Source of the DNA: Minisyncoccota bacterium
Lineage (GTDB): Bacteria > Patescibacteriota > Minisyncoccia > Phycocordibacterales > UBA5272
NCBI GenBank assembly: GCA_041666645.1
Contig: JBAYGN010000001.1
Span: 110,276-174,275, forward strand
Length of the DNA stretch: 64,000 bases
Reading direction: 5' to 3'
In this document: one piece after another, positions 1-64,000 of the stretch
How the letters are laid out: every line of letters starts with the position of its first letter
Numbering within the stretch: position 1 is the stretch's first letter
Position numbers and translations under genes: made by a program
The notes under the pieces: generated by a model
The model's database searches: none
What the model saw: only the letters and a program-made list of their open reading frames with translations
Told to the model about the DNA's origin: nothing

Positions 1-783
1 TTCTGGGTCAAATTTACCAAGTTCTTCACGTATGGTTGTATAAACTTTAGCAACATCTTCATTCTCAGAAGATACCAAATGAACCAATACACGTGTACGA
101 GTTATGTGACGCAAGAATTTATGACCAAGACCTTTACCTTCACTTGCTCCTTCAATAAGCCCAGGAATATCTGCAAGGACGTATCCAAAATATGCTCCTA
201 AGTTTGGTTCTAGTGTTGTAAATGGGTAGTCTCCAATCTTTGCTCCAGCGCGAGTGAGTGCGTTTAGAAGTGATGACTTGCCGGCATTCGGAAGACCTAT
301 TAAACCAACATCAGCGATCAGCTTAAGCTCAATATCAAATGTTGCAAACTCCCCAGGTTCACCTTTAGTGAATTCTTCTGGTGCACGGTTGGTAGATGAT
401 TTAAAGTTTTCATTTCCTAGTCCACCTTTTCCACCACGAAGAACCAAGAAGTCTCCTTCTTCCATAAACTCATATTTCTTGTCATATTCACGATTGTAAA
501 TTACAGAACCCAATGGAACTTGTAGGTACAAATCTTCTGCACTACTTCCGTGCATACTTCTTTTTTGACCAGCTTCTCCTTCTGGAGCGTCCCATTCTTT
601 TTTGTGTTTATAAACAGATAAAGCTTGGATATCACGAACAACATGGAAATAAACATCTCCACCTTTTCCTCCGTCTCCACCAGCAGGTCCTCCAAAAGGA
701 ATACCTTTTTCACGGCGCCAACGAACAACTCCGTCGCCTCCTTTGCCGGCTTTTACTTGTAGTGTTACGTGATCGATTAACAT
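1..783 (-). CDS. obg: GTPase Obg/CgtA (partial; C-terminal part lies beyond the window start)
   Basis: My own translation from ATG 783-781; it is absent from the ORF track because there is no stop in the window. MLIDHVTLQVKAGKGGDGVVRWRREKGIPFGGPAGGDGGKGGDVY is a Gly-rich Obg N-domain. G1 is GLPNAGKSSLL and G3 is DIPGLIEGA. Confidence 0.9.
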   Translation of the reverse strand, partial: MLIDHVTLQVKAGKGGDGVVRWRREKGIPFGGPAGGDGGKGGDVYFHVVRDIQALSVYKHKKEWDAPEGEAGQKRSMHGSSAEDLYLQVPLGSVIYNREYDKKYEFMEEGDFLVLRGGKGGLGNENFKSSTNRAPEEFTKGEPGEFATFDIELKLIADVGLIGLPNAGKSSLLNALTRAGAKIGDYPFTTLEPNLGAYFGYVLADIPGLIEGASEGKGLGHKFLRHITRTRVLVHLVSSENEDVAKVYTTIREELGKFDPE

Positions 784-789
784 ATTCGT

Positions 790-795
790 ATAATA
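790..795 (-). promoter_or_regulatory. -10-like box TATTAT placed 6 nt upstream of the obg ATG (leaderless-type promoter)
   Basis: The minus strand reads GG TATTAT ACGAAT ATG. No Shine-Dalgarno sequence is visible. Confidence 0.4.
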
Positions 796-840
796 CCACA
801 TTTCTCTTTATTTTGCAAGGGTTTTAAAGAGTTTAAAATA

Positions 841-873
841 ATAAAGAGCGATGCACTAGGCATCGCTCTTTAT
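841..873 (-). terminator. Intrinsic terminator hairpin downstream of rpoD
   Basis: ATAAAGAGCGATGC / GCATCGCTCTTTAT form a 14-bp stem flanked by A/T runs on both sides, 16 nt after the rpoD stop. Confidence 0.7.
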
Positions 874-888
874 TATTTATTAAAACTT

Positions 889-2259
889 TTAGTAGTTTCT
901 CAACCTCTCAGATTTTTCATGTCCTCTTATTTTTTCGTGCACTTTGGCTTCAATCTGACGAATACGTTCACGAGTAACACCAAACTCTGCTCCCACTTCT
1001 TCAAGTGTATGCATTACTCCATCGTACTCACCTAAACCATTTCGCATTTCAACAATCTTTCTTTCTTTTGGAGAAAGGTCGTCGAGAATCTCGTTGATTT
1101 GGTCAGCGAGTATTCTATGTGAAGCCTCAGCATCTGGTGAAAGAATTTTATCATCTGCAATAAACTCACCAAGTGTTGATTTGTCATCATCATCTCCGAT
1201 TGGTTTTTCAAGTGATACTGTGTCTTGGTTAATATTTTCAATGATGTGAATTTTTTCAACATCGACACCCATTTCAACAGCAATTTCTTCTGCTAGTGGG
1301 TCACGTCCCAAATCTTGTGACAAGCGACGCACAACTTGCTTGTACTTTGCGATTGTTTCTACCATGTGAACAGGAATACGAATTGTACGTGATTGATCAG
1401 CAAGCGCGCGAGTGATAGCCTGACGAATCCACCAAGTTGCATAAGTTGAAAACTTATATCCCTTATTCCAATCAAACTTCTCAACAGCCTTAAATAGTCC
1501 AATGTTTCCTTCTTGAATCAAATCCAAAAGCGTTAAGTCAGATGAACGACCAACATATTTCTTTGCAATAGAAACCACAAGTCTGAGGTTCGCTTTTGCT
1601 AAAAGTGTTCCTGCTTCTTGGTCTCCCTTTTCAATACGTTGAGCTAGTTCACGTTCATTATCCCCCGAAATAAGTGGATACTGTCCAATCTCACGCAAGT
1701 ACATTTGAATACTGTCATGAGTACTGTCACGACCTTCTAATCTTGCAAGATCATCATCCATATCAAGAAGATTTCCACCCTCAAGAACATCGATTCCTGC
1801 AGCGGACATTTTTTCATACAGCTCTTCAAGATATAAAATATCTGTTTCTATCGTTGGGAAATATCTGATAATTTCATCATATGTGATGAAACCGCGTTCC
1901 TTTCCTTTCGTAAGAAGCTCTAATTCATTTCCCTCTCGAGTTGTTACTTTCTTTGGCTTCTCGGCAACTTTTGGTTTTGATGGACCAGTCTTGATAGTAA
2001 ATGCCTTTGGTTTATATTTTGCTTTTACTTCTGCTTTTGGTGCAACTTTTTTTGTAGCCGTTTTTTTAACTGTAGCAACTTTCTTAGTTGCTTTAACAGG
2101 TTTTTTAGATATGACTTTCTTCGCTTGTTTCTTTACAGATGTCTTTTTGACAGGTGCCTTTGCTTTGACAACCTTTTTAGCTTTCGCATTTTTGGCTACG
2201 GTTTTAGTCGTAGTTTTTTTCTGTACACTTTTCTTTTGTGAAGATACTTTTTTCGCCAT
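889..2259 (-). CDS. rpoD: Primary RNA polymerase sigma factor (sigma-70 family) with a Lys-rich N-terminal extension
   Basis: 456 aa. Sigma-70 motifs present: YLREIG, DLIQEGNIGLFKAVEKFD, TYATWWIRQAITRA, IRIPVH, TLEEVGAEFGVTRERIRQIE. The first ~110 aa are K/A/V/T-rich. Confidence 0.95.
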   Translation of the reverse strand: MAKKVSSQKKSVQKKTTTKTVAKNAKAKKVVKAKAPVKKTSVKKQAKKVISKKPVKATKKVATVKKTATKKVAPKAEVKAKYKPKAFTIKTGPSKPKVAEKPKKVTTREGNELELLTKGKERGFITYDEIIRYFPTIETDILYLEELYEKMSAAGIDVLEGGNLLDMDDDLARLEGRDSTHDSIQMYLREIGQYPLISGDNERELAQRIEKGDQEAGTLLAKANLRLVVSIAKKYVGRSSDLTLLDLIQEGNIGLFKAVEKFDWNKGYKFSTYATWWIRQAITRALADQSRTIRIPVHMVETIAKYKQVVRRLSQDLGRDPLAEEIAVEMGVDVEKIHIIENINQDTVSLEKPIGDDDDKSTLGEFIADDKILSPDAEASHRILADQINEILDDLSPKERKIVEMRNGLGEYDGVMHTLEEVGAEFGVTRERIRQIEAKVHEKIRGHEKSERLRNY

Positions 2260-2346
2260 ATGACGTGTATCGATTACTCTATCACATTTTATCCACTTTG
2301 TGTAGTGCAGATTATGTGCTAGTTGTGGAAAGCGGTGAGTTTATAT

Positions 2347-3978
2347 TTAATAACCGCTCTTTGCGTGTTCATAAATCTCTTTCAAAACAGCTTCTTGGTC
2401 TTCACCTTCTTCGCGTAATTTTGACTGTAAATCTGTAAGCTTTTCTTTATGTTCTACTTTTTTATAAGTCTTAATTAAATCATAAAAATACGATTCTTTA
2501 TCCCCTGTTACTTTTTCTTCAAGTTTGAACATTTCTTCCTGAATAATCGCTTCTGGGAATTGAGTAACATCAAGTGAAAGTGTTAGAAAATTTTCGTCGG
2601 TCAATTTACCAGTTAGTGTAGCGTAAGCAATAAGTTCGCGGGTAAGACGTTCCTTACTTGGGAGTGTTGCGATTACTTCTTGAATAATTTCTGGTTGTGC
2701 AATTACTCCACGAGAAAGTTCTTCAGTTAATGTCGCTTCTGGTATATGAGCTTTTCCTGAAATAACTTTTATAAAATGTGCGCGGTCAATTGGGGACTGT
2801 ATCGCGCGAAGAAATGGTAACACTTCAGACACAATTCTCTGCCCTTGTTTTCTGTCATCTTTTTCAGCTTCCATAATATGTGCAAGCATGACCTCTACCA
2901 CATGTCTTTTTTTCTCAACTGCTTCTAGCCACGCTTTAGGATTTTCTCTAATTAAATCTGCTGGATCCTTCATTCCAATGTCACCAACTACATATACATC
3001 AAGACCTCCGAGTAAACAAAGTAGTGCGGTTTTTTTGAGAGCGTTTTGTCCTGCGGTGTCTGTATCAAAAGAAAGAATTGCAGTGTCACAAAATCGTTTT
3101 ATCAAATGAATGTGTTCATCTGTAAAAGCAGTTCCAGATACAGCGACAGTATTATGGATTCCAGCTTGATAACTCATACACAAGTCCATTTGACCTTCTA
3201 CAACTACAACATTTTTTACTTCTGACATTTTCTTTTTTGCGGTATCGTAGCCAAATAAAATTTTAGACTTATGGTATAGCACCGTCTCTGGAGTATTTAC
3301 ATATTTACCTTGAGCAACTGAAGGGTCGACAAGTGACGGCAGTATTCGCCCAGAATATCCAACGGTTGCTCCAGAAACATTTCGTATAGGAAACATTATT
3401 CGTCCGCGAAAACGGTCATACCAACCTTTAAGGTTTCCGTTTTCATCTTGAGCTTTTATCATCAATCCCGCTTGTTCCATTTCTTCTGGTTGATAACCAC
3501 GTGATGCAAGATAAATAAATAAATCACGCCATTCATTTTTTGCATATCCAATATGAAAAGTTTTTATTGTTTCTTCAGATAATCCACGCTCAATCAAATA
3601 CTGCATTGCCTCAGGACTCTTTTTTAGATTTTGCTCAAAGTGTTCTGTTGCGTCTTTTAGAAGAGTGATGAGACGGGTGTCTTCTTTATTTTTTTGTGAA
3701 TCAGTAAGTTGTATGCCAGCGCGGTCAGCTAAAATTTTCAAAGCTTCGTAGAATGGTATGTTTTCAATTTTTTCTACGAATGTAAAAATGTCTCCGTGAG
3801 CTTGGCAACCAAAACAGTGAAATGATTTTCTTTCTGGTGAAACATAAAAACTTGGTGTGCGCTCATTGTGGAACGGACAGCGTGCGCGAAATTGACTCCC
3901 TGACTTTTCTAGTCGGATATATGTAGAAACCACTTCTGTTATTGAAAGATTTTCTTTTACTTGATCTTTGGGGTTCAT
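2347..3978 (-). CDS. dnaG: DNA primase
   Basis: 543 aa. Zinc finger CPFHNERTPSF...HCFGCQAHGD. TOPRIM motifs VEGQMD and FDTDTAG. Confidence 0.95.
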   Translation of the reverse strand: MNPKDQVKENLSITEVVSTYIRLEKSGSQFRARCPFHNERTPSFYVSPERKSFHCFGCQAHGDIFTFVEKIENIPFYEALKILADRAGIQLTDSQKNKEDTRLITLLKDATEHFEQNLKKSPEAMQYLIERGLSEETIKTFHIGYAKNEWRDLFIYLASRGYQPEEMEQAGLMIKAQDENGNLKGWYDRFRGRIMFPIRNVSGATVGYSGRILPSLVDPSVAQGKYVNTPETVLYHKSKILFGYDTAKKKMSEVKNVVVVEGQMDLCMSYQAGIHNTVAVSGTAFTDEHIHLIKRFCDTAILSFDTDTAGQNALKKTALLCLLGGLDVYVVGDIGMKDPADLIRENPKAWLEAVEKKRHVVEVMLAHIMEAEKDDRKQGQRIVSEVLPFLRAIQSPIDRAHFIKVISGKAHIPEATLTEELSRGVIAQPEIIQEVIATLPSKERLTRELIAYATLTGKLTDENFLTLSLDVTQFPEAIIQEEMFKLEEKVTGDKESYFYDLIKTYKKVEHKEKLTDLQSKLREEGEDQEAVLKEIYEHAKSGY

Positions 3979-3984
3979 GGGTCT

Positions 3985-3990
3985 ATTTTA
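3985..3990 (-). promoter_or_regulatory. -10-like box TAAAAT placed 6 nt upstream of the dnaG ATG (leaderless-type)
   Basis: The minus strand reads GC TAAAAT AGACCC ATG. It lies just downstream of the terminator of the candidate RNA at 4012-4276. Confidence 0.4.
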
Positions 3991-4011
3991 GCATGTTTGC
4001 GAATTTAGAAG

Positions 4012-4276
4012 GAAAATAAAAAACCACTGCTTTTGGGCAATGGTTGTTGACATTAAATGTCTGTGAATATTTTGGGCTGAGCACCCCGCCACGTGAAAAA
4101 TGAGGAAAAACACATGGCGGGGATTTGCTCTACAAAGCCTTGCAAGGCTCTTAGCAGGAAGTATCCTGTGCAAGTGACGTTGGCGCTGGTGAAATTTGCC
4201 AGCATTCACGTTTGTAATTGCACACGCAGTGGCAGGTCGCTCATGCGGCAACGCCAATGGCGTTCAAATGACATCC
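4012..4276 (-). ncRNA. Candidate ~265-nt structured RNA of unknown class
   Basis: A GC-rich island in an AT-rich intergenic region. It starts after a near-consensus promoter. It contains a 12-bp hairpin, CCCCGCCATGTG/CACGTGGCGGGG, with a U-rich CCUC loop, plus several smaller hairpins. It ends in a 9-bp hairpin (4022-4045) followed by TTTTTTATTTT. Confidence 0.55.
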
Positions 4277-4282
4277 ATAGCC

Positions 4283-4310
4283 ATTATATCATGATGAAAC
4301 ATTATGTCAA
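4283..4310 (-). promoter_or_regulatory. Sigma-70-type promoter, TTGACA-16 nt-TATAAT
   Basis: The minus strand reads TTGACA taatgtttcatcatga TATAAT. On the plus strand this is tgtcaa at 4305-4310 and attata at 4283-4288. Confidence 0.6.
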
Positions 4311-4340
4311 GTTGGAATTCGTGAAAGTTTACCGTGTAAA

Positions 4341-4360
4341 AACCTCGCCGTAGCGAGGTT
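4341..4360 (-). terminator. Intrinsic terminator after the small membrane protein gene
   Basis: AACCTCGC/GCGAGGTT hairpin followed by TTTTT on the minus strand. Confidence 0.65.
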
Positions 4361-4375
4361 GATTAGTGGACATAT

Positions 4376-4675
4376 TTAAGACAGCTGGTACGTGCTCTCA
4401 ATCGTGCTGAGTACCCGTGGCACGTTATTGAGAACTAAGGGTCCCTTTTTTATGGAGTACATAATCGCCAACTTGTCCCTGTTGCGAAATAGAAAGCCAG
4501 GTAACTCTTCTTTCGTGAGATTGCGATTCTTCGCCTCTTCATGCACGTAGGAAACAAAATCTTTTTCTTGTTTGGAAAGCCTGAATCTGGTAAACCATAA
4601 ACCGAGGCCAATAAAAAGAAACAGTGTAGCAAGCACGGTAGGACCAATCCAATTCATATCTTTCCCCTCACACAC
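4376..4675 (-). CDS. Hypothetical small membrane protein (one TM helix)
   Basis: 99-aa ORF with a hydrophobic N-terminal segment, WIGPTVLATLFLFIGLGLWF. It has its own terminator. No motif recognised. Confidence 0.5.
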   Translation of the reverse strand: MCEGKDMNWIGPTVLATLFLFIGLGLWFTRFRLSKQEKDFVSYVHEEAKNRNLTKEELPGFLFRNRDKLAIMYSIKKGPLVLNNVPRVLSTIESTYQLS

Positions 4676-4723
4676 TGTGAAAAGTCACAGTTTCTGACAA
4701 CTATTCTACACTAAATCAGAAAT

Positions 4724-4757
4724 AACAAAAGCGCGACCTTCGGTCGCGCTTTTGTTA
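4724..4757 (-). terminator. Intrinsic terminator of the rpoBC transcription unit
   Basis: AACAAAAGCGCGACC ttcg GGTCGCGCTTTTGTT hairpin, with a T-run on the minus strand. Confidence 0.75.
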
Positions 4758-4820
4758 TTTACTAATTTTATCAAACGTTAACTGGCTATAAAAAGTCAGA
4801 ATTTGATTCATATGCGAGGC

Positions 4821-4882
4821 GGAAGAAATTTTTACGACCAAGACGTACGAATAGTACGTTGCGTGGAGGAAAAATTTCTTCC
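4821..4882 (-). other. Nested hairpin element 20 nt downstream of the rpoC stop
   Basis: 13-bp outer arms GGAAGAAATTTTT / AAAAATTTCTTCC enclose an inner hairpin ACGTAC gaata GTACGT. There is no trailing T-run. Confidence 0.4.
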
Positions 4883-4901
4883 AACAAAGCAGATGAACAA
4901 A

Positions 4902-7900
4902 TTATGCCTTTTTACCGCGAAGACCGGTGCCGGCAGGAATAAGACGTCCAATAATAACATTCTCCTTAAGTCCACGTAGTTCATCCATTTGTCCACGAGT
5001 AGACGCTGTAATGAGCACACGAGTAGTGTTTTGGAATGAAGCACTTGAAAGCCATGAGTCAGTAGACAACGCCACATCTGTAATACCAAGTACCAAACTG
5101 CGTCCCTTTGCCTCTGTCCCACCTTCTTCTTTCACACGGTAATTTTCTGCGCGGAAAGTAGAAACTTCAACAACATCACTTTGAGTAAAGTATGAGTCGC
5201 CTGGGTTTGTAATTTTTACACGACCAAACATTTGCTTGATTATAACTTCCACGTGCTTACGTGAGATAGAAGCTCCTTGTAGTTCATAAACTTTGTTTAT
5301 TTCACTAACGATGTATTCCGCAGCGACTTCTTTGCTTGCGTAAGTGAACAACTCTTCGATATCACATGAACCATCCGTAAGCATTTGACCTTTCTTTATT
5401 TGATCACCAACTTTTACAATTGACTGTCGACGGAACGGTACTGTGTATTCAATTTGCTTTCCACTCTTGTTTCCTTTGGCTCCATCGTCATCTGCCAAAA
5501 CAAGAATAATTTTCTCCTTTCCTTCATCACGCATACCAATAACTTCACCTGATTCGTGTGCAATGATAGCAGGATTCTTTGGAGTACGTCTTTCGAAGAT
5601 TTCTTCAACACGAGGAAGACCTTGTGTGATGTCGACTCCAGACACACCTCCAGCGTGGAATGTACGCATAGTAAGCTGTGTTCCTGGTTCACCGATAGCT
5701 TGAGCAGCAACGATACCAACTGCTTCACCTAAGTCCACTTTCTTGTTACGCCCCATATCGAGTCCATAACACTTCTGACAAAGACCATGTAATGACTGAC
5801 ATGCTAGTGGTGAAAATACTGACACTTCTTCTACTCCAGTATTTTCTATTGTAATAGCATCATCTTTTGAAACAAGGTGATTCTTTTTGAAAACAACAGC
5901 ACCATCTACAACAACATCCTCCGCAAGGACTCTTCCGCGAATGTTCTTTGAAATTGGAACTTCAATTCCGAGAGCGTTTTCTTTGCGAACAATTTTACTT
6001 TCTTTTGTTCCACAATCAATTTCGGTAATGATAGCATCCTGTGCCACATCCACTAGACGACGTGTAAGATATCCAGCTTGAGCAGTCTTAAGAGCCGTAT
6101 CTGAGTTACCTTTACGTGCACCGTAAGTTGTAATGAAGTACTCAAGTGGTGTTAGACCTTCCTTGTATGATGAGATAACCGGGAAGTCGATGTTGCGTCC
6201 TGAGTTGTTCACAATAATACCCTTCATACCTGCCATCTGAATAACCTGAGCAATAGAACCTCTGGCACCTGAAGTAATCAAGTCGTACACTGAGCCATTC
6301 TTTTCGATTGAGTCTGGCATAAGCTTTTCAATCTTTAAACGAACACCTTGCCATACTTCAATAGTTTTTTCATAACGCTCTTCTGCTGAAAGGAGACCTT
6401 CCTCATAATCAGCCTCTACACGAGCAGCACTATCCCATCCTTCTTGAACAAGAGTAGGTTTTTCCTTAGGAACCTTAACGGCGTCAATACTCCATGTTGT
6501 ACCGGAGATTGTTGCATATTTGTAACCGAAGGCTTTTATCTTATCGATAACAGCTGGAGCTTTATCAAGACCGTAAGTAAGGATAACTTCATCAACAATA
6601 GCGTTCATTTTCTTTGCAGTTACTTCGTCGTTCATGTAAGCAAAGTCATTTGGGAATACTGAGTTAAATAGTAGGCGTCCAATCGTTGTTTCAAACCTCT
6701 TTCCTTCAAACTTAGAATATTTTTCTTTGTCTGATGGCATAACCCAAATCTTGGCGCGGAATGATACGATACCAAAATCGTAAGCAGTAATAGCTTCATT
6801 AGGTGAGGCAAAGTATTTTCCTTCACCTATTTCTCCTTCAATAACTTTTGTCATCCAGTAGGCTCCAAGAACCATATCCATACGTGGGTTTACAATAGAA
6901 TCTCCAGAACCAGGTTTGAGCAAGTTACGGTTCGCAGCCATGAGTGTGCGAGCTTCTTCTTGAGCAGCAACTGAAAGTGGCAAGTGAACAGCCATCTGGT
7001 CACCGTCGAAGTCGGCGTTAAAGGCCTGACACACTAGAGGGTGAAGCTGAATAGCATTACCTTCAATTAGCTTAGGGTTGAAAGCCTGAATACCAAGTCT
7101 GTGAAGTGTAGGCGCGCGGTTAAGCAACACATACTTTCCTTCAATAACTTCTTCGAGGATTGCCCACACTTCTGGAATACTGTCTTCTATTAATTTATTC
7201 GCACCACGAATGTTAAATGCGAGTTCACGTTCAAGAATTTTTGAAATAATAAATGGTTTGAAAAGTTCAAGAGCCATGTGCTTTGGAAGACCACATTCAT
7301 TTAATGAAAGTGAAGGACCAACCACAATAACAGAACGAGCTGAGTAGTCCACACGCTTACCTAGAAGGTTTCCACGTAGAAGACCTTGTTTACCTTTTAG
7401 GTTATCAGAAAGTGACTTTAGTTGACGCTTCTGTGACTGACTCATAACAGCATCTTGTCCGTGACGAGCTGAGTTATCGATGAGCGCATCAACAGCTTCT
7501 TGAAGAATACGCTTCTCGTTACGCAAAATAACATCTGGAGCACCGATTTCCATCAACTTCTTCAAACGATTGTTACGGTTGATTACACGACGGTATAGGT
7601 CGTTCACATCTGAAGCAGCATAACGCCCACCTTCAAGTGCAACCATAGGACGAATTCCTGGTGGTATGACTGGAATAACAGTCATGAACATCCATTCTGG
7701 GCGAATTCCTGCATTTTGGAATGCACGAATAAGAGAAAGACGCTTTTCTGCTTTCTCACGCTCTAGAGCTCCACACTTTTCAAGTTGCTTAACGATTTGC
7801 CCTTCAATTTCTTTTAGGTCCATCTTCTTGAAGATTTCGTAAAGAGCATCTGCTCCAATACCGGCCTCAAAACATGTTCCATACTTCATCGCGTAACGGT

Positions 7901-8495
7901 GATATGTTAGTTCGTCAAAGATTTTGTTTGGTTTAATTTCTTCAATTTCTTTTTTTGTTGCAGTTAAAAGTTCACGAAGTTTATCTTGTGTCTTTTCATC
8001 ACTAGCTGATTTAACTTTCGCCTTAAATTCAGAATCAAGATTTGATAGAATTTCATCCTTTGCCGCCTGATTAACTGATTTAACAACATAGCCAGCAAAA
8101 TACACAACCTTTTCAACATCACCTACTGGCTGAGCCAATATAAGAGCGATACGTGAAGGAACTGTGCGCAAGAACCAAATGTGAGCAACTGGTGAAGCAA
8201 GTTCAATATGCCCCATACGTTCACGACGAACAATGGACTTTGTTACTTCAACTCCACACTTCTCACAAACGATATCCTTAAAACGAATACGTCGGTATTT
8301 TCCGCAATAACATTCATAATCCTTTTCTGGACCGAATATTCTCTCATCGAAGAGTCCGTAGCGTTCACTGCGTCCTGTACGATAGTTGATTGTCTCTGGC
8401 TTTGTAACCTCACCAAATGACCAAGAACGTACTGCTTCAGGAGAAGCAATTTTGATTCCTAGTCCATCGAAATTATTTGTGTCGATTGTTTTCAT
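4902..8495 (-). CDS. rpoC: DNA-directed RNA polymerase subunit beta'
   Basis: 1197 aa. Catalytic [12 protein letters not shown] motif, N-terminal zinc motif CYCGKY...CEKCGVEV, typical trigger-loop region. Confidence 0.98.
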
Positions 8496-8516
8496 AGTAG
8501 TTATTTAGTTACGAAA

Positions 8517-11500
8517 TTATAGAGACGATTCGCCAATAAGTTTTGCTTCAGTTGATTTAATCTGACGCGGTTCAACATCAAGTGAAAGACCTCGGAGTGT
8601 ATTCAACATAACAGTAAATGATGCTGGGGTACCTGGTTCCTTAACGTCTTCTCCCTTGATAATACTATCGAACGCTTGTGAACGACCAGTGATATCATCA
8701 GACTTAACTGTTAACATTTCACGGAGTATGTGAGCTGCTCCATAACCTTCGAGTGCCCACACTTCCATTTCCCCGAATCTCTGACCTCCACCTTGTGCCT
8801 TTCCACCGAGTGGCTGTTGAGTGATAAGAGAGTAAGGACCGATAGAACGCATGTGAATCTTATCTTCAACCATATGGTGAAGTTTCATAATATACATAAC
8901 ACCAACGGCAGTTTCCTGATTGAAAGCTTCACCTGTACGTCCATCATAAAGCTGTAATGTACCAGTTTCCTTAAATCCTGCCTTTACTAATTCTTCTTTT
9001 ATTTCTGCATCAGATGCTCCTTGGAATGATGGGACAATAGCTTGATAACCTAAAGAGTCCGCAGCAAGTCCTAAGTGCATTTCAAGAATCTGTCCAAGGT
9101 TCATACGTGAAGGCACACCAAGTGGCGTAAGTATGATATCGATTGGATTTCCATCAGCATCAAATGGCATTTCTTCTACTGGGAGAATTGTTGATATAAC
9201 ACCCTTGTTACCGTGACGTCCGGCAAGCTTGTCTCCAACAGAGATGTTACGAACTTGCGCAACTTCAATGTGAATACGCTTAATGATTCCACTTTCAAGA
9301 TGGTCTCCTCTTTCACGTGAGAACACTTTTACACCAATAATACGTCCACGCTTTCCGTGATCAAGACGAAGTGATGAGTCTTTCACATCACGTACCTTTT
9401 CACCAAAAATAGAGCGAAGAAGTCTCTCTTCTGGAGTAAGTTCTGTCTCACCCTTTGGAGTAATTTTACCAACCAAGATATCTCCTGGGCGAACTTCAGC
9501 ACCGATACGAATGATTCCATCTTCATCAAGATTCTTTAGTTTATTTTCACCAACGTTTGGAATGTCGTGAGTTGTAACTTCAGCTCCTAATTTTGTATCA
9601 CGCACGTTACAAACGAATTCTTCAATGTGGATTGATGAGAACTTACTTTCTTTAACTAATTTTTCTGAAAGAATGATAGCATCTTCGTAGTTCGCGCCGT
9701 TCCAAGCCATGAAAGCTACGCGAATGTTATGCCCAAGAGCGATTTGACCATTATCTGATGTTGCTGCATCTGCCAGAACTTGTCCCTTCTTTACTTTGTC
9801 CCCTAATGAGACTGTTGGTCTCTGGTGGAAAAGGTTAAAGGCGTTTGTACGAGCGAAGTTAATCAAATTATATTCATATTCCTTCTTTTCTGACTTGATT
9901 ACAATTTTCTTTGCATCAACATACTTAACCTCACCTGCTTCTTCTGCAATAATAAGACGTCCAATGTGCTTTGCAGCTTCACCTTCCATACCTGTCGCAA
10001 CCAAAGGAGCTTCAGGACACATAAGTGGCACAGCTTGCTTCTGCATGTTTGAACCCATCAGTGCACGTGACGCATCGTCGTGTTCTAGGAAGGGAATCAT
10101 AGATGTCGCAACAGAAAACGCTTGGTTTGTTGCTACGTCAATGAATTCAACCTCTTCACGGAGCGCAAGACCTGGTTGACCAGCTTTACGAACTTCTGTT
10201 TCTGCTTTTACAAGCTTTCCATCTTTGTCAAAATCATTTCCAGCATGCGCAATGATGTATCGTTCTTCTTCAAGAGCGTTCATGTATACGATTTCTTTTG
10301 TAATCTTTCCATCTTTAACTTTTACATATGGTGTTTCGATAATACCAAAATCATTGATACGCGCGTAGTTAGAAAGGCGAAGAATAAGACCGATGTTCGG
10401 ACCTTCTGGAGTGTGGATTGGACAAACACGACCGTAATGAGATGTGTGAACGTCACGAACTTCAAAACCTGCACGTTCACGTGTAAGGCCGCCGGGACCG
10501 AGGGCAGAAAGAGTACGCAAGTGTTCTACTTCTGCAAGTAGGTTTTCTTGGTTCATAAACTGTGAAAGCTGGTTTGTCGTAAAGAATTCCTTAATACGAG
10601 CCTGAAGTGGGCGCTGGTTGATGATAGAAATAGGAAGAGTCGTATCAGTATCAATAACTGACATCTTATCTTGAATGTTACGCTTCATCTGCATCATACC
10701 TGTACGAATCTTTTGTGCCATCATTTCTCCCACGTAACGAACACGACGTGAACCAAGGTGGTCAATATCGTCTTCTTGCGCATTAGGATTATTGTTTAGT
10801 TCAACAATGTGATTGATGATATCCACCATATCCTCCTTTGAAAGAGTGCGGCGTTGAGCTTCTTTATCCTTTGCATCAATAGACTTTCCAAAACGCTTGT
10901 TGAAACGAAAACGTCCAACAGGAGAAAGATCGTAACGTTCAGGAGAAACAATAGAATCAATATGCTCCTTTGCGTTTTCTGGAGTTGCTAGGTCACCATC
11001 ACGGAGACGCTTGTAGATTTCGATATATGCATCATGAACCGTTTTGATTTCATCACGTTCAACGAGTATGTTCATAAGTGGTCCAGAAACTGGGTGACCT
11101 TCAAAAGCCTTCTTGATTTGCTCATCAGATGTAAGTCCGAGAACACGTAGAAGTGCTATAACAGAAAACTTACGCTTCTTGTCGATACGTACATAAATAC
11201 TACCATCTGCTTCTGTGCCTAATTCAATCCAAACACCACGTGAAGGTATTATTTTTGCTCCGAAGTAACGCTTGCCTTTTGTTTCTTCTGAGTCAAAGAA
11301 AACACCGAACGAACGAGCTAGCTGTGGAACAACTACACGTTCAACACCGTTGATAATGAAAGTCCCGTGGACAGTCATCAAAGGGAAATCCGCCATGAAA
11401 ATCTCCTGTTCTTTAGAGGTGTTCAAAATTTTATTAGTCAACTTAACACGAGCCCGAAGTGGCGCTTCGTATGTTAATTTATTTTCCTTAGCATATACTT

Positions 11501-11735
11501 CATCGTATTTTGCTGGTGAGAGTTCAAAAGAAATGAACTCAAGGTCAAACTTCTTCTCTGAATAGTCACGTAGTGGTGAGAACTCACGGAAGATTTCGAC
11601 AATACCTTTTTCGGTAAGGTCTTTGTATGAAAGAATCTGATTTTCGACGAGATTCGGTAATTTAGTGAGTGGCTCACGATATTTCCCAAAAGTTTTCTGT
11701 GGACGAGAACCTGCTGACAAGTGTGTTTTTGGCAT
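8517..11735 (-). CDS. rpoB: DNA-directed RNA polymerase subunit beta
   Basis: 1072 aa. Motifs GRHGNKGVIS, GEMEVWALEGYGAA, NMQKQAVPL. Confidence 0.98.
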   Translation of the reverse strand: MPKTHLSAGSRPQKTFGKYREPLTKLPNLVENQILSYKDLTEKGIVEIFREFSPLRDYSEKKFDLEFISFELSPAKYDEVYAKENKLTYEAPLRARVKLTNKILNTSKEQEIFMADFPLMTVHGTFIINGVERVVVPQLARSFGVFFDSEETKGKRYFGAKIIPSRGVWIELGTEADGSIYVRIDKKRKFSVIALLRVLGLTSDEQIKKAFEGHPVSGPLMNILVERDEIKTVHDAYIEIYKRLRDGDLATPENAKEHIDSIVSPERYDLSPVGRFRFNKRFGKSIDAKDKEAQRRTLSKEDMVDIINHIVELNNNPNAQEDDIDHLGSRRVRYVGEMMAQKIRTGMMQMKRNIQDKMSVIDTDTTLPISIINQRPLQARIKEFFTTNQLSQFMNQENLLAEVEHLRTLSALGPGGLTRERAGFEVRDVHTSHYGRVCPIHTPEGPNIGLILRLSNYARINDFGIIETPYVKVKDGKITKEIVYMNALEEERYIIAHAGNDFDKDGKLVKAETEVRKAGQPGLALREEVEFIDVATNQAFSVATSMIPFLEHDDASRALMGSNMQKQAVPLMCPEAPLVATGMEGEAAKHIGRLIIAEEAGEVKYVDAKKIVIKSEKKEYEYNLINFARTNAFNLFHQRPTVSLGDKVKKGQVLADAATSDNGQIALGHNIRVAFMAWNGANYEDAIILSEKLVKESKFSSIHIEEFVCNVRDTKLGAEVTTHDIPNVGENKLKNLDEDGIIRIGAEVRPGDILVGKITPKGETELTPEERLLRSIFGEKVRDVKDSSLRLDHGKRGRIIGVKVFSRERGDHLESGIIKRIHIEVAQVRNISVGDKLAGRHGNKGVISTILPVEEMPFDADGNPIDIILTPLGVPSRMNLGQILEMHLGLAADSLGYQAIVPSFQGASDAEIKEELVKAGFKETGTLQLYDGRTGEAFNQETAVGVMYIMKLHHMVEDKIHMRSIGPYSLITQQPLGGKAQGGGQRFGEMEVWALEGYGAAHILREMLTVKSDDITGRSQAFDSIIKGEDVKEPGTPASFTVMLNTLRGLSLDVEPRQIKSTEAKLIGESSL

Positions 11736-12020
11736 AACGACAAATTTGACTAAACCAGCTTTCGCCGATTTAGCTTACTTTATAAAATAGATAAACCCTG
11801 ATAATTTCTAACGTTTCCTAGGTAATTCACTATTTATTGTCCTCGCTCGTTACTCAATCAGTGGTCAATAGTCCGCGCATTATAACAGGATATTTGGTAA
11901 ATAGCAACAGATAATATAAGAAAAAATGGGGATAAAAACAATCAAAAAAAGTGACTAAAATGCATTTTTATGTTGAATCTCTGTTGAATCTCTTTGGGGA
12001 GTAAAAGATATAACAATAAT

Positions 12021-12611
12021 TTATAAACCTTTTAGATTTTTGAAATCTTCAAACAGTGTTCCTCTTAATTTCTGATTGTATATTGCAGCAGCTGGATGAT
12101 ATAGAGGTAATAATTTAACTTTCAAACCATCAATCTCACCTTCAAACATTTTTCCATGCATCTGCCCTATCATTTGTAATTTTTCTTTGACCCCTGCTCT
12201 TTCAAAGAGATAATTCATACTAAGTCTACCTAACATGACAATCACTTTTGGTTTGATAATTTTTATTTGTTCATCTAAAAATGGGGAATATAAAATAATC
12301 TCTTCTTTGTTTGGGTCACGATTATCATGCGGTCTATCATTTACAAGGTTTGTAATATAAATATCTAAGCGAGACAACCCTATAGACAAAAGCATCTCGT
12401 CGAGTAACTTCCCTGAACGTCCACAAAAAGGTTTACCTGTTGCAGCTTCATTTTTACCAGGTGCTTCACCCACAAACATTATGTGAGCATCTAGTGATCC
12501 TTCCCCAATAACTGGAATATAATTGTTTTCTTTACGATAATTATATAGCGGCGACTTTTTGAGATTATCTATTTTCTTTTTTACTCCTGCAATCATTTCA
12601 GATTTGTTCAT
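12021..12611 (-). CDS. Uracil-DNA glycosylase, family 4
   Basis: 196 aa. Motif A is GEAPGKNEAATGKPFCGRSG; motif B is LYHPAAAIY. A TATAAT box lies 6 nt upstream of the ATG (12618-12623). Confidence 0.85.
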   Translation of the reverse strand: MNKSEMIAGVKKKIDNLKKSPLYNYRKENNYIPVIGEGSLDAHIMFVGEAPGKNEAATGKPFCGRSGKLLDEMLLSIGLSRLDIYITNLVNDRPHDNRDPNKEEIILYSPFLDEQIKIIKPKVIVMLGRLSMNYLFERAGVKEKLQMIGQMHGKMFEGEIDGLKVKLLPLYHPAAAIYNQKLRGTLFEDFKNLKGL

Positions 12612-12623
12612 ATGTACATTATA

Positions 12624-12660
12624 GCAAAAAGCGCGAAACCTTTGGTTTCGCGCTTTTTGC
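12624..12660 (-). terminator. Intrinsic terminator after the DUF305-like gene
   Basis: GCAAAAAGCGCGAAACC ttt GGTTTCGCGCTTTTTGC, a perfect 17-bp palindromic hairpin. Confidence 0.75.
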
Positions 12661-12670
12661 TACTTTATAT

Positions 12671-13063
12671 TTATTTCCAATTATTTAATAAATCATTCAT
12701 CATTTTTATTTCAGATGTCTGAGTATTGATTATATCCTCCGCAAGTTTCTTTATTGCTTCGCGTGGACTAAGTTTTAGTACCTTTTGGGACATAAATACT
12801 GCTGCATTATGATGTTTTACCATATCTTCGACAAATTCCTTTTCTGAAGTTATTTCTCCTGAAAAATATGAGTTAGGTCCGCCCATCTGATTTATGTTTA
12901 CTGTATCATCCATCATGTTTCTGTATCTTTTCATGTTATAAGCACGAATCATTTCAGGTCCACTTGGAACAAGAGCTGAGAAAATGAACATACTAATAAA
13001 TGCGCCGAAAATACCTCCGACTATAAGACTCTTTACGTTGTAGCTTTCAATAATTTTTTTCAT
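12671..13063 (-). CDS. DUF305-like protein with an N-terminal TM helix
   Basis: The track ORF starts at a GTG at 13081. I prefer the ATG at 13063 (MKKIIESY...) because 13081-13113 forms the upstream terminator hairpin. The motif DMVKHHNAAVFMSQ resembles the DUF305 HH motif. Confidence 0.6.
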   Translation of the reverse strand: MKKIIESYNVKSLIVGGIFGAFISMFIFSALVPSGPEMIRAYNMKRYRNMMDDTVNINQMGGPNSYFSGEITSEKEFVEDMVKHHNAAVFMSQKVLKLSPREAIKKLAEDIINTQTSEIKMMNDLLNNWK

Positions 13064-13080
13064 ATACACAAAGTCTAACA

Positions 13081-13113
13081 CATAAAAATCACACGTTATG
13101 TGTGATTTTTATG
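13081..13113 (-). terminator. Intrinsic terminator after the peroxiredoxin gene
   Basis: CATAAAAATCACAC gtta GTGTGATTTTTATG hairpin. Confidence 0.6.
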
Positions 13114-13137
13114 TGTTATCAACATTATTGATAATAT

Positions 13138-13686
13138 TTAACTTTTTCTAGAAACCTCAAGATAATTAAGCATTGTGAAAGCATCACTGGCTTCGAACGG
13201 ATCATTAGGACAATTATCAGAAAAACCAGGCTCAACAAACATCTTCTTTATTATTCCATCTTCCACCAACATTGAGTATCTCCATGAACGATTTCCGAAT
13301 CCTAAGTTTTCTTTCTTTACAAGCATACCCATTCCTCGTGTAAAATCTCCATTTCCATCTGGAAGCATAAACACCTTTTCTAGACCAAGATGTTTCTTCC
13401 ATTGAAACATAACAAAAGCATCGTTAACAGAAAGACAAATAACTTCATCTACTCCGAGCGCTTTTATTTCATCATATTTTTCCTCATACCCAGGAGCATG
13501 AGTTGATGAACATGTCGGTGTAAAAGCACCAGGTAGAGCAAATACTACAATTTTCTTACCTTTAAAAATCTCATCTGTTGAAAGATCTTTCCAAAGATAA
13601 GGATTTTCTCCCCCAAAAGAAGCATCTCGAACACGGGTCTTGAAGACTACTTGTGGGACTGAAGCGCCTTCTGTTAATTGATTCAT
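13138..13686 (-). CDS. Peroxiredoxin (Prx5-like subfamily of AhpC/TSA)
   Basis: 182 aa. The motif ALPGAFTPTCS contains the peroxidatic Cys. Confidence 0.85.
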   Translation of the reverse strand: MNQLTEGASVPQVVFKTRVRDASFGGENPYLWKDLSTDEIFKGKKIVVFALPGAFTPTCSSTHAPGYEEKYDEIKALGVDEVICLSVNDAFVMFQWKKHLGLEKVFMLPDGNGDFTRGMGMLVKKENLGFGNRSWRYSMLVEDGIIKKMFVEPGFSDNCPNDPFEASDAFTMLNYLEVSRKS

Positions 13687-13811
13687 AATTTTAATTTTAA
13701 TTTTTAATTTTTATAAAACACTTTATTTAAAACACGATTCATCACTTCAATCATTACAGGCTTTCTATGTGTTTTTTCTACTTGTAGAGTACCACATTTC
13801 TTAAAATATTT

Positions 13812-14014
13812 AAAATAAAAAACAGAAACATTAAATTGTTTCTGTAGGAGTACTGAAGATTGTTATTGCTGACCTTATCAACTTTGTTTCAGCTTAACCA
13901 GGCTTACTAAGCGTCGGACCAGACAGTTTCCTGGCTGGGGATTGATCATAAAGGCGCATTAGCTGATCAGACTAACTTCTCACCGGTTCACGCCACAATA
14001 ACAACTTCAATACA
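13812..14014 (-). ncRNA. Candidate ~200-nt independent RNA gene (rod-like fold, class unknown)
   Basis: Its own promoter lies at 14021-14049. A 13-bp closing stem GAAGTTGTTATTG / CAATAACA-ATCTTC (14008-13996 with 13868-13855) encloses a GC-rich core. The core includes the hairpin CCAGCCAG-GAAA-CTGTCTGG. The RNA ends in the terminator ACAGAAACA atttaa TGTTTCTGT followed by TTTTTTATTTT (13845-13812). Confidence 0.6.
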
Positions 14015-14020
14015 TAAAAG

Positions 14021-14049
14021 ATGTTATACAAAATTAAATATTTTGTCAA
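14021..14049 (-). promoter_or_regulatory. Promoter TTGACA-17 nt-TAACAT for the candidate RNA
   Basis: On the plus strand this is tgtcaa at 14044-14049 and atgtta at 14021-14026. Confidence 0.5.
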
Positions 14050-14052
14050 AAC

Positions 14053-14079
14053 AAAAGCGGCGCTGGAGGCGCCGCTTTT
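14053..14079 (-). terminator. Intrinsic terminator after the DEAD-box helicase gene
   Basis: AAAAGCGGCGC tggag GCGCCGCTTTT hairpin, bidirectional in shape. Confidence 0.75.
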
Positions 14080-14089
14080 GTGTTTATAA

Positions 14090-15451
14090 TTATCGTCTAG
14101 GAACAAATGTCAATGCATGTCCCAATTTTTTTGCTCTACCTGTACGACCAATACGGTGAATATAAGTCTCGTAGTTATTTGGAATATCATAGTTCACTAC
14201 AAGTGAAATATCTGAAATATCCAAACCACGAGCAGCAACGTCTGTCGCAATAACAACTTGAACCTTTCCAGCTTCAAGAGCCTTAACAGCACGCTCACGC
14301 TCACGGTTATGCATGTCACCATGTAAAGCTAGAGCTTTGAACCCACGCTTGTTAAGTTCTGCCGCAAGACCATCCACGTGTCTTTTCATTTCACGGAAAA
14401 TAAGTACCTTAGAATACTCTGGCTTAAGAAGAATCTCGTGTAGAGCTTCAACTTTTTCAGCATCAGTATTCACACGTACTACATCCTGCATAACAGATGA
14501 CGCTGTATCACGTGATTTAACAGAAACAGTGATTGGATTATTTAGGAAGTCAGAACATAGTCTCTTAATTTCTGGAGAGAACGTCGCAGAGAAGAATAGT
14601 CCCTGCTTTGTCTTTGGCATTGCACCAAGAATAGAACGCATATCATCAATGAATCCCATATCTAGCATACGGTCAGCTTCATCAAGTACGATACTGTCAA
14701 AATATTCCATTCTGATTTTACCTCTTTCGATAAGATCCTTTACACGTCCTGGTGTGCCAATAACGGCGTTAACACCAAGTTCTAATTCTTTAATCTGACG
14801 CATGATTGGAGAACCACCAACACAAGAAACAGAGAAAAGTTTCATACCACGAGTAAACGCTACGAACTCAGCCTCAACCTGTTGAGCAAGTTCACGTGTT
14901 GGACAAAGTACCATCATTTTGTGGTCTTTATCAGCAACAAGCTTGTTGATTAGAGGAATTAAGAACGCAGCAGTTTTACCTGTTCCAGTTGACGCAATAC
15001 CAATAACATCTTTTCCTGAAAGTACTTCTGGAATTGATTGGTCTTGGATTGGTGAAGGTGTAACAAGTCCTTTTGCTGTTAGGTTAGCAGAAAGTTGTTC
15101 ATTGATACCAAAATCTATAAATGCGTGCTTTGGTGTGTAGTGATCTACTTCTGTAACTCCAGCTTCTTTATTAATAAAAAGTTTTTCATCAATGTAGTCC
15201 TTCTTGAAACTTCTCTTTGCATTGAAAGCACGAGGAGCTCCTTGTGAACCACCACGTGAGAATCCTCCGCGTGATGGACCACGTGAAGAGTAACCTCCGC
15301 GTGATGATGATTGTCCACGAGAAAATCCACCTTGTGAAGAGTGAGGAGCTCTATCTCCACGAGATGATGAATAAGACGAACGAGAACGAGATTGTGAGTC
15401 AGAAGACCCACCTGTTGTAATGGTGTACATAATTTTATATGAGGAACTCAA
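14090..15451 (-). CDS. DEAD-box ATP-dependent RNA helicase with an N-terminal Ser/Arg/Gly-rich low-complexity region
   Basis: Motifs ASTGTGKTAAF, VLDEADRMLDMGF, FSAT, HRIGRTGRA. The track start at 15451 is a TTG; the first ATG is at 15430 (MYTITTGG...). Confidence 0.92.
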   Translation of the reverse strand: MSSSYKIMYTITTGGSSDSQSRSRSSYSSSRGDRAPHSSQGGFSRGQSSSRGGYSSRGPSRGGFSRGGSQGAPRAFNAKRSFKKDYIDEKLFINKEAGVTEVDHYTPKHAFIDFGINEQLSANLTAKGLVTPSPIQDQSIPEVLSGKDVIGIASTGTGKTAAFLIPLINKLVADKDHKMMVLCPTRELAQQVEAEFVAFTRGMKLFSVSCVGGSPIMRQIKELELGVNAVIGTPGRVKDLIERGKIRMEYFDSIVLDEADRMLDMGFIDDMRSILGAMPKTKQGLFFSATFSPEIKRLCSDFLNNPITVSVKSRDTASSVMQDVVRVNTDAEKVEALHEILLKPEYSKVLIFREMKRHVDGLAAELNKRGFKALALHGDMHNRERERAVKALEAGKVQVVIATDVAARGLDISDISLVVNYDIPNNYETYIHRIGRTGRAKKLGHALTFVPRR

Positions 15452-15636
15452 AAAATAAGAGTCCTGTTTAGGTTAATATTTGATTATTTGCGCTCTGCTT
15501 CCTTTTGTTGAAAGACTCGTCTACCTAGGGGGTAGATTTATGGTTAGCCACAACGCGTCAAATAAAAACTGACTACACATGGATATCCATAAGGAAATAA
15601 TATGTACAGTATAGCAAACTATTTCTTATTTGTCAA

Positions 15637-16383
15637 CTATTTATGTAAAACCACCACAAACTCGTGCTCGTATGGATCTCGAATAAAAGAGTAATTTGTC
15701 CAACCATTTTCTATGGCGAGTTGTTCGATTTGTTCGCGTTGAGTGATATCAAACTCTAAATATAAAGTTCCGCCTTCTTTCAAGAATTCTTTGGCGTGAC
15801 TGAGTACTTGCTTATGATAATAATAACCATCTTCCTTATCAAAAAACGAAAGAGGCGATTCAGCAGACAGCTCTTTCATTACTTCTTCTTTCATTTGTGG
15901 TGGAACATACGGTGGAACTGCAAAAATATAATCATATAATCCTACTGCGCCTTCGAATCCATCCCCTGTTAATACACGCGTGCGGGTCTTCTTTATGTTG
16001 TTTCTTAATATAGATATCTCAATCTGTTCGTTTAACTTCGGATCAAGTTCAATCATGTCCACTGTTGATTCCGGAATATTTTTTAGAATTGCGAGACCAA
16101 TATTTCCTGAACCAGAAAACAAATCCAGCACTCGAAGTGTATAAAAACTTTTACCGTTTTGAATTTCTTCTATTGCTTGCTTGACCCAGTGTTCTGTCTC
16201 GGGACGTGGAATCATGGGACGAAGTGAGAGGTTGATTTTTGCACCGCAAAAATCAACCTCACCTAACAGGTATTCAAAGGCTTCCCCTTTTGCAATTTTG
16301 ATTACATCTTCCAAGAACTCTGGAGTTTCTCGCCCGCTGTATTTTTGTATACGAAGTATTTCTACTTTTTTTTCAAATTTCAT
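15637..16383 (-). CDS. HemK/PrmC-like class I SAM-dependent methyltransferase (variant VPPY motif)
   Basis: 248 aa. MIPRPETEHWV, SAM motif I LDLFSGSGNIGLA, and IFAVPPYVP where PrmC has NPPY. An SD-like AGGGGG lies 8 nt upstream. Confidence 0.65.
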   Translation of the reverse strand: MKFEKKVEILRIQKYSGRETPEFLEDVIKIAKGEAFEYLLGEVDFCGAKINLSLRPMIPRPETEHWVKQAIEEIQNGKSFYTLRVLDLFSGSGNIGLAILKNIPESTVDMIELDPKLNEQIEISILRNNIKKTRTRVLTGDGFEGAVGLYDYIFAVPPYVPPQMKEEVMKELSAESPLSFFDKEDGYYYHKQVLSHAKEFLKEGGTLYLEFDITQREQIEQLAIENGWTNYSFIRDPYEHEFVVVLHK

Positions 16384-16388
16384 ACTAA

Positions 16389-17288
16389 TTACCCCCTGAC
16401 TCTTTGAACTACCCGCACAGTAGATTTTTCACATTTTTCACTACAAAATCCAGAGCCTTCAGTTGACATACAATTATTACAAATCAAAAACAACATATTA
16501 CATTCGGCATTTGCGCAGTTTTGGTACTGTTCATTTGGTGCATCGCAACGTTTACATTTTCCTATAACTTCTCTATCTCCACCAAAATCCATAACTAGTC
16601 TGTCGTCAAAAGTAAAAAGTGTTCCCAAGAAATCCTTTCCTGGATATTTTTCCATATAAGAATGCATTCCTCCGTCTAGTTGATACACATTTTCTTTATC
16701 AAAACCCTCATGGAGGAGATAAGCTGACATTTTTTCACAACGTACACCACCAGTACATACAGTAAGGATTGTTTTACCTTCTGTCTCTTTTTTTATTTTC
16801 TCAATCAAATCTGGCAATTCACGTGAAGCTATCATACCTGGGTCAATTGATTTCTGAAAATGTCCAGATTCAAATTCATATGAGTTACGCATATCAACTA
16901 CCACAAAATCTTTGTCTTCTTTATACCATCTACGGAGTTCTTCTGGTTTTAAGTATTTACCTGTTTGTTTTGTTGGATCAACTTCTTTTGGAAAACGTGT
17001 AGCTACTATCTCATTACGGACTTTAATGGAAAGACGTGGGAAAGAGGCTCCAGTCCCTTCACTTCGTTTAATTTGTACATCGGCAAATCTTTCATCTTTT
17101 AAAAATTCTTTCAAAAAGTTTTCTGTATCTTCAACTGCTCCTTCGGCAGTAAAGTTTAGTCCTTCTTCTGCCACAATAATTCTTCCATTTAAATTAAAGT
17201 GCGTGCATAGCGAAATAAGTACGTTTTTTAATTGTAACGGATCAGCAACAGTAACATATTTATAAAAAAGAAGTACTTGATATTTCAT
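16389..17288 (-). CDS. trhO: Rhodanese-domain tRNA uridine(34) hydroxylase family protein (UPF0176/YceA)
   Basis: 299 aa. N-terminus MKYQVLLFYKY, rhodanese active-site loop CTGGVRCEK, C-terminal Cys-rich tail. Confidence 0.85.
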   Translation of the reverse strand: MKYQVLLFYKYVTVADPLQLKNVLISLCTHFNLNGRIIVAEEGLNFTAEGAVEDTENFLKEFLKDERFADVQIKRSEGTGASFPRLSIKVRNEIVATRFPKEVDPTKQTGKYLKPEELRRWYKEDKDFVVVDMRNSYEFESGHFQKSIDPGMIASRELPDLIEKIKKETEGKTILTVCTGGVRCEKMSAYLLHEGFDKENVYQLDGGMHSYMEKYPGKDFLGTLFTFDDRLVMDFGGDREVIGKCKRCDAPNEQYQNCANAECNMLFLICNNCMSTEGSGFCSEKCEKSTVRVVQRVRG

Positions 17289-17331
17289 ATTTTGATTCTA
17301 ACAGAAATACTTATAACACAAAAGAAACTAG

Positions 17332-17757
17332 CTAATTAAAATATTTAGGCATTACACTTCTTAAAATATCTGTAACTCTTTTAAGTTCTTCATCTGACGC
17401 AGTCTGAGTAAGTTCTGGGTTAGTATCAGATTTCCATACTCCACCTTTTTCTCTCCAAATAGGCATGATATGCATGTGAACGTGGTCAATTTGAAAACCA
17501 TCAATTGCTACTCCTACACGTTCTGGACTATAAATATCTTCAAGAACTTTCGCATACTTTTGTGCAATAACTGCCATGTGAGAAAAAATATCGTGATCCA
17601 ATTCTTCAAATCTACTAACTTCTTTAATTGGAACAATTAAAGAATGTCCTTCTGTGTGAGGGTTTCTTGCAAGAAAAATAAAAACTTTATCGTCTTCATA
17701 AAAAACCTCTTGGCCTGGAATTTCTTTTCTGAGTATTTGTGTGAAAGTTGATGACAT
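17332..17757 (-). CDS. HIT family nucleotide hydrolase
   Basis: 141 aa with the histidine triad HVHMHIMP. Confidence 0.85.
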   Translation of the reverse strand: MSSTFTQILRKEIPGQEVFYEDDKVFIFLARNPHTEGHSLIVPIKEVSRFEELDHDIFSHMAVIAQKYAKVLEDIYSPERVGVAIDGFQIDHVHMHIMPIWREKGGVWKSDTNPELTQTASDEELKRVTDILRSVMPKYFN

Positions 17758-17782
17758 ATTATTAGATTATAACATTTTCCTT

Positions 17783-17920
17783 AAAATAAAATGGGTAGAC
17801 CTTAAAAAGGTCCACCCAACACTCTACCTTTTGGTATATGGGAACTCACTTCCAATACCTCCCACCTCTCTCACGAAAAGGCGCTCACAGGTTTATGGAA
17901 CGGTTACCACAGGTTCGTGT
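17783..17920 (-). ncRNA. Candidate ~140-nt RNA or leader upstream of the HIT gene
   Basis: A TATAAT lies at 17927-17932 on the minus strand, with a weak -35. The region has internal pairing CACGAA...TTCGTG. It ends in the hairpin GGGTGGACCTT ttt AAGGTCTACCC followed by ATTTTATTTT. Confidence 0.35.
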
Positions 17921-17987
17921 GTAAGTATTATACAACAATTTAACTACTTGAAAGATACTGTATATGTGGTAAAATGTTTAGGTTCAG

Positions 17988-18091
17988 AAAAATAAATATG
18001 CAGTCGTAGCTCAGCTCAAGTTAGAATATAGCGAGCCTGCCAAAATGCAGTGCTAAATTCTAAAGATAAGAGAAACGTTTGTAAGTGTTAA
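17988..18091 (+). pseudogene. Truncated duplicate of the tRNA-Asp 5' end plus its upstream flank
   Basis: A 29-nt exact direct repeat AAAAATAAATATGCAGTCGTAGCTCAGCT occurs at 17988-18016 and 18092-18120. The sequence after the first copy does not fold into a cloverleaf. Confidence 0.55.
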
Positions 18092-18103
18092 AAAAATAAA
18101 TAT

Positions 18104-18177
18104 GCAGTCGTAGCTCAGCTGGTTAGAGCACTGCCCTGTCACGGCAGGGGTCGTGGGTTCAAATCCCATCGACTGCG
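18104..18177 (+). tRNA. tRNA-Asp (GUC)
   Basis: Manual cloverleaf: acceptor GCAGTCG/CGACTGC, D arm GCTC/GAGC, anticodon arm CTGCC-CTGTCAC-GGCAG, T arm GTGGG-TTCAAAT-CCCAT. CCA is not encoded. Confidence 0.9.
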
Positions 18178-18178
18178 C

Positions 18179-18225
18179 AAAACTAAAAATACCCTCAACT
18201 TTCTAGTTGAGGGTATTTTTAGTTT
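18179..18225 (+). terminator. Long hairpin terminator immediately 3' of tRNA-Asp
   Basis: AAACTAAAAATACCCTCAAC tttc TAGTTGAGGGTATTTTTAGTTT. Confidence 0.7.
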
Positions 18226-18240
18226 CTGCATCAGAGAGAA

Positions 18241-18335
18241 GAAAGTGACCTGCGTCACTTTCATTGGGATTTGAATACGAGGCTACAAAACTTTATCGAC
18301 GAGCTTGCGAGGAGAAGTTTTGTAGCCAAATCCCA
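18241..18335 (+). repeat. tRNA-linked structured module, copy A (most divergent copy)
   Basis: Hairpin GAAAGTGAC-CTGC-GTCACTTTC. Then TGGGATTTGAATAC, then a long hairpin GGCTACAAAACTT...AAGTTTTGTAGCC, then CAAATCCCA. That last segment repeats the T-loop/T-stem 3' part of tRNA-Asp (18160-18168). Confidence 0.7.
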
Positions 18336-18393
18336 GTGCTTCAATGTTCATGGTACACTATAAAAATTATTTTCAATTTTATATTTAACCCGC

Positions 18394-19626
18394 ATGGCTT
18401 CATCATTTTCCGTAAAAAATTATTTTAAAAAAATATACACCCCTGAACTAATTACAAAACTATACTCAAGTCATTCGATTGTAGCCATCTTTGAAATTAC
18501 AGATAATACTCCGAGAAAAACTGCTGTCGATATAATGATGGATTTTTATAAATCACTTTCTCCTTCAGAAAAAATTGATATAGAAAAAGAGCTAGCTATT
18601 ATAAGTACCTTATCTACAAAATATGCTGTTAGTTTATTTAAATCACTTTTAAAGGAAAAGAAATTAGCTTACGAAGAAACACAGATAGAGTGCGTTTCTG
18701 ACCATGACAAAGTTCTTTATTACTATCTTTTCAATAAAGATGTTTTTGATGAAGTAATGTTTTTCCATGATTTCTATGTGGCGAGAGGTTACATGCTCTA
18801 TGAGGCCAAAGAAGTGGCATTAGACGTTGCTGAGATGAATACTGGGGAGTTAACACGAGAATTCATTCGCATCGCAAACAAAGACGATAGAGCCACTGAG
18901 TGTGATGTTGAAGTAAAGAGTTTAGATGGCTTACTTTATATCAGTGCGACTTTTGAAGGATCTCCTCAAATAACCCCTACACGCAATAAAGAAACTGGAG
19001 AGATAGACAGAACCCGTACGCAACGTAAGTTAGAACAAGTACGCATTGTATATTTACCATCTGATAAAGAAGTTCTTATTTCTTATACTGGAAACAAACA
19101 GGAAAAAATTATTTTCCTTGATACATTCCTAAGAGTTATCTGCGCTTCTGGATATGAAGATAAAGTAGAATCATTTGATTTATCGCTCTGCAAATCCCCT
19201 ACTTTTGATTTCTCTCAAACAAATAAAGGTCTTCCGCTTCTCACTTGGAAAATTAAAAATGTCGCTCTTTCTTTTGGTGGAGATGAAGGGACGAAAAAGA
19301 AAATAAGATTATCATTGCCAAGTTCGGTCCAAGAAAATGGTCTTTCTCCATTTTTTACAACTCTTGATGAATTAGGGTTAGATGCTCAATTAAAAAACTT
19401 TACCATAGAAAACGTTTCACTCAGTTTTTCATTCACTGACAAAGAAAAAGCAGATAAAAATGTCAATGTTTCTTGTTCTGTGTCTCTTGTTAAATCTTCA
19501 TTGTCACCCCTATTTCCTTACGAAAGATATGCGAGGACTTTACTAAAACAGTCCGGTATTGATAAAGGGTTTATTGAACAAGTAAAGAAAGAAAAAGATG
19601 AGAGAGTTAAGAAGTGGGAGGTGTAA
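18394..19626 (+). CDS. Hypothetical protein
   Basis: 410-aa ORF followed by a strong terminator. No motif recognised. Confidence 0.6.
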   Translation: MASSFSVKNYFKKIYTPELITKLYSSHSIVAIFEITDNTPRKTAVDIMMDFYKSLSPSEKIDIEKELAIISTLSTKYAVSLFKSLLKEKKLAYEETQIECVSDHDKVLYYYLFNKDVFDEVMFFHDFYVARGYMLYEAKEVALDVAEMNTGELTREFIRIANKDDRATECDVEVKSLDGLLYISATFEGSPQITPTRNKETGEIDRTRTQRKLEQVRIVYLPSDKEVLISYTGNKQEKIIFLDTFLRVICASGYEDKVESFDLSLCKSPTFDFSQTNKGLPLLTWKIKNVALSFGGDEGTKKKIRLSLPSSVQENGLSPFFTTLDELGLDAQLKNFTIENVSLSFSFTDKEKADKNVNVSCSVSLVKSSLSPLFPYERYARTLLKQSGIDKGFIEQVKKEKDERVKKWEV

Positions 19627-19684
19627 AATATATTGGTTATTTTTATAGTATAAGAGTTAGTTAATTACAGATCGATTTAATATA

Positions 19685-19719
19685 AAAAAACCTCTAGGCT
19701 AGATGCCTAGAGGTTTTTT
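19685..19719. terminator. Bidirectional terminator between convergent genes
   Basis: AAAAAACCTCTAGGC tagat GCCTAGAGGTTTTTT. Confidence 0.75.
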
Positions 19720-19975
19720 AAATACCGTAAGGTTTACTCATGAGTTTTTGAAACTCTTCTTCACCAAAACTAGGAACATTTGGGGCATTTAAATATTTTG
19801 TGCCACATTTATTACATTCTGGTATTGTATATATATACCCATACGGACCATAGCCAGATACAGTCTTGCTAACTGCTCCACTGCAACCTTCTGTTTTGCA
19901 AGAATTATCTGGATTTGGTGTATTTCTTTCAACAAATGAACTAAATACGTTAATGTTTTTTGCAGAATTGCACAT
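19718..19975 (-). CDS. Hypothetical small Cys-rich protein
   Basis: 85-aa ORF with 6 Cys, including CNKC. No family recognised. Confidence 0.4.
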   Translation of the reverse strand: MCNSAKNINVFSSFVERNTPNPDNSCKTEGCSGAVSKTVSGYGPYGYIYTIPECNKCGTKYLNAPNVPSFGEEEFQKLMSKPYGI

Positions 19976-20129
19976 ATCTGATTCTCCTAAAAATGAACTA
20001 CGAACAAAAAGAAGGTGAATTTTTAATTAAAAAATCTGTCTTTCCCATTCTGAAGCAAAACATCTTACTTTATTCACAGACACAGAAACACAAAAAGATA
20101 CACCTAAGATATAGTTTTTTGTATTTCTG

Positions 20130-20203
20130 TGTCGGCGGGTGGGAACGATCCACCGACCTTGGGCTTATGAGTCCCACGCTCTAACCAACTGAGCTACGCC
20201 GAC
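20130..20203 (-). tRNA. tRNA with CAU anticodon (elongator Met or lysidine-dependent Ile2), non-canonical T-loop
   Basis: Acceptor GTCGGCG/CGCCGAC with G1-C72 paired, so not an initiator. Anticodon loop CTCATAA. T arm GGTGG-ATCGTTC-CCACC has A54 and U58 in place of U54 and A58. Confidence 0.8.
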
Positions 20204-20308
20204 ATATATTTATCAATGTATACTACTACAAAAATAATATATTTTCAACGTCTAATTAGTTAAGAGTATTGTGTAAATTGAATAATTGTGGTAGAATATT
20301 ACTTATAT

Positions 20309-20379
20309 AGCGGGGTAGAGTAGAGGTAACTCACGAGGCTCATAACCTCGGGACACAGGTTCGATTCCTGTCCCCGCAA
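20309..20379 (+). tRNA. Initiator-type tRNA-fMet (CAU)
   Basis: 3' strand CCCCGCA plus A73, as in bacterial initiators, with a 1:72 A-A mismatch. Anticodon arm CGAGG-CTCATAA-CCTCG. T arm ACAGG-TTCGATT-CCTGT. CCA is not encoded. Confidence 0.8.
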
Positions 20380-20441
20380 CAAGAATAATAAAAATAGATA
20401 CTGTAATCGGTGTCTATTTTTATTATTCTTGTTGCGATAGT

Positions 20442-20557
20442 AATACATGACCTGCGTCATGTATTCTAGGAATCGAATACGGGGTCGCGAATCTGCTTCG
20501 AGCGAAGCGAGGCAGATTTGTGACCGATTCCTGTCCCCGCAACAAGAATAATAAAAA
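20442..20557 (+). repeat. tRNA-linked structured module, copy B, ending in a 33-nt exact repeat of the tRNA-fMet 3' end
   Basis: Hairpin AATACATGAC-CTGC-GTCATGTATT. Then AGGAATCGAATAC, then a 14-bp hairpin GGTCGCGAATCTGC...GCAGATTTGTGACC with two G-T wobbles. The direct repeat CGATTCCTGTCCCCGCAACAAGAATAATAAAAA occurs at 20362-20394 and 20525-20557. Confidence 0.85.
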
Positions 20558-20667
20558 GGGCGATGCTTACAGCATCGCCCTTTTTATTATTCATTATTCT
20601 TAAAACTTTTATATATGCCACCATTTACTAATTTGCTTTAGATATGACGCGGTAGATGAAGCAAATT

Positions 20668-22053
20668 TTAGTGAATAGCTTTCAGTTCACGAAATACAGA
20701 TTCAAATAAGTTAAACGCTCTTTTCGCTTCGCGTTCAGTCAGAACAAAATCAGAACCTTCATGTGCAATTCTATTTCGTAAATTATGAGCATCCCACGCC
20801 ATTTGAATGGTTTTGAAACTGGCAGTTTTTAACATTTCTCCAACCCCTTCTCCTTTGTATCCTTTTTCACGCAAAACTTCCTGCAACATATTATCTGCTT
20901 CCATAATTCCAATCCTCCAGAGAGCCTCACTATTACTACTCATATATCCTTGTATGATTGCAAAACGTGGATGTTCCTTAAAATCGTTCACCGTTGGTGG
21001 TACTGAAGGTGCATTTTCATAAACAGGTAAGTTAGCAATCCCCGCTGGCATTAACTCAGTTTCAATTTCTTCTACATGTTTTATCGTATGATACCCATGA
21101 CCATCTCCTTTGTGTTCAAAATGGTGTTCGTAATGATTAAGTGATTTCAAAAAAGCAATAAACCATCTCATTGAAGCATAAACAATTACAAGAAGTACCC
21201 CTATTGCGATTATTGAAACAAGGTCAGAAATAAATCCAAGAACTGGATTTTGTATTGAAAGATGTAAACCCTCTGCATGTTTAGAAAGATCAAAAGCTGG
21301 TGTTTGACTTAAATTGTTAGGGTCAAGAGGATACGTGTCCATTCCGTCAGGAATACCATCACCGTCAGAGTCTTTATTGTGTGTATCAGTGCCTAGTACT
21401 TTTTCCGTTTTATCGCTCACGCCATCACCGTCAGAGTCGGTACCTATTGATGATACACCACTATCAAGTGTGGCTTCATCCCTACCGTCAATAATGCCGT
21501 CACGGTCAGTGTCATTATTAAGTGGATCAATACCGTGTGCAAGCTCTTGCCCATCTGAGATACCATCCCTATCGGAGTCTGGGTTATTTGGATCCATGCC
21601 GTGAGAAATCTCATAACTATCTGGTACACCGTCACCATCAGAATCTTTTGGTCCAATGCCAAAAATATCACGCGCGTGATCAGAAAATGTATAGTCTTGT
21701 TGGTAGCGTTCTTTTAACTGTGCAGCTGTTAGGTTTTGCGGATCGTATGGACTTGAGTCAAAAGCATCTGCTATGCCGTCACCATCAGAATCAGGCAATT
21801 TATATCCCAACTTTTCTAACATTTTTTGCCATAATGAAATATGCACATCCGATGGTGGTACATCAGAATTTTTGTTTGCAAAATAACTATCAAACCAACC
21901 ACGGTCACGAAGCCCATCCCAAGAAACATTTTTACGTGCCTCCAGATACACTTCTGGGTCGTTACGAAATATATCAAAAAGCCACACATACTTTACCCAA
22001 AGTAGTGCATCATAGACCCTATTAAATAAATAATCTAAAGAAAGAGAATACAT
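20668..22053 (-). CDS. Membrane protein with thrombospondin-type-3-like Ca-binding repeats and a C-terminal HEPN-like (RNxxAH) region
   Basis: 461 aa. Repeats [46 protein letters not shown] segment [22 protein letters not shown]-terminus [11 protein letters not shown]. Confidence 0.7.
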
Positions 22054-22142
22054 TTAGGCAATTACTAGGTTGTGGTTACTATTTAATAGTAACACAAAGA
22101 CACTTTGTATTTTTGTGTATATTAGAAACTATTGATTATAAG

Positions 22143-23561
22143 CTAAGAACCAGAAACTATTTCAAAATCACGACCAATGGTAAATAAAGCATCTTCACGC
22201 ATATGCGGTGCAATAAATTGTATTCCAAGGGGTAAACCTTCTTTAGTTTTTCCAGATGGTATAGAAATAGCTGGTACACCCACAATGTTTACTGGTACGG
22301 TAAATATATCAGCTAGGTACATCGAAAGTGGGTCATGAGACTTTTCACCAATCTTAAAAGCTGGTATTGGAGATATTGGGGTAGCAATTACATCCACATC
22401 AAGGAACACTCTAGCAAACTCTTTCTTCAACATATCACGCACCAAATTTGCCTTATTATAATAAGCGTCATAATAACCAGATGAAAGCACGTAAGTCCCT
22501 AGAAGTATGCGACGACGCACTTCGGGTCCAAAACCTGCTGTACGACTTTCAAAATAGCTTCTGATACTTGTCTCTCCTGGATGAGATAGTCCATATCTAA
22601 TACCATCATATCTAGCCAAATTACTAGAAACTTCTGCGAACATCAAAATGTAATAAACTGATAGCGCTTTTTCGAGATGTGAAATAGAAATATCCTTAAT
22701 TGCATATCCAGATGTTTCTAATTTTTTAATTGATTCATTGAAATTAGCCAACACCTCAGAATCAATACCTTCACGAGAAATAAAAGACACCGGTACGCCA
22801 ATAATCTTTTTCATGCTTTCAACTTTTATATTTCGTTTATCGTTTGGTATTGAAGTACTATCTTTCTCATCGTACTGACTTATAACTTTAAAAACTTCTT
22901 CCACGTCTTCTACACTATTACCAAATGGACCTATCTGATCAAGCGAAGAACCCATAGCCATAAGACCAAAACGGGAAACGCTACCATACGTAGTTTTTAA
23001 TCCAACTATTCCACAAAAACTAGCTGGCTGGCGAATAGAGCCTCCAGTATCAGAACCGAGAGAAACTGGCACACCACCGTAAGCAACAACTGCAGCCGAA
23101 CCACCTGACGAACCACCAGCAACACGAGATGTATCGTTAGGGTTCTTTGTTACGCCGTATGCGGAATTTTCAGTACTACCTCCCATGGCAAATTCGTCCA
23201 TATTTGAACGACCGATTAGTATGGCACCGGCTTCTTTTAATTTTCTAACGACTGTCGCATCGTAAGTTCCAACATAATTTTCTAATATCTTTGAGCCACC
23301 AGATGAATTTTCCCCTTTGACTAAAATATTATCTTTAAGAACTATTGGGATTCCTGTAAGGACAGTGGCTGTTTTATTTGCAAACATTTCTTTTGCTCTA
23401 CTAATCTGTGATAACACAAAAGAACCGGAATACATGCCCAGAATAGCGTGAATATCTCCGTCTTTTTCGTTAATCTTTTTTTTACTAGCTTCAACAAGAG
23501 ATTCAACTGTCGTTGTTCCATTTTTTAGCTCTTCATGTAATTGTTTCAGTGTTTTATTCAT
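22143..23561 (-). CDS. gatA: Glutamyl/aspartyl-tRNA amidotransferase subunit A
   Basis: 472 aa with the amidase signature GGSSGGSAAVVA...GSDTGGSIRQPA. Confidence 0.95.
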   Translation of the reverse strand: MNKTLKQLHEELKNGTTTVESLVEASKKKINEKDGDIHAILGMYSGSFVLSQISRAKEMFANKTATVLTGIPIVLKDNILVKGENSSGGSKILENYVGTYDATVVRKLKEAGAILIGRSNMDEFAMGGSTENSAYGVTKNPNDTSRVAGGSSGGSAAVVAYGGVPVSLGSDTGGSIRQPASFCGIVGLKTTYGSVSRFGLMAMGSSLDQIGPFGNSVEDVEEVFKVISQYDEKDSTSIPNDKRNIKVESMKKIIGVPVSFISREGIDSEVLANFNESIKKLETSGYAIKDISISHLEKALSVYYILMFAEVSSNLARYDGIRYGLSHPGETSIRSYFESRTAGFGPEVRRRILLGTYVLSSGYYDAYYNKANLVRDMLKKEFARVFLDVDVIATPISPIPAFKIGEKSHDPLSMYLADIFTVPVNIVGVPAISIPSGKTKEGLPLGIQFIAPHMREDALFTIGRDFEIVSGS

Positions 23562-23595
23562 GTATTTGTGTTTGCTAAAATCTAAGTGGTGATAA

Positions 23596-23880
23596 CTATT
23601 TAAGTACCTGTTCTACTTTTACATATCCATCAACCACAGCTGGCGACTCACTCAAGAGAGTTTCTGTATTAGATCCAGTTTCGTTTGTGACAGCATCATT
23701 TCTAACTACATTAAAAATGTCCCCCTCTCCGCGAACAAGCTCTCCTTGTACTTCGTTTATTTCGGAAACATAACCAATAATAGCCTGCATATCTGCAAGC
23801 ATTTTCTGTTTTTCCTCTGGAGCAATATTAATACGCGCAAGGGCTGATAGGTTATCTAAATCAAGTTCTGTAAATGACAT
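23596..23880 (-). CDS. gatC: Glutamyl/aspartyl-tRNA amidotransferase subunit C
   Basis: 94 aa, directly upstream of gatA. LARINIAPEEKQ is typical of GatC. A TAGAAT box lies 6 nt upstream of the ATG (23887-23892). Confidence 0.85.
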   Translation of the reverse strand: MSFTELDLDNLSALARINIAPEEKQKMLADMQAIIGYVSEINEVQGELVRGEGDIFNVVRNDAVTNETGSNTETLLSESPAVVDGYVKVEQVLK

Positions 23881-23924
23881 AATGATATTCTAGCACAAAT
23901 AAACTATAGTATAAAAACAAAAAA

Positions 23925-23961
23925 CCCTCTGCATTATTTATTTCTAAAAAATGCAGAAGGG
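23925..23961 (-). terminator. Intrinsic terminator upstream of gatC
   Basis: On the minus strand: CCCTTCTGCAT...ATGCAGAGGG followed by TTTTTTGTTTTT. Confidence 0.65.
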
Positions 23962-24030
23962 TCAATAATTTCTAGGTTAAACAACGCAATAACCAATAAC
24001 CATAAACAAAACTATTTTGTGTGTTTTAAA

Positions 24031-24348
24031 TCAACTTACTCCCAAACAAAACCCTAACCCATTCCAGAATACGCTAACATTCTGGACCACACCACCACCA
24101 GATTGGATAACAAATGTTTTTAAAAGCCCCCTCTTTTTCAAAGAGTGTCCGTCGCAATTGTTCTGCCTCAGAAGCCAATCATACAGCTTTGATAATTCTC
24201 CTGGGGGAGATTCTACTACGTTTATGAAAGAAGAAATAAAATATTCTCCCAAGTGGGATATTTTTACATGTAAATCTTTACCCTTCATAGCGACAACAAA
24301 ATGATCACGCGCAACAAATGAATTATTGGTTTCAGTCATGATAAACAC
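24031..24348 (-). CDS. Hypothetical protein
   Basis: 105-aa ORF. I chose the minus strand over the overlapping plus ORF because a minus-strand terminator follows it. No motif recognised. Confidence 0.4.
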   Translation of the reverse strand: MFIMTETNNSFVARDHFVVAMKGKDLHVKISHLGEYFISSFINVVESPPGELSKLYDWLLRQNNCDGHSLKKRGLLKTFVIQSGGGVVQNVSVFWNGLGFCLGVS

Positions 24349-24405
24349 CTTATATATTTAAAAACAAAAAGGACAGTTTTTTAACACATCCATATCTATA
24401 TTCGG

Positions 24406-26448
<2,043 letters not shown>

Positions 26449-26453
26449 TTAAA

Positions 26454-27086
26454 CTAACGTACTTCGGTCGTACTCACAACAGCCCTCTCTATTGAACGTG
26501 CAGCACTATCTCCGCATGATGAAAAACCTCTTGATATAATCTGGCGATATGTTGATGTTTTATAAACCAACACATTTGCACATCTAAATGATCCACCCCC
26601 TAAATCCATGCGCATTGAAAATGTAGATTTTTGACCATTTTCAGTGACTCCAGATGAGTTAACCCGTGAGAACGGGGAAGTTGTAAATGAAGAAACTAGG
26701 GGGTTTAGGACGGCTACCGTTGCGCACTTAATATCATTTAATGTGATAGTTGAAAAACCTCGAGATTGTCGAATTTGATTAACTTGATCAAGTGTGGCCT
26801 GCATATCAGCTGTTGTGTTTGTGCTTAGTCCGTTATACGGAAATATTCCCAAGCCTGTAGTGGGGTCTAGATATTTATCATCTACAACAATTGCACACAT
26901 TAACGCCTCATCTGCAGAATAGTATGCGAGCTGACTCTCACGAGAAACTTTTGAAAAATAAAGTTCTTTAGATAAGATGACTGATATCCCTGTTGAAATC
27001 ATGAGAATGATTAAACATACCAGAAGCGTAAGCGGTAAAATAAAACCTTGTATATTTTTTATTTGTTTTTGAGTTATTAATTTCAT
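26454..27086 (-). CDS. Pilus-associated protein with an N-terminal TM helix (PilX-like position)
   Basis: 210 aa. Hydrophobic N-terminus GFILPLTLLVCLIILMISTG. Last gene of the pilin cluster. Confidence 0.5.
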   Translation of the reverse strand: MKLITQKQIKNIQGFILPLTLLVCLIILMISTGISVILSKELYFSKVSRESQLAYYSADEALMCAIVVDDKYLDPTTGLGIFPYNGLSTNTTADMQATLDQVNQIRQSRGFSTITLNDIKCATVAVLNPLVSSFTTSPFSRVNSSGVTENGQKSTFSMRMDLGGGSFRCANVLVYKTSTYRQIISRGFSSCGDSAARSIERAVVSTTEVR

Positions 27087-27089
27087 ATA

Positions 27090-27770
27090 TTAGGCGCGAG
27101 CATGCATAAAATCTATTACTTTAATTTGACGAATATATCCTGTTGCTCGTTTAAAAGTTACAGTGACAGTAACACGTAAGTCATCATTATAATTCTCGTC
27201 AGCACCTGTTAATGTTGGAATTGAGGTTATAAAAACTGACCTAGAGAAAGGTGTAATAGTATAATCACTTTGCGCATGAGCTCCGGTACACACATAAAAG
27301 TGTCCTGGGCTTAGCGAAAGAGTGTTACACATATTGCTAGAGATGTCATATTTTGATGGATTAAAATCTTCATCTTTTGTCATGTCAATAAAATCATAAG
27401 CACACCCTGTAGTATTGTTTGTTCCGTAGCAAGTTGCACCTTGTACGTTATTTGAAAGACGCTCACGAAAAATTCTCCAAGCAGCCTCACTTTGAGTTTC
27501 ATTATCTTGTGGGATGCACGTCAAGTTTGATTGCCCAATACAACGAAGATATAAAGAATCTTGCTGATGATGAAGAAGCTCTACAGCTTCTTGTGCCAAA
27601 TAAAGAGCTATCATTGAATCTTTAGTTTGACGCGCATAAGCTGAAGCGTTACTAGCAACCATAAGTGGACCCAAAATGACTGTTGTAATTATGATGATTG
27701 ATACCAATGTTTCAATAAGAGTAAATGCTCTTATTGGTCCTTTTATTTTTTTGTTAAATAGAGATATCAT
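27090..27770 (-). CDS. Prepilin-type minor pilin
   Basis: 226 aa with the N-terminal motif RAFTLIETLVSIIIITTVILG. Confidence 0.7.
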   Translation of the reverse strand: MISLFNKKIKGPIRAFTLIETLVSIIIITTVILGPLMVASNASAYARQTKDSMIALYLAQEAVELLHHQQDSLYLRCIGQSNLTCIPQDNETQSEAAWRIFRERLSNNVQGATCYGTNNTTGCAYDFIDMTKDEDFNPSKYDISSNMCNTLSLSPGHFYVCTGAHAQSDYTITPFSRSVFITSIPTLTGADENYNDDLRVTVTVTFKRATGYIRQIKVIDFMHARA

Positions 27771-27775
27771 ATAAG

Positions 27776-28426
27776 TTAATTATCAAGACCACGAGCAGAC
27801 ACACTTGTCTGTACACTAAATGGCACAGAATTTATTTCTGCGTTATAAGATAAAGTTGTTCCTGAAACAATCATGGTAATAATCGGTTGGTTTAAATCTG
27901 GTGTACTTGCCTGGGAACTTTCTGCGCCTATTACAAAAAATGTAAGAGCTTTAATAAGCACATCTGATGAAGTTATTTGATATGTTTTTTTATTATTAAC
28001 ATTTCCTTCTACGTATTCATCTTTATAAATAATTCCATTTGAAAGGTAATAAGCCGTTCTGTCTAATGATGCATTGGTTGTAGAAGGAAAACCCACTACT
28101 GGTTTAAATATAAGAACACTTCCCCCAGAACTTGTTGAATAAGGACAACTCTTGCGAGAAATTAAAAGCGATCCCGGTATAGATACATCACAATAAAATG
28201 ATGACCCATACCACATATCGCGCGCCATAACTTCAACAGCTAGATTTACACCATCTAAAATAACCTGGGATTGTTCAAGTCTCACGTTTATTGCTTGAGC
28301 GGAAAAAAGTGACCCTGTCGCTATGGTTATAACGGTTGTGAATAACGCTAGACTTACTAAAAGCTCAACCAGAGTAAACCCTCTAGTATGCCCATTATAA
28401 TTTGTAAAATTAAAATATTTCATCAT
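27776..28426 (-). CDS. Prepilin-type minor pilin
   Basis: 216 aa with the motif RGFTLVELLVSLALFTTVI. Confidence 0.75.
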   Translation of the reverse strand: MMKYFNFTNYNGHTRGFTLVELLVSLALFTTVITIATGSLFSAQAINVRLEQSQVILDGVNLAVEVMARDMWYGSSFYCDVSIPGSLLISRKSCPYSTSSGGSVLIFKPVVGFPSTTNASLDRTAYYLSNGIIYKDEYVEGNVNNKKTYQITSSDVLIKALTFFVIGAESSQASTPDLNQPIITMIVSGTTLSYNAEINSVPFSVQTSVSARGLDN

Positions 28427-29085
28427 GGATTATTATCACACGCTGTAGTAAGTGTACGTATCATACCGGAATTAAAAAACTGCACTGACCTAACATGACC
28501 CCCTAATGGAGCAAGTGGTGAATGAAGCTCTACACAACCTGTAGAATAATTTGTTGCTTTTGAATCATTAACGTAAATATTCGGTTGAGGATTCGGTCTA
28601 GTAAAAGAAACTGTTAAAGTTGTAATTGGCGGAGTATTATCAGTATTACAAATAAACGGAAATCCACTTCCTACACATAATTTGGTAACATTATAACCTT
28701 TTGGAAAAAAAGTAACTGTTTTGGTTTCATCGACTGGATTTTCGTTTTGGAATAACCCGTCTCCCACTAAAATTTGGTAAGTTGATAAAGTTCCATCAAC
28801 AACATCTCCAAATAATATTAATTTATTTGGATTCGCAAGTGCCATATATACCCCATACCCACCAATAGAACTATTAAATGAGTCTACCGCGCTTCCTCTT
28901 ACTTGAGCCTCGCGAATAAGTAGAGCTGTTGTATGCGTCATATTTGCAAGAGTAAGACGCTTTACAGTTTCTGGGTATCTCATAAATAAGACGCCAGTCA
29001 TTATAAGCATAATACTCAAACTTACCAAAAGCTCAAGAAGAGTAAAACCCTTCAAATGAAAATTATTAACCGAAGATACTTTCAT
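28423..29085 (-). CDS. Prepilin-type minor pilin
   Basis: 220 aa with the motif KGFTLLELLVSLSIMLIMTGV. It has a 4-nt overlap with the next gene. Confidence 0.75.
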   Translation of the reverse strand: MKVSSVNNFHLKGFTLLELLVSLSIMLIMTGVLFMRYPETVKRLTLANMTHTTALLIREAQVRGSAVDSFNSSIGGYGVYMALANPNKLILFGDVVDGTLSTYQILVGDGLFQNENPVDETKTVTFFPKGYNVTKLCVGSGFPFICNTDNTPPITTLTVSFTRPNPQPNIYVNDSKATNYSTGCVELHSPLAPLGGHVRSVQFFNSGMIRTLTTACDNNP

Positions 29086-29100
29086 ATAACCATAGTACCA

Positions 29101-29877
29101 TCAAGCAAAGATATGGGCGATAGAAAATATATCTATATCTGTGAACAACACAAATAAGAAAGCAATCATTATAAACGGTACAAATGGCATCGCGGTATTT
29201 TTAATTTCTTTTTTGCGTCTCATTAGATAAATAACAACACCAACAATAGCCCCAATCCAAACAGAAATGAAAAGAACAGCTAGACCTTGAGCAACACCGA
29301 AGAAAGCGCCAACCCCCAAAAACAGCAACACGTCACCAAACCCTAACCCTTTGCCTTTTGTAATAATCCACATAATTAAAAATGGTAAAGCCACAATAAC
29401 AGGGGAAAGCAAAGTCAAACTTGATGGTTCGTTAATAAATCTTATAATGAGCATTATAAGAGTAAGAAGACAATAAGAAAACAGATATGCTACAGGAATA
29501 TATGTATGAAGTCTGTCATATAGAGAAATAACCCCGAGCGTTATAAATAGCAATGAGTAATATAGAAGCCATAAAGAAGATACGAAGACCGAGCCCTGTC
29601 CAGACAAAATAAAATGGTAGAGAGCAACATAAATCAATCCATAAAATACTTCAATGATTAATGCTGATATCCCATACTTAGATGTACAATAACGACATTT
29701 ACCTCGCAAAAACAAATACGATAATACAGGAATAAGGTCATACGCACGAAGTGCCTCTCCGCAAGAGAGGCACTTACTACGTGATTTTATTATTGGAGCT
29801 ACATGTAATCGTGTAGCAACAACCTGCACAAAACTTCCGATTGACGCGCCAAAGAAGAAAGATAAAAAATAGAACAC
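29101..29877 (-). CDS. pilD: Prepilin peptidase (A24 family)
   Basis: 258 aa, polytopic. N-terminal CLSCGE...CRYC zinc motif and GFGDVLL active-site region. Confidence 0.85.
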   Translation of the reverse strand: MFYFLSFFFGASIGSFVQVVATRLHVAPIIKSRSKCLSCGEALRAYDLIPVLSYLFLRGKCRYCTSKYGISALIIEVFYGLIYVALYHFILSGQGSVFVSSLWLLYYSLLFITLGVISLYDRLHTYIPVAYLFSYCLLTLIMLIIRFINEPSSLTLLSPVIVALPFLIMWIITKGKGLGFGDVLLFLGVGAFFGVAQGLAVLFISVWIGAIVGVVIYLMRRKKEIKNTAMPFVPFIMIAFLFVLFTDIDIFSIAHIFA

Positions 29878-29886
29878 AGAATGTAA

Positions 29887-30501
29887 TTATTGCTGAGTGG
29901 TAGTATCGTACACGCAATCAGATGTTAACTGACATGTGGTTGTACCTGTATCAGCTCCGTTAAAATCGGCATTTGTGGCAGTACCAATCATACCAGAAAC
30001 CCATGATGAGTATGTTGATGTAATAGGTGTTGATGTGTTAAACCACACACAATTTCCAGGAGCAATATTTACGCCGGCAGTTGCACCAGTACAGTCCCGG
30101 TCATTATTCAAAGCTTCAGCAAATACATCCATATGAACGCCTAGGTGATAACCGAAATATTGAGACGCCCCACCAAGAGGAGCGGCACTATATACTACGT
30201 ACGCAAATCTATCGCGCACTGGAGCCTGAGTTGTTGCATAAGATGGAAGTACCGGCATGTACTGTGGGGAAAGTTGACTAAGACTAGCTGGATAATCTCC
30301 ATTATTCCCCTCTGCATATTGATCAAGAGCAAGACGCATAGCATCAAGTTCGGCTAGTTTCTTTGCATCCTTTGCCTTTTTACGAGCGTTTTGAATCGGA
30401 GCTGCAATAACTGTTGATAAAAGACCGATAATAGCAATAACCACTAGAAGTTCAATAAGTGTAAATCCCCGTAAACCTTTTTTTGTAAATATTTGTGACA
30501 T
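29887..30501 (-). CDS. Type IV major pilin-like protein
   Basis: 204 aa with the motif RGFTLIELLVVIAIIGLLSTVIA. Separate transcription unit downstream of the pilC terminator. Confidence 0.85.
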   Translation of the reverse strand: MSQIFTKKGLRGFTLIELLVVIAIIGLLSTVIAAPIQNARKKAKDAKKLAELDAMRLALDQYAEGNNGDYPASLSQLSPQYMPVLPSYATTQAPVRDRFAYVVYSAAPLGGASQYFGYHLGVHMDVFAEALNNDRDCTGATAGVNIAPGNCVWFNTSTPITSTYSSWVSGMIGTATNADFNGADTGTTTCQLTSDCVYDTTTQQ

Positions 30502-30612
30502 AATTTTCTATCTTTTAGTAGATATTAATAAGTATAGTACCACATGAAAAAAGCGCAAGGGATAGTGGGGATAAGTATTTTTGGTAAATTTTTGACGGAT
30601 TAAAATTGGAGA

Positions 30613-30649
30613 AATATAAGAGCAACTACTTCGTAGTTGCTCTTATATT
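30613..30649 (-). terminator. Intrinsic terminator after pilC
   Basis: AATATAAGAGCAACTAC ttcg TAGTTGCTCTTATATT. Confidence 0.7.
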
Positions 30650-30689
30650 TATATCTATTAAAACCGACAATTATTATCCATTACTTGAC

Positions 30690-31907
30690 TTAAGTTATCG
30701 CAGATGAAAGTGAGTACATAGGTAGAAGTACAGATGAAACAAGAACACCCACAGCAAGACCAAGCCCAACTATCATAGCAGGTTCAATCAATCCGATAAC
30801 ATTATCAATAGCTGTATCTAATTCACGTCTATAAAATGTCGCCAAATTTTTCAAAATATAACCTAGTTCACCTGTTTCTTCTCCGATGTGCACCATCTGC
30901 ACGAGAATGTTTGGTACAAGAGGTTCTTCGTATAAAGCTTTTGAGAAAGCTGTTCCTGTTTGTACTTTATTTGAGACACGAATTAACAAATCTTTATAGA
31001 CAGCATTTTCTACAACTTCTGATGTTATTTCTATAGATCTTACTATAGGTACACCACTGGAGAGCATTGTATTCATGTTATCTGCAAGGCGTTGAAGAAA
31101 TATTCTTTGAAATAAAGTCTTAAAAACTGGCGCTTTAGTTTTTATTTCATCAATTTTTCTAGAACCAGTTTCTGTTTGAGCCCATCTATAGAAAAACCAA
31201 CCAGCGACAACAATTACAGGAAATGACACCATTCCATACTTCACAAAAATATCAGAGACAGACAAAACAATTTTTGTAATCATTGGGAGTTCTGCTCCTT
31301 GGTCGGCAAACATAGCTGCCATTTTAGGAATAACAAAGGTAAACATTGCAATCATTATAATGATAAAAGTTGCCACCACAAAGGTTGGGTACGTTAGAGC
31401 CTTTTTAACTTTTTGTCGCAATTCATAATCTCTATCCATATAATCGGCCAGGTACAAGAATGACTCATTTAATTTTCCACTTTCCTCACCTGCTTTTACC
31501 ATGTTCACATAAAACGGAGAAAAGAGAGTCGGTCGTCTAGATAAAGCGTCTGAAAGGGAAACACCAGACTCTATGTCATCAGCTACGTGCGTTAATTCTA
31601 ATGTCAGAGCTTTGTTTTCATTTTCAGAAGCTAATAGACGGAAAGCTTTAAGTGCAGAAACGCCAGCTTCAAAAAGAGTTGCTATTTGGCGTGAAAAAAT
31701 AACAATGTCTTTCAGTTGTATTTTTTGTTTAAAAATATTAATGTTCGCCAAAGACTCTAGCCCTCTAGGCTCAACCTTTTCTTTAATATCAACAATAGTG
31801 AGTCCGCGTTTTTGAAGAAGCGATACTGCATCGTCAATTGATGAACTCTCTATATCCGCTTCACCTTTTGTGCCATCCCCGCTAATTGCTATATAGTGAA
31901 AAATCAT
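30690..31907 (-). CDS. pilC: Type IV pilus platform protein (GspF/PilC family)
   Basis: 405 aa. Two T2SS-F repeats and 3 TM blocks, lying between the pilT and pilin genes. Confidence 0.9.
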   Translation of the reverse strand: MIFHYIAISGDGTKGEADIESSSIDDAVSLLQKRGLTIVDIKEKVEPRGLESLANINIFKQKIQLKDIVIFSRQIATLFEAGVSALKAFRLLASENENKALTLELTHVADDIESGVSLSDALSRRPTLFSPFYVNMVKAGEESGKLNESFLYLADYMDRDYELRQKVKKALTYPTFVVATFIIIMIAMFTFVIPKMAAMFADQGAELPMITKIVLSVSDIFVKYGMVSFPVIVVAGWFFYRWAQTETGSRKIDEIKTKAPVFKTLFQRIFLQRLADNMNTMLSSGVPIVRSIEITSEVVENAVYKDLLIRVSNKVQTGTAFSKALYEEPLVPNILVQMVHIGEETGELGYILKNLATFYRRELDTAIDNVIGLIEPAMIVGLGLAVGVLVSSVLLPMYSLSSAIT

Positions 31908-31919
31908 AGGTTAAATTAA

Positions 31920-32978
31920 TTAAATAAGACGTTCAAACATATTCTGACGTCTAGCAAATGACATAGCATCATCTTTTGTAATTTCACCGCGGCGTACAAG
32001 TTCTGCTAAGTTTCTATCGAAATCTATCATTCCTTCTTGTGAACCTGTTTCAATTATCACATCTATTTCATGTGTACGTTTTTCACGTATAATATTTGCC
32101 ACTGCAGGATTATTTAAAAGAAGCTCAAATACTGGGATGAGTCCGCCAGATATACGCGGAACAAGGCGTTGAGATAAAATACCCAGAAGAGAAGATGCAA
32201 GTTGCACACGAATTTGATCTTGTTGATCACCTGGAAAACTATCTATAATGCGGTCGACTGTTTGAGCGGCACTGTTTGCGTGCAAAGTAGACAAAACAAG
32301 GTGTCCTGTTTCAGCAGCTGTAACAGCGGCCGAAATAGTTTCCTTATCACGCATTTCACCAACCATTATAACGTCTGCATCCTGACGAAAAACATGGGTA
32401 AGAGCAGTGTTGAAATCTGACGTATCAACACCAACCTCTCGTTGTTCAATAAGTGATTTATCTTGGTCAAAACGAAACTCAATCGGGTCTTCAATTGTAA
32501 CAATGTGCCGTTTGGCTTCGCTATTAATAAGACCTATCATGGCCGACAATGTTGTGGACTTCCCCTGTCCTACTGGACCAACCACAAGAAAAAAACCTTG
32601 TCTTGCGCGAGCTATCTGTATTATCTGTTCAGGTAAACCAAGTTCTGAGACAGTTCTAACTTTTGGAATAAGACGTAATGCAATAGAAATATATCCACGT
32701 TGAAATGAAGCGTTACCTCTGAGACGATATTCTTTACGATGTTCATAAGAGAAATCTAGTTCTTGTTTTACAACAAAATTGGTGAGAGATTTTTCTCCAA
32801 CCATGACACGCAAAAACCCTAGTGTATCCTCTGCGGATAATTCTTTTTTTCTTGTAAGAGGGATAAGGTCACGATTCACACGAAGAGTTGGAAATGACCC
32901 AACAGTAAAGTGAAGGTCAGAGCCAGCCTCTTTTACAAGGGACATAATTAAATCGTCGAGCTCAGTTTCGTAGTTCAT
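31920..32978 (-). CDS. pilT: Twitching-motility retraction ATPase
   Basis: 352 aa. Walker A GPVGQGKSTT and the GEMRD and STLHAN motifs. Confidence 0.9.
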   Translation of the reverse strand: MNYETELDDLIMSLVKEAGSDLHFTVGSFPTLRVNRDLIPLTRKKELSAEDTLGFLRVMVGEKSLTNFVVKQELDFSYEHRKEYRLRGNASFQRGYISIALRLIPKVRTVSELGLPEQIIQIARARQGFFLVVGPVGQGKSTTLSAMIGLINSEAKRHIVTIEDPIEFRFDQDKSLIEQREVGVDTSDFNTALTHVFRQDADVIMVGEMRDKETISAAVTAAETGHLVLSTLHANSAAQTVDRIIDSFPGDQQDQIRVQLASSLLGILSQRLVPRISGGLIPVFELLLNNPAVANIIREKRTHEIDVIIETGSQEGMIDFDRNLAELVRRGEITKDDAMSFARRQNMFERLI

Positions 32979-33039
32979 AAATTAAGTATACCAGTCGAAA
33001 GTATAAAGTTGAAAGTTAAAAGTGGTGACAACTTATTTA

Positions 33040-34785
33040 TTACAATTCATTTATTTCTGTGAATGGTACGAGGCCATTTATACATTTTATAATTGCGTCT
33101 TCTTTCATTGTAATCATGCCAGTAGCGCGTGCTAATTTCCAAATCGCCTCTTCCCCTTCACTGTGAAGTACTGAAGCTTGTATTGCATCTGTAAAAGTAA
33201 GCACTTCAAACACAGGGACTCGACCTTTCATACCAGTTGCAAACTCTTTACTTGGTTTCGCTTCATGAAGTGGCTTATCAAGAGGCATTTTTGATTTGAA
33301 TTCATCCGGTAAGTCTTTAAACTGCTCTTGAATCATTTGTGTTAAACCTTCATTCATAACCATAGGAACACCACAACCTTCTGCTATTCTTCTTGAAAGT
33401 CTCTGACCTATTGTTGCAATAAGTGTTGGTGCAATAAGGTATGGTTCTATACCCATATCAAGTAAACGTGTCACCACACCTATAGCTGTGTTGGTGTGAA
33501 TTGTAGAAAACACCAAGTGACCAGTAAGCGCAGCTTGAATGGCTAGCTGAGCTGTTTCTGCATCACGAATTTCTCCCACCATAATAACGTCTGGATCTTG
33601 TCGAAGTATAGAACGAAGCCCAGACGCGAAAGTGTAACCAATTTCTGGAAAAACTTGGGACTGGTTCATGCCAGCAACGTTATATTCAATCGGATCCTCA
33701 AGAGAGACCACGTTACGATGCTCGCGGTCTATTTCATTTAACATGGCGTACAGCGTTGTTGTTTTTCCACTTCCTGTAGGTCCACAAATAAGAATCATTC
33801 CATAAGGTCTTCCGAGAGCATTTCGTATCTCTTTCATTTGCTGTTCTGAAAAACCAAGAGTATCTATTGGTCTAACACCTTTATAGCTATCCAAAATACG
33901 GATAACCACTTTTTCTCCGTAATAACCAGGGAATGTTGAAACGCGATAATCAATTGTATGGTCAGCAAATTTTGTACTAAAGCGACCATCTTGAGGCTTG
34001 CGTTTTTCATCAAGCTTCATCAAACAGAGAATCTTCACACGGGCAATGACCATTGGGTGCATCTTTATTGGTAAAGTGGTTATTGTTTCAAGCTGTCCAT
34101 CTAATCTAATACGCACCCGAACCGAGGTTCCGATATGTTCAATGTGTATATCACTGGCACCGTTATCAATAGCGTAACGCAATATAATACTAAAAATTTC
34201 TGGAATTGGTAGCTTTGCCAAATCCTCATCTATTCCACCAGCAATATCCGTAAGATCTATATTTTCACCCGATACCTCTTTATCTTTTTCTCCTGCATCT
34301 TTTGAAACATATGAAAGAAGAGAGTCATCAACTTTCGCCGTTAAACTAGCTTTTTCTACTGGGGCAGCCACCGCCATGCCAAAATGTTTCTTATAAGCAT
34401 CGTATGTAATCAAATAAACCTTATAAGGTTGATGACTAGCACCGAAAAGAAACTGAAGGCTATCTAGGACGTTAGCATGTTCTGGGTCAACAACCCCAAC
34501 CAACAAAATACCATCCCTAACTTCCAAAGGAATAGCAAGTAATTGTTTTGATTGTGCAATACTAATATATTTCGTTAGCTCTTTATCTTCCGAAATTTCT
34601 TCTTTAAAAATAGGCAGTCCGTATAAAACACTTCTTACCTCAACAACATCTTCTGTTTTGACCCCTTTTTGAGCAAGGGCATCATCAATAAGAATATCGT
34701 CACGAAGAGAAAGATCAGATAAAATATCCTTTGCTTCAAGTTCAGTTAATTTATTTTGGCTAACGAATAGATCTAGTAGAAGCAT
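33040..34785 (-). CDS. pilB: Type IV pilus assembly ATPase (GspE/PilB family)
   Basis: 581 aa. Walker A GPTGSGKTTT and the GEIRD and STIHTN motifs. N-terminal GSPII_E-like domain. Confidence 0.9.
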   Translation of the reverse strand: MLLLDLFVSQNKLTELEAKDILSDLSLRDDILIDDALAQKGVKTEDVVEVRSVLYGLPIFKEEISEDKELTKYISIAQSKQLLAIPLEVRDGILLVGVVDPEHANVLDSLQFLFGASHQPYKVYLITYDAYKKHFGMAVAAPVEKASLTAKVDDSLLSYVSKDAGEKDKEVSGENIDLTDIAGGIDEDLAKLPIPEIFSIILRYAIDNGASDIHIEHIGTSVRVRIRLDGQLETITTLPIKMHPMVIARVKILCLMKLDEKRKPQDGRFSTKFADHTIDYRVSTFPGYYGEKVVIRILDSYKGVRPIDTLGFSEQQMKEIRNALGRPYGMILICGPTGSGKTTTLYAMLNEIDREHRNVVSLEDPIEYNVAGMNQSQVFPEIGYTFASGLRSILRQDPDVIMVGEIRDAETAQLAIQAALTGHLVFSTIHTNTAIGVVTRLLDMGIEPYLIAPTLIATIGQRLSRRIAEGCGVPMVMNEGLTQMIQEQFKDLPDEFKSKMPLDKPLHEAKPSKEFATGMKGRVPVFEVLTFTDAIQASVLHSEGEEAIWKLARATGMITMKEDAIIKCINGLVPFTEINEL

Positions 34786-35098
34786 ATGGTATGAATGGGT
34801 CTAAACGTCCACGGGAATCCGTAGGACCAATTGTCACAGAAAAATCTTGCAGTTGTTTTACGAGCTGAGAGTTCATAAGTGACGACTCCTTAAACGAAAG
34901 TTTATCCTGGTTAACGGCTTTTAGAAAAACAATAAAATTAGTACCGAGTAATTGTTGATTAATGGAGTTTTGTGTTGTTGTAGAAGTTGGCTCACTAAAT
35001 GCTGTATAAAGATAATAAATACCACCCAAAAATAGAACTAAAACTACTATTTCTGTAATCAGGGTTTTCTTTTGTAAAAAAAATGTTGGTACTTGCAT
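34760..35098 (-). CDS. Hypothetical single-TM protein in the pilMNO block
   Basis: 112 aa. TM segment LITEIVVLVLFLGGIYYLY. It overlaps the pilB start by 26 nt. Confidence 0.5.
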   Translation of the reverse strand: MQVPTFFLQKKTLITEIVVLVLFLGGIYYLYTAFSEPTSTTTQNSINQQLLGTNFIVFLKAVNQDKLSFKESSLMNSQLVKQLQDFSVTIGPTDSRGRLDPFIPYASTRSIR

Positions 35099-35099
35099 A

Positions 35100-35651
35100 T
35101 TATTTCATGTAATAGGTTTCAAGTTTAACTTGAAAATCAATTAAGGAAGAATCCTTAGCGGAAACATTGAACGTAACGTTTTTAATTGTGAATAACCGTA
35201 AACTTGTTTCATAATTATGCATCAATTCTTTAAATTTTGAATATGTAGTTGTAACAGAAAATGATACTGAATATATTCCGTAATTACCCATTACTAACGG
35301 GTTAGATATATAATTCAAATCACTTAAAGCCACACCTGTTTGTCCGGCAATATTACTAACTTCATTCAAAAGTCGAATTGGGTCAACACTATCTGGAACC
35401 ATAAGCTTTGTTTTTTGTTTTGTGTCATCCGACACAGAATTATATTGAGAGCTTAATGATTGAGCTTGTGTATATAAAACATCAGCTTGATTTAGTGTTT
35501 CAGTATATTGTGTATTTAAATCACGCAATGATTTAACTGACTGTGTAGGCTGCCACACACCACCAATACCTGTGTAAAGAGGATTTATAAACACATAATA
35601 AATAGCAAACGATCCAACGGCAAGCAAAAGTTTTAAAATATTTTTTGACAT
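35100..35651 (-). CDS. PilO-like pilus assembly protein
   Basis: 183 aa. N-terminal TM plus coiled-coil region, in the position after the PilN-like gene. Confidence 0.55.
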   Translation of the reverse strand: MSKNILKLLLAVGSFAIYYVFINPLYTGIGGVWQPTQSVKSLRDLNTQYTETLNQADVLYTQAQSLSSQYNSVSDDTKQKTKLMVPDSVDPIRLLNEVSNIAGQTGVALSDLNYISNPLVMGNYGIYSVSFSVTTTYSKFKELMHNYETSLRLFTIKNVTFNVSAKDSSLIDFQVKLETYYMK

Positions 35652-35655
35652 ATTT

Positions 35656-36447
35656 TTATGGGTTTTTGTTCATACTAGATGTGGCAGTGCTTGTTGATGT
35701 GGTTGGTATCTGTGGTGCACCGTTAGCGGTTTGTAATTCAGGGGTAATCTCCGTTGAGGTTGAAACCATTGATTGAGTAGCGATATCGCTTTGGAGTAGT
35801 AACCCTTCAGGTAGAACATCTACAATTCCTATAGGCATTTTAAGTGTAAAAGAAACAGCGCCAGTTTCATCTGGATGAACATCTCCAATACTTATACTTG
35901 GAATATAAGTATTGTATGGTTTACGTCTAAGTGTATCCATTTGTTCTGCTATAGAACGGTAATTTGGAGCAACAGCACCTAGCTGAAGTTCATACGTACG
36001 AAGACTTTCAGAAAAATGTAAGTCAAAACGTTTATATGTAACTGGATTTTCAACACTCTCTTCAATAATACGAAATGCCGCATTTACTGAAGGGTGTTCC
36101 TTTACAAGTTGATTAACGGCCTTAAGTCGGTTAGATAATTTTCGCATATCATTTAACGGTAGTGAGTCTAATTTTCCTTCATAGGAATCAATCTGGACTT
36201 TTCCTGATTCGACTTTAGATAAAAGATAATAATGATAACCAAAAAGAAAAGCGAGAGTGAGTATTGCTATGCCAAATATCCCTAAAAGTAATGTTTCTGT
36301 TAAATCCCTACCTTCACCAGTGTTACGAAAACCGAATGACATCGGTGTAGATGGTGTAGCAAGCTGAGGGGTTGATGTTACAGAAGTCTGCGAAGGTGAA
36401 GCTTCTTGTGTCTCTGTGCTTGTTGTTGGTTTGAATGAAAATGGCAT
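35656..36447 (-). CDS. PilN-like pilus assembly protein with a Ser/Thr/Pro-rich N-terminus
   Basis: 263 aa with one TM segment, LLLGIFGIAILTLAFLFGYHYYLL. It lies immediately after pilM. Confidence 0.55.
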   Translation of the reverse strand: MPFSFKPTTSTETQEASPSQTSVTSTPQLATPSTPMSFGFRNTGEGRDLTETLLLGIFGIAILTLAFLFGYHYYLLSKVESGKVQIDSYEGKLDSLPLNDMRKLSNRLKAVNQLVKEHPSVNAAFRIIEESVENPVTYKRFDLHFSESLRTYELQLGAVAPNYRSIAEQMDTLRRKPYNTYIPSISIGDVHPDETGAVSFTLKMPIGIVDVLPEGLLLQSDIATQSMVSTSTEITPELQTANGAPQIPTTSTSTATSSMNKNP

Positions 36448-36450
36448 GCT

Positions 36451-37524
36451 TTAAGATTGAGGAATTAATTTCTTCAGTGCGCAACCAATTGCAACTGCAT
36501 ATGTCGGTCCGACGCGTTCTATCATTTCATGAAGAAATGCAGGCACCTCGACTTGTTCAAACGGCGTTGCGATTCTTCCTGCAATGTGTACTGTATTATT
36601 ATATACATCAAGTACACCAGGAACACGCGCACCACCTCCTGATAAAATTATTCCCTCTATGCTTTGATTATACTTTCTTTCGTACATAAGTGATAGACGT
36701 GCGACCTCACCAAACAGTGGATAACTAGAAAGTTGCATCACATCTTTAATATATAAATTTGAAGCATCACCTAAATATCCGAAAGTACGTTTTGTTTCCT
36801 CTGCTGTTTCGATGGGAACCGAAAGTGCTTTCGAAAGTTGCACGGTACTATCTTGTGAGCCGCGACTAATTACGTGCATATCAAGAACTGTTTGTTGGTG
36901 AATAAGAGACAATGTAGTGTATTGCGCTCCAATGTCTACGTACAAGACCATTCCCTGTGTTTTAGGAGCACAACTACGAAGTAGACTGTATCCGTGGATT
37001 TCATATTCAACATTGGTAAGCTCAAGTTTATTAACTATGCGATCGTATGTAGTCAAAGTTTCATTATTTACCGCTGCAAGTACTACGTTTATCATACGCT
37101 CTTCCGCTCCAATATTAATAGTTGTTGGTATATGCCACCAATCCATTTGAACCTCAGCAAGTGGCACTGGTATATATTTACGAGCCTCAAGTGGCATCAT
37201 TGTTCGTAATTGCGAATCATCAACTTTTGGAACTTTAATTAAGGCAACATATGCGGATGAAGGGTCAATTGCGACCACTGTGTCTCGTGCGGTTATCTTC
37301 GCTTCTTTAATAAGATCCTTAAGCGCTTCAATTGTTTTTTCTTCCCCTAAATGGACAGCTTGTCCGGCTTGCATCCCAGCATACGGTCCGAGTTCTATCT
37401 CTCCATAAGTGTCGAGAATTATTTTTTCTTTTTCACGACGAAGTTGCACAATTTTAATTGATGAAGATCCTATATCAAGACCTATAGCTTGCCCAGCTTC
37501 TTCTTTCTTAAAAAGATTAAACAT
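36451..37524 (-). CDS. pilM: Type IV pilus assembly protein PilM (actin-like ATPase fold)
   Basis: GLDIGSSSIKIV phosphate-1 motif. I prefer the ATG at 37524 (MFNLFKK...) over the track start at 37551, because a TATACT box lies 7 nt upstream of it. Confidence 0.85.
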   Translation of the reverse strand: MFNLFKKEEAGQAIGLDIGSSSIKIVQLRREKEKIILDTYGEIELGPYAGMQAGQAVHLGEEKTIEALKDLIKEAKITARDTVVAIDPSSAYVALIKVPKVDDSQLRTMMPLEARKYIPVPLAEVQMDWWHIPTTINIGAEERMINVVLAAVNNETLTTYDRIVNKLELTNVEYEIHGYSLLRSCAPKTQGMVLYVDIGAQYTTLSLIHQQTVLDMHVISRGSQDSTVQLSKALSVPIETAEETKRTFGYLGDASNLYIKDVMQLSSYPLFGEVARLSLMYERKYNQSIEGIILSGGGARVPGVLDVYNNTVHIAGRIATPFEQVEVPAFLHEMIERVGPTYAVAIGCALKKLIPQS

Positions 37525-37609
37525 ATAGATAAGTATAACGCAATAAAACAAAAATGCCTGTGTGTTATGTTTAGTTTCTAATTTTTAATTTTCAGTAATT
37601 GATAACTCA

Positions 37610-38284
37610 TTGTTAGCTCTCATCTATTTCCAAGATATAATATATGATATGCCAATATTGCGTTTATATTTTTCAAACATATTAAATATAATATTTCCTC
37701 CTGCATGTTATATTTGTCGTAAAAAGAATACTTCGCTATGTGATAGTTGTCTAAAAAATTTTGCAAAGTCTTTTGATAACCCTTTTATATATTCCGACAG
37801 TGTCTATAGTTTTAAAGACTTAAACATAAAACGCATTATTCATGCGATAAAGTATTATCACAGAAGTGATCTTGTAGAGCCAATTACTAGGGAACTCACG
37901 AAGCTGCTAATGGACTCAAAATACAATACACAAGAAATAAAATGGTGTATTGTTCCGATTCCAATGCCCAAAATACGAAAATACATTCGTGGGTACAATC
38001 AAGCTGAACTTATAGCTAAAGAGTTATCACAAAAAACCTCCATCCCAATAAAAAATAATGTTCTCACGCGAACTTACAGTCCAAAACGTCAAGTTAAATC
38101 TCACACACGTAATGAACGTCTAAAAAACCAACACAATAGTTTTCAAACAACCTCCAGTGTGAATGGATTAAACATAATTCTCGTAGATGATGTCATAACA
38201 ACCGGCGCAACAATTTTTGAGGCACGTAATATTCTACAAAAATCTGGAGCAAATAAAGTTGTCGCTATTTCTCTTGCTCATTAA
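37610..38284 (+). CDS. comFC: ComF family phosphoribosyltransferase-like competence protein
   Basis: N-terminal CYICRKK...CDSC zinc motif and PRTase motif ILVDDVITTGATI. The track start is a TTG; the first ATG is at 37649. Confidence 0.8.
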   Translation: MLALIYFQDIIYDMPILRLYFSNILNIIFPPACYICRKKNTSLCDSCLKNFAKSFDNPFIYSDSVYSFKDLNIKRIIHAIKYYHRSDLVEPITRELTKLLMDSKYNTQEIKWCIVPIPMPKIRKYIRGYNQAELIAKELSQKTSIPIKNNVLTRTYSPKRQVKSHTRNERLKNQHNSFQTTSSVNGLNIILVDDVITTGATIFEARNILQKSGANKVVAISLAH

Positions 38285-38340
38285 AAATGAAAAAAACGAT
38301 GACGCTTATAGCATCATCGTTTTGTTTTCAGTCTAATTAT

Positions 38341-38817
38341 CTATTGATTCCCTCTTCCAAAAAATCCACGTAAAAAATTAATAAAATTTGGTAAACCAAT
38401 CTGTGTTCCTATTTGAAGACCATCTTGTTGTCTGTTTTGTTGTGGTCGCTCTACGTCATCATCTTCCATCATTGGACGAGTGCTTGTACTATCATCAAAA
38501 GGAACGCCCATTTTCCTTCCCTCGTCCATTCCACGCTTTTCACCACGCACCATACCTAATGGAGTTGTCGTTGATGCAGGGCGGTTTACTTTAGCTGCTT
38601 CGAGCGCATTTTTTATTTTAATCATGTACTCATCGCGAATTGCTTGTATTCTACTTTCCATTTCCCTATTAAGGGCTTTAATCTGTTCTCCAACAGGACC
38701 ACTTAGTGTTGTTACTTGTGGTCTATTTTCTCGTTCTTGGTTCACTCCACCCATTTGCGCGCTAGCGAAAGTAACGCTTGCGAGTGCTATAGCTGTTGTT
38801 ATATATAATTTATTCAT
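38341..38817 (-). CDS. Hypothetical secreted protein
   Basis: 158 aa with the signal-peptide-like N-terminus MNKLYITTAIALASVTFASAQ. Confidence 0.5.
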   Translation of the reverse strand: MNKLYITTAIALASVTFASAQMGGVNQERENRPQVTTLSGPVGEQIKALNREMESRIQAIRDEYMIKIKNALEAAKVNRPASTTTPLGMVRGEKRGMDEGRKMGVPFDDSTSTRPMMEDDDVERPQQNRQQDGLQIGTQIGLPNFINFLRGFFGRGNQ

Positions 38818-38918
38818 GTTTGTTTTAATTTAAGACCATTAAAGAAAACTAGCTAGTCTTTAACCTAAGTATAGTTTATTAAAAAACTATCAGGTGTGGA
38901 CAGAAAAAGGTTTATATA

Positions 38919-40454
38919 TTAAGCAAATCCTGGGAAAAAATCCGTTTTAATTTGTTTTTTAGGAATTCCCATTTCTGCTAACGTTTTTTCAAAAATACTA
39001 ACCATGGTGTGCGGTCCAGAAATATAAAATATTCTATCTTTATAATTAGGAATTTCTTTTTGAATAAAAGTTGAGTCTATAAATCCAGTCCTCATATTTT
39101 CTTCTTTTAAAACTTGCCCCTGATCGGTCACCGCATAAATAGTTTTTATTCCAAGTTTTTCTTCGGCTTCATCAAAGATATTTTTATAAGCAATATCGTC
39201 TACTGTCTTGTTTGAATATAATAATACTATGTCGCGTTTTTCATTTTTATCAATACAATATTTAATCATGCTTCTAAACGGTGTAACACCAATACCTCCG
39301 GCAATAAAAACTAACTTCTTATTTACATCCTTAGGTAAAATAAACTCACCAGCACACTGTGATGCGACTATTGTATCTCCTTGTTTCAAAAAAAGTAATT
39401 TATTTTTGAAACTACTTAACTCTGGGTAAAATTTAATGCCCAATTTAATTGTATCTTCTGTTGGTGATGAGGCTATCGTAAAATACCTTCGATTTCCTCT
39501 ACTGTCCGGGTCACGATGTTTTAAGGTCCACTCCAAATACTGCCCAGGAAGGTAAGATATTTTTTTGTCTCCAGTAAAACTAAACTCGTAAGTGTCTGTA
39601 GCTATATTTAATTTTTCCTTTAGTGTTAAAAACAGCTTTTCCTTTGGACTTATAAGATATGCAAAAATATTACCTAACACTAGAGCAATTTCTGGGGTTG
39701 GATATATTGACCCAATGTGAATATCCGGAATAAAAAATAATCCAACAATAACGCCGTACATTATACGCATTATTCGCGTCGGGGGTGTTGTTAGTGGTTC
39801 AGTCAACATGAACACTGCCAAAAACAATACTGGGGATTGAAACAAAATCCTGTATATGTTTGTAATAGGTGAAATTGAGCTACCTTTAATAATGCCAGAA
39901 ATTACAATTGCCAAAATTGCCGTTATCAAAAAACTTAAAACTAAATCCGTGCGGCGTATTTTTCTAACAACCAAAAAACCAGCGACAGCAACAAATGGCG
40001 CCATGTAAGAGGTTCCGACCCACCAACTAGGTGACTCGTTTATTGCAAAAGCAGCTATAACCAACGCGATGGCTACTGGATTAAATATATGTTTCTTTCC
40101 TATAGCCAAAATATATTTAGAGGCCATTGTAAGAGCCGAAACCCAACATATAAAAGATAAGTAAGAGGCTGGGTCGCTGGTTGTTGATGGAGTGATAATA
40201 AGAACCAAAATAAGTGACGATATGTAAACCGATTCCACGTTTGTTGGAGCGTTAAATGCCCAAGCAAAAATTTTATTAGTTACAAAAGAAACGGTAAATA
40301 TTGCAATGATGGAGTATATAAGATCGGTAACTGAAAAAGGTGCTTTATCTAAAAGACTAAGAGGTGCGGCCAATAACGCTAAAAAAGTAAGCGCGTACAG
40401 TATCAAACGATACATTGTTATTTTGTTCAAGAAACCATCAATCGCCTGCATCAT
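38919..40454 (-). CDS. Polytopic membrane domain fused to an FNR-type FAD/NAD(P)-binding oxidoreductase
   Basis: 511 aa. About 270 aa of hydrophobic N-terminal half. The C-terminal half carries RRYFTIASSP (an RxY[ST] FAD motif) and FIAGGIGVTPF (an NAD(P) motif). Confidence 0.7.
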   Translation of the reverse strand: MMQAIDGFLNKITMYRLILYALTFLALLAAPLSLLDKAPFSVTDLIYSIIAIFTVSFVTNKIFAWAFNAPTNVESVYISSLILVLIITPSTTSDPASYLSFICWVSALTMASKYILAIGKKHIFNPVAIALVIAAFAINESPSWWVGTSYMAPFVAVAGFLVVRKIRRTDLVLSFLITAILAIVISGIIKGSSISPITNIYRILFQSPVLFLAVFMLTEPLTTPPTRIMRIMYGVIVGLFFIPDIHIGSIYPTPEIALVLGNIFAYLISPKEKLFLTLKEKLNIATDTYEFSFTGDKKISYLPGQYLEWTLKHRDPDSRGNRRYFTIASSPTEDTIKLGIKFYPELSSFKNKLLFLKQGDTIVASQCAGEFILPKDVNKKLVFIAGGIGVTPFRSMIKYCIDKNEKRDIVLLYSNKTVDDIAYKNIFDEAEEKLGIKTIYAVTDQGQVLKEENMRTGFIDSTFIQKEIPNYKDRIFYISGPHTMVSIFEKTLAEMGIPKKQIKTDFFPGFA

Positions 40455-40456
40455 AT

Positions 40457-41203
40457 TTAGTTAGTATACACACTAAACCCACTAGTCATGGTAGCTATAC
40501 CTTTTTCATCAATCATATACCCTTCAAAACCTTCCAAACTTTCAATAAAATGAATCCCCTCCTTACCCATAGCAAATGAAGCTGTTGCAAACCTATCCGC
40601 CTCATAGATATTCGGACCAATCACAGTCATGCTTACTATGTCATTCGCAGTTGAATCATTATTCTTTGGATTATAAATATGGTCACCTCTCACATAAGTT
40701 CCAGATGTTGCAACTCCTCCGTTTTGTATATGTAAAGTCTTAACAGATTCTTGTTTTTTATTAAAAGGATTTTGTATTCCTATCTTCCAACTCTCTCCTT
40801 GACTATTATGCCCTGAGACTTGAATGTCTCCAGCCACTTCCACGTAAAAATTTTCTAGACCTCGATTTGTTAATATTTTTGCAGCATTAAAAATAGCCCA
40901 ACCCTTAACCATTCCAGACGTGTCGTAGCTTCCATCTTTTTTATGAATATCAAAATATCCTGAAGTAACTTTTTTTGTTTCTTCAGATAAATCAAAAATA
41001 ATTTTCATGTCTTCACTGTAACCGTCAGCATTTATCTCACCTCTATTAATTGCACTTATTTCACTAGTATCTTTATAAGTGCTAAACTTTTCATCCACGT
41101 AATTAAAATACTCAAATACTTCATCTAGTATTTCTTGGTTTATCTTTTTATCAACAACGTCCAGGGTAACTGGCATACCCATAATAATTCTTGTTTCTTT
41201 CAT
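40457..41203 (-). CDS. apbE: FAD:protein FMN transferase (ApbE family)
   Basis: 248 aa. MGMPVTLDV...FSTYKDTSEISAINRG is typical of ApbE. It lies 3 nt after the preceding gene. Confidence 0.8.
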   Translation of the reverse strand: MKETRIIMGMPVTLDVVDKKINQEILDEVFEYFNYVDEKFSTYKDTSEISAINRGEINADGYSEDMKIIFDLSEETKKVTSGYFDIHKKDGSYDTSGMVKGWAIFNAAKILTNRGLENFYVEVAGDIQVSGHNSQGESWKIGIQNPFNKKQESVKTLHIQNGGVATSGTYVRGDHIYNPKNNDSTANDIVSMTVIGPNIYEADRFATASFAMGKEGIHFIESLEGFEGYMIDEKGIATMTSGFSVYTN

Positions 41204-41209
41204 ATTTAT

Positions 41210-41785
41210 CTATAGAGCTTGAGCGAGTGCACTCCCTAAAGATTCAACAAAAGCTGCGCTGGTATATGACGCGCCAGATACTACGTCAACATTTTCGCTT
41301 TGAGCCGCTATAGCCTCCTGTCGCAAGATTGGCATAGAATAATTACTTACCTCAACAGAGTGTGGCCTGTCATTTGGATAACTCAAAAACTTAATACCCG
41401 AAATTTTTCCATTGGTTATAGTTGCTTTTACTTGAATAATTCCATAACCGGCATCCGCCTCATTTCCTGTATATATACCGTCGCGATATTTTCCTTTTGA
41501 AGTGATTGGTGTCGGAGAAGTGTTTGTCGGTGTTGGCGCCTTGGCTTTAACAACTACTGAGGTTGCTGGACTTGAAATTGTTTTCACTTGTTGTGACACA
41601 GGTGTTGTAGCCTCCTCAATATTAATGTTTTCAAAATAATTTCTAGTAAGAACATCTTCAGTTCCTCTGGCGGCTTGTTCTATTGTTGCCAAAGAAGAAA
41701 CTTTATTTGAATAAATACTACGCTGGTAAAGAGCGTTTAAAAAGAAAGCTAGGATAAAAAAGGTTGAGACGAAAAATTTCTTCAT
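41210..41785 (-). CDS. Secreted or membrane-anchored FMN-binding domain protein
   Basis: 191 aa. N-terminal TM and a C-terminal FMN_bind-type motif, VDVVSGASYTSAAF. Confidence 0.7.
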   Translation of the reverse strand: MKKFFVSTFFILAFFLNALYQRSIYSNKVSSLATIEQAARGTEDVLTRNYFENINIEEATTPVSQQVKTISSPATSVVVKAKAPTPTNTSPTPITSKGKYRDGIYTGNEADAGYGIIQVKATITNGKISGIKFLSYPNDRPHSVEVSNYSMPILRQEAIAAQSENVDVVSGASYTSAAFVESLGSALAQAL

Positions 41786-41902
41786 TAGATGTATACGGGT
41801 AATTATATCACGACCGTTTTAGGTTTATGGGTATGTCTCTATACGAAAAAGGTTTGGTTTTTATTTCAAAAATTATGCTCGCAGTTCTTATGTCCGACAG
41901 GC

Positions 41903-41945
41903 AAGTTAAAAAACACACCAGTAGAACTGGTGTGTTTTTTAACTT
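41903..41945 (-). terminator. Terminator that follows the displaced tRNA-Ser 3'-end copy
   Basis: AAGTTAAAAAACACACC agtagaac GGTGTGTTTTTTAACTT. Confidence 0.65.
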
Positions 41946-41964
41946 GTGCGGAGGATGTGAGATT
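41942..41964 (-). repeat. Direct repeat (attR-like): copy of the tRNA-Ser 3' end
   Basis: ACTTGTGCGGAGGATGTGAGATT matches 58543-58564 (ACTTGGCGGAGGATGTGAGATT) with 17 nt exact plus 5 nt after a 1-nt indel. Confidence 0.85.
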
Positions 41965-42045
41965 AGGTCACAAAACTACCTCGCTTTGCTCGAAGTAGTT
42001 TCGCGACCCCTATTCGAATCTCCGCAAGTGACGCAGGTCACTTGC
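41965..42045 (-). repeat. tRNA-linked structured module, copy D (island-internal, next to the repeat)
   Basis: The minus strand reads GCAAGTGAC-CTGC-GTCACTTGC, then GGAGATTCGAATAG, then the hairpin GGGTCGCGAAACTAC...GTAGTTTTGTGACC, then TAATCTC. It is preceded by a long A/T hairpin at 42064-42106. Confidence 0.8.
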
Positions 42046-42267
42046 TTTCTTTACCTTCGCGGTCAAAAGAAAAATCTAGAGTATGAAACTCTAGCTTTTT
42101 CTTTTGATGCGGGCATCCTCGAGTTAGGACCTTTTGAGGACAAGACCTGTAAGGTTATTTATATCATTTTAATTTTTCAAAATCAACGCTCCTCGAGCGT
42201 CTAGAAAAAGTGACAAAAGTGACACAGGATAGACTAGTAAAAGTTACAGTTAATTGTAACTATTTTC

Positions 42268-43032
42268 TTACTTTTTCCTATTTAATTCCTCTTGTGCCCT
42301 TTTTGGATTTGTAGCAAAAACAGTTACACCACGCTTATCTGGATACTCCTCAATTATCATTATTCCACCTTCAAGATCAAATTTTTCACATATAGGTTTT
42401 AGTGCTTCAAGTGTATATGCAAGAAGATCTTTGAATACAAGTTTTCTTAAGTAGTCGTTATATGGTCTTTCCATAGCTAAATCTCTAGTACCCCTGAACT
42501 TTGAGTGCAAATAGGTTGATAAGTGGCTGTAACTGTCGTACACGGAACTTGAACCAATTTCATTAGATTCCTCTCTAATACTTTTACCGTCCCAATGATT
42601 CTTATTATTACCAGACGGAGAATAATCTTCAGTCATCTTTTTAAGATACTCTAGTAACTCTTTTCCTTTTGGAGGAATATCACTCATCTTATCTGCACGC
42701 TTCAAATATTCTTTTGTTGAAAAATATTTATAGTTTGAAGCTCTTTTCTCAGTGTCGTCTTTGTATATGTATCTAAGATTAATAGTAGTCTCTAAAATAC
42801 TACGAGCCATAATAATACAGCTCCTAAAATGACCCTCTTTATAGAGAATCCTCATAGATTCATACATATCAATAATTTCTTTAAGCAGGAAATCGGTAAC
42901 ATCAAAAAGATTATCTGATACTGTGTCTCCTTTTTCTTGAAATTGTTCAAGGTGTGTTTTTAAGAAATGATTGATTCGTTCAAGATCTTTTACTTGTTCA
43001 GGTTCTTTTCTCCAAAAGTTGAATATATTCAT
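42268..43032 (-). CDS. Hypothetical helical protein (last gene of the six-gene operon)
   Basis: 254 aa. Its start overlaps the upstream stop by 4 nt. No catalytic motif recognised. Confidence 0.6.
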   Translation of the reverse strand: MNIFNFWRKEPEQVKDLERINHFLKTHLEQFQEKGDTVSDNLFDVTDFLLKEIIDMYESMRILYKEGHFRSCIIMARSILETTINLRYIYKDDTEKRASNYKYFSTKEYLKRADKMSDIPPKGKELLEYLKKMTEDYSPSGNNKNHWDGKSIREESNEIGSSSVYDSYSHLSTYLHSKFRGTRDLAMERPYNDYLRKLVFKDLLAYTLEALKPICEKFDLEGGIMIIEEYPDKRGVTVFATNPKRAQEELNRKK

Positions 43033-44288
43033 TTCTTCACATTATCATCTAAAGGGACTACTTTCAAATAATCCATAATCTTGTAACCTTTTAGATGTTC
43101 GTGTGGATCAACAAATTTATACCAAGGTTCCATATGATGATAAGTCTCACCGTCTTTTATCTCACTTAAAGAACGAGACTGCACAAGTTTCTTCGGTGGC
43201 AAGAAATCCTTATTATCTTTTATAAGAAAAAGTTGAGTATGAACACCTTTACCATAACAACTAACATTACGAGCCTTTAAAACACCATCTTTAACCCATT
43301 TTCGTATTGTAGGACTTTTGAGATTAAAACTGCTTTCAATATCATATTTTGAATACCAGCTATCTTTAAGTTTTGCCAAAGATGCAGGTATTTCTTTTTT
43401 ATCAATTGCATTCTGACAGATAAGACATTTGATACCCCATCTGTCATACCAATTATCACCTTTATCATGTGTACTATGTCCACATATAAAACATGTATAA
43501 CCAACGCCATCTAAATGAAAACCATTAGGATTTTCTTTTAATTTTTCTTCTCTTGCTTTTTCTTTTTCTTTCCATTCTTCTGAGAATTTTGCCATTTGTT
43601 GCAAACCCCACTTTTCTTCCTGATACTTTTTGCCAGCCTCATGAGTTAAGCAAAAACGGTCACGGTCTATAGCAAAGTTTTCATCTATATCCTCAGCTTC
43701 TTTTTTAGTCCATATATAATCTTCAGTTTTAGAATATTTACACTTTGAACAAGTAAAAGTTGTAACAAGTTTTTCACTGGTATTTTTCTCACTGCGTTTA
43801 AGTAGACTATTACAATGTGGGCAAAGGTCTGGCTTTACTCTCCACTCTTCACCATCAGAGAAGAAAGCTCTTCTAGGAAGACATTGATTAGGACAATCAT
43901 ACATAAATAAAACACGATCTTCTTTGTTTAACTCAGACCACAACTCTTTAAAAGTTGGTTTCAAACGATTACGACAAGTAAGACACCTCATATCTTCAGG
44001 AGCTTGTGCAGATTCATACAACTCATCTCTTTTTCTATCAGAATCCATCCACTCTTGGATAGTCTTTTCTTTATTGAGATACATTTCGCCAGTTTCAAAA
44101 TGAAGGAATAGATCTGCAACAACTTTTCTCATATGTTCTGCCTGTTTCTTACTAACACCCTTAACTTTTGGAAGGCTTGTATCTTTTTCATTGTAAGACT
44201 TTTCAAGTCTACGACAACGCCCAACAGTCATCCGATCATAACGGTCTATGTATTCTTGTCGATCTTTAAGATAGGGTGACTTTTCCAT
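43029..44288 (-). CDS. Hypothetical multi-zinc-ribbon protein with a C-terminal HTH-like segment
   Basis: 419 aa. At least five CxxC pairs: CLTCRN, CPNQC, CPHCNS, CSKCKYS, CFICGH...CLICQN. The C-terminus SPTIRKWVKDGVLKARN resembles an excisionase/MerR-type HTH. Confidence 0.6.
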   Translation of the reverse strand: MEKSPYLKDRQEYIDRYDRMTVGRCRRLEKSYNEKDTSLPKVKGVSKKQAEHMRKVVADLFLHFETGEMYLNKEKTIQEWMDSDRKRDELYESAQAPEDMRCLTCRNRLKPTFKELWSELNKEDRVLFMYDCPNQCLPRRAFFSDGEEWRVKPDLCPHCNSLLKRSEKNTSEKLVTTFTCSKCKYSKTEDYIWTKKEAEDIDENFAIDRDRFCLTHEAGKKYQEEKWGLQQMAKFSEEWKEKEKAREEKLKENPNGFHLDGVGYTCFICGHSTHDKGDNWYDRWGIKCLICQNAIDKKEIPASLAKLKDSWYSKYDIESSFNLKSPTIRKWVKDGVLKARNVSCYGKGVHTQLFLIKDNKDFLPPKKLVQSRSLSEIKDGETYHHMEPWYKFVDPHEHLKGYKIMDYLKVVPLDDNVKK

Positions 44289-44312
44289 ACCTAATTTTGT
44301 AATTATACCACT

Positions 44313-45224
44313 TTAACCAAAGCTTACATTTGGGTCTTTTATTGCATTAATTATCTCCATTCTATTTTTAAAATCTGAAATATCTGAATGACAATCTTCG
44401 ATTTCATCAATTATAGAAGATGAAAAGTCGGTTCTCTTTTTAAGCAGGAACTGTAGGTACTCAGAATCAAGAGCTGGGTCAAGAGGTAACGGTTCAATAT
44501 CTTTGATAACTTTCATTAAAGTAGATTCTTTTGTTTTCATTAAAAATGCGAGAACTTCTATCATTGCAGTTTCTTCATAATCAAAAAGGATGTCATCGCC
44601 ACCACAGAGTATTTTTGCAGCCTTAGAGCTACTGCTAGAAATCTCATCTGTATACAAGTTTTTTGCGTGTGCTGATTCTTTTATTATGAGATAAATATCT
44701 TTAGTAATTTTCTTTACGGTTTTTCCAATAAACTTTTTAACTCTTAATGAATTATCCACACCAAACATGTCGTCTGTAATATCGATTTGAAGATACTTAT
44801 TTAAAAACAAATGTAATGCTTTTTTATCTTTCGATATATTTGTTACTGATTGTAAACTGAAACGATCATATCTATGAGTTTTATAGAAAATTGAAAGAAG
44901 ATTTAATAGAGCAATATGAGAATCACCCAAGTTGATATTAGTACTCTTTTTTATTCTGTTAAGTAAATCAAGATGATTGTGTGTGATTAATGATTTTTCA
45001 AAGATATTAATATCAGTTTTGTCATTAAACTCCAAAAGGACAATAGCGACTTTAAACAATCGCTCAAGTCCAACTGAAAGATTATAAAGAACTGGGAACA
45101 CTTCTGTTTCCATACTTAAGGTTTCCATTTCATGTAGATTCCTTAATCCGTCGTAAATAAAATTACAAGCAATTTCTTGTTCCTCACCAAGTTTAAAGTT
45201 TTGCCAGAATTGTGTAGGATTCAT
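44313..45224 (-). CDS. Hypothetical protein
   Basis: 303 aa. Its start overlaps the upstream stop by 4 nt. No motif recognised with confidence. Confidence 0.6.
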   Translation of the reverse strand: MNPTQFWQNFKLGEEQEIACNFIYDGLRNLHEMETLSMETEVFPVLYNLSVGLERLFKVAIVLLEFNDKTDINIFEKSLITHNHLDLLNRIKKSTNINLGDSHIALLNLLSIFYKTHRYDRFSLQSVTNISKDKKALHLFLNKYLQIDITDDMFGVDNSLRVKKFIGKTVKKITKDIYLIIKESAHAKNLYTDEISSSSSKAAKILCGGDDILFDYEETAMIEVLAFLMKTKESTLMKVIKDIEPLPLDPALDSEYLQFLLKKRTDFSSSIIDEIEDCHSDISDFKNRMEIINAIKDPNVSFG

Positions 45225-45748
45225 ATTGTGTGATCTTTAACTTTTGATAACATTTCATCAGAAGTTTTAGCAATTAACTCCTCTGTAATTCCATATTTTT
45301 TTAGCACTGGGTCCAGAGTTATTGAAAGTTGTTCATCTGCTTCGTTTATTATACTAATAGCATCTTCAAGTTCCTTAATCATACTTTTACGACCGTCAGA
45401 AAATAAAAATTCTTTTGCACGCTCCCTAAAATAGTTATGAGCTAACCAGTTTCGAAGTGTTAATGCTTTTGCTAATTTATCAGAAAGATTTAGTGGTACA
45501 TTGGTTACTTTTTCAAGATCCTTAATCATCCGACCTAGAGTATGTTCAAAGTGTCTTGAAGTAAAAGAATCAACACTATCTTCCCAATCTTTTGAATGTG
45601 ACACTGGCATTTTTGAAGGGATGAGATCGAGATAAATAAGAGCATTAACTAAACCGTGCTCAAGACATTGGGCACTGTAGATAGCAAGTCCAAAATATGC
45701 ATAAACTTCTTTTACTTCTTCATTTTTTGATGATGTATCAATAATCAT
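45221..45748 (-). CDS. Small helical protein with a HEPN-like Rx4H motif
   Basis: 175 aa. LRNWLAHNYF fits the RNxxxH HEPN signature. Its start overlaps the helicase stop by 4 nt. Confidence 0.6.
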   Translation of the reverse strand: MIIDTSSKNEEVKEVYAYFGLAIYSAQCLEHGLVNALIYLDLIPSKMPVSHSKDWEDSVDSFTSRHFEHTLGRMIKDLEKVTNVPLNLSDKLAKALTLRNWLAHNYFRERAKEFLFSDGRKSMIKELEDAISIINEADEQLSITLDPVLKKYGITEELIAKTSDEMLSKVKDHTI

Positions 45749-47580
45749 ATATTTACTATTTCAAATCCTTCAAAACAGGTTTTGTCTTGCATTGCATCAA
45801 ATATGGTTTTTTGTATCGCGAAAGCAAAAAGATCTTGAGGTCGTGAAGACGCAACATAAATTAATTTTTTATATTTTTTAGTTAACTTATTCTGATTATT
45901 TTGCATTCCATGTTCAATATCATATTTACCGTATGGTGATTTGGTACTTGATATAAATAAAGTTGCATTATGGGTTTGACCTTTAACACTATGAATAGTG
46001 CCTATCCTAACATTAACCCCTTGAGAACTTTTATAGGAATTTGTCCTCTCTTTTATTTCAGTAGAAGTAATTTTCTTCATATTAAATTTAATAAGATCTT
46101 CTCCTAAAATAATATTCAATTTTTCCTGTAATTCAGGAAAGTTTAATACTCCTCCATTAGTTAGGATTTCATTACTAATATCTAATACCATCTTTTTAAA
46201 ATCACTATCTTCATTAAAAAGTTTTTCATGTAATTCAGTCCATGTTCCTTCATTCTTGAAATGCTTATAAAGAAGACGGTATAAAATATTGGATACATGA
46301 TGAGTGCCATTTTTTCTGACTAAATCAGGTGTAAGTAAATTTATGTAATCAATATCATTGGAAAATTTTAAAGTTTTATTTTTCTTATTACTTACCGTTG
46401 ATTCCCTGGAATAGGAGTCAGGGAAACTCTCAATTAATTGATCATGCTCATAGGCAATAGCAAAATAGCCTTTCTGGTTGTCATGTGGTATCTGTTTAGA
46501 AATTAAAATTTCTGAGAATTTTTCAAGGAGATCTTCATTACAACCATTTGAGTAAGTAATTAGAATCTTTTCAGAAGTATTAGTAGATCCTCTTATTGTA
46601 TTTTCTCCAAAGGTGTTTAGACAAAAACCACTCACAAAGGTAATTAGATTTGAACCACAGCGAATTGATTGACCCAAAAATAAAGTAGGTTCAGGGGCAC
46701 TCCAAGCATCTTCAGATATAGACTGATTTATGTCCCCAATTTGTTGGAAACATACTTGTGTATTTTTCCCGAACAAATCATCTAACAATTTAAGTTGAAT
46801 TTCAGAACAATCTTGTGATTCATCAAGCAATACAAAATTAAACCTTTTACTAATAATCTTACTGAACACAGGGTGCTGTTTTAAATACTCCAATGCGTAT
46901 ATAAAACTTTCAATAAATAAAAAGTTACCCTTCTGATGTTGTTTATCTATTAAAGTTTTTATATGGGTATTTGATTGAGCCAATGGAAACGCTATAGTCT
47001 TTAAACTATTGTATTCTGTAAGTTTCTTTGAATCTACGACTTTATCTTGATAGAAACATAGCCTATGAAACTCATTCCAAAATCTAGCAACGGCATCATC
47101 TCCTCCGTGTCTTAATTGTGATAGCTTATTCGATATTCTTGTCTTTAAAGAAGTATCCCCGTCATTGTCATAGTCAAGATATCTACTTTCATCTTGAAAT
47201 CTTATCTGCATATTTACACTTGCTAGATAAGGTATAAAAAGAAATTTATTTACAAATTCTTGTATAGTGCCTACAAAATTTGGATACTCCATTATTTCAG
47301 GATAATGATTTGCTACTCTACTTTTGATTTCATCAATAGCAATATTAGTATGGGAAATAACACAAATACCTTTTCCTGTTTCCCAAACTCTTTTTTGAGC
47401 AAGGATATGTAATTTACCAACCAAAGTACTAGTTTTCCCTGACCCTGCATACGATTGTAAAGAACAAGAATCTAAACATTTTAAAAAAGCTTTTTGTTCG
47501 TCTGAAAAAGACCCTTGTCCAAGGAAAATATCTTGTTCGGCTTTATTTATCTCTTCATCTGTGACAATAAAATTACACAT
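45745..47580 (-). CDS. UvrD/PcrA/Rep-like superfamily 1 helicase (GajB-like)
   Basis: 611 aa. Walker A YAGSGKTSTLV, Walker B VLLDESQD, and the C-terminal motifs IGTIHSVKGQTHNATLF and IYVASSRPQDL. Confidence 0.85.
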   Translation of the reverse strand: MCNFIVTDEEINKAEQDIFLGQGSFSDEQKAFLKCLDSCSLQSYAGSGKTSTLVGKLHILAQKRVWETGKGICVISHTNIAIDEIKSRVANHYPEIMEYPNFVGTIQEFVNKFLFIPYLASVNMQIRFQDESRYLDYDNDGDTSLKTRISNKLSQLRHGGDDAVARFWNEFHRLCFYQDKVVDSKKLTEYNSLKTIAFPLAQSNTHIKTLIDKQHQKGNFLFIESFIYALEYLKQHPVFSKIISKRFNFVLLDESQDCSEIQLKLLDDLFGKNTQVCFQQIGDINQSISEDAWSAPEPTLFLGQSIRCGSNLITFVSGFCLNTFGENTIRGSTNTSEKILITYSNGCNEDLLEKFSEILISKQIPHDNQKGYFAIAYEHDQLIESFPDSYSRESTVSNKKNKTLKFSNDIDYINLLTPDLVRKNGTHHVSNILYRLLYKHFKNEGTWTELHEKLFNEDSDFKKMVLDISNEILTNGGVLNFPELQEKLNIILGEDLIKFNMKKITSTEIKERTNSYKSSQGVNVRIGTIHSVKGQTHNATLFISSTKSPYGKYDIEHGMQNNQNKLTKKYKKLIYVASSRPQDLFAFAIQKTIFDAMQDKTCFEGFEIVNI

Positions 47581-47586
47581 ACAATT

Positions 47587-49329
47587 TTATTCGTCATTCT
47601 TAGGTGGTAAAACAAAATTAATTGAATCAACAATATACGGTAAATTATCAGTGATTTCTGTTTTTATAATTTTTACTTTTTTATCTTTTAAATCAATTAA
47701 CTCAGAAATTTTTTGTGCAACTTCTTGAGCAAGAACGGCTTTCTTTTTCTTCATTCTTGAATACAAGAAGCTTACAGGCATTTCATTTGTAAGCAGTGCT
47801 TTCTTTCGCAATATTTTTGAATTATAAGCATCAAGATATAATTGTTTAAGTTCTTTTGTTTTACTTAAGATTAAGGTTTCAAAGGTAGTGCCTTGGTCTT
47901 TTGATATCTGTAACGCAGAATTTAATTGCTCGCCAACAAAACAACCAATATTATTATTTGTATCAATTATTAAGCTCTTATATTTTTCCATCGATGAACT
48001 ATTCCTCTTGTCGGCATCCGTCATAACAGCAATAGGAATTTTGTTGTAAGGTGCGGTTACACGTTTAAAAATATTTACAAAATGTTCAAACCCAAGACCA
48101 TTGGTTGAGACAACAGATAATCCATAATCAGTAAGATCATAACCTAAAACTTTCGCAAACTCAGGTAATAATAATTGTTCTGTCGTACCCTCAACTAAAA
48201 TTACACCTTGTGCAAAAAATAAGTTTGCTTTAGTTGCACTTAAAAATCTTCCTAAATAAGAGTAGTTATCATCAGTTAATTTAGTAGACCCTTTGGAAAG
48301 GGAGTAGAAATCTGCATTATTAATAGTACAAAGCCGTTCAATATCTACGACAGAAGCAAGATTAGGGCTATGGGTAGTTAATATCATTTGAATACCCTTT
48401 TTTGATTCATCTTGTAGAGCACGGATAATTTTGAGTTGTCTCTGTGGATGTAGATGGGCTTCAATCTCTTCCACTAAAAGCATATTAGGATTTTTATGTG
48501 TATTTAAGTGCAACAGTTCTGCCGCAATAAAAATCATATTAAGAGTACCCAATCCTGGCTTATTCAAATTCTCATAATACAAAGAGATTCTCTCTAATGC
48601 TTTTAAGTGATCAATTTTTTCCGTTGGTCCAAAATTTATATCTTTTTTACTGTAATGTGATTGTTCGTCAAATAAATCAAGAAGTCTCTTAACCTCTTCA
48701 GCAATTTCTCCTCCGTTGCCACCAGATGAAAAGAAGTTTTTTGATGAGCGTTCAAAATCTTCCAAGAAACTCTTAAGTTCAAATTCATTATTTTTTATGT
48801 CCTTATGCTCTTTCAATATTTTAGAAATTCTAGATCCTTGTTTTGCTCGTAATTCATTTTCTGCATCTCTTAGCGGTCTTAAATAAACAACTTTAAAATT
48901 TTCACGACAGTGTGGGTCCATGTCTATCGCAACATCCTTTGTTGGTCCAACTTTAAACGATGGGAATTTAATACCTTTCTCATCAGCTTTTGCTGTATAC
49001 CAAATTTTCAACTCAGGAACATCACCTTCACCAAAAGATAAGTATTCTGCAAAGAGACTTGTATCCTCTACAATATCTTCTTCTGAAACACAATCATCGA
49101 AAGCAAAAACAAGGTCAATATTTATTTCTTTTGTAGTGTCTTTGAAATCATCAATTTGTAATTTTACATAGTCATCAACAACTTGTTTCAATACTAATCT
49201 TAAAGCATCTATGAGAGCTGTTTTCCCAGAATCGTTAGCACCAACAATAAGATTAAGCCCACAATTAAAAGTACACACTGCGTCATCAATCTTTCTAAAG
49301 TTTTTAATATGAGCATTTTTGAGATACAT
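47587..49329 (-). CDS. OLD-family ATP-dependent endonuclease, ABC-type ATPase plus TOPRIM (GajA-like)
   Basis: 580 aa. Walker A VGANDSGKTALIDAL, LLVEEIEAHLHPQ, and TOPRIM motifs VILVEGTTEQLLLPEF...VMTDADK. A TATAAT box lies 6 nt upstream of the ATG (49336-49341). Confidence 0.85.
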   Translation of the reverse strand: MYLKNAHIKNFRKIDDAVCTFNCGLNLIVGANDSGKTALIDALRLVLKQVVDDYVKLQIDDFKDTTKEINIDLVFAFDDCVSEEDIVEDTSLFAEYLSFGEGDVPELKIWYTAKADEKGIKFPSFKVGPTKDVAIDMDPHCRENFKVVYLRPLRDAENELRAKQGSRISKILKEHKDIKNNEFELKSFLEDFERSSKNFFSSGGNGGEIAEEVKRLLDLFDEQSHYSKKDINFGPTEKIDHLKALERISLYYENLNKPGLGTLNMIFIAAELLHLNTHKNPNMLLVEEIEAHLHPQRQLKIIRALQDESKKGIQMILTTHSPNLASVVDIERLCTINNADFYSLSKGSTKLTDDNYSYLGRFLSATKANLFFAQGVILVEGTTEQLLLPEFAKVLGYDLTDYGLSVVSTNGLGFEHFVNIFKRVTAPYNKIPIAVMTDADKRNSSSMEKYKSLIIDTNNNIGCFVGEQLNSALQISKDQGTTFETLILSKTKELKQLYLDAYNSKILRKKALLTNEMPVSFLYSRMKKKKAVLAQEVAQKISELIDLKDKKVKIIKTEITDNLPYIVDSINFVLPPKNDE

Positions 49330-49450
49330 AAGACAATTATAACATTTTTGACTTGATTTTTATATATTATGTTGTATTTAAAATTTTGTTATAAATAAAG
49401 CTATGTTAAACTCAAAATAGTACATTCATAAATCACAATCTTGCTTTTTA

Positions 49451-49650
49451 CTGGTCCCACACGGAGGGGCTGTCTGCGGTTTTACCGATGTAAGTTAAAA
49501 GCCACGGGACGTTTATTACCAGCACGAAAGTGTGTTAAGGTACGATCTTTTTTAACGGAAGCAATAATCACAACCATTATAGGTTGTTGTTATTGCGTCT
49601 GTAAAATTCATAAACGCAAAAAACACCAACCTAACAGGTTGGTGTTTTTT
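49451..49650 (+). ncRNA. Candidate structured RNA or leader between the divergent island operons
   Basis: A GC-rich core closed by CTGGT/ACCAG and GTCCC/GGGAC (49451-49522). Then a 15-bp hairpin GCAATAATCACAACC/GGTTGTTGTTATTGC. Then the terminator AAAAAACACCAACC taac GGTTGGTGTTTTTT, which ends 40 nt before the ParB-methylase ATG. Confidence 0.35.
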
Positions 49651-49690
49651 GCTTGTATAAATTAATAATAATTAACAAAAAAATAAACTT

Positions 49691-50965
49691 ATGCAAAAAC
49701 CCAATTGGCGAGCAGAAAAAAGACTACTGAAAGATCTCAAAACATGGCTTGCAAATCCACGCAAAATTACAAAAGATAATTTTGCAAAATTAATAAAAAG
49801 AATAACAGAACGTGGTTTCCATGATGTTATCAAAATTGATACTGATGGGACTGTACTCTCAGGAAATCAAAGGAGAAAAGCATTAATAGAGCTAGGTATA
49901 AAAGAAGTTATTGTTTTAATTCCCGACCGCAAACTCACAGAAGATGAACGTAACAAAATCGCACTCGAAAGTAATATTAATGATGGTGAGTGGGATTTCG
50001 AAGCTTTGAAGTTATTTGAACTAGATACACTTTCGGAAGTTGGTTTTAATGAAATAGATGTTAAAAACATTTGGGGTGAAAATCTAGAAGCTAAAAATGA
50101 CGAATTCAATGAAACTGAAGAACTTAAAAAAATTAAGAACCCTAAAACTAAGAAAGGAGATCTCATAATTTTCGGTAAACATAAGTTACTATGTGCCAGT
50201 TCAACAGATAGTAACGCAGTGAAGGCATTGTTTGGAAATGATAAAGCATCTGTTATCTATAGCGACCCACCTTTTAACATTGGGCTCGACTATAACAAAG
50301 GAGTAGGTTTAAAAGCCAACTATGGTGGTAATGTCGATGATAGTAAGTCAGCAGAAGATTATAAAGAATTTATAAGAAAGACATTAGTAAACGCTCTAGC
50401 AGTATCTTATAAAGATGTTCACTGCTTCTATTGGTGTGATGAGGCTTGGGTGTGGGTATTTCAGACTCTGTACAACGAACTTGGTATTAAAAATAGAAGG
50501 CTTAACATTTGGTTAAAAAATAATTCATCACCTTGTCCTAATGTAGCTTTCAATAAAGCAATTGAAGTGTGTTGCTATGGAACTTTAGGAAGTCCACATA
50601 TTTCTAACTCGTTAAAAAATCTCAATGAGATTATGAACAAGGAGTTAACAACTGGCAATGAATTATTTGATGATGTGACAAATGTACTTGCCGTTAAACG
50701 ACTTCCATCTAATCAATATGAGCATCCGACAAGTAAGCCACCAAGTCTTCATGAAAAACCAATCAAGCGTTGTAGTCAGGTTGGAGATATAATTTTTGAC
50801 TCTTTCTCTGGGTCTTCTAGCACAATGATCTGTGCAGAACAATTAAGCAGAAGGGTGTACTCACTAGAGATTTCGGAAGTCTTTTGTGATTTAGCTATCC
50901 GTCGTTGGGAGAAGTTAACAGGTAAGAAAGTAAAGGTAATTAAAAACTTCTATGAAGAAAACTAA
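49691..50965 (+). CDS. ParB-like nuclease domain fused to an N6-adenine/N4-cytosine DNA methyltransferase
   Basis: 424 aa. N-terminal ParB-type motif VLSGNQRRKAL. SDPPFNIG (motif IV) precedes FDSFSGSSST (motif I), which is a beta-class motif order. Confidence 0.8.
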   Translation: MQKPNWRAEKRLLKDLKTWLANPRKITKDNFAKLIKRITERGFHDVIKIDTDGTVLSGNQRRKALIELGIKEVIVLIPDRKLTEDERNKIALESNINDGEWDFEALKLFELDTLSEVGFNEIDVKNIWGENLEAKNDEFNETEELKKIKNPKTKKGDLIIFGKHKLLCASSTDSNAVKALFGNDKASVIYSDPPFNIGLDYNKGVGLKANYGGNVDDSKSAEDYKEFIRKTLVNALAVSYKDVHCFYWCDEAWVWVFQTLYNELGIKNRRLNIWLKNNSSPCPNVAFNKAIEVCCYGTLGSPHISNSLKNLNEIMNKELTTGNELFDDVTNVLAVKRLPSNQYEHPTSKPPSLHEKPIKRCSQVGDIIFDSFSGSSSTMICAEQLSRRVYSLEISEVFCDLAIRRWEKLTGKKVKVIKNFYEEN

Positions 50966-51353
50966 ACTCCAAAACCAATTCTTTATTGAATTGGAAAAAG
51001 TCCCCATCATTCAAGTTGCTTGTGAAAAAACTGGTATATCTCGTAATAGCGTATACCGTTGGCGTAAGGAAGACAAAGTATTCTGTAAGAATATGGATGA
51101 GTCAATTTCAAATGGTGTTGCACTCGTAAATGATATGAGCGAATCACAGTTACTTAGCCTTATTAAAGAAAAGAACTATTCGGCTATTTCTTTTTGGCTT
51201 CGACATAGAAATGACAATTACAAAGACAGAATAGAAGTAACTACTAAAGAAGAAAAAGGAGAACTTACGAAAGATCAACAAAAAGTTATAAAGCATGCTC
51301 TTAAGCTTGCTTCTCTCACAAAGCAGAAGTCTATTAAAAATATCAACAGATAA
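50952..51353 (+). CDS. Putative terminase small subunit / HTH DNA-binding protein
   Basis: 133 aa. VACEKTGISRNSVYRWRKED is an HTH. It lies directly upstream of the large terminase and overlaps the methylase gene by 14 nt. Confidence 0.55.
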   Translation: MKKTKLQNQFFIELEKVPIIQVACEKTGISRNSVYRWRKEDKVFCKNMDESISNGVALVNDMSESQLLSLIKEKNYSAISFWLRHRNDNYKDRIEVTTKEEKGELTKDQQKVIKHALKLASLTKQKSIKNINR

Positions 51354-51358
51354 GTTAT

Positions 51359-52807
51359 ATGAAAAACAAACATATCTTTGATGTTTTAAGTAGAAATATC
51401 ATCAACAAAATGATGAAAGATAAAGCTGTTAGGGTTGCAATTACTACAGAAAGCTTTTTGTATTTCTTTCACTTTTACTATGCACATTATGTGGGATACA
51501 AGACAGCAGATTTTCAGAAAGAAATTTTTCATTTACTTGAAAAGAGTAATACTGAAAATCTTTACATTGTTGCCTTTCGTGGGTCAGGTAAATCAACTCT
51601 TGTTACTACTGCTTACCCTATATGGGCAATATTAGGTAAACAAAAAAAGAAATTCTGTGTTATCTTTTGCCAAACAAGAAATCAAGCTAAGCAACACATG
51701 ATGAACATTAAAAAAGAGCTCGAAAATGATAATCTTCTTAAAAGTGATCTCGGTCCTTTCCAAGAAGAATCAGATGAGTGGGGGTCGTATTCTTTAGTGT
51801 TTAAAAAACATGGGGCAAGAATTACTGTTGCTTCAACTGAGCAAAGTATCCGTGGTATTCGTCACAATGAACACAGGCCAGACTTAATTATTTGTGACGA
51901 TGTGGAAGATGTTCAATCTGCTAAAACACGAGACGGTCGTGATAAAACATATAACTGGCTTAGAGGTGAGGTTATTCCTTGTGGTGATATAAATACTCGC
52001 TTAATTATTATAGGCAACTTACTTCATGAAGATTCGTTACTGATGAGAATTCAAGATGAGGTGAATAATAATAAAACAAGAGGAGTGTTTAAGAAGTATC
52101 CACTATTAAACGATAATGGTGAATGCTTGTGGACTGGTAAATATCCCGATGAAGAAGCAATCGAGGATGAAAGACTAAAAGTTGCAAGTGAAGTTTCTTG
52201 GTATAGAGAGTATTTACTTAAGATAATCTCTACCGACGGACAAATCGTAAATCCTGAATGGATACAATTTTATGATAAATTTCCAGCAACTGGTCTACAT
52301 AGTATTTGTATAGGTATTGATCTTGCGGTAAGCGAAAGAGATTCCGCAGACTGTACAGCCATGTTAGTTGGGTATGTATATGGAACAGGTAAAAATATGA
52401 AAGTTTATCTAAAAGAGAATCCAATTAATGAAAGAATCTCATTTCCTGTACAAGCAGAATATGTAAAAGCATTAGTAGCTACTGAGAAATTAATACATCA
52501 TAGAGTTAAACTGTTTGTGGAAGATGTTGGATATCAAAAAGCATTTATACAACTCTTTGAAAGTAAGAACTACAATATAGAGGGTGTTCCAACAGGAAGA
52601 AACGATAAAGCTACACGATTAAGAATGACTACTCCTTTTATTAAAGAAGGAAGAGTCCTTTTTCCTAAAAATGGCTGTGAGGAATTGATTCAACAATTAC
52701 TAGGATTTGGAAAAGAAAAACATGACGATCTTGCGGATTCTTTTTCAATCTTAGTATTAAAAGTAATTGAAACTAATCCTAGTGGTGGAGGAATATTATT
52801 TGGGTAA
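51359..52807 (+). CDS. Phage terminase large subunit
   Basis: 482 aa. Walker A FRGSGKSTL and Walker B LIICDDVED. The C-terminal RNase-H-like nuclease has acidic residues at GIDLAVSERDSAD and HDDLADSF. Confidence 0.8.
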   Translation: MKNKHIFDVLSRNIINKMMKDKAVRVAITTESFLYFFHFYYAHYVGYKTADFQKEIFHLLEKSNTENLYIVAFRGSGKSTLVTTAYPIWAILGKQKKKFCVIFCQTRNQAKQHMMNIKKELENDNLLKSDLGPFQEESDEWGSYSLVFKKHGARITVASTEQSIRGIRHNEHRPDLIICDDVEDVQSAKTRDGRDKTYNWLRGEVIPCGDINTRLIIIGNLLHEDSLLMRIQDEVNNNKTRGVFKKYPLLNDNGECLWTGKYPDEEAIEDERLKVASEVSWYREYLLKIISTDGQIVNPEWIQFYDKFPATGLHSICIGIDLAVSERDSADCTAMLVGYVYGTGKNMKVYLKENPINERISFPVQAEYVKALVATEKLIHHRVKLFVEDVGYQKAFIQLFESKNYNIEGVPTGRNDKATRLRMTTPFIKEGRVLFPKNGCEELIQQLLGFGKEKHDDLADSFSILVLKVIETNPSGGGILFG

Positions 52808-53551
52808 CCTTCCTCCACTGTTTAAACAATCATTTATTGAAGCAAAAGAAGTATATTTAAGAGTTGCGTTATAATACCTTGTCCCTTTAGCATGACAGAT
52901 TCCTGTACTACTCTTTTTAACTTCAGTATTGCTAGTACTAACTGTTGTATTGACTATGCTGTTTTCTTTTGGAGCAAGTATGACACTTGTTACCACAGTA
53001 GTAGCAACAGGAACAACATTTGAAGTTGTAGTTTTTGGTTGTACGACTGTTTTAGTGGTAACACCCAATACTTCTATTTGATAGTAAGATAGCCAATCAG
53101 ATGATATTTGTCTTTGTGCTTCTACAATATCCATCTTTCCACCACACACTTGTTTATGTAGATAGTTTTCAAACTTATCCTTTATACGAGCATTATCTTT
53201 GATTGTGTAAGATTCAGGATAAAGATTAGATATGTCATTACTTCCACCAAGCTCTAAACTAATGATATGGTCTACTTCGTAGTTACTTCTTTGAGAGTAA
53301 GGAATACCGTATTCTTTAAATACTTTCTTCTTAGTTGTTTCAGTTACATTTCTAACAGTTTTTGTATAACCTGTTTTACAGATTACTTTTATATCTGTTG
53401 TTAATACTGCCCCAGGAGAACAAGCAGAATCTGGCAGTGTTTGATTACCTACACAGTTACTCGTTTTAGTTTGAATCCCATAAGTAGCAAAAACTACATT
53501 ACTTGAAATTAGAGCTAACGAAACGAAGAATATAGATATCTTTTTGTTCAT
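52796..53551 (-). CDS. Secreted HNH-motif nuclease-like protein
   Basis: 251 aa. Signal-peptide-like N-terminus and YEVDHIISLELGGSNDISNLYPE (an HNH-type motif). Confidence 0.6.
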   Translation of the reverse strand: MNKKISIFFVSLALISSNVVFATYGIQTKTSNCVGNQTLPDSACSPGAVLTTDIKVICKTGYTKTVRNVTETTKKKVFKEYGIPYSQRSNYEVDHIISLELGGSNDISNLYPESYTIKDNARIKDKFENYLHKQVCGGKMDIVEAQRQISSDWLSYYQIEVLGVTTKTVVQPKTTTSNVVPVATTVVTSVILAPKENSIVNTTVSTSNTEVKKSSTGICHAKGTRYYNATLKYTSFASINDCLNSGGRLPK

Positions 53552-53563
53552 AGTATTTACATA

Positions 53564-54040
53564 CTACCTTATAACCATCTCGTTTGGAACCCAACCTGCT
53601 TGTCCTATATATTTACCTTCATTGATTCTAACTTCACTAGAAAAATAACTAGCATCAATCACTTTAACTGCTGTACTTTTATCTACCAATAAAATCTTTC
53701 CATCTAATGACATTTGAGCAAGTCCAGTTGTATCATTAGCTGCAACAAGCTTCATCATTTCATCGTAGTAACTTTTATTTATAGCAACTAAAACTGGATT
53801 ATTACCTGAAATAGTTAAGTGAGCATTCTCTCCAATTTTTACAGATTCAACTACAGGCTGTGATGTGCTTGAACCATCTGAAAATGATGACCGTATAATA
53901 CCTATTACAAAAAGAATTAAGATACTCTGATAGATTCTTTTCTTGATTACTGATGGTTGTTTTTTACCACAATGTTTACATACTGTGGCATCGTTTAAAA
54001 TTTCTTCTTTACAGAAGTTACACTTTTTATTTGTATTCAT
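53564..54040 (-). CDS. Zinc-ribbon membrane protein, hypothetical
   Basis: 158 aa. CNFCKEE...CKHCGKK zinc ribbon followed by one TM. Confidence 0.5.
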   Translation of the reverse strand: MNTNKKCNFCKEEILNDATVCKHCGKKQPSVIKKRIYQSILILFVIGIIRSSFSDGSSTSQPVVESVKIGENAHLTISGNNPVLVAINKSYYDEMMKLVAANDTTGLAQMSLDGKILLVDKSTAVKVIDASYFSSEVRINEGKYIGQAGWVPNEMVIR

Positions 54041-54046
54041 AAATTA

Positions 54047-54190
54047 TCTGATAGGACTTAATAATCTCTCGTGGAAAGCAAAAATCCCACCACGTGAGTA
54101 AGGTCTTGCGACCTTCATATCTGTTTCCAGATATGGCCTATCAGAGCAAAGCCCACATGATGGGGTTTTTACTCTGATAGGACTTTTTTC
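54047..54190 (+). promoter_or_regulatory. Candidate structured leader or small RNA with mutually exclusive helices upstream of the recombinase gene
   Basis: CTGATAGG (54048-54055) can pair with CCTATCAG (54137-54144), enclosing three hairpins. Alternatively CCTATCAGAG pairs with CTCTGATAGG (54172-54181), which is followed by TTTTTT. A possible promoter TTACAC-16 nt-TAAATT lies just upstream. Confidence 0.4.
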
Positions 54191-54342
54191 ACCATATCAA
54201 TATTGCTATTGGGTTAGGTTACTATTGAATTGTTCCTCTTAATACTCTTTGTATTAATCTATTGATTATATCGCAAATAATTGCTTTTGCTAAGGCATTT
54301 TTATCAACAAATAAATCTCTCACAATGTCGCCTTTTTTAATT

Positions 54343-54359
54343 CTGCATAGACTATGCAG
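54343..54359. promoter_or_regulatory. Perfect 8+8 palindrome upstream of the recombinase gene (possible operator)
   Basis: CTGCATAG a CTATGCAG, about 20 nt upstream of the TATAAT that abuts the annotated ATG. Confidence 0.35.
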
Positions 54360-54386
54360 GGATTATGGTTCTGTCATTAATATAAT

Positions 54387-55712
54387 ATGGAACAACAAGA
54401 AACATTTGGACTTATGGGCAATATGGTAGCTCTACCAGTTCAAAAAATGAAATACGTTTTGTATAGTAGAAAAAGTACTGAATCAGAAGAAAGACAAATT
54501 CTTTCAATTGATTCTCAAATTAAAGAAATGCTTAGATTAGCAGAAAGAGAAGGATTAGAAATAGTGGATATCAGACGAGAATCTCATTCAGCTAAAGATT
54601 CAGGACAACGACCAGTTTTTAAAGAAATATTAGAAGATATAAAAAGAGGAAGATTTAATGGAATACTTGCATGGGACGCTTCAAGAATTAGTAGAAATGC
54701 TGGTGACTTAGGTTCAATAGTAGATCTTATGGATCAACAGTTGCTTTTTCAAATACGAACATATGGGCAAACATTTTCTAACTCTCCAAATGAAAAGTTT
54801 TTGCTAATGATTTTATGTTCTCAAGCAAAACTAGAGAACGATAATAAAAGTGTAAATGTGAAGCGTGGACTAAGAACTAGAGTTGAGATGGGATTATGGC
54901 CATGCCCTGCCCCTACTGGATATTTGAAAGAAAATAGAATGGATAGAAAATGTCAGACATATATTGATCCAGATAGAGGTCATATCATTAAAGAAATGTT
55001 TGAGAAGATTGCTTATAATAAATGGAGTTGTTTAAAAGTCTACCATTGGCTTAAATTTGATCTTAATTTTAGAACTTCATACGGAAAGAAACATCTTAGT
55101 TTAGGGAACATTAACTTACTTTTAAAGAACACCTTTTACTATGGAGAATTTGAGTATCCAAGAAAAAGTGGTAACTGGTATAAAGGAAGTCATAAACCAC
55201 TCATTACCAAAGAACTATACGATCAAGTACAAGCTCAACTGACAAGACAAATTACAAGAACAGAATTCAATAACAGAGAATTCGCTTTCACCAAACTAAT
55301 GACTTGTGGGCTTTGCGGTTCTGGTATTACAGCTGATGAAAAGATAAAGAAACAACAGAATGGTAATATTCATCGATATGTCTATTATGCGTGTACTAAA
55401 GCAAAAGATAAAAACTGTAAATGTGGCTATACCAATGAAGACGAACTCATAAAACAGTTTCAAGAACTATTGGATAAAATTGACCTAGACGAGATAGGCA
55501 TGAAAGAAAAGATACGAACTGAGGTTGAAAGGATTAAGAGCTTCCAAAGAAGCGTTTTAGGGGATACAAAGCAAATTAAGGTTAAGGATGTAGATATTCG
55601 TAACTATGCTAAGTACATCCTAAAAGAAGGAACTGACCTAGAAAAAAGAGAACTATTAGGATGTTTTAAAAGTAAGATTTTATTAAAAAATAAAATGATA
55701 TCTATTACTTAG
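54387..55712 (+). CDS. Large serine recombinase
   Basis: 441 aa. N-terminal resolvase motif YSRKSTESEE with the catalytic Ser, then a recombinase domain, then the zinc ribbon CGLCGSG...YYACTK...C.C. The true start may be a later in-frame ATG. Confidence 0.85.
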   Translation: MEQQETFGLMGNMVALPVQKMKYVLYSRKSTESEERQILSIDSQIKEMLRLAEREGLEIVDIRRESHSAKDSGQRPVFKEILEDIKRGRFNGILAWDASRISRNAGDLGSIVDLMDQQLLFQIRTYGQTFSNSPNEKFLLMILCSQAKLENDNKSVNVKRGLRTRVEMGLWPCPAPTGYLKENRMDRKCQTYIDPDRGHIIKEMFEKIAYNKWSCLKVYHWLKFDLNFRTSYGKKHLSLGNINLLLKNTFYYGEFEYPRKSGNWYKGSHKPLITKELYDQVQAQLTRQITRTEFNNREFAFTKLMTCGLCGSGITADEKIKKQQNGNIHRYVYYACTKAKDKNCKCGYTNEDELIKQFQELLDKIDLDEIGMKEKIRTEVERIKSFQRSVLGDTKQIKVKDVDIRNYAKYILKEGTDLEKRELLGCFKSKILLKNKMISIT

Positions 55713-56472
55713 TCTTTGGTTTCTTTTCGCTTATAAACTCACTTATTTTATTTGGTCTATCTCTAAGAAGCCATCTTCGTATGACAGTATTCATATAAGA
55801 GTTCTTTAAACGAAAAGCTCTTATCTCTGCAGGTGTATCACTGAAAGGTTGTTTAGTTTTTGATTTTCTGTCACTTGGGTCTTTAAAAGTTCCTCCATGT
55901 TTAGGGCATAATGTAAGATTTGTGTGTTGGTGTTGATGTATATGATGAGCTTCTCCTTTTTTAATATAATCAAGAATCATTTTGTAATCATCGTTAATTT
56001 CATTAATTACCGTGCTATCCATTTCCCAAAGAAAAACATATTTAATTAAATACTCGGAACGGAGTTTATTTTTGTCATGTATATACCACACGAAAAGAAC
56101 TTTTTTGTTCTTCTTATACAAAGACGACTCTGTTACATTTCCTTTTTTATACTCCTCGCTGTAGTTAATAATATTTAAAGACAAAGGTTCTTTAACCCTA
56201 AGCTTTCCATCTTTACCAAGAGATAAAGGGCTTGTTTTTAATTCAACCCCAAGATGAGGAATATCTGGACCTGCAGTATTGTTTTTACCAATCCCAAAAT
56301 ATCCTTCTTCAATAACATATCCAACTCCAGCTTTCGTGCTGACGCGGGTACTAGAATCACTCGCTGTAATAGAAGCCATTATTTGCTGTAAGGTTTTACC
56401 TTCAAGATCATGTTGTGCAATTTTTTCTAAATCTTGAGAAGTCTTTATTTCAGCTAAATTAAGAATTGACAT
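55705..56472 (-). CDS. MutH/Sau3AI-family type II restriction endonuclease
   Basis: 255 aa. GPDIPHLGVELKTSPL matches the D...E-x-K core of MutH-like nucleases. It is divergently paired with a C5 methyltransferase. Confidence 0.7.
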   Translation of the reverse strand: MSILNLAEIKTSQDLEKIAQHDLEGKTLQQIMASITASDSSTRVSTKAGVGYVIEEGYFGIGKNNTAGPDIPHLGVELKTSPLSLGKDGKLRVKEPLSLNIINYSEEYKKGNVTESSLYKKNKKVLFVWYIHDKNKLRSEYLIKYVFLWEMDSTVINEINDDYKMILDYIKKGEAHHIHQHQHTNLTLCPKHGGTFKDPSDRKSKTKQPFSDTPAEIRAFRLKNSYMNTVIRRWLLRDRPNKISEFISEKKPKTK

Positions 56473-56573
56473 GTAATCGCATTATAGAACAAAAACTTGA
56501 TCTTCTCCACCTTTTGTGTTTTAATACTTAAAGCTTGATCGAAACAATCCAATGTGATAGAATTATCTTTGAT

Positions 56574-57815
56574 ATGAAAAGTGATAATAAAAAAATTAGA
56601 GTTGTTGAATTGTTCGCTGGTGTTGGTGGTTTCCATATAGGTTTAAAGAGAGCTTCAAAAGATTTTGAGGTGGTTTTAAGTAATCAATGGGAGCCAGCCA
56701 CAAAGAAGCAACATGCTTCAGAAGTTTATATAGAACGATTCGGGTCTGATGGACATACTAATGTTGATATTAAAACACTTACTATCTCCGAAATTCCAGA
56801 ACATGATTTGTTAGTAGGAGGATTTCCTTGCCAAGATTATTCTGTTGCAACTAGTCAAGCAAGTGGTCTTGATGGAAAAAAAGGAGTGTTGTGGTGGGAG
56901 ATTCATAGAATTTTAAAAGAGAGTGGTAAAAAAGCACCTTCATATTTAATGTTAGAAAATGTTGACCGTCTACTGAAATCACCAACATCACAAAGAGGTA
57001 GAGATTTCGCAATCATGCTTTCTTCTCTTAATAGTCTTGGGTATGCTGTAGAATGGAGAATAATTAACGCGGCTGATTATGGTATGCCACAACGAAGAAG
57101 AAGAGTGTTTATTATGGGATATAAGAAGGGAACTGCTTTATACGAGAAAATTACAGAGAATAAAGATGTATCTGATTGGATAAAAAAAACTGGGACAATA
57201 GCAAAAGCTTTTCCTGTCAAAAAAGAAGTCTACTTAAATGATTTCAAAATTGAAGGAACTCTTGCAGAAATTACAAAAGAGTTTAATAAAGAAAATCCAT
57301 CGAGAAGCCCATTTGGTACTGCTGGGGTATCTATTAATGGAAAAGTAACTACTGGTGATATTGAACCAGATTATTCTGGTAAGCGTATTAACCTTGGTGA
57401 TATTGTATTAGACGAGAAAGATGTCCCTAAAGAATTTTTTATAGAGAAAAAAGATATAGAAAAATGGAAATATCTAAAAGGGGCAAAGAAGGAAGAGCGT
57501 AGTAAAGGTGATTTTACTTTCTTTTATGTTGAAGGTCCTATGGTATTTCCTGACTCACTCGATAAACCATCAAGAACAATCATTACAGCTGAAGGAGGGT
57601 CAACACCTTCTCGTTTTAAACATGTTATAAAAACAAAATCTGGAAAGCTAAGAAGACTAACTCCTTTGGAATTAGAAAGATTATGTATGTTCCCTGATAA
57701 TCATACAGAAGGTCAAGCAGATACAAAAAGAGCTTTCTTTATGGGCAACGCTTTAGTTGTCGGTGTCATAGAAAGGTTAGGAAAACACCTTTCTAAAGAA
57801 GTGTCTAAAGATTAG
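56574..57815 (+). CDS. dcm: DNA (cytosine-5)-methyltransferase
   Basis: Motif I FAGVGGF, motif IV GGFPCQDYS, motif VI ENV, motif VIII QRRRRVF, motif X GNALVV. I prefer the ATG at 56574 to the track TTG at 56535. Confidence 0.92.
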   Translation: MKSDNKKIRVVELFAGVGGFHIGLKRASKDFEVVLSNQWEPATKKQHASEVYIERFGSDGHTNVDIKTLTISEIPEHDLLVGGFPCQDYSVATSQASGLDGKKGVLWWEIHRILKESGKKAPSYLMLENVDRLLKSPTSQRGRDFAIMLSSLNSLGYAVEWRIINAADYGMPQRRRRVFIMGYKKGTALYEKITENKDVSDWIKKTGTIAKAFPVKKEVYLNDFKIEGTLAEITKEFNKENPSRSPFGTAGVSINGKVTTGDIEPDYSGKRINLGDIVLDEKDVPKEFFIEKKDIEKWKYLKGAKKEERSKGDFTFFYVEGPMVFPDSLDKPSRTIITAEGGSTPSRFKHVIKTKSGKLRRLTPLELERLCMFPDNHTEGQADTKRAFFMGNALVVGVIERLGKHLSKEVSKD

Positions 57816-58083
57816 TATTAGTTGAAATTCCTATTTTAGATAAGTTAATTAGCAGTTGCTTACTAGATTCCTCAAAACCGCCTTCAAAAAGAAAAGAATC
57901 TGAATGGTCAACCCATACAATTTCTGGAACTGTTTCTAAAATTAGTTCACTTATATTTTTATGAAGACTTTTTATTTCTTCTTTTGACAGTTTAGATTCT
58001 ACTAAAGATTTCTCTATAGTCTCAAGCAGGGTTGGGAGTTCTTTGTTATCAGGCTTAAATTGTTCACTCCATTTAATTGTCAT
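57805..58083 (-). CDS. Hypothetical protein
   Basis: 92-aa ORF. No motif recognised. Confidence 0.4.
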   Translation of the reverse strand: MTIKWSEQFKPDNKELPTLLETIEKSLVESKLSKEEIKSLHKNISELILETVPEIVWVDHSDSFLFEGGFEESSKQLLINLSKIGISTNTNL

Positions 58084-58121
58084 TATTATATACTACTCCT
58101 TTTTATCTAAGTTGAAAACCT

Positions 58122-58445
58122 TTAAATTCTATTTGTATCAACTGTTTCTTTAGATAAATTATCCAAATCTTCTACAACTGCAATAAATTCTCTTTCTTCT
58201 TTTTCAATTTTAGCTAACTCTTTATCTGAATATTCAGTTTTTAAACTTTCTTCTCTTGTTACCTTTTTTAAATATAAATATATTAACCACTCAACACCCA
58301 CTGCGAATATAAACAATAAAATACTTAAAACTGGGTGATTAGTGTGCTTAAAACTATTTATAAAATTACTAAACATTCCCAATACAAGCCAAATGCCGAC
58401 AAACTCTATCCAATAGTTCTTTATCCAAGATTTTAGGGATTTCAT
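58122..58445 (-). CDS. Hypothetical membrane protein
   Basis: 107 aa with two hydrophobic helices. Confidence 0.45.
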   Translation of the reverse strand: MKSLKSWIKNYWIEFVGIWLVLGMFSNFINSFKHTNHPVLSILLFIFAVGVEWLIYLYLKKVTREESLKTEYSDKELAKIEKEEREFIAVVEDLDNLSKETVDTNRI

Positions 58446-58545
58446 AAAAATTATTAGTTAAATTATATCACAAAAGCTACCTAATTAAGGTAGCTTTTGT
58501 TGTCATTTAATTCTATGCTCATCGAGCACCAGAACCTAAACGACT

Positions 58546-58635
58546 TGGCGGAGGATGTGAGATTCGAACTCACGGTCCGGTTGCCCAGACGACAGTTTAG
58601 TAAACTGTTGCTTTAGACCACTCAGCCAATCCTCC
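58546..58635 (-). tRNA. Type II tRNA-Ser with an apparent ACU anticodon; CCA encoded
   Basis: Acceptor GGAGGAT/ATCCTCC plus G73 and CCA. D arm GCT/AGC. Anticodon arm ACAGT-TTACTAA-ACTGT. Long variable arm. T arm CGTGA-GTTCGAATC-TCACA. Confidence 0.75.
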
Positions 58636-58684
58636 AATTTTAATACAATACACAAATGCACGGAATTTATTTTTACAAATAAAA

Positions 58685-58802
58685 TGCGGAGACGGCGGGA
58701 TCGGTCATCTCGTCTCGTTTTATGATTACATAAAACAGAAGACTCCGCGACCCCCATTCGAACCCCGACGAAAGCAAAGCAGTTTGCTTTCTCCGTCTCC
58801 GC
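58685..58802 (-). repeat. tRNA-linked structured module, copy E (between the two tRNA-Ser genes)
   Basis: The minus strand reads GCGGAGACGG, then GAAAGCAAA-CTGC-TTTGCTTTC, then CGGGGTTCGAATG, then a hairpin beginning GGGGTCGCGG and ending GATGACC. It finishes with GATCCCGCCGTCTCCGCA, a 17-nt repeat of the tRNA-Ser(GCU) 3' end (58685-58701 equals 58825-58841). Confidence 0.8.
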
Positions 58803-58826
58803 AGATTTTCACTGCATTTCAATCTG

Positions 58827-58913
58827 CGGAGACGGCGGGATTCGAACCCGCGAGGGCTTTAACACCCTGCCTCTTTAGCAAAGAGGTACGTTCGACCACT
58901 CTGACACGTCTCC
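58827..58913 (-). tRNA. tRNA-Ser (GCU), type II
   Basis: Acceptor GGAGACG/CGTCTCC plus G73. Anticodon arm CCTCT-TTGCTAA-AGAGG. Long variable arm. T arm GCGGG-TTCGAAT-CCCGC. The D stem is weak in my manual fold. Confidence 0.8.
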
Positions 58914-59003
58914 GAATGTTTCGTATTCTAACATATTTTATGGTCGCTTTCTACACCCAAAATAGTTATACTAAAAATATATAAACCAACTTAATTAACT
59001 TGT

Positions 59004-59303
59004 ATGAAAGGATTTTTAAATTTTATTAGGTCTCAAGGTGTTATGGGTCTAGCTGTCGGTTTTCTTTTAGGAGGTGCTGTTGGTGACCTTGTAAAATCAC
59101 TAATGGTAAACGTTGTTAATCCTTTACTTGGTATTTTGCTTAACCAAGCACAAGGAATAACAGATGCTTCTGTTATCATTGTTGGTGCAGACATTAAATA
59201 TGGTGCACTCTTCATAACACTTACAAACTTTTTTGTTATAGCTGCAGTTGTGTATTTTGGTGTTAAAGGTCTCGGGTTAGATAAGATAGATAAAAAAGAT
59301 TAA
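59004..59303 (+). CDS. mscL: Large-conductance mechanosensitive channel
   Basis: 99 aa. The N-terminus FIRSQGVMGLAVGFLLGGAVGDLVKSLMVNVVNPLLG is typical of MscL. A terminator hairpin and T-run lie at 59318-59345. Confidence 0.85.
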   Translation: MKGFLNFIRSQGVMGLAVGFLLGGAVGDLVKSLMVNVVNPLLGILLNQAQGITDASVIIVGADIKYGALFITLTNFFVIAAVVYFGVKGLGLDKIDKKD

Positions 59304-59354
59304 TAACTAAAAATAAAAACGGACCCGTAGATCCGTTTTTTTATGTAAAGGGTT

Positions 59355-59696
59355 TTACTTTCTGCTTCCGTTTCGCCTTCCCATTTTTGGGCGGTTGGGT
59401 GAGTTTTGTCTCACCTCTTGCCTTAGAACAGCAAGTCCGCCGTGTGGAAACCTTGAACAGATAATTCTGTGTGTCATTGGTTTCGTTGATTTCGAGAGAC
59501 CTTTGTAGCAAACAAGATGAGCTTGAGGGAAAATTTGTTTTACCATTTTAGAGTGCTCCATTTCCAATACATGTTTAAGGGAAGGTTCATTCAATTCACT
59601 CACAGAAAATGTTGACGATATCCCCGAAGAGATTGCCTCCAAAACTTTCTTCAAAAATGAACCTGGCAACCGACTATCAAGTACAACCAAATACAT
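59355..59696 (-). CDS. Hypothetical protein with a basic C-terminal tail
   Basis: 113-aa ORF. No motif recognised. Confidence 0.4.
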   Translation of the reverse strand: MYLVVLDSRLPGSFLKKVLEAISSGISSTFSVSELNEPSLKHVLEMEHSKMVKQIFPQAHLVCYKGLSKSTKPMTHRIICSRFPHGGLAVLRQEVRQNSPNRPKMGRRNGSRK

Positions 59697-59843
59697 ATCG
59701 TTTCTCCTTTTGTAAATAACTCCTAAAGTAATCTACCATACATGGATAACAAAAACAAAACGCGACCTTGCGGTCGCGTTTTGTTTGTTTGATTTTGCTC
59801 TGGTATGAGCTATACCCTTTTAAAGGCATCGAGACGATATCTT

Positions 59844-60380
59844 TTAATTCATATCAGTCTCGATTTTTTTCATAATAGCAAATACTTCATCAGGATATTC
59901 AGGTACAACTGTTCCGTTGTAATAGTAAAGCTTATCCATTGTAGATTTACCAGCATAGTAACGAGCAGTCTTTGGGTTAGCGCCTCCTAAGTTTTTACCA
60001 AGAGCTTCAATAGCCTGTGCGTAACTTGAGAAGTTATTAAGCTTACATGATCCCCAACCGAAAGGATTGTGACCACAAGCAGCTTTACCACCTGAAGATT
60101 CACGAACACCGATGGCAGGAAGAAGTCTCCAATCTAGACCATACTTTTCAGCTACAAGTACGAATGTCATACCTGTACCTAGAAGAGGCATAGAACGTTC
60201 ACGGAAATACACATCGATAGCATCGGCTTTCTGCTGACGTAAGTCGTCCACTGATATTTCTACAGAATTATTTGCAGAAGTATTAAGTGAACCAATATGT
60301 GAGACTAGTGAGATACTCGGGATGGCCATGAATGGCACAAACGCAAGAATCCGACTGGCCTTATAAATGTTTTTTATCAT
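59844..60380 (-). CDS. Secreted protein, possible peptidoglycan hydrolase or transglycosylase-like
   Basis: 178 aa. N-terminal TM or signal sequence. AIGVRESSGG...NPFGWG loosely resembles lytic transglycosylase or glucosaminidase cores. Terminator at 59757-59783. Confidence 0.45.
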   Translation of the reverse strand: MIKNIYKASRILAFVPFMAIPSISLVSHIGSLNTSANNSVEISVDDLRQQKADAIDVYFRERSMPLLGTGMTFVLVAEKYGLDWRLLPAIGVRESSGGKAACGHNPFGWGSCKLNNFSSYAQAIEALGKNLGGANPKTARYYAGKSTMDKLYYYNGTVVPEYPDEVFAIMKKIETDMN

Positions 60381-60672
60381 AGATTAGTAGTTTCGCTCTA
60401 CAAAACGGTCTGTGGTCTGGATTTCGGTGAAAATAAAATATCTGAACTCATTGATACGAACTCAGATATCTACGTTTAACCTTGTTTTTATTACCTCACC
60501 ATTGTAGCAAATACCAACCATTTTGTCAAGCATTTCAACACAAAATAGCCTACTTTGTCAAATCTAAACCTAATTAAACCCTTATTTTATAAGTATTTCT
60601 TGCAATTACCCAAAAAAGTGCTATAATTCGTAAATTGTCAAAAAAGACAGTTCCTGATCATTTCTCGTTCAT

Positions 60673-60744
60673 GGCCCTATCGTCTATCGGTTAGGACGTA
60701 TCCTTCTCAAGGATAAAAGCAGAGTTCGACTCTCTGTAGGGTCA
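60673..60744 (+). tRNA. tRNA-Glu (CUC)
   Basis: Acceptor GGCCCTA/TAGGGTC. D arm GTCT/GGAC region. Anticodon arm TATCC-TTCTCAA-GGATA. T arm CAGAG-TTCGACT-CTCTG. Followed by a terminator hairpin at 60748-60782. Confidence 0.85.
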
Positions 60745-60798
60745 CATCAACAAAAACACAGGTTATTCCTGTGTTTTTGTTGACTGTGGTCAATGGAA

Positions 60799-60886
60799 GT
60801 AAACCACCTGCGTGGTTTACGAGAGAGTCGAATACGGGGTCGCGAAACTACTTCGAGCGAAGCAAGGTAGTTTTGTGACTGACTCT
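60799..60886 (+). repeat. tRNA-linked structured module, copy C
   Basis: GTAAACCAC-CTGC-GTGGTTTAC, then AGAGTCGAATAC, then the hairpin GGGGTCGCGAAACTAC...GTAGTTTTGTGAC, then TGACTCT. The last segment echoes the tRNA-Glu T-loop/T-stem CGACTCT. Confidence 0.8.
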
Positions 60887-60924
60887 ATATACTTGTGATA
60901 TTTTTAATAAGTTATTAAATATCC

Positions 60925-61827
60925 CTACCCTCTTTTGAGATAGACTTTCACAAAACTACTTTTTAGTTCTGCCGCTTGAGCTGATAACACGTTTACATCT
61001 CCATTTCTAGCTGAAGATACAACCCTCTCCAACTTTTGACGAATATTTTGTATTTCTTCATCATTAGTAACTTCTTCTACAGATTTTAATTTATCACTCA
61101 CCTCTGGATAAACCTCAATAACTAGTGTCACGTCTTTTGCATCAGCTGCTGCTATTACTTTTTCCATGGCATCATGGAAATCTACTAAATATACAGCAAG
61201 TATTGAGAAGCCATTTCTTTTTAAGATTTCTTGAAAAACTGGACGTATGGCTTCAAAGTCTTTGTGCGCTTCTTGTAAGTCACCAGTAGCAACTTTTTCT
61301 TTCATAGAAGAAATAATATTTTTAACTTCTAAGATATCCATATCAAATATTTCATCTGAAGATATGACATAAGGGTGATACTTTGAATACTTCTGATAAA
61401 ACACATCGTACCCTTTAGTTAAATTATCGTAGTTATTTAATGATTCCGTGCGATTGTTTTGCCCAGTAAAGAAAAGTGTCTGCTTATAAAACTGATTCAT
61501 TTTATTGAAATCTTCTAAAAAGATTTTTTTAGTAAAGAAAATACTGGTATAAATTCCCGCAGTTATTATAAAGATATATAATAAAACAAAAGAAAGGTAG
61601 GAAGTTTTTGATAGTTTCTTACCGTCTTTGGAAAAGGTGTTTATCTTAAACAGATTATACAGTATGCAATATTTAACAAGTGAAGTAATAAGCATTATAA
61701 TCCCAAAAATATATGCAATTATTTGTAATACTCCATATGTCCAAAAAAGAGCTATAAGAAAAAATATTCCTGCTAGGAAAAATCTGATAAGTCTATCTAT
61801 CTCACCAATATTTTTTGTGATTTTCAT
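60925..61827 (-). CDS. Membrane protein with a DUF2892-like N-terminus
   Basis: 300 aa. The IGEIDRLIRFFLAGIFFLIALF pattern is followed by further TM helices and a soluble C-terminal half. Confidence 0.5.
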   Translation of the reverse strand: MKITKNIGEIDRLIRFFLAGIFFLIALFWTYGVLQIIAYIFGIIMLITSLVKYCILYNLFKINTFSKDGKKLSKTSYLSFVLLYIFIITAGIYTSIFFTKKIFLEDFNKMNQFYKQTLFFTGQNNRTESLNNYDNLTKGYDVFYQKYSKYHPYVISSDEIFDMDILEVKNIISSMKEKVATGDLQEAHKDFEAIRPVFQEILKRNGFSILAVYLVDFHDAMEKVIAAADAKDVTLVIEVYPEVSDKLKSVEEVTNDEEIQNIRQKLERVVSSARNGDVNVLSAQAAELKSSFVKVYLKRG

Positions 61828-62110
61828 ATTTGTTATTTAAATATTAATTAGTTTGTTAAAAACCTCAAACTGAAACCCAATGATCTCATTTATATATTAT
61901 AGCTTACTTTATAATGACTACCATTCTTATCTGTTATATACATTATAAATAACAAGAAAGATTCAAATTAAATTTTATTTATATAACTCTAATAAAAGCT
62001 TTGCAACAACCTAATACTTTTTATTTTTAATACTGTATATTTGGTTTTTACCTAATAAAGACCTATTAACATGCACTAATATGTGGTGCGATATGTTAAT
62101 ATAAAAACAA

Positions 62111-62278
62111 ATGACTACCACAACTACAAATTCAAATAAAAAATGCATTTTCTGCAAACTAGACATAAGTGACAGAAAAGAACGTCCAGGGGGAGATAGT
62201 GTGAAGTATTGCAGTAGTAAATGTAGAAAGGCTGATATGAGGAACTCTGGCAAAATGAAGAAGTCTAAAAAAAGATAG
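62111..62278 (+). CDS. Small zinc-ribbon protein (55 aa), not in the ORF track
   Basis: My own translation: MTTTTTNSNKKCIFCKLDISDRKERPGGDSVKYCSSKCRKADMRNSGKMKKSKKR. It has a CxxC...CxxxC pattern and a basic tail. It competes with the unlikely minus ORF at 62011-62253. Confidence 0.45.
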   Translation: MTTTTTNSNKKCIFCKLDISDRKERPGGDSVKYCSSKCRKADMRNSGKMKKSKKR

Positions 62279-62317
62279 TTCTTTATCTTTTAGAAAGTTG
62301 AGAAATAAGGATACACC

Positions 62318-62803
62318 CTATAGATAACTATCAAAATATATGGCGTGACAAGTATAGCCGCCTGGATTTTTCTCCAAATAATCCTGATGGTAGTCTTCCG
62401 CAAGATAAAACTTCTTAAGTGGCTCTAGGGTTGTAACGACTGGATTATTCCAACGTCCAGATTTGTTGACAATATCTATAAAGTTTTCAGCCTCATTTTT
62501 CTCTTCTTCATTGGCATAAAAGATGGCTGATCGGTAAGAGGAACCTACGTCATTCCCTTGCTGATTGAGGGTTGTTGAGTTGTGTATTTGAAAGAAAAAA
62601 TCTAACAATTTTTTGTAAGAAGTTTTTTCGGTATCATACTCTATTTCAACTGCTTCTGCATGCCCTCCATGGTTTTCGTATGTAGGATTTTCTACATCAC
62701 CCCCTGTATAACCTACACGCGTATTTATTACGCCTACTTGTTTCCGTATAAGATCTTGTAATCCCCAAAAACACCCTCCAGCTAATACTGCTTTTTTAAT
62801 CAT
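62318..62803 (-). CDS. msrA: Peptide methionine (S)-sulfoxide reductase
   Basis: GGCFWG active-site motif. I prefer the ATG at 62803 ([14 protein letters not shown]), because the track's N-terminal extension overlaps msrB. Confidence 0.9.
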
Positions 62804-62805
62804 AA

Positions 62806-63162
62806 TTATTTTCCTGGGATAAATTTCATTGAAATTGAATTTACACAATGGCGTACGTTTTTGTCTGTTAAGTTCTCTCCCGCAAACACATGCCCTAAAT
62901 GTCCACCACATTTTGCACAAGTTATTTCTGTTCTCACACCATCTGCATCCAAACTTTTGTGAACTGCTCCTTTTATTTCGTCATCAAAGCTTGGCCAACC
63001 ACAATTAGATTCAAACTTATCTTTAGAATCATATAGAGGTGCGCAACACTGTCTACAAACATATATCCCTGTTTCTTTATTATTAACATATTCACCGACA
63101 AAAGGCGCTTCCGTCTCTTTATCAATTATTACTTTTTTTTCTTCGGGTGTTAATTCATTCAT
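62806..63162 (-). CDS. msrB: Peptide methionine (R)-sulfoxide reductase
   Basis: 118 aa. Zinc motifs CRQCCAPL and [12 protein letters not shown], plus RHCVNS with the catalytic Cys. Confidence 0.9.
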
Positions 63163-63168
63163 GGTATT

Positions 63169-64000
63169 TTATCTCATCCCCCATTCAGATTCTTGGCGGA
63201 CTAATACCTGTTGTGGGTCATGAGTTTCTGCAAGAATCATCTTCACAGCTCTTTCCATGCGCATACTCTGTGAGCCTTTTATATATACAATATCCCCCTC
63301 TTTTAATATCTGCACGAGTTCTTTACCTACATCTATTGCTGTGTCGCATTGCATTATATTTTCATCTAACATACCACCGTCCAAAGCACCTTCCGCGGTA
63401 GAACGTGAACGTATACCGACTGTAAAAAGTTTATGACATGATTTTGCGGCTATCTGTCCAATTTTGTAATGTTCATCATGTGTAAATTGTCCAAGCTCCA
63501 ACATATCTCCAAGAACAGCAATCTTGCGCCCGCTTGTTTCCATTTTGCTTAATGTCTCCAATCCGTGTTCCGTTGCTTTTGGTGACGCGTTATAAGTATC
63601 ATCAATAATAATTGAATCGTTCATTCCTGAAAGCAATCGCATGCGTCCTTTAGGTTTATCTGCATCGCGAATGGAAGCGCAGGCTATCTCAATCGGAATA
63701 GCAAGTTCACGCGCGATAGCAATAGCTGGTAGCGCAGAATAAACAGCCGACTTACCTATAACTTCTGGAAGAACCAAGTGGTGTTTGGCTCCATCTACAA
63801 CTATATCTGCTTCAGTTCCTTGTAATGGTTTTCCATAAAGCTTTACATCATTCGCTTTAATATCCGCCTGCTCATGTATTCCAACACCAACTTTTCTACA
63901 TTCAGTTGTACTTAATAATTTCTGCGCATCGTGATCATCTGCATTAAAAATAAATAAACCAGTATTTTTTAAAGCTTCAACTAAATACCCTTTTTCTTTT
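63169..64000 (-). CDS. murF: UDP-N-acetylmuramoyl-tripeptide--D-alanyl-D-alanine ligase (partial; N-terminus beyond the window end)
   Basis: The reading frame stays open upstream of the track start at 63777 all the way to the window edge. IIDDTYNASP and AVLGDMLELG are typical of the Mur ligase C-terminal half. Confidence 0.85.
   Translation of the reverse strand, partial: KEKGYLVEALKNTGLFIFNADDHDAQKLLSTTECRKVGVGIHEQADIKANDVKLYGKPLQGTEADIVVDGAKHHLVLPEVIGKSAVYSALPAIAIARELAIPIEIACASIRDADKPKGRMRLLSGMNDSIIIDDTYNASPKATEHGLETLSKMETSGRKIAVLGDMLELGQFTHDEHYKIGQIAAKSCHKLFTVGIRSRSTAEGALDGGMLDENIMQCDTAIDVGKELVQILKEGDIVYIKGSQSMRMERAVKMILAETHDPQQVLVRQESEWGMR

Follow-up and report, generated by a model that had tools for sequence, protein, structure and literature searches.

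Small modules located 3′ of tRNA genes in CPR/Patescibacteria appear to constitute an undescribed family of tRNA-integrating or hairpin-recognised mobile DNA. They carry the anatomy of an insertion into the tRNA T-loop, the fold of their tRNA-sense strand is under selection in a strand-specific manner, they come and go at equivalent tRNA genes, and the family covers many CPR lineages. With a probability of roughly one half, we consider them to be gene-less integrative mini-elements whose folded sense strand would be recognised by a recombinase acting in trans.

A unit spans about 110–170 nt and contains no ORF. The tRNA gene is succeeded by a terminator-like hairpin, often by a segment that is antisense to the 3′ strand of the acceptor stem, by an A, and by the hairpin H1; a G(T), the antisense T segment, a TA(C)G, the long hairpin H2 and a repeat of the tRNA end complete the arrangement. 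The antisense T segment corresponds to the 3′ strand of the T-stem and the T-loop (positions 65–54), and overall the unit carries the antisense of tRNA positions 54–73, split by H1 at the junction of acceptor stem and T-stem. H2 follows the consensus GGGGTCGCGR...YGTGACC, accompanied by a conserved bulge of 7–8 nt, GAATA(C)GG, on one side only, and the downstream tRNA repeat begins at C56/G57, exactly at the 3′ foot of H2. A strong terminator-like hairpin lies ahead of the module in 84 of 89 units, and by eye there is no internal terminator between H1 and the repeat. The acceptor end is retained in the downstream repeat (DR2) in 34 of the 89 tRNA-adjacent copies. Where the repeat is complete, it reaches the discriminator and is then followed, by eye, by a second terminator, an observation to which our second-terminator detector, a crude one without a background estimate, adds little. 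More than half of the copies have a downstream repeat of only the 6–12 nt that form P3, the helix in which the antisense T segment pairs with the repeated tRNA end, and the sequence changes abruptly close to where T-stem and acceptor stem meet.

Throughout, the window denotes the whole stretch of DNA that was analysed, which is 64 kb long. It holds six tRNA genes (ARAGORN), four of which, those for Asp, Met, Glu and Ser-GCT, have a module 3′ on the same strand; the fifth module, copy D, has no adjoining tRNA. The initial annotation had proposed five copies, each tied to a neighbouring tRNA. All five are present at the proposed places (copies A–E), and a covariance model of 76 aligned copies, run on the window with filters off, matched exactly these five and nothing further in the 64 kb. 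The tie to an adjacent tRNA stands for four of them and fails for copy D, whose cognate tRNA-Ser(ACT) is 16.5 kb away with a defence island in between. The model matched copy B at 20429–20539 (plus strand, 96.8 bits), copy D at 41952–42059 (minus, 95.0 bits), copy C at 60785–60894 (plus, 93.1 bits), copy A at 18227–18341 (plus, 92.5 bits) and copy E at 58689–58805 (minus, 71.6 bits): At the same five places the reverse strand reached at most 18.6 bits, compared with 72–97 bits on the tRNA-sense strand. Since the five window copies are part of the training set of the model, its informative outcomes are that no extra copy appears and that the two strands score differently. The motif TCGAATN{1,2}GGGTCGCG occurs four times in the window versus 0.00 expected occurrences, and H1 together with the long hairpin yields folding z-scores of −4.4 to −7.7 in the five copies.

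Copy B follows tRNA-Met(CAT) (20309..20380, plus strand; ARAGORN). The exact 33-nt direct repeat with a spacing of 163 nt that had been reported for this copy is confirmed, the two repeats starting at 20362 and 20525: Direct repeat 1 (20362–20394) begins at T-loop position C56 of the tRNA, and direct repeat 2 (20525..20557, plus; sequence and repeat search) constitutes the displaced original tRNA 3′ end with its trailer. In the 26-bp hairpin of this copy (20376..20439, plus; sequence and DNA fold) the 5′ arm is formed by the tRNA 3′ end and trailer and the 3′ arm (20410–20435) by the antisense of trailer and acceptor. It is succeeded by H1 with a 10-bp stem and a CTGC loop (20442..20465, plus; fold), by the antisense of the T-stem 3′ strand and T-loop, TAGGAATCGAA (20467..20482, plus; fold), and by H2, GGTCGCGAA...TTTGTGACC, with two G·T wobbles (20483..20525, plus; fold and covariation). 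The 8-nt bulge GAATACGG consists of the last bases of the TAGGAATCGAA segment plus TACGG, and a second terminator is located after direct repeat 2 at about 20550–20595.

The other two copies on the plus strand have short repeats. Copy A is hosted by tRNA-Asp(GTC) (18104..18178, plus; ARAGORN and Rfam tRNA). Its terminator-like hairpin (18180–18225) and a degenerate antisense-acceptor segment (18226–18240) were assigned from sequence and layout (18180..18240, plus) and precede H1 with its 9-bp stem and CTGC loop (18241..18262, plus; fold). The remainder of the copy (18263..18338, plus) is made up of the antisense of the T region ATTGGGATTTGAA, the bulge GAATACGA, H2 (18281–18327) and the repeat CAAATCCCA (18327–18335), a direct repeat of 9 nt that covers the T-loop/T-stem part of the tRNA end only. 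Copy C (60746..60886, plus; sequence, fold and repeat search) belongs to tRNA-Glu(CTC) (60673..60745, plus; ARAGORN) and comprises, on the plus strand, a hairpin (60746–60783), a degenerate antisense-acceptor segment (60784–60798), H1 (60799–60820), the antisense T segment (60824–60829), the bulge (60830–60837), H2 (60838–60880) and the 6-nt repeat GACTCT (60881–60886). From the tRNA 5′ end to the GTGAC of H2, this block is homologous to the Glu units of two other loci (L065 and L061).

On the minus strand, copy E (58685..58825; sequence, fold and repeat search) follows tRNA-Ser(GCT) (58826..58913, minus; ARAGORN), whose 3′ end pairs with the antisense-acceptor segment AATCTGCGGAGACGG (58807–58793). 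H1 (58791–58770), the antisense T segment (58769–58760), the bulge (58759–58753), H2 (58752–58703) and the repeat ATCCCGCCGTCTCCGCA (58701–58685, minus) complete the unit, which has a direct repeat of 17 nt. Copy D (41948..42123, minus; sequence, fold and repeat search), the one displaced from its tRNA, starts with a decayed tRNA-end relic (about 42123–42108), a hairpin (42107–42063) and a decayed antisense-acceptor segment (42062–42046), continues with H1 (42045–42024), the antisense T segment GAGATT (42022–42017), the bulge (42015–42009) and H2 (42008–41966), and ends in the repeat AATCTCACATCCTCCGC (41964–41948, minus). This 17-nt direct repeat is shared with the 3′ end of tRNA-Ser(ACT) (58546..58635, minus; ARAGORN and repeat search). 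The sequence of copy D is identical in an independent contig (L117).

The folded tRNA-sense strand is under selection, and the selection is strand-specific. That covariation should persist when more copies are added had been set beforehand as a test: Over 76 copies, 95.7% of the cells in paired columns are paired, compared with 77.9% in shuffles, of which 0 out of 500 reached the observed value, and with 34–43% after sliding of the partner column. The description of H1 as a stem that varies but stays complementary around a constant loop holds across the same 76 copies, in which 97.7% of H1 cells are paired, both-sided changes affect 9/9 pairs and the CTGC loop is invariant. Both-sided changes were also found at 5/7 pairs of P3 and at 6/11 pairs of proximal H2 (76 copies each). 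The two strand-specific wobbles claimed for the long hairpin recur as G·U at two fixed positions of H2, in 74/76 and 61/76 copies, and are A·C mismatches on the other strand. Distal H2 exists in about eight discrete variants that are common to several genomes and independent of tRNA identity. Moreover, the arms of H2 are 44–71 nt apart in the duplex and adjacent in the hairpin; a constant site is presented by the hairpin form only. The initial annotation had set a selected fold against mere debris of att sites. Selection is borne out by covariation and strand specificity, but the opposition does not hold, since the anatomy of an att-type T-loop insertion is present as well: “structured” and “att-derived” are compatible and not alternatives.

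Linkage to tRNA genes was quantified with CTGC-loop hairpins whose stem has at least 8 bp. Of the 168 found in 0.91 Mb of CPR-like loci, 118 lie within 100 nt 3′ of a same-strand tRNA, a territory that makes up 1.2% of strand-bases, in line with the proposal that copies occur at tRNA genes and not at random sites; other tetraloops are almost absent from the same tRNA-3′ positions of these loci. Such a hairpin accompanies 117 of 206 tRNAs, a fraction that is biased upward because the loci were picked for containing a module. In an independent metagenome set the tRNA linkage is alike. The distance to the upstream tRNA on the same strand amounts to 14–63 nt in copies that are not cut by a locus edge, and the hosts comprise about 17 tRNA identities (Arg, Asn, Asp, Cys, Gln, Glu, Gly, Ile, Leu, Lys, Met, Phe, Pro, Ser, Thr, Trp and Val). 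One copy is located 3′ of a tmRNA-like end, downstream of smpB. A scan of one genome per species with a motif pattern matched at least 115 loci. Among the matches listed, about 70 copies have an H1 stem and H2 closure, and all of these stem from low-GC bins named Saccharibacteria, Paceibacterota, Nomurabacteria, Parcubacteria, Gracilibacteria or unclassified “bacterium”. High-GC matches of the same scan lack the H1 and H2 stems and were rejected as chance. A stricter pattern retrieved 49 metagenome loci with the same properties as the copies from genome bins. Together with the bins in which these relatives occur, a neighbouring protein with 62% identity to one in a Paceibacterota bin indicates that the window derives from a CPR/Patescibacteria bacterium.

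The segment complementary to the tRNA T region, which had likewise been noticed in the window, matches the tRNA of its own locus over a mean of 11.2 contiguous nt in 91 tRNA-adjacent copies, and an antisense of the acceptor is often added upstream of H1. Pairing of at least 7 nt joins this antisense-acceptor segment to the own tRNA end in 54/91 copies (control 9%) and to the downstream repeat in only 22/91. Far from being an invariant motif, the TCGAA of the initial annotation is part of the antisense, covering T-loop positions 54–58, and changes to TTGAA where the T-loop reads TTCAAAT (copy A, L070 and L115). In the orthologous loci L013 and L056, the acceptor stem of tRNA-Val differs and the antisense-acceptor segment differs to match. 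Two mutually exclusive folds are available to such a sequence. Pairing of the antisense with the downstream repeat creates a three-way junction capped by H2, and pairing with the tRNA's own 3′ third places the terminator at the apex; the latter fold is the more stable one in the integrated context (−58 kcal/mol, z = −12, DNA fold). The bulge starts with GAA, which is complementary to the invariant TTC of the T-loop 5′ of the junction. As this TTC never varies, no covariation arises here.

A direct repeat that starts at C56, a replacement 3′ end and a displaced original together constitute the signature of an insertion into the tRNA T-loop. Mobility is indicated by tandem arrays, by displaced copies behind defence islands and by gain and loss at equivalent tRNAs. 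The tandem arrays (L066, L104 and L127) combine differing H1/H2 types and thereby point to repeated insertion and not to duplication. Displaced copies (copy D, L055, L077 and L074) keep a decayed tRNA-end relic and the hairpin upstream and sit behind islands. The island of copy D encodes a Gabija-like OLD/UvrD pair, two methylases, a MutH-like nuclease, helicases and a large serine recombinase (54387–55712, between copy D and tRNA-Ser(ACT)); Thoeris genes lie upstream of the displaced copy in L055, a helicase-nuclease and DUF5677 upstream of that in L077, and 2.9 kb with a rolling-circle Rep separate tRNA and module in L074. The islands adjoining displaced copies appear to own another end sequence, AATAACCTTAC.GG.CTTG.CC, which is common to copy D, L077 and L157. 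Equivalent tRNAs of different genomes carry a full unit, a remnant only, or none, and a decaying copy was found in L078. In three genomes, the Glu units share about 90% identity between the tRNA start and the H2 end, with both flanks unrelated. Orthologous units persist between related genomes (L013/L056), H1 has been exchanged between loci that are otherwise roughly 95% identical, and some assemblies end inside modules (strain contigs).

From the absence of an ORF in the units and of any recombinase enriched nearby we deduce that the modules are non-autonomous. Among 150 ORFs within 2.5 kb of modules, no recombinase family was among the top families (Pfam); a tblastn search of the sampled loci for IS200 TnpA and XerD, a weak test, gave no match; and the large serine recombinase was found only in the island adjoining tRNA-Ser(ACT). 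A pattern search for an empty site of copy B gave no match. Strain contigs matched by exact protein showed the same allele only or were broken inside the module, with no circular form or empty site among them. Around tRNA-Asp, the window and the loci L078 and L057 are not alignable for breakpoints. Phage and plasmid records gave no match to the modules, and two pattern scans and one Rep-protein scan of IMG/VR viral contigs returned only high-GC chance matches, which were discarded.

These observations suggest the following mechanism. The mini-element would insert into the T-loop of tRNA and tmRNA genes of CPR/Patescibacteria at about C56/G57 and would bring in a replacement tRNA 3′ end together with its own terminator hairpin, thereby leaving the host gene intact; in some places, modules would come to stand at the far side of larger islands. 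On the sense strand, the antisense segment would pair with the tRNA 3′ segment and thus generate a three-way junction, which would recreate a duplex copy of the T-stem/acceptor region next to the conserved bulge and the H2 foot, at the very point from which the direct repeat runs. We infer that this folded single strand, most plausibly DNA, serves as the substrate of a trans-acting site-specific recombinase, comparable to the attP of CTX phage and to integron attC, with the P3 stem as the putative crossover or overlap region that is required to match the target T-loop.

Several observations count against mobile elements. The searches made found neither a recombinase nor an excised or circular form nor an empty site, and no copy turned up in viral contigs, phage or plasmid records. 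Reduction of more than half of the repeats to the 6–12 nt of P3 is not predicted by simple integration: Truncation may result from deletion of the palindromic part of arrays, as L104 suggests, or from in-place selection on P3. The persistence of orthologous units in L013/L056 and the occupancy of 117/206 tRNAs in the biased sample also fit a host function, and the conserved domains of 100–200 nt in related types look RNA-like and less like a DNA site. A functional tRNA-like non-coding RNA is accordingly possible, although we estimate the odds to be clearly against it. Transcription that runs through the first terminator would cover the module up to the second one, and the product, an acceptor/T-stem-like helix bearing H1 and H2, would act as a processing signal, decoy or regulator for each tRNA. 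The confinement of the selected fold to the tRNA-sense strand, the H1-to-repeat stretch that by eye is free of a terminator, the retention of P3 where the remaining repeat is lost, and an acceptor-like stem that closes the units with a full repeat as well as larger related types all agree with such an RNA, as do multi-domain relatives with conserved loops, orthologous loci that keep their units, and a very high occupancy of tRNA genes in genomes that are otherwise streamlined. However, the strong terminator-like hairpin upstream in 84/89 units would have to be passed, with no space left for a separate promoter; a closing stem of the acceptor kind is impossible in about 60% of copies and, in contrast to that of a genuine tRNA mimic, not fixed in length; and a T-loop is not formed. 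Moreover, the most stable integrated fold pairs the antisense with the tRNA 3′ third, which means that a read-through RNA would unfold the tRNA, and tandem, displaced and decayed copies fit poorly with a dedicated gene.

That the modules are passive scars, i.e., remnants of attP arms left behind by the deletion of large tRNA-integrating islands bearing an integrase, a serine recombinase or a Rep, with no activity or function of their own, is in our judgement very improbable. Their anatomy is that of attL/attR of T-loop-integrating elements, copies do occur at island ends (D with the large serine recombinase at 54387–55712, L074 with the rolling-circle Rep), and decayed copies such as L078 exist; but compensatory 9-bp stems in 76/76 copies and fixed G·T wobbles are not expected of debris, the mini-unit architecture is uniform with a hairpin abutting the tRNA end, and the islands adjoining displaced copies seem to carry another end sequence. 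There is just as little to be said for a DNA structure selected by the host, either as a landing pad for the exchange of defence islands by homologous recombination after DNA uptake or as an insulator of tRNA genes. Such a role would suit the Gabija-like pair, methylases, Thoeris and helicase-nucleases that lie between tRNA and module, the swap of H1 between roughly 95%-identical loci and the assembly breaks inside modules. Most units, however, are without an island, the antisense design and the strand-specific wobbles are left unexplained, and recombination through modules has no direct support.

The antisense flanking H1 could be more than a copy of the target. As a programmable guide, it would let the RNA or single-stranded DNA of the module pick its tRNA target by pairing and direct a trans-acting enzyme there; this we hold to be unlikely. 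The modules would then amount to an insertion system of CPR bacteria that is guide-directed and specific for the tRNA T-loop, and retargeting between tRNAs would need changes of the guide only. The logic would be comparable to that of IS110 bridge RNAs and of the pairing between guide and cleavage site in IS200/605, from which a guide of about 20 nt in a gene-less vehicle would differ. In the same unlikely event of a true guide, the modules would be categorically new.

The modules belong to a larger superfamily, the other branches of which have different core domains. Many tRNAs without a module carry relatives with the same opening: an antisense-acceptor segment, H1 with its CTGC loop and then an antisense T segment. 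The cores that follow are of other kinds and in many cases larger, some including the same GGGGTCGCGAG...CGTGACC hairpin, and related types possess extra conserved domains of 100–200 nt with conserved loops. The initial annotation knew of no described element with this architecture, and we came to the same result: At gathering scores, Rfam 15 matched only tRNAs, LOOT and one SAM riboswitch in the window and 18 loci, with no match to a module or relative; a permissive Rfam scan of copy B produced terminator-driven noise only; and a targeted literature search found no description of these modules. Self-cleaving ribozymes, fragments of group I/II introns and BHB introns were dismissed, as no model matched and the bases at the junction, …GACC|GA, do not suit them. 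A pseudoknot that would pair CUGC, the loop of H1, with a GCAG in related types was likewise rejected, since Type II copies with CCGGAG retain CTGC. GTAAYC and GCGAAGC-like loops were discarded as element-specific signals because they are equally enriched after module-less tRNAs.

Few known genomes are as small and streamlined as those of CPR/Patescibacteria, yet a majority of tRNA genes in the sampled loci carry units. If mobile, the modules would represent a new and very abundant non-autonomous family, recognised by way of a folded strand in which the target itself is copied, and the responsible recombinase would be worth considering as a compact tool for site-specific or even guide-directed insertion. 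As RNAs, they would form a new tRNA-linked class of non-coding RNA across the whole superphylum. Either way, they explain assembly breaks at tRNA loci and mark the borders of defence islands, and their annotation is advisable lest they pass for tRNA pseudogenes.

Comparison with known systems delimits the family from several sides. Elements with a T-loop crossover in tRNA or tmRNA genes include P4-type tyrosine-integrase islands and the serine-recombinase ssrA islands of Dehalococcoides (PMC3146451). Like these, the modules insert within the 3′ part of the gene and supply a replacement 3′ end, leave the displaced original end as a direct repeat of about 17–33 nt, build tandem arrays by repeated insertion and also use tmRNA genes. 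Unlike these, they are only about 110–170 nt long, gene-less and without an integrase nearby, and they carry the target in antisense as well as hairpins whose structure is under selection. Neither of the latter two is known from classical attP arms. With tRNA-like RNAs, i.e., the tRNA-like domain of tmRNA and viral tRNA-like structures, the modules share an acceptor-/T-stem-like helix that ends in a genuine tRNA 3′ sequence and accommodates large insertions. They differ in the missing T-loop, the bases of which are paired in P3, in their location behind a terminator and in a closing stem that is absent in most copies and variable in length.

The IS200/IS605-derived PATEs and the REP/REPIN sequences of RAYT systems are, like the modules, short, gene-less and multi-copy. 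Mobilisation in trans and recognition of the hairpins on a single strand, which we propose for the modules, are features of these elements; at either end they have subterminal hairpins that resemble each other and are bound by one Y1-HUH transposase. Their hairpin foot is preceded on the 5′ side by a short segment complementary to the cleavage or target site, a part that the GAA of the bulge, facing the TTC of the T-loop, may play in the modules. The modules differ by two hairpins that are unrelated to each other, H1 (9 bp, CTGC loop) and H2 (GGTCGCG...TGTGACC), and by the long target copy that they carry, and a Y1-HUH transposase was not found in the sampled loci, which is a weak test. Integron attC and the attP of CTX phage are folded single-strand recombination sites. 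They resemble the modules in that structure is kept while sequence varies, that the fold is strand-specific and has unpaired bases, that the folded stem mimics a duplex site with variable apical length, and that the crossover, a presumed one in the modules, is located at the base of the fold. The modules depart from them in having the tRNA T-loop as the target in place of attI or dif, in a three-way junction with the extra hairpin H1 and in the lack of a known link to IntI or XerCD; an R-box (GTTRRRY) and a dif-like motif are absent from the conserved parts of the module alignment. Structural selection, strand specificity and a presumed crossover at the foot of a bulged hairpin nevertheless liken the modules to attC and CTX attP and, to a lesser extent, to the hairpin-plus-guide logic of IS200/IS605.

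A defence island of 16.5 kb occupies window positions 42046-58545, where it is bounded by tRNA-Ser(ACT) and module D, the displaced copy (minus strand) of the gene-less structured insertion that lies 3' of tRNA genes. Within these limits are encoded a DUF5677 protein (42268-43032), a Gabija-like UvrD helicase (45745-47580) with its Gabija-like partner, an OLD ATPase/TOPRIM protein (47587-49329), an N6/N4 methylase (49691-50965), a large serine recombinase (54387-55712, plus strand), a MutH-like nuclease (55705-56472) and a C5 methylase (56535-57815), as well as an HTH protein, a DEAD helicase and an HNH protein. Between the genes for the OLD nuclease and the methylase, the intergenic stretch contains a weak match to the covariance model of the module (49588-49661, minus strand; 14.8 bits, E about 0.05); this match is probably no more than a hairpin. 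A full-length LOOT RNA (Rfam RF03000, 87 bits) is located at 54100-54220 on the minus strand of the island, about 60 nt upstream of the ORF 53564-54040 (minus strand) and in divergent orientation to the serine recombinase gene.

The bounding tRNA-Ser carries the unusual anticodon ACT (58546-58635, minus strand) and was found again in several CPR genomes (relatives' loci L071, L073, L022 and L154), where it immediately follows tRNA-Ser(GCT). Both the window and L073 have a gene for a large serine recombinase close to this tRNA, within 0.5-3 kb. At the other boundary, a conserved sequence, AATAACCTTAC.GG.CTTG.CC...GCC.GCA, stands 3' of DUF5677 genes and directly upstream of displaced modules (window about 42150-42108, minus strand; L077 about 7030-7090; L157; L130), and has the look of a terminus belonging to the island itself, one that bears a relic of the 3' part of tRNA-Gln. 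Independent assemblies of the same organism (L117, L118 and L119; position 1) break either inside H2, the long conserved hairpin, of module D or just 3' of the DUF5677 gene, which is consistent with modules acting as assembly-breaking repeats.

Further, larger module types also occur 3' of tRNAs, namely tRNA-Leu-TAA (L002), Val-GAC (L115), Arg-GCG (L040 and L056), Pro (L082/L038) and Arg-TCG (L096/L103/L113). They are absent from Rfam; H1, the short hairpin with the CTGC loop, and the antisense start are unchanged, while the cores differ and comprise GCCGCAG...CGAGG domains, UAGCAA/UAGUAA hexaloops and CGAAAAACCGGT long hairpins. The second tRNA-Met of the window (20129-20203, minus strand) is without a module; beyond its terminator, in the region reaching to about 20085, comes GTGTC..., which is partly antisense to the 3' end of this same tRNA; tRNA-Gly-TCC in L082 and L021 has a full antisense-acceptor segment and lacks H1. 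The antisense segments at these tRNAs may be leftovers of lost units.

Other inserts were also observed at tRNA genes. In L057 (933-1100), an insert of about 90 nt is flanked by the duplicated 5' end of tRNA-Asp with upstream sequence (GCTACGACCGCGTATATTGTTTTACTTCTACC), suggesting a different kind of insertion on the 5' side of the tRNA gene. In L074 (481-3440), a 2.9-kb insert separates tRNA-Leu(CAA) from a module whose 19-nt repeat is perfect. This insert, which may be an integrated small replicon, codes for an S51 peptidase and a protein of rolling-circle replication (Pfam Phage_CRI, 1.5e-07; phrog_702) and also contains unknown ORFs.

What the first reader, a model, noticed from the sequence alone, without database searches (positions are those of the whole stretch)
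41903..42106. One module copy sits 16.6 kb from its tRNA, with the island cargo between the tRNA and the module
Copies A, B, C and E share one order: tRNA, long A/T hairpin, CTGC hairpin, GC hairpin, tRNA 3'-end repeat, terminator. For the tRNA-Ser at 58546-58635 the same order holds (hairpin 42064-42106, module 41965-42045, repeat 41942-41964, terminator 41903-41945). The difference is that about 16.4 kb of island genes lie between the tRNA and the long hairpin.

So the short units look like cargo-less versions of the island backbone. Alternatively the module is a pre-existing landing pad next to which cargo is inserted. Either way the module is tied to a tRNA-targeted integration mechanism whose target specificity changes with each tRNA.
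Basis: partly seen in the sequence, partly recalled or inferred. Interest (0 to 1): 0.7.

Follow-up and report, generated by a model that had tools for sequence, protein, structure and literature searches.

The report
Defence island splits tRNA-module unit
A 16.4-kb mobile island of anti-phage genes was inserted by a serine recombinase at the very end of a serine tRNA gene of a Patescibacteria (CPR) bacterium, separating that tRNA from a small hairpin element that normally sits right behind most tRNA genes in these bacteria; the insertion is ordinary, but I could not find the small element described anywhere.

Summary
A fifth copy of the tRNA-linked module (41943-42063, minus strand) carries a 17-nt exact copy of the 3' part of tRNA-Ser(ACU), which lies 16.4 kb away. 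Defence genes fill the interval.

The module and its long hairpin are chromosomal, not island backbone.
- A relative (L102) has tRNA-Ser(ACU), hairpin and module contiguous.
- About 56% of tRNAs of all isotypes in the Patescibacteria loci sampled here (picked for holding a module) carry such a module, with no island.
- A sister island at tRNA-Gln (L243) has no module.
- The island's conserved ends, which form a symmetric attP-like site when joined, lie between the tRNA CCA end and the long hairpin.

So a large-serine-recombinase (LSR) island of about 42118-58545 integrated at the tRNA 3' end and split a pre-existing unit. It carries Gabija, a type II restriction-modification system, an N6 methylase-HTH core and a LOOT RNA. 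The 17-nt repeat belongs to the module and is not the island's att site. The same arrangement recurs at other tRNAs (L010, L045, L002, L068).

The module itself is a covarying structure readable only on the tRNA-sense strand. It is absent from Rfam 15 and from IMG/VR viral contigs. Its function is unknown.

The parts
41902..41946 (.). Terminator-type hairpin after the module: 20-bp perfect stem with a GC core followed by T6.
   Evidence: Sequence read. The first 20 nt are the exact reverse complement of the last 20.
41948..41964 (-). The module's built-in copy of the tRNA-Ser(ACU) 3' part (T-loop end, T-stem 3' strand, acceptor 3' strand). 17 nt are exact; with one indel it extends to 41942.
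   Evidence: identical to 58548-58564. The same position in the other modules carries the tail of their own tRNA.
41966..42008 (-). Long hairpin of the module (GGUCGCG...UGUGACC), with G.U pairs that exist only on the tRNA-sense strand.
42009..42025 (-). Conserved bulge (AAUAGG) plus the left arm GCGGAGAUUCG, which is the T-stem 5' strand followed by the complement of the T-loop.
42024..42045 (-). Small hairpin with loop CUGC. All 9 pairs covary across copies.
42054..42106 (-). Degenerate complement of the acceptor 3' strand (42054-42063), then the long A/T hairpin (42064-42106) that follows the tRNA directly in genomes without the island.
42106..42117 (-). 12-nt chromosomal spacer GATGCCCGCATC between the island end and the long hairpin. 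It is the inferred B' side of attB, and possibly a decayed tRNA-end copy.
   Evidence: At the same position L243 has a perfect 11-nt copy of its tRNA-Gln end.
42118..42260 (-). Distal end of the island (P arm): ...GTCACTTTTGTCAC...ACAGGTCTTG..GGTCCTAACTCG-AG. It is homologous in the islands of L010, L243 and L068.
42268..49329 (-). Variable cargo: a DUF5677 protein, three proteins with no family match, GajB (45745-47580) and GajA (47587-49329), i.e. Gabija.
49691..54040 (.). Conserved island core and its neighbours: N6/N4 DNA methylase, a small HTH protein, a helicase, an HNH-like protein and a 158-aa ORF.
   Evidence: The methylase-HTH-...-LSR order is shared by L010, L240, L241 and L243.
54100..54220 (-). 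LOOT RNA (RF03000), divergent from the recombinase gene.
   Evidence: 87 bits against a gathering score of 46. It occupies the same position in L240, L241 and L243.
54387..55712 (+). Large serine recombinase, 441 aa, pointing towards the tRNA.
   Evidence: Resolvase + Recombinase + Zn_ribbon_recom; YSRKSTE motif; SPbeta and TP901-1 integrases are the closest solved relatives.
55705..57815 (.). Type II restriction-modification pair: a MutH/Sau3AI-like endonuclease and a C5 methylase.
58500..58545 (-). Proximal end of the island (P' arm): AG-TCGTTTAGGTTCTGGTGCTCGATGAGCATAGAA, starting right after the tRNA CCA. It is homologous to the L243 island end.
58546..58635 (-). tRNA-Ser(ACU), a chromosomal target gene.
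   Evidence: It lies next to tRNA-Ser(GCU) without an island in L061 and L102.

Best explanation
The bacterium is a Patescibacteria/CPR member; NCBI labels the identical recombinase as from a 'Candidatus Paceibacterota' MAG. Like its relatives, it carries a roughly 120-nt structured module behind most tRNA genes. The unit runs: tRNA, long hairpin, small CUGC hairpin, an extended T-stem that encloses a long hairpin, then a copy of the tRNA 3' part.

A 16.4-kb integrative defence island (about 42118-58545) was inserted by its own large serine recombinase immediately after the CCA end of tRNA-Ser(ACU), upstream of that tRNA's long hairpin. This pushed the hairpin and module 16.4 kb away.

The 17-nt repeat at 41948-41964 is the module's own tRNA-derived arm. 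It was there before the island and is not an attachment-site repeat.

**Shown:** the anatomy, the homology of the island ends across islands, a contiguous tRNA-module arrangement in a relative, and recurrence at other tRNAs.

**Inferred:** that the recombinase catalysed the insertion, the AG crossover, and that the island can still move.
For: 1. **Empty-site arrangement.** L102 has tRNA-Ser(ACU), long hairpin and module contiguous. The window's tRNA joined to 41935-42104 aligns collinearly with it: 191 identical of 265 columns, with the small-hairpin and T-arm stretch identical. L061 also has tRNA-Ser(ACU) with a module 66 nt downstream.
2. **Island ends.**
   - The distal ends of the window, L010, L243 and L068 islands are homologous up to ...ACGGTTCTAACTCGAG and diverge beyond it.
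   - The proximal ends of the window and L243 islands are homologous for about 40 nt starting right after the tRNA CCA.
   - Both end motifs occur once each in the window.
   - Joined, they give ..GGTCCTAACTCG-AG-TCGTTTAGGTTC.., with CCTAA/TTAGG equidistant from the centre, as expected of a serine-integrase attP.
3. **Recombinase.** It has the full LSR domain set and the catalytic-serine motif, and it is related to the SPbeta and TP901-1 integrases. No tyrosine integrase was found among the island ORFs.
4. **Island family.** The order methylase-HTH-...-LOOT RNA-LSR, with variable defence cargo, recurs in L240, L241 and L243. The LSR points towards a tRNA on the opposite strand in L241 and L243.
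5. **Recurrence.** Island-end signatures precede modules that lack an adjacent tRNA in L010 (Trp-like), L045 and L002 (Lys-like) and L068 (Gln).
6. **Modules are general and island-free.**
   - 74 of 131 tRNAs of all isotypes in 78 CPR loci have one within 150 nt.
   - There are none in L240, L241 or L243, and none in IMG/VR.
7. **Composition and cargo.** Island G+C is 32.3% against 36-39% in the flanks. The cargo is Gabija plus a type II restriction-modification system.
Against: - No empty site from the same species was recovered. Same-species contigs break inside the modules or the island, and a junction-specific metagenome scan found nothing. L102 is a different species.
- The exact crossover is not defined.
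- The 12 nt between the island end and the hairpin (GATGCCCGCATC) matches the tRNA end only weakly, whereas L243 has a perfect 11-nt repeat there. It is therefore unclear whether the crossover lies just after the tRNA or within its last dozen nucleotides.
- The two island arms also resemble each other in direct orientation (AGGTyCT..CTCGAkGA), which I cannot explain.
- Recombinase activity and mobility are untested.
Confidence: 0.85

Rival explanations
1. The hairpin and module are the island's own backbone (its attR-side arm). The short tRNA-module units are then islands that lost their cargo, like the cis-mobilisable elements left by integrative elements.
For: The order of parts is the same in all five units. 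Tandem module arrays exist and resemble accretion at an att site (L045, L090). In young-looking units the tRNA tail is perfectly repeated: 32 nt at the window's tRNA-Met.
Against: - The short units lack both island end motifs.
- Islands of the family hold no module, and the L243 island ends directly on a tRNA-Gln tail copy with no module.
- The conserved island end lies inside of, and is separate from, the hairpin and module.
- Spacing is isotype-specific and shared by different MAGs (Gly 67-69 nt, Cys 48, Lys 87-91, Val 84-88).
- No module was found in 2.9 million viral contigs.
Confidence: 0.04
2. The 17-nt repeats are the crossover core of a classical tRNA-targeting integration (tyrosine-integrase style), so the element spans 41965-58547.
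For: A direct repeat of a tRNA 3' part at the far end of an island is the textbook signature of such elements (own knowledge; Williams 2002). The repeat starts in the T-loop, a known integrase sublocation.
Against: - No tyrosine integrase is present among the island ORFs.
- The same repeat exists where there is no island (L102, L061 and the four short units).
- About 150 nt of chromosomal hairpin and module lie between the island's conserved end and the repeat.
Confidence: 0.03
3. The module or its long hairpin is a required part of the recombinase's chromosomal target (a true landing pad), so islands can only enter tRNAs that carry a module.
For: In five of six islands with a readable distal junction, the island abuts the long hairpin of a module (window, L010, L045, L002, L068). 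The B' sides begin with a similar A-rich hairpin foot (AAAAGAAAAAG, AAAACAAAAAAC).
Against: L243 has no hairpin or module at its distal junction. As 56% of tRNAs carry modules anyway, five of six is not a strong excess. LSR sites are usually about 40-50 bp (own knowledge), which would reach only the hairpin foot.
Confidence: 0.08
4. On the module itself: it is a functional structured RNA made from the tRNA-sense strand. It would be a 3'-trailer element that imitates the acceptor/T-arm half of its tRNA and is handled by tRNA-processing enzymes. It is not a recombination site.
For: - 94.9% of pair cells are standard pairs against 75.8% in shuffles; 738 double-change cells against 247; slid controls give 32-48%. 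The picture is the same on a MAFFT alignment.
- All 9 pairs of the small hairpin covary around a constant CUGC loop.
- G.U dominates at two pairs of the long hairpin, one of them not fixed by the search pattern (89 G.U, 11 G-C, 10 A-U), so the fold exists only on the sense strand.
- Antisense model scores are 19 bits or less against 51-120.
- Folding z-scores are -4.3 to -7.8.
Against: - A terminator-like hairpin usually lies between the tRNA and the module.
- No expression data are available.
- The acceptor-derived flanks are recognisable in only about 40% of units, so a full tRNA-like acceptor stem is not conserved.
- The T-arm strands mostly just track the tRNA and show few independent compensatory changes.
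- A sense-strand single-stranded DNA structure would give the same statistics.
Confidence: 0.45
5. On the module itself: it is the footprint of a small non-autonomous mobile element that inserts into tRNA T-loops and copies the target tail. The element is now mostly fixed and decaying.
For: - Direct, inverted and direct copies of the tRNA tail flank conserved inserts.
- The repeats are of very different ages: 32 nt perfect at tRNA-Met against none at tRNA-Glu.
- Presence or absence differs between genomes for the same tRNA: Ser-GCU has a module in the window and L102 but not in L061.
- There are tandem copies and a chimeric copy (L083).
- The apical hairpin types are shared among different tRNAs.
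Against: No known insertion mechanism gives an inverted target copy. No associated enzyme was identified. Sequence variants and isotype-specific spacing are shared across distant MAGs, with no within-genome bursts of identical copies.
Confidence: 0.3

Closest known systems
Large-serine-recombinase integrative elements (SPbeta SprA, TP901-1, A118/LI integrases; SCCmec CcrAB at the 3' end of rlmH)
   Same: The three-domain recombinase is the same. The joined island ends form an imperfect palindrome around a short centre, and no long att repeat is needed. As in SCCmec (own knowledge), the insertion is at the 3' end of a conserved gene, and a conserved recombination core carries swappable cargo.
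   Different: The targets are the ends of tRNA genes, and they differ between islands (Ser, Gln, Trp- and Lys-like). The host is Patescibacteria. A LOOT RNA gene is a constant neighbour of the recombinase. No phage or conjugation genes are present.
Classical tRNA-targeting genomic islands with tyrosine (P4-type) integrases
   Same: An island sits next to an intact tRNA, with a displaced copy of the tRNA tail further on. The cargo consists of accessory and defence genes, and the G+C content is lower than in the flanks.
   Different: There is no tyrosine integrase. The conspicuous 17-nt repeat does not lie at the island boundary and pre-dates the island.
Defence islands
   Same: Gabija (GajA/GajB) and a type II restriction-modification system are present in the window. 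Sister islands carry CBASS-like, type I restriction-modification and ThiF/JAB/E2 cargo.
   Different: The family is defined by a conserved methylase-HTH-LOOT-LSR core and is very abundant in CPR: 7999 of the 8000 candidate clusters scored reach E <= 1e-60.
Cis-mobilisable elements (CIMEs): integrative elements reduced to their att sites, as in Streptococcus thermophilus (own knowledge)
   Different: The short units here lack the island's att arms. They have a covarying internal structure and occur at most tRNAs.
tRNA-like or tRNA-linked RNAs: the 3' external transcribed spacer of glyW-cysT-leuZ, MALAT1 mascRNA, viral tRNA-like structures, the tmRNA tRNA-like domain (own knowledge)
   Same: The module lies in the tRNA 3' trailer. 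It reuses the T-stem and, in part, the acceptor sequence of its tRNA, and it folds on the sense strand.
   Different: There was no Rfam match even at E <= 10. The T-loop is replaced by a bulge plus a 17-20-bp hairpin, there are no D or anticodon arms, and each copy is matched to a different tRNA. Processing and aminoacylation are untested.

Membership tests
Large serine recombinase integrative element | Recombinase with an N-terminal resolvase catalytic domain, a recombinase domain and a zinc-ribbon domain | tested here: met
   Pfam PF00239, PF07508 and PF13408 on window 54387-55712. SPbeta and TP901-1 integrases are the best solved relatives.
Large serine recombinase integrative element | Catalytic serine motif near the N-terminus | tested here: met
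   The sequence ..YVLYSRKSTESEERQ.. is read in the translation. The residue is assigned by inspection only.
Large serine recombinase integrative element | Element ends that join into an imperfectly palindromic attP around a central dinucleotide, with no long direct repeat | tested here: inconclusive
   Joined ends read ..AAAAGGTCCTAACTCG-AG-TCGTTTAGGTTCTGG.., with CCTAA/TTAGG equidistant from the centre. The ends are conserved in sister islands. The crossover itself is inferred, and L243 shows an 11-nt repeat.
Large serine recombinase integrative element | An unoccupied target site exists in relatives | tested here: met
   L102 and L061 have tRNA-Ser(ACU) followed directly by hairpin and module. 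These are different species; no same-species empty site was found.
Large serine recombinase integrative element | Excision or integration activity (circular junction, in vitro recombination) | not testable with these tools
   Needs reads or an experiment.
Tyrosine-integrase tRNA island | A tyrosine recombinase gene in the element | tested here: not met
   No Phage_integrase hit among the island ORFs of 80 aa or more.
Tyrosine-integrase tRNA island | Direct repeats of the tRNA 3' part exactly at both element boundaries | tested here: not met
   The 17-nt repeat lies about 150 nt beyond the conserved island end and is present without an island.
Cargo-less derivative of the island (CIME-like) | The short unit retains both att arms of the parent element | tested here: not met
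   The motifs CTAAC[TA]CGAG and AGTCGT..TAGG occur only at 42118 and 58535, and in none of the four short units.
Defence island | Known defence systems as cargo | tested here: met
   GajA 1.4e-141, GajB 8.7e-106, type II REase 1.7e-39. C5 and N6 methylases are also present.
LOOT RNA (Rfam RF03000) | Score above the family's gathering threshold | tested here: met
   87.1 bits against 46.4 at 54100-54220, and 78-85 bits in three sister islands.
Any Rfam 15 family (for the module) | A covariance-model match | tested here: not met
   Nothing at gathering score. Only chance-level microRNA-type hairpin hits at E <= 10 on 41880-42130, and no tRNA-model hit.
MITE-like element (for the module) | Terminal inverted repeats, a fixed-length target duplication and near-identical dispersed copies | tested here: not met
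   There are no terminal inverted repeats. The repeat length runs from 0 to 32 nt. Mean column identity among the window's five copies is 61%.
tRNA-like structure (for the module) | An acceptor-stem and T-arm mimic that is processed, CCA-tailed or aminoacylated | tested here: inconclusive
   The T-stem arms pair in about 74% of positions. The acceptor-derived strands are recognisable in only about 40% of units. Biochemistry is not testable here.

The most novel reading that the evidence does not exclude
The module is a previously undescribed class of tRNA-linked structured RNA that is widespread in Patescibacteria. One copy is matched to each tRNA. It would be made from the 3' trailer, imitate the T-arm/acceptor half of its tRNA, and take part in tRNA end-processing or in sensing or decoying factors that recognise tRNA 3' halves, including the many integrases that target them. 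The split unit in this window would then be a natural experiment: a tRNA that has worked without its module in cis since the island arrived.
Probability: 0.4. Interest if true: 0.75.

Novelty: new member of a known kind. Interest (0 to 1): 0.42.

Why it matters
For the finding as filed, the result is a clean and ordinary explanation. A serine-recombinase defence island entered the end of a tRNA gene, and the striking 17-nt repeat 16 kb away was already there. This guards against mis-assigning island boundaries in CPR genomes from tRNA-tail repeats.

Three by-products have more value.

1. **A very abundant island family in Patescibacteria.** It has a conserved methylase-HTH-LOOT RNA-recombinase core and swappable anti-phage cargo. 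These organisms are thought to be poor in defence systems (my own recollection, not checked here).
2. **A genomic home for the orphan LOOT RNA.** It sits next to this recombinase gene in all four islands examined.
3. **The module as a real, covarying, sense-strand structure.** It lies behind more than half of the tRNA genes sampled and is absent from Rfam.

If the module proves to be a functional RNA, it would add a new layer to tRNA gene organisation in a major bacterial radiation.

Tried and rejected
- **Junction-specific metagenome scan.** I searched for tRNA-Ser(ACU) end, 70-100 nt, then module core. There were 0 hits, so no close empty site was recovered.
- **Same-species contigs** found through the flanking FMN-binding protein and MscL. 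All break inside modules or the island and are uninformative on presence or absence.
- **Palindrome as empty attB.** I first read CCAAGTCGTGCTAGCACGAG, seen after tRNA-Ser(ACU) in several metagenome contigs, as the empty attB. I dropped this when the L243 island at tRNA-Gln showed the same AGTCGTG.. directly after its CCA. That sequence is an island end, not chromosome.
- **RNA-guided targeting by LOOT.** The LOOT-recombinase intergenic regions of three islands show no cognate-specific match to their own attB or tRNA tail. Cognate matches are 6-7 nt; non-cognate matches reach 10 nt.
- **Phage origin of the module.** The five pattern hits in IMG/VR are not modules: they get no model hit and have no tRNA nearby.
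- **Independent compensatory evolution of the module's T-stem arms relative to the tRNA.** Only about 11 of 448 positions show it, mostly at the outermost pair, so the arms mainly track the tRNA.
- **Literature.** Five full-text searches found no description of the module or of a LOOT-recombinase link. The supplement of the paper that named LOOT is not held.
- **Ribozyme, riboswitch or tRNA-model identity of the module.** None was found in Rfam.
Full report
**Observation**

The window holds six tRNA genes. Reading the DNA downstream of each shows the same set of parts after tRNA-Asp, tRNA-Met(+), tRNA-Glu and tRNA-Ser(GCU):
- a long A/T-rich hairpin that starts at the tRNA end;
- a small hairpin with loop CTGC;
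- a short arm made of the tRNA's T-stem 5' strand plus the complement of its T-loop (..NNTCGAAT);
- a conserved bulge A(C)GGG;
- a long hairpin GTCGCG...GTGAC;
- a copy of the tRNA's own T-loop end, T-stem 3' strand and acceptor 3' strand.

A fifth copy lies on the minus strand at 41943-42063. Its tRNA-derived arm is an exact 17-mer of tRNA-Ser(ACU), which is 16.4 kb away (41948-41964 = 58548-58564).

- The five copies align with 61% mean column identity.
- Each folds far better than its shuffles, with z-scores of -4.3 to -7.8.
- A covariance model run with filters off finds exactly these five in 64 kb, at 51-120 bits. Nothing else exceeds 19 bits.

**What lies between**

Pfam and PADLOC place these genes in the interval:
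- a DUF5677 protein;
- Gabija (GajA 47587-49329, GajB 45745-47580);
- an N6/N4 methylase, a small HTH protein, a helicase and an HNH-like protein;
- a large serine recombinase (54387-55712);
- a MutH/Sau3AI-like type II endonuclease with a C5 methylase.

Rfam finds a LOOT RNA at 54100-54220, divergent from the recombinase gene. G+C is 32.3% against 36-39% in the flanks. No tyrosine integrase is present.

**The module is a general feature of Patescibacteria tRNA genes**

Most are from MAGs labelled Saccharibacteria, Paceibacterota, Parcubacteria, Nomurabacteria or Gracilibacteria. A handful are chance hits in high-G+C genomes.

- The core starts 48-95 nt after a same-strand tRNA of almost any isotype. 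The spacing is typical of the isotype: Gly 67-69 nt, Cys 48, Lys 87-91, Val 84-88.
- The covariance model found 119 copies in 78 of the first 100 loci. Of 131 tRNAs with enough downstream sequence, 74 have a module within 150 nt.
- The module matches no Rfam family even at E <= 10.
- It is absent from 2.9 million viral contigs.
- Five literature searches found no description.

**The structure is supported by covariation**

- 94.9% of pair cells are standard pairs against 75.8% in shuffles.
- There are 738 double-change cells against 247.
- Slid controls give 32-48%.
- The result is the same on a MAFFT alignment that was not fitted to the model.
- All nine pairs of the small hairpin covary around the constant CUGC loop.
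- Two pairs at the base of the long hairpin are predominantly G.U. One of them was not fixed by my search pattern (89 G.U, 11 G-C, 10 A-U). The fold therefore exists only on the tRNA-sense strand.

Caveats:
- Part of the long-hairpin base was fixed by the search pattern.
- The T-stem arms mostly just track the tRNA sequence.
- The acceptor-derived strands are recognisable in only about 40% of units.

**The module pre-dates the island**

- L102 carries tRNA-Ser(GCU), module, tRNA-Ser(CGA), tRNA-Ser(ACU), long hairpin and module in one stretch.
- The window's tRNA-Ser(ACU) joined to 41935-42104 aligns collinearly with L102. 191 of 265 columns are identical, and the 43-nt stretch from the small hairpin to the T-arm is identical.
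- L061 also has tRNA-Ser(GCU), tRNA-Ser(ACU) and a module, with no island.

So both the tRNA and its module are chromosomal, and the island is the newcomer.

**Where the island ends**

A tblastn search of the island proteins against the fetched loci found the recombinase at 55-72% identity in several of them. L010 also shares the methylase-HTH-helicase-recombinase order.

*Distal side*
- In L010 the same island end abuts the long hairpin of a module that belongs to a different, Trp-like tRNA.
- The distal ends of the window, L010, L243 and L068 islands are homologous through ..GTCACTTTTGTCAC...ACAGGTCTTG..ACGGTTCTAACTCGAG and diverge immediately afterwards.

*Proximal side*
- The window and L243 islands are homologous for about 40 nt beginning right after the tRNA CCA: AGTCGT.TAGGTT.T...GC.CGA..GC.TAGAA.

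*Both ends*
- Each end motif occurs once in the window, at 42118-42127 and 58535-58545.
- Joined, they read ..AAAAGGTCCTAACTCG-AG-TCGTTTAGGTTCTGG.., an imperfect palindrome with CCTAA/TTAGG equidistant from the centre. This is what a serine-integrase attP looks like (the crossover at AG is my inference).

The island therefore occupies about 42118-58545. It fills exactly the gap between the tRNA CCA end and a 12-nt spacer (42106-42117) in front of the long hairpin. The module lies outside it.

**The island family**

- The recombinase has the full large-serine-recombinase domain set, a YSRKSTE catalytic motif, and the SPbeta and TP901-1 integrases as its closest solved relatives.
- It belongs to a very large CPR family. 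7999 of the 8000 candidate clusters scored reach E <= 1e-60, and the best 120 are 69-77% identical to it.
- NCBI labels the 100% identical protein as from a Candidatus Paceibacterota MAG.
- Three contexts (L240, L241, L243) show the same core: N6/N4 methylase, small HTH, a variable gene, LOOT RNA, recombinase.
- The core is flanked by different cargo: CD-NTase plus Cap15, type I restriction-modification, and ThiF/JAB/E2.
- In L241 and L243 the recombinase points towards a tRNA-Gln on the opposite strand, as in the window.
- The L243 island ends distally on a perfect 11-nt copy of its tRNA-Gln tail and has no hairpin or module there. The module is therefore not needed.
- None of the three 21-kb loci contains a module.

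**The arrangement recurs**

Of the modules with room upstream but no adjacent tRNA, most keep a short remnant of a tRNA tail just before their long hairpin. Four of them (L010, L045, L002, L068) are preceded by the end signature of this island family. Insertions into tRNA 3' ends that push the hairpin and module away are thus common in these genomes.

**Verdict on the interpretation**

- 'Pre-existing unit, cargo inserted next to it' is right.
- 'Short units are cargo-less island backbones' is not. They lack the island arms, and they are far more widespread than the islands.
- The 17-nt repeat is not an att repeat.
- The recombinase's inferred sites are unrelated to the repeat and to the module.
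- Islands of this family do use different tRNAs. This is a property of the recombinase family, not of the module.

**What the module might be**

I could not settle this.

- *Evidence for a functional sense-strand RNA.* The module could be a 3'-trailer element imitating the T-arm half of its tRNA. Supporting this are the covariation, the strand-specific G.U pairs, the constant loop and bulge, and the shared isotype-specific spacing across distant MAGs.
- *Evidence for a history of insertion or duplication.*
  - The tRNA tail appears as direct, inverted and direct copies.
  - The repeats are of very different ages: 32 nt perfect at tRNA-Met, reaching 15 nt beyond the tRNA, but nothing at tRNA-Glu.
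  - Presence differs between genomes for the same tRNA.
  - There are tandem copies (L045, L090).
  - There is a chimera whose left arm matches a Thr-like tRNA and whose right arm is the Ser(ACU) tail (L083).
- *Open problem.* No mechanism I know of produces the inverted copy.

I put about 0.45 on a functional RNA and about 0.3 on the relic of a small mobile element.

**Limits**

- There is no same-species empty site.
- MAG taxon labels are taken as given.
- The crossover and the activity of the recombinase are inferred.
- There are no expression data.

Noticed in passing
window 58546-58635 (-); also L061 7792-7881, L102 982-1069 and L121-L239: This is a class II tRNA-Ser with anticodon ACU (loop UUACUAA), next to tRNA-Ser(GCU). 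A34 is unusual in bacteria outside tRNA-Arg (own knowledge). The gene is widespread: more than 119 metagenome contigs share the anticodon loop and the same 3' end. AGT is four times as frequent as AGC among the window's Ser codons.
   Followed up: partly
window 54100-54220 (-); L240 9724-9851, L241 9718-9841, L243 9730-9846: LOOT RNA (RF03000), which I recall as an orphan metagenomic motif, always lies 150-280 nt upstream of, and divergent from, the large serine recombinase gene of this CPR island family. The whole 340-nt intergenic region is conserved. I found no target-specific complementarity to attB.
   Followed up: partly
window 49691-55712; L240, L241, L243, L010: The island family has a conserved core (N6/N4 methylase, small HTH, LOOT RNA, recombinase). 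Its cargo varies: Gabija with a type II restriction-modification system, CD-NTase with Cap15, type I restriction-modification, and ThiF/JAB/E2. The recombinase family is very large: 7999 of the 8000 candidate clusters scored reach E <= 1e-60.
   Followed up: partly
L083 4723-4914 (-): This module is a chimera. Its left arm matches the upstream Thr-like tRNA, but its 3' repeat is the tRNA-Ser(ACU) tail (CGAATCTCACATCC). That suggests recombination between modules at two loci.
   Followed up: no
L045 3705-4192 (+); L090 3026-3251 (+); L054 456-714 (+): Modules occur in tandem. L045 has three copies with a 182-nt period behind an island end. L090 has two after tRNA-Phe and L054 has two after tRNA-Cys.
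   Followed up: no
window 20000-20203 (-): The second tRNA-Met (20129-20203, minus strand) has the long hairpin whose 3' strand runs on to pair with the tRNA's own acceptor 3' strand, but it has no module (only a 13.6-bit, E = 0.39 hit). Hairpin and module are therefore separable.
   Followed up: partly
window 20361-20392 and about 20525-20556 (+): The tRNA-Met unit has a perfect 32-nt direct repeat that includes 15 nt beyond the tRNA end. This is hard to reconcile with an ancient, purely vertical module and points to recent duplication or gene conversion.
   Followed up: no
L124, L127, L139, L161, L165, L220 and others, downstream of tRNA-Ser(ACU): Other module families share the same plan: the complement of the acceptor strand (GxGGAGGATG), a small hairpin, the T-stem followed by TCGAA, and a long hairpin. 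The long hairpins are unrelated and G+C-rich, so the architecture is conserved more deeply than the sequence.
   Followed up: no
window 41827-42204 (+); L115 37-414: This 125-aa ORF spans the terminator, module and hairpin, and was called as a gene in the JGI assembly. It is almost certainly spurious.
   Followed up: partly
L241 20139-20175 (-); L026 and L034 upstream of their modules: L241 has a 15-nt tandem duplication of the tRNA-Gln(CUG) 3' end just before the island junction. In L026 and L034 a tRNA 3' half with an intact T-arm is preceded by non-tRNA sequence, which could mean an insertion or an intron inside the tRNA.
   Followed up: no

What the first reader, a model, noticed from the sequence alone, without database searches (positions are those of the whole stretch)
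41942..58564. tRNA-Ser-integrated composite island combining defence, packaging, R-M and a serine recombinase
Direct repeats of the tRNA 3' end bound the segment: 17 nt exact, extended by 5 more after a 1-nt indel. The only recombinase is a large serine recombinase, and it lies in the island interior (54387-55712), not at an end. No tyrosine integrase is visible.

The cargo falls into blocks separated by structured intergenic regions:
- Gabija-like operon: 42.3-49.3 kb
- ParB-methylase and terminase: 49.7-52.8 kb
- HNH and zinc-ribbon genes: 52.8-54.0 kb
- Recombinase plus R-M: 54.4-57.8 kb

This suggests modular assembly.
Basis: partly seen in the sequence, partly recalled or inferred. Interest (0 to 1): 0.6.

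Follow-up and report, generated by a model that had tools for sequence, protein, structure and literature searches.

The report
Defence island beside tRNA-linked folded repeat
A 16.4-kb mobile island full of anti-phage genes sits at the very end of a serine tRNA gene in a tiny 'candidate phyla radiation' bacterium, probably put there by a serine recombinase, but the repeat that seemed to mark its borders belongs to a separate folded element, not found in Rfam or my literature searches, that follows about half of the tRNA genes in this lineage.

Summary
The 17(+5)-nt repeat, the large serine recombinase (LSR), the absence of a tyrosine integrase and the gene blocks are all present.

The interpretation needs correcting. 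The window comes from a Candidatus Paceibacterota (CPR) genome. The island is about 42,109-58,551 (16.44 kb). It belongs to a large metagenomic family with this layout: ParB-methylase, TerS, TerL, LOOT RNA, LSR, variable defence cargo, then a convergent tRNA. In 34 of 80 relatives the LSR faces one of 12 tRNA species. None of them has a long tRNA repeat.

The junctions place the crossover in a 4-nt core (CCGC, tRNA positions ~71-74). A conserved distal end module stops exactly at '...CA|', at window 42108.

The 17-nt repeat is the 3' tail of a separate ~105-165-nt element, which I call 'E'. E follows 5 of the 6 tRNAs in the window and 27 anticodon types in about 28 CPR MAGs. It has three covarying helices and conserved G.U pairs. 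Its tail restarts the local tRNA at T-loop position 57. E matches no Rfam family.

So the island lies between tRNA-Ser(ACU) and that tRNA's E copy. The island is a new variant of a known kind. E may be new.

The parts
58546..58635 (-). tRNA-Ser(ACU), the integration target. Its encoded CCA (58546-58548) is island-derived in my reconstruction.
   Evidence: ARAGORN; Rfam tRNA, 58.9 bits; junction analysis.
58548..58551 (-). attL common core CCGC (tRNA positions ~71-74). The inferred LSR crossover lies within it.
   Evidence: attL CATCCTCCGC|CAAGTCG and attR GAGGATGCCCGCA|TCAAAAG compared with the inferred attB CATCCTCCGCATCAAAAG (sequences). This is an inference.
58500..58547 (-). tRNA-proximal island arm (P'): CAAGTCGTTTAGGTTCTGGTGCTCGATGAGCAT.
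   Evidence: Island-specific sequence starts right after the tRNA, as in relatives. L071 shares CCA|AGTCGT, and other LSR subfamilies have their own conserved motifs at this position.
58122..58445 (-). 107-aa ORF of unknown function (possibly membrane).
   Evidence: only sub-threshold hits.
57805..58083 (-). 92-aa ORF of unknown function.
   Evidence: no hits.
56535..57815 (+). C5 cytosine DNA methyltransferase (the R-M methylase).
   Evidence: PF00145, E 4e-67. The same MutH+Dcm pair lies between the LSR and the tRNA in L076 and L078.
55705..56472 (-). MutH/Sau3AI-type type II restriction endonuclease.
   Evidence: PF02976, E 1.5e-22; PADLOC REase_II, E 1.7e-39.
54387..55712 (+). Large serine recombinase, the presumed integrase/excisase.
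   Evidence: Resolvase, Recombinase and Zn_ribbon_recom domains. phrog_95 integrase, E 2.5e-58. More than 311 metagenomic relatives.
54100..54220 (-). LOOT RNA (RF03000), a backbone element lying divergent from the LSR gene.
   Evidence: 87.1 bits against a gathering score of 46.4. The same position and strand in 7 of 11 related loci.
53564..54040 (-). 158-aa zinc-ribbon protein, 60 nt downstream of LOOT.
   Evidence: Weak DZR/Zn_ribbon hits. Similar small Zn-ribbon genes occur in relatives (family f10).
52796..53551 (-). 251-aa protein with a weak HNH motif.
   Evidence: PF01844, E 8e-4, below cutoff; phrog_37565.
51359..52807 (+). Terminase large subunit.
   Evidence: phrog_38, E 1.4e-81; NCBIfam terminase models. 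Conserved in 14 related loci.
50952..51353 (+). Small HTH protein, TerS-like. It could instead be an excisionase-type factor.
   Evidence: phrog_4044/309 terminase small subunit, E 8e-8. Weak HTH_17/AlpA hits. Present in 17 loci.
49691..50965 (+). ParB-like N-terminal domain fused to an N6/N4 DNA methyltransferase.
   Evidence: PF01555; phrog_498 and ParB phrogs. Present in 24 loci.
45745..49329 (-). Gabija: GajA (47587-49329) and GajB (45745-47580).
   Evidence: PADLOC GajA, E 1.4e-141; GajB, E 8.7e-106.
42268..45748 (-). Four genes downstream of Gabija: 175 aa, 303 aa, a 419-aa multi-zinc-ribbon protein, and DUF5677 (254 aa). Function unknown.
   Evidence: No PADLOC, PHROG or NCBIfam hits. 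The 419-aa family has more than 339 members in the CPR names and contexts seen. Its AF2 model has pLDDT 85 and no PDB fold match.
42205..42226 (-). Conserved 22-nt family motif TGTGTCACTTTTGTCACTTTTT in the distal end module.
   Evidence: 100% identical over 20-26 nt in L075, L078, L079, L083, L086, L091, L104, L148 and L069.
42108..42131 (-). Distal island arm. It is a pseudo-tRNA 3' end, GGTCCTAAC-TCGAG-GATGCCC-G-CA, with the same spacing as T-loop, T-stem, acceptor and CA. It contains the attR core CCGC (42109-42112).
   Evidence: The same architecture ends at 'CA|' in L075, L148, L104, L069, L079, L083 and L031. Flanks differ beyond that point.
41942..42107 (-). E1, the tRNA-linked E element. 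It is not part of the island. Components: terminator-like hairpin H0 (42063-42107), core with helices P2/P3/P4 (41965-42050), and a tail copying tRNA nt 58-74 (41948-41964, plus CAAGT at 41942-41946).
   Evidence: CM R1, 103 bits; alignments; covariation.
58685..58825 (-). E2, an E element after tRNA-Ser(GCU) (58826-58913). 17-nt repeat TGCGGAGACGGCGGGAT.
   Evidence: D18; 77 bits.
60746..60898 (+). E3, an E element after tRNA-Glu(CUC).
   Evidence: 97.6 bits.
20381..20558 (+). E4, an E element after tRNA-Met (20309-20380). The 32-nt repeat runs from T-loop nt 57 to 15 nt past the tRNA end.
   Evidence: 110 bits.
18179..18345 (+). E5, an E element after tRNA-Asp. Its tail has decayed.
   Evidence: 96 bits.

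Best explanation
The segment holds two independent things that happen to sit next to each other.

(1) The island. It spans about 42,109-58,551 (16.44 kb). It is a mobile defence island driven by a large serine recombinase, with a phage-satellite-like gene set. It is inserted into the last few nucleotides of tRNA-Ser(ACU), with the crossover inside the 4-nt core CCGC at tRNA positions ~71-74.
- Backbone: ParB-methylase, TerS-like HTH, TerL, LOOT RNA and LSR.
- Variable cargo: Gabija, four unknown genes, and a Sau3AI/MutH-type R-M system.
- Proposed life cycle: the LSR recombines a ~50-bp attP with the end of a tRNA gene. The left arm of attP mimics a tRNA T-loop/acceptor end at the same spacing. 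The island then supplies the tRNA's CCA.
- The terminase genes, in the absence of capsid genes, suggest transfer inside the particles of a helper phage.

(2) The repeat. The 17(+5)-nt 'direct repeat' is the tail of an E element. E is a ~105-165-nt strand-specific folded repeat found just downstream of about half the tRNA genes in some CPR lineages. Its 3' end re-copies the local tRNA from T-loop position 57. The island lies between the tRNA and that tRNA's E copy, so the repeat brackets the island by accident of geometry.

Shown:
- Gene identities.
- Family architecture.
- The LSR-tRNA linkage.
- The conserved distal end stopping at CA|.
- E copies, their covariation and the position-57 rule.

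Inferred:
- The crossover position.
- LSR catalysis.
- Helper-phage packaging.
- The order of events.
- What E does.
For: Organism. The 419-aa island protein is identical to a protein of a Candidatus Paceibacterota MAG. E-bearing relatives are almost all CPR MAGs.

Island family.
- There are more than 311 LSR relatives, and the 80 best are 57-70% identical.
- The order ParBMT-TerS-TerL-...-LSR-cargo-tRNA(-) recurs.
- 34 of 80 loci have a convergent tRNA 95-7714 bp after the LSR, covering 12 tRNA species. Of the 46 loci without one, 36 have less than 3 kb of downstream sequence.
- Cargo is mainly R-M systems, RadC and a reverse transcriptase.
- The five IMG/VR contigs with the closest TerL have the same island layout, not a phage layout.
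- LOOT RNA is at the same place in 7 of 11 loci.

Boundaries.
- Island-type motifs start immediately after the tRNA 3' end in relatives.
- The distal module (the 22-nt motif, then a pseudo-T-arm about 100 nt later, then 'CA|') is shared by eight loci.
- L069, L079 and L083 have near-identical distal modules followed by three different flanks. Only L069 continues into H0+E.

The repeat is not a family feature. No tRNA repeat of 11 nt or more occurs in the LSR loci. There are no E copies in 810 kb of LSR loci, which hold 49 tRNAs.

E is independent.
- There are five copies in the window and four have no island.
- There are 94 copies in 60 sources.
- 92.7% of cells are paired, against about 40% when the partner column is slid.
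- 577 cells have changes on both sides, against 174 in shuffles.
- G.U is conserved at two P4 positions, in 87/93 and 66/93 sequences.
- In most of the copies that have an upstream tRNA in the locus, the tail starts at tRNA position 57, and identity to the tRNA runs 3-32 nt.
- Islands also lie between a tRNA and its E in L069, L025, L055, L041 and L031.
Against: - No empty attB and no circular attP junction was recovered. Same-strain metagenome contigs all carry the island or break at E. The predicted attP string is absent from IMG/VR.
- The crossover core rests on a reconstructed attB (tRNA-CA followed by H0), not on an observed one.
- The reconstructed attP has no significant ungapped dyad symmetry (11/29 matches, within the shuffle range).
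- The 5-nt CAAGT shared by the island's proximal arm and the old trailer after the left repeat is an unexplained coincidence. It leaves the order of events open: E first, or island first.
- No recombination directionality factor, replication module or helper phage was identified.
- The absence of E in LSR loci could partly reflect which lineages were sampled.
Confidence: 0.75

Rival explanations
1. The 17(+5)-nt repeats are attL and attR of the island. The island (41942-58564, E1 included) integrated by crossover in the T-loop/3' part of tRNA-Ser and regenerated the tRNA end, as in classical tDNA islands.
For: The repeat is real and consists of tRNA 3'-end sequence. The geometry, an intact tRNA at one end and a displaced 3' fragment at the other, is what classical tDNA islands show. 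The extra CAAGT match extends the repeat beyond the tRNA.
Against: The same fragment-plus-fold unit follows four other tRNAs of the window with only 140-165 bp between the repeats and no cargo. LSR relatives have no such repeat. The family's conserved distal end stops at 42108, upstream of H0/E1, and the same end abuts unrelated DNA in E-free genomes. Serine recombinases need only a 2-bp overlap (established knowledge). No tyrosine integrase is present.
Confidence: 0.08
2. A 'loaded E' or cassette model. E is itself a recombination site, read as a folded single strand in the manner of integron attC. The island and other cargo were captured between the tRNA and E by an E-specific recombination system, and the LSR plays no role in this placement.
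For: Tandem E arrays occur in L027, L028, L031, L038 and L064. Small recombinase-less gene sets lie between a tRNA and E, or between two E copies: L063 (3.3 kb between identical E copies), L053, L012, L009, L015. The E fold is strand-specific.
Against: The island's two ends are those of the LSR family, which also occurs in genomes without E. No recombinase is consistently linked to E. The L063 arrangement duplicates H0, E and trailer, and could come from ordinary homologous recombination.
Confidence: 0.1
3. The region is a decayed prophage remnant or ancestral DNA that is no longer mobile.
For: Terminase, HNH and methylase genes are phage-like. No circular form or empty site was seen.
Against: The same compact backbone, with no gene matching capsid, portal or tail families among those annotated, recurs in dozens of contigs next to 12 different tRNAs with different cargo. 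The LSR is full-length with its RKST catalytic motif conserved. Both end modules are intact. GC is lower than in the flanks.
Confidence: 0.05

Closest known systems
SCCmec-type cassette chromosomes (CcrAB/CcrC large serine recombinases)
   Same: The island is mobilised by an LSR. It is inserted at the extreme 3' end of a conserved housekeeping gene, so the gene stays intact. The recombinase gene is not at the very end. Cargo is modular and swappable. The best NCBIfam hit of the LSR is CcrB.
   Different: The target is a tRNA gene, with many different tRNAs used across the family, not rlmH. The CcrB score is 104 bits against a cutoff of 900, so this LSR is not a Ccr orthologue. The backbone carries TerS/TerL, a ParB-methylase and the LOOT RNA. 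The host is CPR.
Phage-inducible chromosomal islands and other phage satellites (PICI, cf-PICI)
   Same: Size of 10-17 kb. An integrase. Packaging genes (TerS-like, TerL, HNH), but no gene matching a capsid, tail or lysis family. Site-specific chromosomal integration. Defence cargo.
   Different: The integrase is a serine recombinase. No replication module or Stl-like repressor was recognised. No helper phage is known. Induction and packaging are untested. IMG/VR calls relatives 'viral', but they show the same island layout.
Classical tDNA genomic islands (Islander class) and tycheposons of Prochlorococcus (from my own knowledge; bioRxiv 10.1101/2020.12.28.424599 was listed but not read)
   Same: Islands in small streamlined genomes that target tRNA genes, keep the tRNA functional, and accumulate beside tRNAs together with partial-tRNA repeats.
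   Different: Those elements mainly use tyrosine recombinases that cross over inside the tRNA (anticodon or T-loop) and leave a displaced tRNA fragment as their own attR. Here the crossover is inferred in the last ~4 nt, and the displaced-looking fragment belongs to another element.
For E: folded single-strand sites and palindromic repeats (integron attC, IS200/IS605 ends and their PATE/REP derivatives), and tRNA 3' external transcribed spacer RNAs (from my own knowledge)
   Same: Short and non-coding. Strand-specific fold conserved by covariation while the sequence varies. Many copies per genome. A segment 5' of a hairpin pairs with sequence 3' of it, as guide sequences do in IS608. Located in tRNA 3' trailers.
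   Different: No linked integron integrase, HUH transposase or RAYT was found. E always restarts the neighbouring tRNA at position 57 and is tailored to each tRNA. No Rfam family matches. Transcription is untested.

Membership tests
Large serine recombinase (phage-integrase/Ccr/TnpX type) | N-terminal resolvase catalytic domain with the nucleophilic serine | tested here: met
   PF00239, E 5e-19, residues 24-169. The R28-K29-S30-T31 motif is invariant against L069.
Large serine recombinase (phage-integrase/Ccr/TnpX type) | C-terminal recombinase domain plus zinc-ribbon domain | tested here: met
   PF07508, E 7e-11; PF13408, E 1.6e-8. phrog_95 integrase.
Large serine recombinase (phage-integrase/Ccr/TnpX type) | Catalyses attP x attB recombination at a 2-bp crossover | not testable with these tools
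   The only evidence is the inference from the junctions (4-nt shared core CCGC). No assay was possible.
Ccr recombinases of SCC elements | Orthology to CcrA/B/C (NCBIfam equivalog cutoff) | tested here: not met
   CcrB 104 bits against a cutoff of 900. CcrC 54 bits against 900.
Gabija defence system | Adjacent GajA (ABC-type ATPase plus OLD/TOPRIM nuclease) and GajB (UvrD-type helicase) | tested here: met
   PADLOC GajA, E 1.4e-141; GajB, E 8.7e-106. Pfam AAA_15 + OLD-like_TOPRIM and UvrD-helicase. The genes are adjacent (47587 and 47580).
Type II restriction-modification system | Endonuclease gene next to a cognate methyltransferase gene | tested here: met
   MutH/Sau3AI-type REase_II lies beside a C5 methylase. 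The pair is conserved in L076 and L078. Specificity was not tested.
Phage satellite (PICI-like) | Integrase plus packaging-redirection genes, without capsid, tail or lysis genes, in an island of about 10-20 kb | tested here: met
   LSR, TerS-like, TerL and HNH are present. No island ORF matches a structural phrog. Size is 16.4 kb.
Phage satellite (PICI-like) | Own replication module and master repressor; induction and packaging by a helper phage | not testable with these tools
   No primase/rep or repressor was recognised. The helper is unknown. The TerL lineage was found only in island-type contigs of IMG/VR.
Classical tDNA island (tyrosine integrase, displaced tRNA fragment = attR) | Tyrosine integrase gene beside the tRNA | tested here: not met
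   No Phage_integrase domain in any island ORF.
Classical tDNA island (tyrosine integrase, displaced tRNA fragment = attR) | The direct repeat of the tRNA 3' part is produced by the island's own integration | tested here: not met
   The repeat is the tail of E1. E occurs without islands. Family members lack such repeats. The island end module stops before E.
Any described RNA family (Rfam 15), for element E | Covariance-model match | tested here: not met
   No hit at gathering thresholds. Only spurious sub-threshold hits at E1 and E4.
Structured RNA or folded single-strand element (generic), for element E | Helices supported by compensatory changes beyond the controls, and strand asymmetry | tested here: met
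   92.7% of cells paired, against 37-45% when slid. 26 of 35 pairs have changes on both sides. 0 of 500 shuffles reach the observed values. Two G.U positions are conserved. Caveat: the alignment was fitted to the model. An independent RNAalifold run on 5 copies gave the same helices.
MITE / IS-derived repeat, for element E | Terminal inverted repeats, a fixed-length target duplication, and a related autonomous element encoding a transposase | tested here: inconclusive
   The repeat length varies (3-32 nt identical, always starting at tRNA nt 57). No transposase or integrase was found in E-associated cargo. Only 8-kb slices of the genomes were available.

The most novel reading that the evidence does not exclude
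Element E may be a previously undescribed class of tRNA-linked folded nucleic-acid element in CPR bacteria. One reading is a miniature mobile element that inserts at T-loop position 56/57 of many different tRNA genes. In that reading it uses a fold whose P3 helix is complementary to each target, which would amount to a guide-like, single-strand-dependent targeting mechanism. The other reading is a dedicated structured RNA made from tRNA 3' trailers that pairs with the tRNA's own 3' strand. In addition, the LSR island family, with the orphan LOOT RNA as a backbone part, may be the main vehicle of defence-gene exchange in CPR. It appears to retarget among tRNAs by reading the universal T-loop box at a fixed distance from the crossover.
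Probability: 0.45. Interest if true: 0.85.

Novelty: new variant of a known kind. Interest (0 to 1): 0.68.

Why it matters
CPR/Patescibacteria make up a large share of bacterial diversity. They have ~1-Mb genomes, mostly lack CRISPR and have few recognised mobile elements. Three points follow from this analysis.

1. **A vehicle for defence genes.** A single widespread family of serine-recombinase islands docks on the 3' ends of at least 12 tRNA species and carries Gabija, R-M systems and terminase genes. That gives a concrete route for defence-gene traffic in these organisms. It also gives a set of natural LSR/att pairs with tRNA-end specificity.

2. **A home for LOOT.** The family provides a genomic context for LOOT, an RNA motif for which the discovery paper's main text gives no context.

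3. **A caveat for island-finding software.** E shows that a 'displaced tRNA 3' fragment' is not always an island scar. In these genomes such fragments come from a folded repeat that follows about half the tRNAs. E's covariation, its conserved G.U pairs and its exact start at T-loop nt 57 make it a candidate new RNA or mobile-DNA class, and this can be tested by RNA-seq and population genomics.

Tried and rejected
1. **Empty site or circular form.**
   - Exact-protein look-ups of both flanks and of the LSR returned only same-strain contigs. These carry the island or break inside E.
   - L037, the closest GTDB relative by MscL (80% identity), has rearranged synteny and no tRNA-Ser pair.
   - The predicted attP string is absent from IMG/VR.

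2. **Inverted-repeat search between island ends in 23 loci.** Scores did not exceed shuffles.

3. **Dyad symmetry of the reconstructed attP.** Not significant, so I do not claim it.

4. **L075 as an intact attP (excised form).** Rejected. The sequence beyond its distal end is not significantly similar to the window's proximal arm (score 44 against a shuffle maximum of 42), and the next genes are unrelated.

5. **E as part of the LSR element.** Rejected. There are no E copies in 80 LSR loci, nor in four further island loci.

6. **E in viruses.** No hits in IMG/VR.

7. **E as a known RNA.** No Rfam match. Seven literature searches, two of them aimed at E, found no description.

8. **E cores clustering by genome or by tRNA type**, to separate vertical inheritance from spread. 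No signal: mean identity is 0.58-0.61 in all classes.

9. **A recombinase in E-flanked small cargo.** None found. The genes are GNAT/ASCH, IucA/C, a methyltransferase, a trypsin-like peptidase and YecM.

10. **The 419-aa protein as TnpB-like or a known fold.** No Pfam or PDB sequence hit, and no Foldseek hit at E<=0.001.

Full report
**1. Checking the observation**

ARAGORN finds tRNA-Ser(ACU) at 58546-58635(-), next to tRNA-Ser(GCU) at 58826-58913(-). The 17-mer GCGGAGGATGTGAGATT occurs at 41948-41964 and at 58548-58564 (D17). It continues as ACTTG after a 1-nt indel. It is the reverse complement of the tRNA from T-loop nt 58 to the discriminator plus C.

Pfam, PADLOC, PHROG and NCBIfam scans confirm most of the gene blocks:
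- GajA and GajB (E 1e-141 and 1e-106).
- A ParB-methylase.
- A TerS-like HTH protein.
- TerL (E 1e-81).
- A weak HNH protein and a zinc-ribbon protein.
- One large serine recombinase (LSR).
- A MutH/Sau3AI-type endonuclease and a C5 methylase.

No tyrosine integrase is present. Island GC (0.30-0.34) is lower than in most of the rest of the window.

**2. The repeat belongs to something else**

Reading the left border showed that the 17-mer is followed by a T-loop-like TTCGAAT, the motif GGGGTCGCG and a long hairpin. The same arrangement lies between the two tRNA-Ser genes and after tRNA-Glu. A search for GGGGTCGCG found a fourth copy after tRNA-Met, and inspection found a fifth after tRNA-Asp. 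Five of the six tRNAs in the window therefore carry this element, which I call E.

In tRNA sense, each copy consists of:
- a terminator-like hairpin (H0) starting right after the tRNA's N73-CA;
- hairpin P2, with a conserved CUGC loop;
- an 8-nt segment complementary to the start of the tail (P3);
- the bulge GAAUA(C)GG;
- a long hairpin P4 (GGUCGCGAA...UUUGUGACC);
- a tail that re-copies the neighbouring tRNA.

At tRNA-Met the copied stretch is 32 nt, running from T-loop G57 to 15 nt past the tRNA. At the two tRNA-Ser genes it is 17 nt. At Asp and Glu it has decayed. Four of the five copies have only 140-165 bp between the repeats and no cargo.

RNAalifold on the five copies supports P2, P3 and P4, with 17 of 35 pairs showing compensatory changes. 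A covariance model finds only these five copies in the window, at 77-110 bits. The next best hit scores 27 bits.

**3. E is a lineage-wide, tRNA-linked element**

A pattern scan of one genome per GTDB species gave 63 loci. Nearly all are CPR MAGs: Saccharibacteria, Paceibacterota/Parcubacteria, Nomurabacteria and Gracilibacteria. In these loci:
- E sits 13-75 nt downstream of a tRNA, in the same orientation.
- It follows 27 anticodon types.
- Tandem arrays occur.
- Across 94 copies, 92.7% of cells are paired, against 37-45% when the partner column is slid.
- 577 cells have changes on both sides, against 174 in shuffles.
- Two P4 positions are G.U in 87/93 and 66/93 sequences.

The conserved G.U pairs mean the fold exists on the tRNA-sense strand only, as RNA or as single-stranded DNA. 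In most of the copies that have an upstream tRNA in the locus, the tail starts at tRNA position 57, while identity to the resident tRNA ranges from 3 to 32 nt.

In E-positive loci, 54 of 97 tRNAs have an E. This figure is biased upward, because the loci were selected for having E. None of the 49 tRNAs in the LSR loci has one. E cores do not cluster by genome or by tRNA type. E matches no Rfam family, is absent from IMG/VR, and did not turn up in the literature searches.

**4. What the island is**

The 419-aa island protein is identical to a protein of a Candidatus Paceibacterota MAG. A metagenome scan with the LSR found more than 311 relatives. The 80 best are 57-70% identical. Mapping island proteins and tRNAs on these loci gave the following:
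- The recurrent order is ParB-methylase, TerS-like, TerL, variable genes, LSR, variable genes, then a convergent tRNA.
- 34 of 80 loci show the LSR-to-tRNA arrangement, at 95-7714 bp, with 12 tRNA species.
- Of the 46 loci without a tRNA, 36 have less than 3 kb of downstream sequence.
- Cargo is dominated by type I, II and III R-M systems, RadC and a reverse transcriptase.
- None of the gene families recurring across these loci, nor any island ORF, matches a capsid, portal or tail family.

The five IMG/VR contigs with the closest TerL (48-59% identity) have the same island layout. The orphan Rfam motif LOOT lies just upstream of the LSR, on the opposite strand, in 7 of 11 loci and in the window. 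The family is therefore a compact LSR island with a satellite-like packaging module and swappable defence cargo. The MutH/Dcm pair between the LSR and the tRNA, also present in L076 and L078, is what makes the LSR look 'interior'.

**5. Where the island really ends**

No LSR locus has a tRNA 3' repeat of 11 nt or more, and none contains E.

*Proximal end.* Island-type motifs begin directly after the tRNA. The window has CCA|AGTCGTTTAGG, L071 has CCA|AGTCGTGATAGC, and other LSR subfamilies have their own motifs.

*Distal end.* A conserved module recurs:
- It starts with the 22-nt motif TGTGTCACTTTTGTCACTTTTT (window 42205-42226).
- About 100 nt later comes a pseudo-tRNA end, GGT(C/T)CTAAC-N5-N7-N-CA. 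Its spacing matches T-loop, T-stem, acceptor and CA.
- The module ends at 'CA|'.
- L069, L079 and L083 share near-identical modules but continue into three different sequences. Only L069, which is from an E-positive genome, continues into H0+E, as does the window at 42107.

*Crossover.* Compare attL (CATCCTCCGC|CAAGTCG) and attR (GAGGATGCCCGCA|TCAAAAG) with the attB expected from unoccupied tRNA-E loci (N73-CA|H0). This leaves a 4-nt common core, CCGC, at 58548-58551 and 42109-42112. For the tRNA-Glu-type elements the core is TCAC. The island is therefore about 42,109-58,551 (16.44 kb) and supplies the encoded CCA.

This step is an inference. I did not observe an empty site or a circle, and attP dyad symmetry is not significant.

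Islands also lie between a tRNA and its E in L069, L025, L055, L041 and L031. That is what one expects if elements targeting tRNA 3' ends land in genomes where E already trails the tRNAs.

**6. How it most likely works**

*Island (confidence about 0.75).*
- The LSR recombines attP with the last nucleotides of a tRNA gene.
- The left arm of attP mimics the T-loop box and acceptor end at the same distance from the crossover as in the tRNA. This offers a way to retarget among tRNAs (inference).
- TerS, TerL and HNH without structural genes suggest packaging into a helper phage's capsids (inference from gene content only).
- Gabija, R-M and the unknown four-gene set are cargo.

*E (mechanism unknown).* My ranking is as follows.

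(a) A non-autonomous insertion element specific for T-loop position 56/57, acting through a folded single strand, about 0.45. Supporting points:
- the exact start of the tail at position 57;
- variable-length decaying tails;
- tandem arrays;
- patchy distribution;
- near-identical cores (up to 96%) at different tRNAs in different species.

(b) A functional structured RNA in tRNA 3' trailers, whose anti-3' segments pair with the tRNA's own 3' strand, about 0.35. Supporting points:
- In L066, the complementary segments (the 5' strand of P3, and a segment upstream of P2 that I call P1) match the resident tRNA rather than the old tail.
- H0 stems include the tRNA's 3' end.

(c) Something else, about 0.2.

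The order of events, E first or island first, is not settled. The CAAGT shared by the island arm and the old trailer is unexplained.

**7. Comparison with known systems, and verdict**

The closest known systems are SCC-type LSR cassettes, PICI-like satellites and tDNA islands/tycheposons. The island is not a Ccr orthologue. It lacks the tyrosine integrase and the self-made tRNA repeat that define classical tDNA islands. Its satellite status is untested.

A 2025 survey of Patescibacteria islands reports R-M islands, but a word search of its main text found no occurrence of 'recombinase', 'integrase' or 'tRNA' (PMC12455944).

Verdict:
- The island is a new variant of a known kind.
- The repeat revealed a possibly new class of tRNA-linked folded element.

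Noticed in passing
window 54100-54220 (-); L071, L072, L074, L075, L076, L078, L081: The orphan Rfam motif LOOT (RF03000) is a backbone part of the LSR island family. In most loci it lies 150-300 nt upstream of the LSR gene on the opposite strand (L074 and L076 are exceptions). In the window it is 60 nt upstream of a zinc-ribbon gene. It may be a leader or regulatory RNA of the island.
   Followed up: partly
window 58546-58635 (-); also L066, L016, L114, L139, L144, L147: tRNA-Ser with anticodon ACU (A34) recurs in these CPR genomes, usually beside or near tRNA-Ser(GCU). A34 is unusual in bacterial tRNAs other than tRNA-Arg(ACG).
   Followed up: no
window 18178, 20380, 58826, 60745 and many loci: tRNA genes that are not occupied by an island end in N73-CA rather than CCA. 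They are followed by a long A-tract/T-tract hairpin whose base pairs with the last nucleotides of the tRNA. This holds even at the E-less tRNA-Met at 20129-20203. Island-occupied tRNAs often carry an encoded CCA supplied by the island.
   Followed up: partly
window 43029-44288 (-): The 419-aa multi-CxxC protein belongs to a highly conserved family: more than 339 members at 57-73% identity. The named members are CPR and the four contexts examined are LSR/ParB-methylase islands. The AF2 model is confident (pLDDT 85) but has no PDB fold match at E<=0.001. Partners in other loci are proteins of ~700, 352 and ~165 aa.
   Followed up: partly
window 42205-42226 (-); L075, L078, L079, L083, L086, L091, L104, L148, L069, L031: A motif of two GTCAC-TTTT units, TGTGTCACTTTTGTCACTTTTT, is 100% conserved over 20-26 nt in nine of these loci (L031 has one mismatch), although their proteins are only ~50-70% identical. 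It is probably a protein-binding site (operator or recombination accessory site). In L086 and L091 it is not at the island end.
   Followed up: partly
L063 1-3757; L053, L012, L009, L015, L034: Small gene sets without a recombinase lie between a tRNA and E, or between two E copies. The genes include IucA/C-like, hydrolase, GNAT/ASCH, SAM-methyltransferase, trypsin-like peptidase and YecM. L063 has two identical H0+E+tail units flanking 3.3 kb that includes a GC-rich, foreign-looking gene. Their distal junctions carry a GTTC...GCACA pseudo-tRNA end that is 5 nt longer than in the LSR islands.
   Followed up: partly
L155-L159 (IMG/VR UViGs): Contigs that IMG/VR classifies as viral are LSR islands of this family (ParB-methylase, second methylase, TerS, TerL, LSR, large R-M-like genes). 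They do not have the layout of a phage genome.
   Followed up: partly
L041 442-5268: A 1608-aa protein combining a superfamily-1 helicase (AAA_11/AAA_12) with a C-terminal MTES_1575/DUF559 endonuclease domain. It lies in an island whose distal gene is a DUF5677 homologue of window 42268-43032.
   Followed up: no
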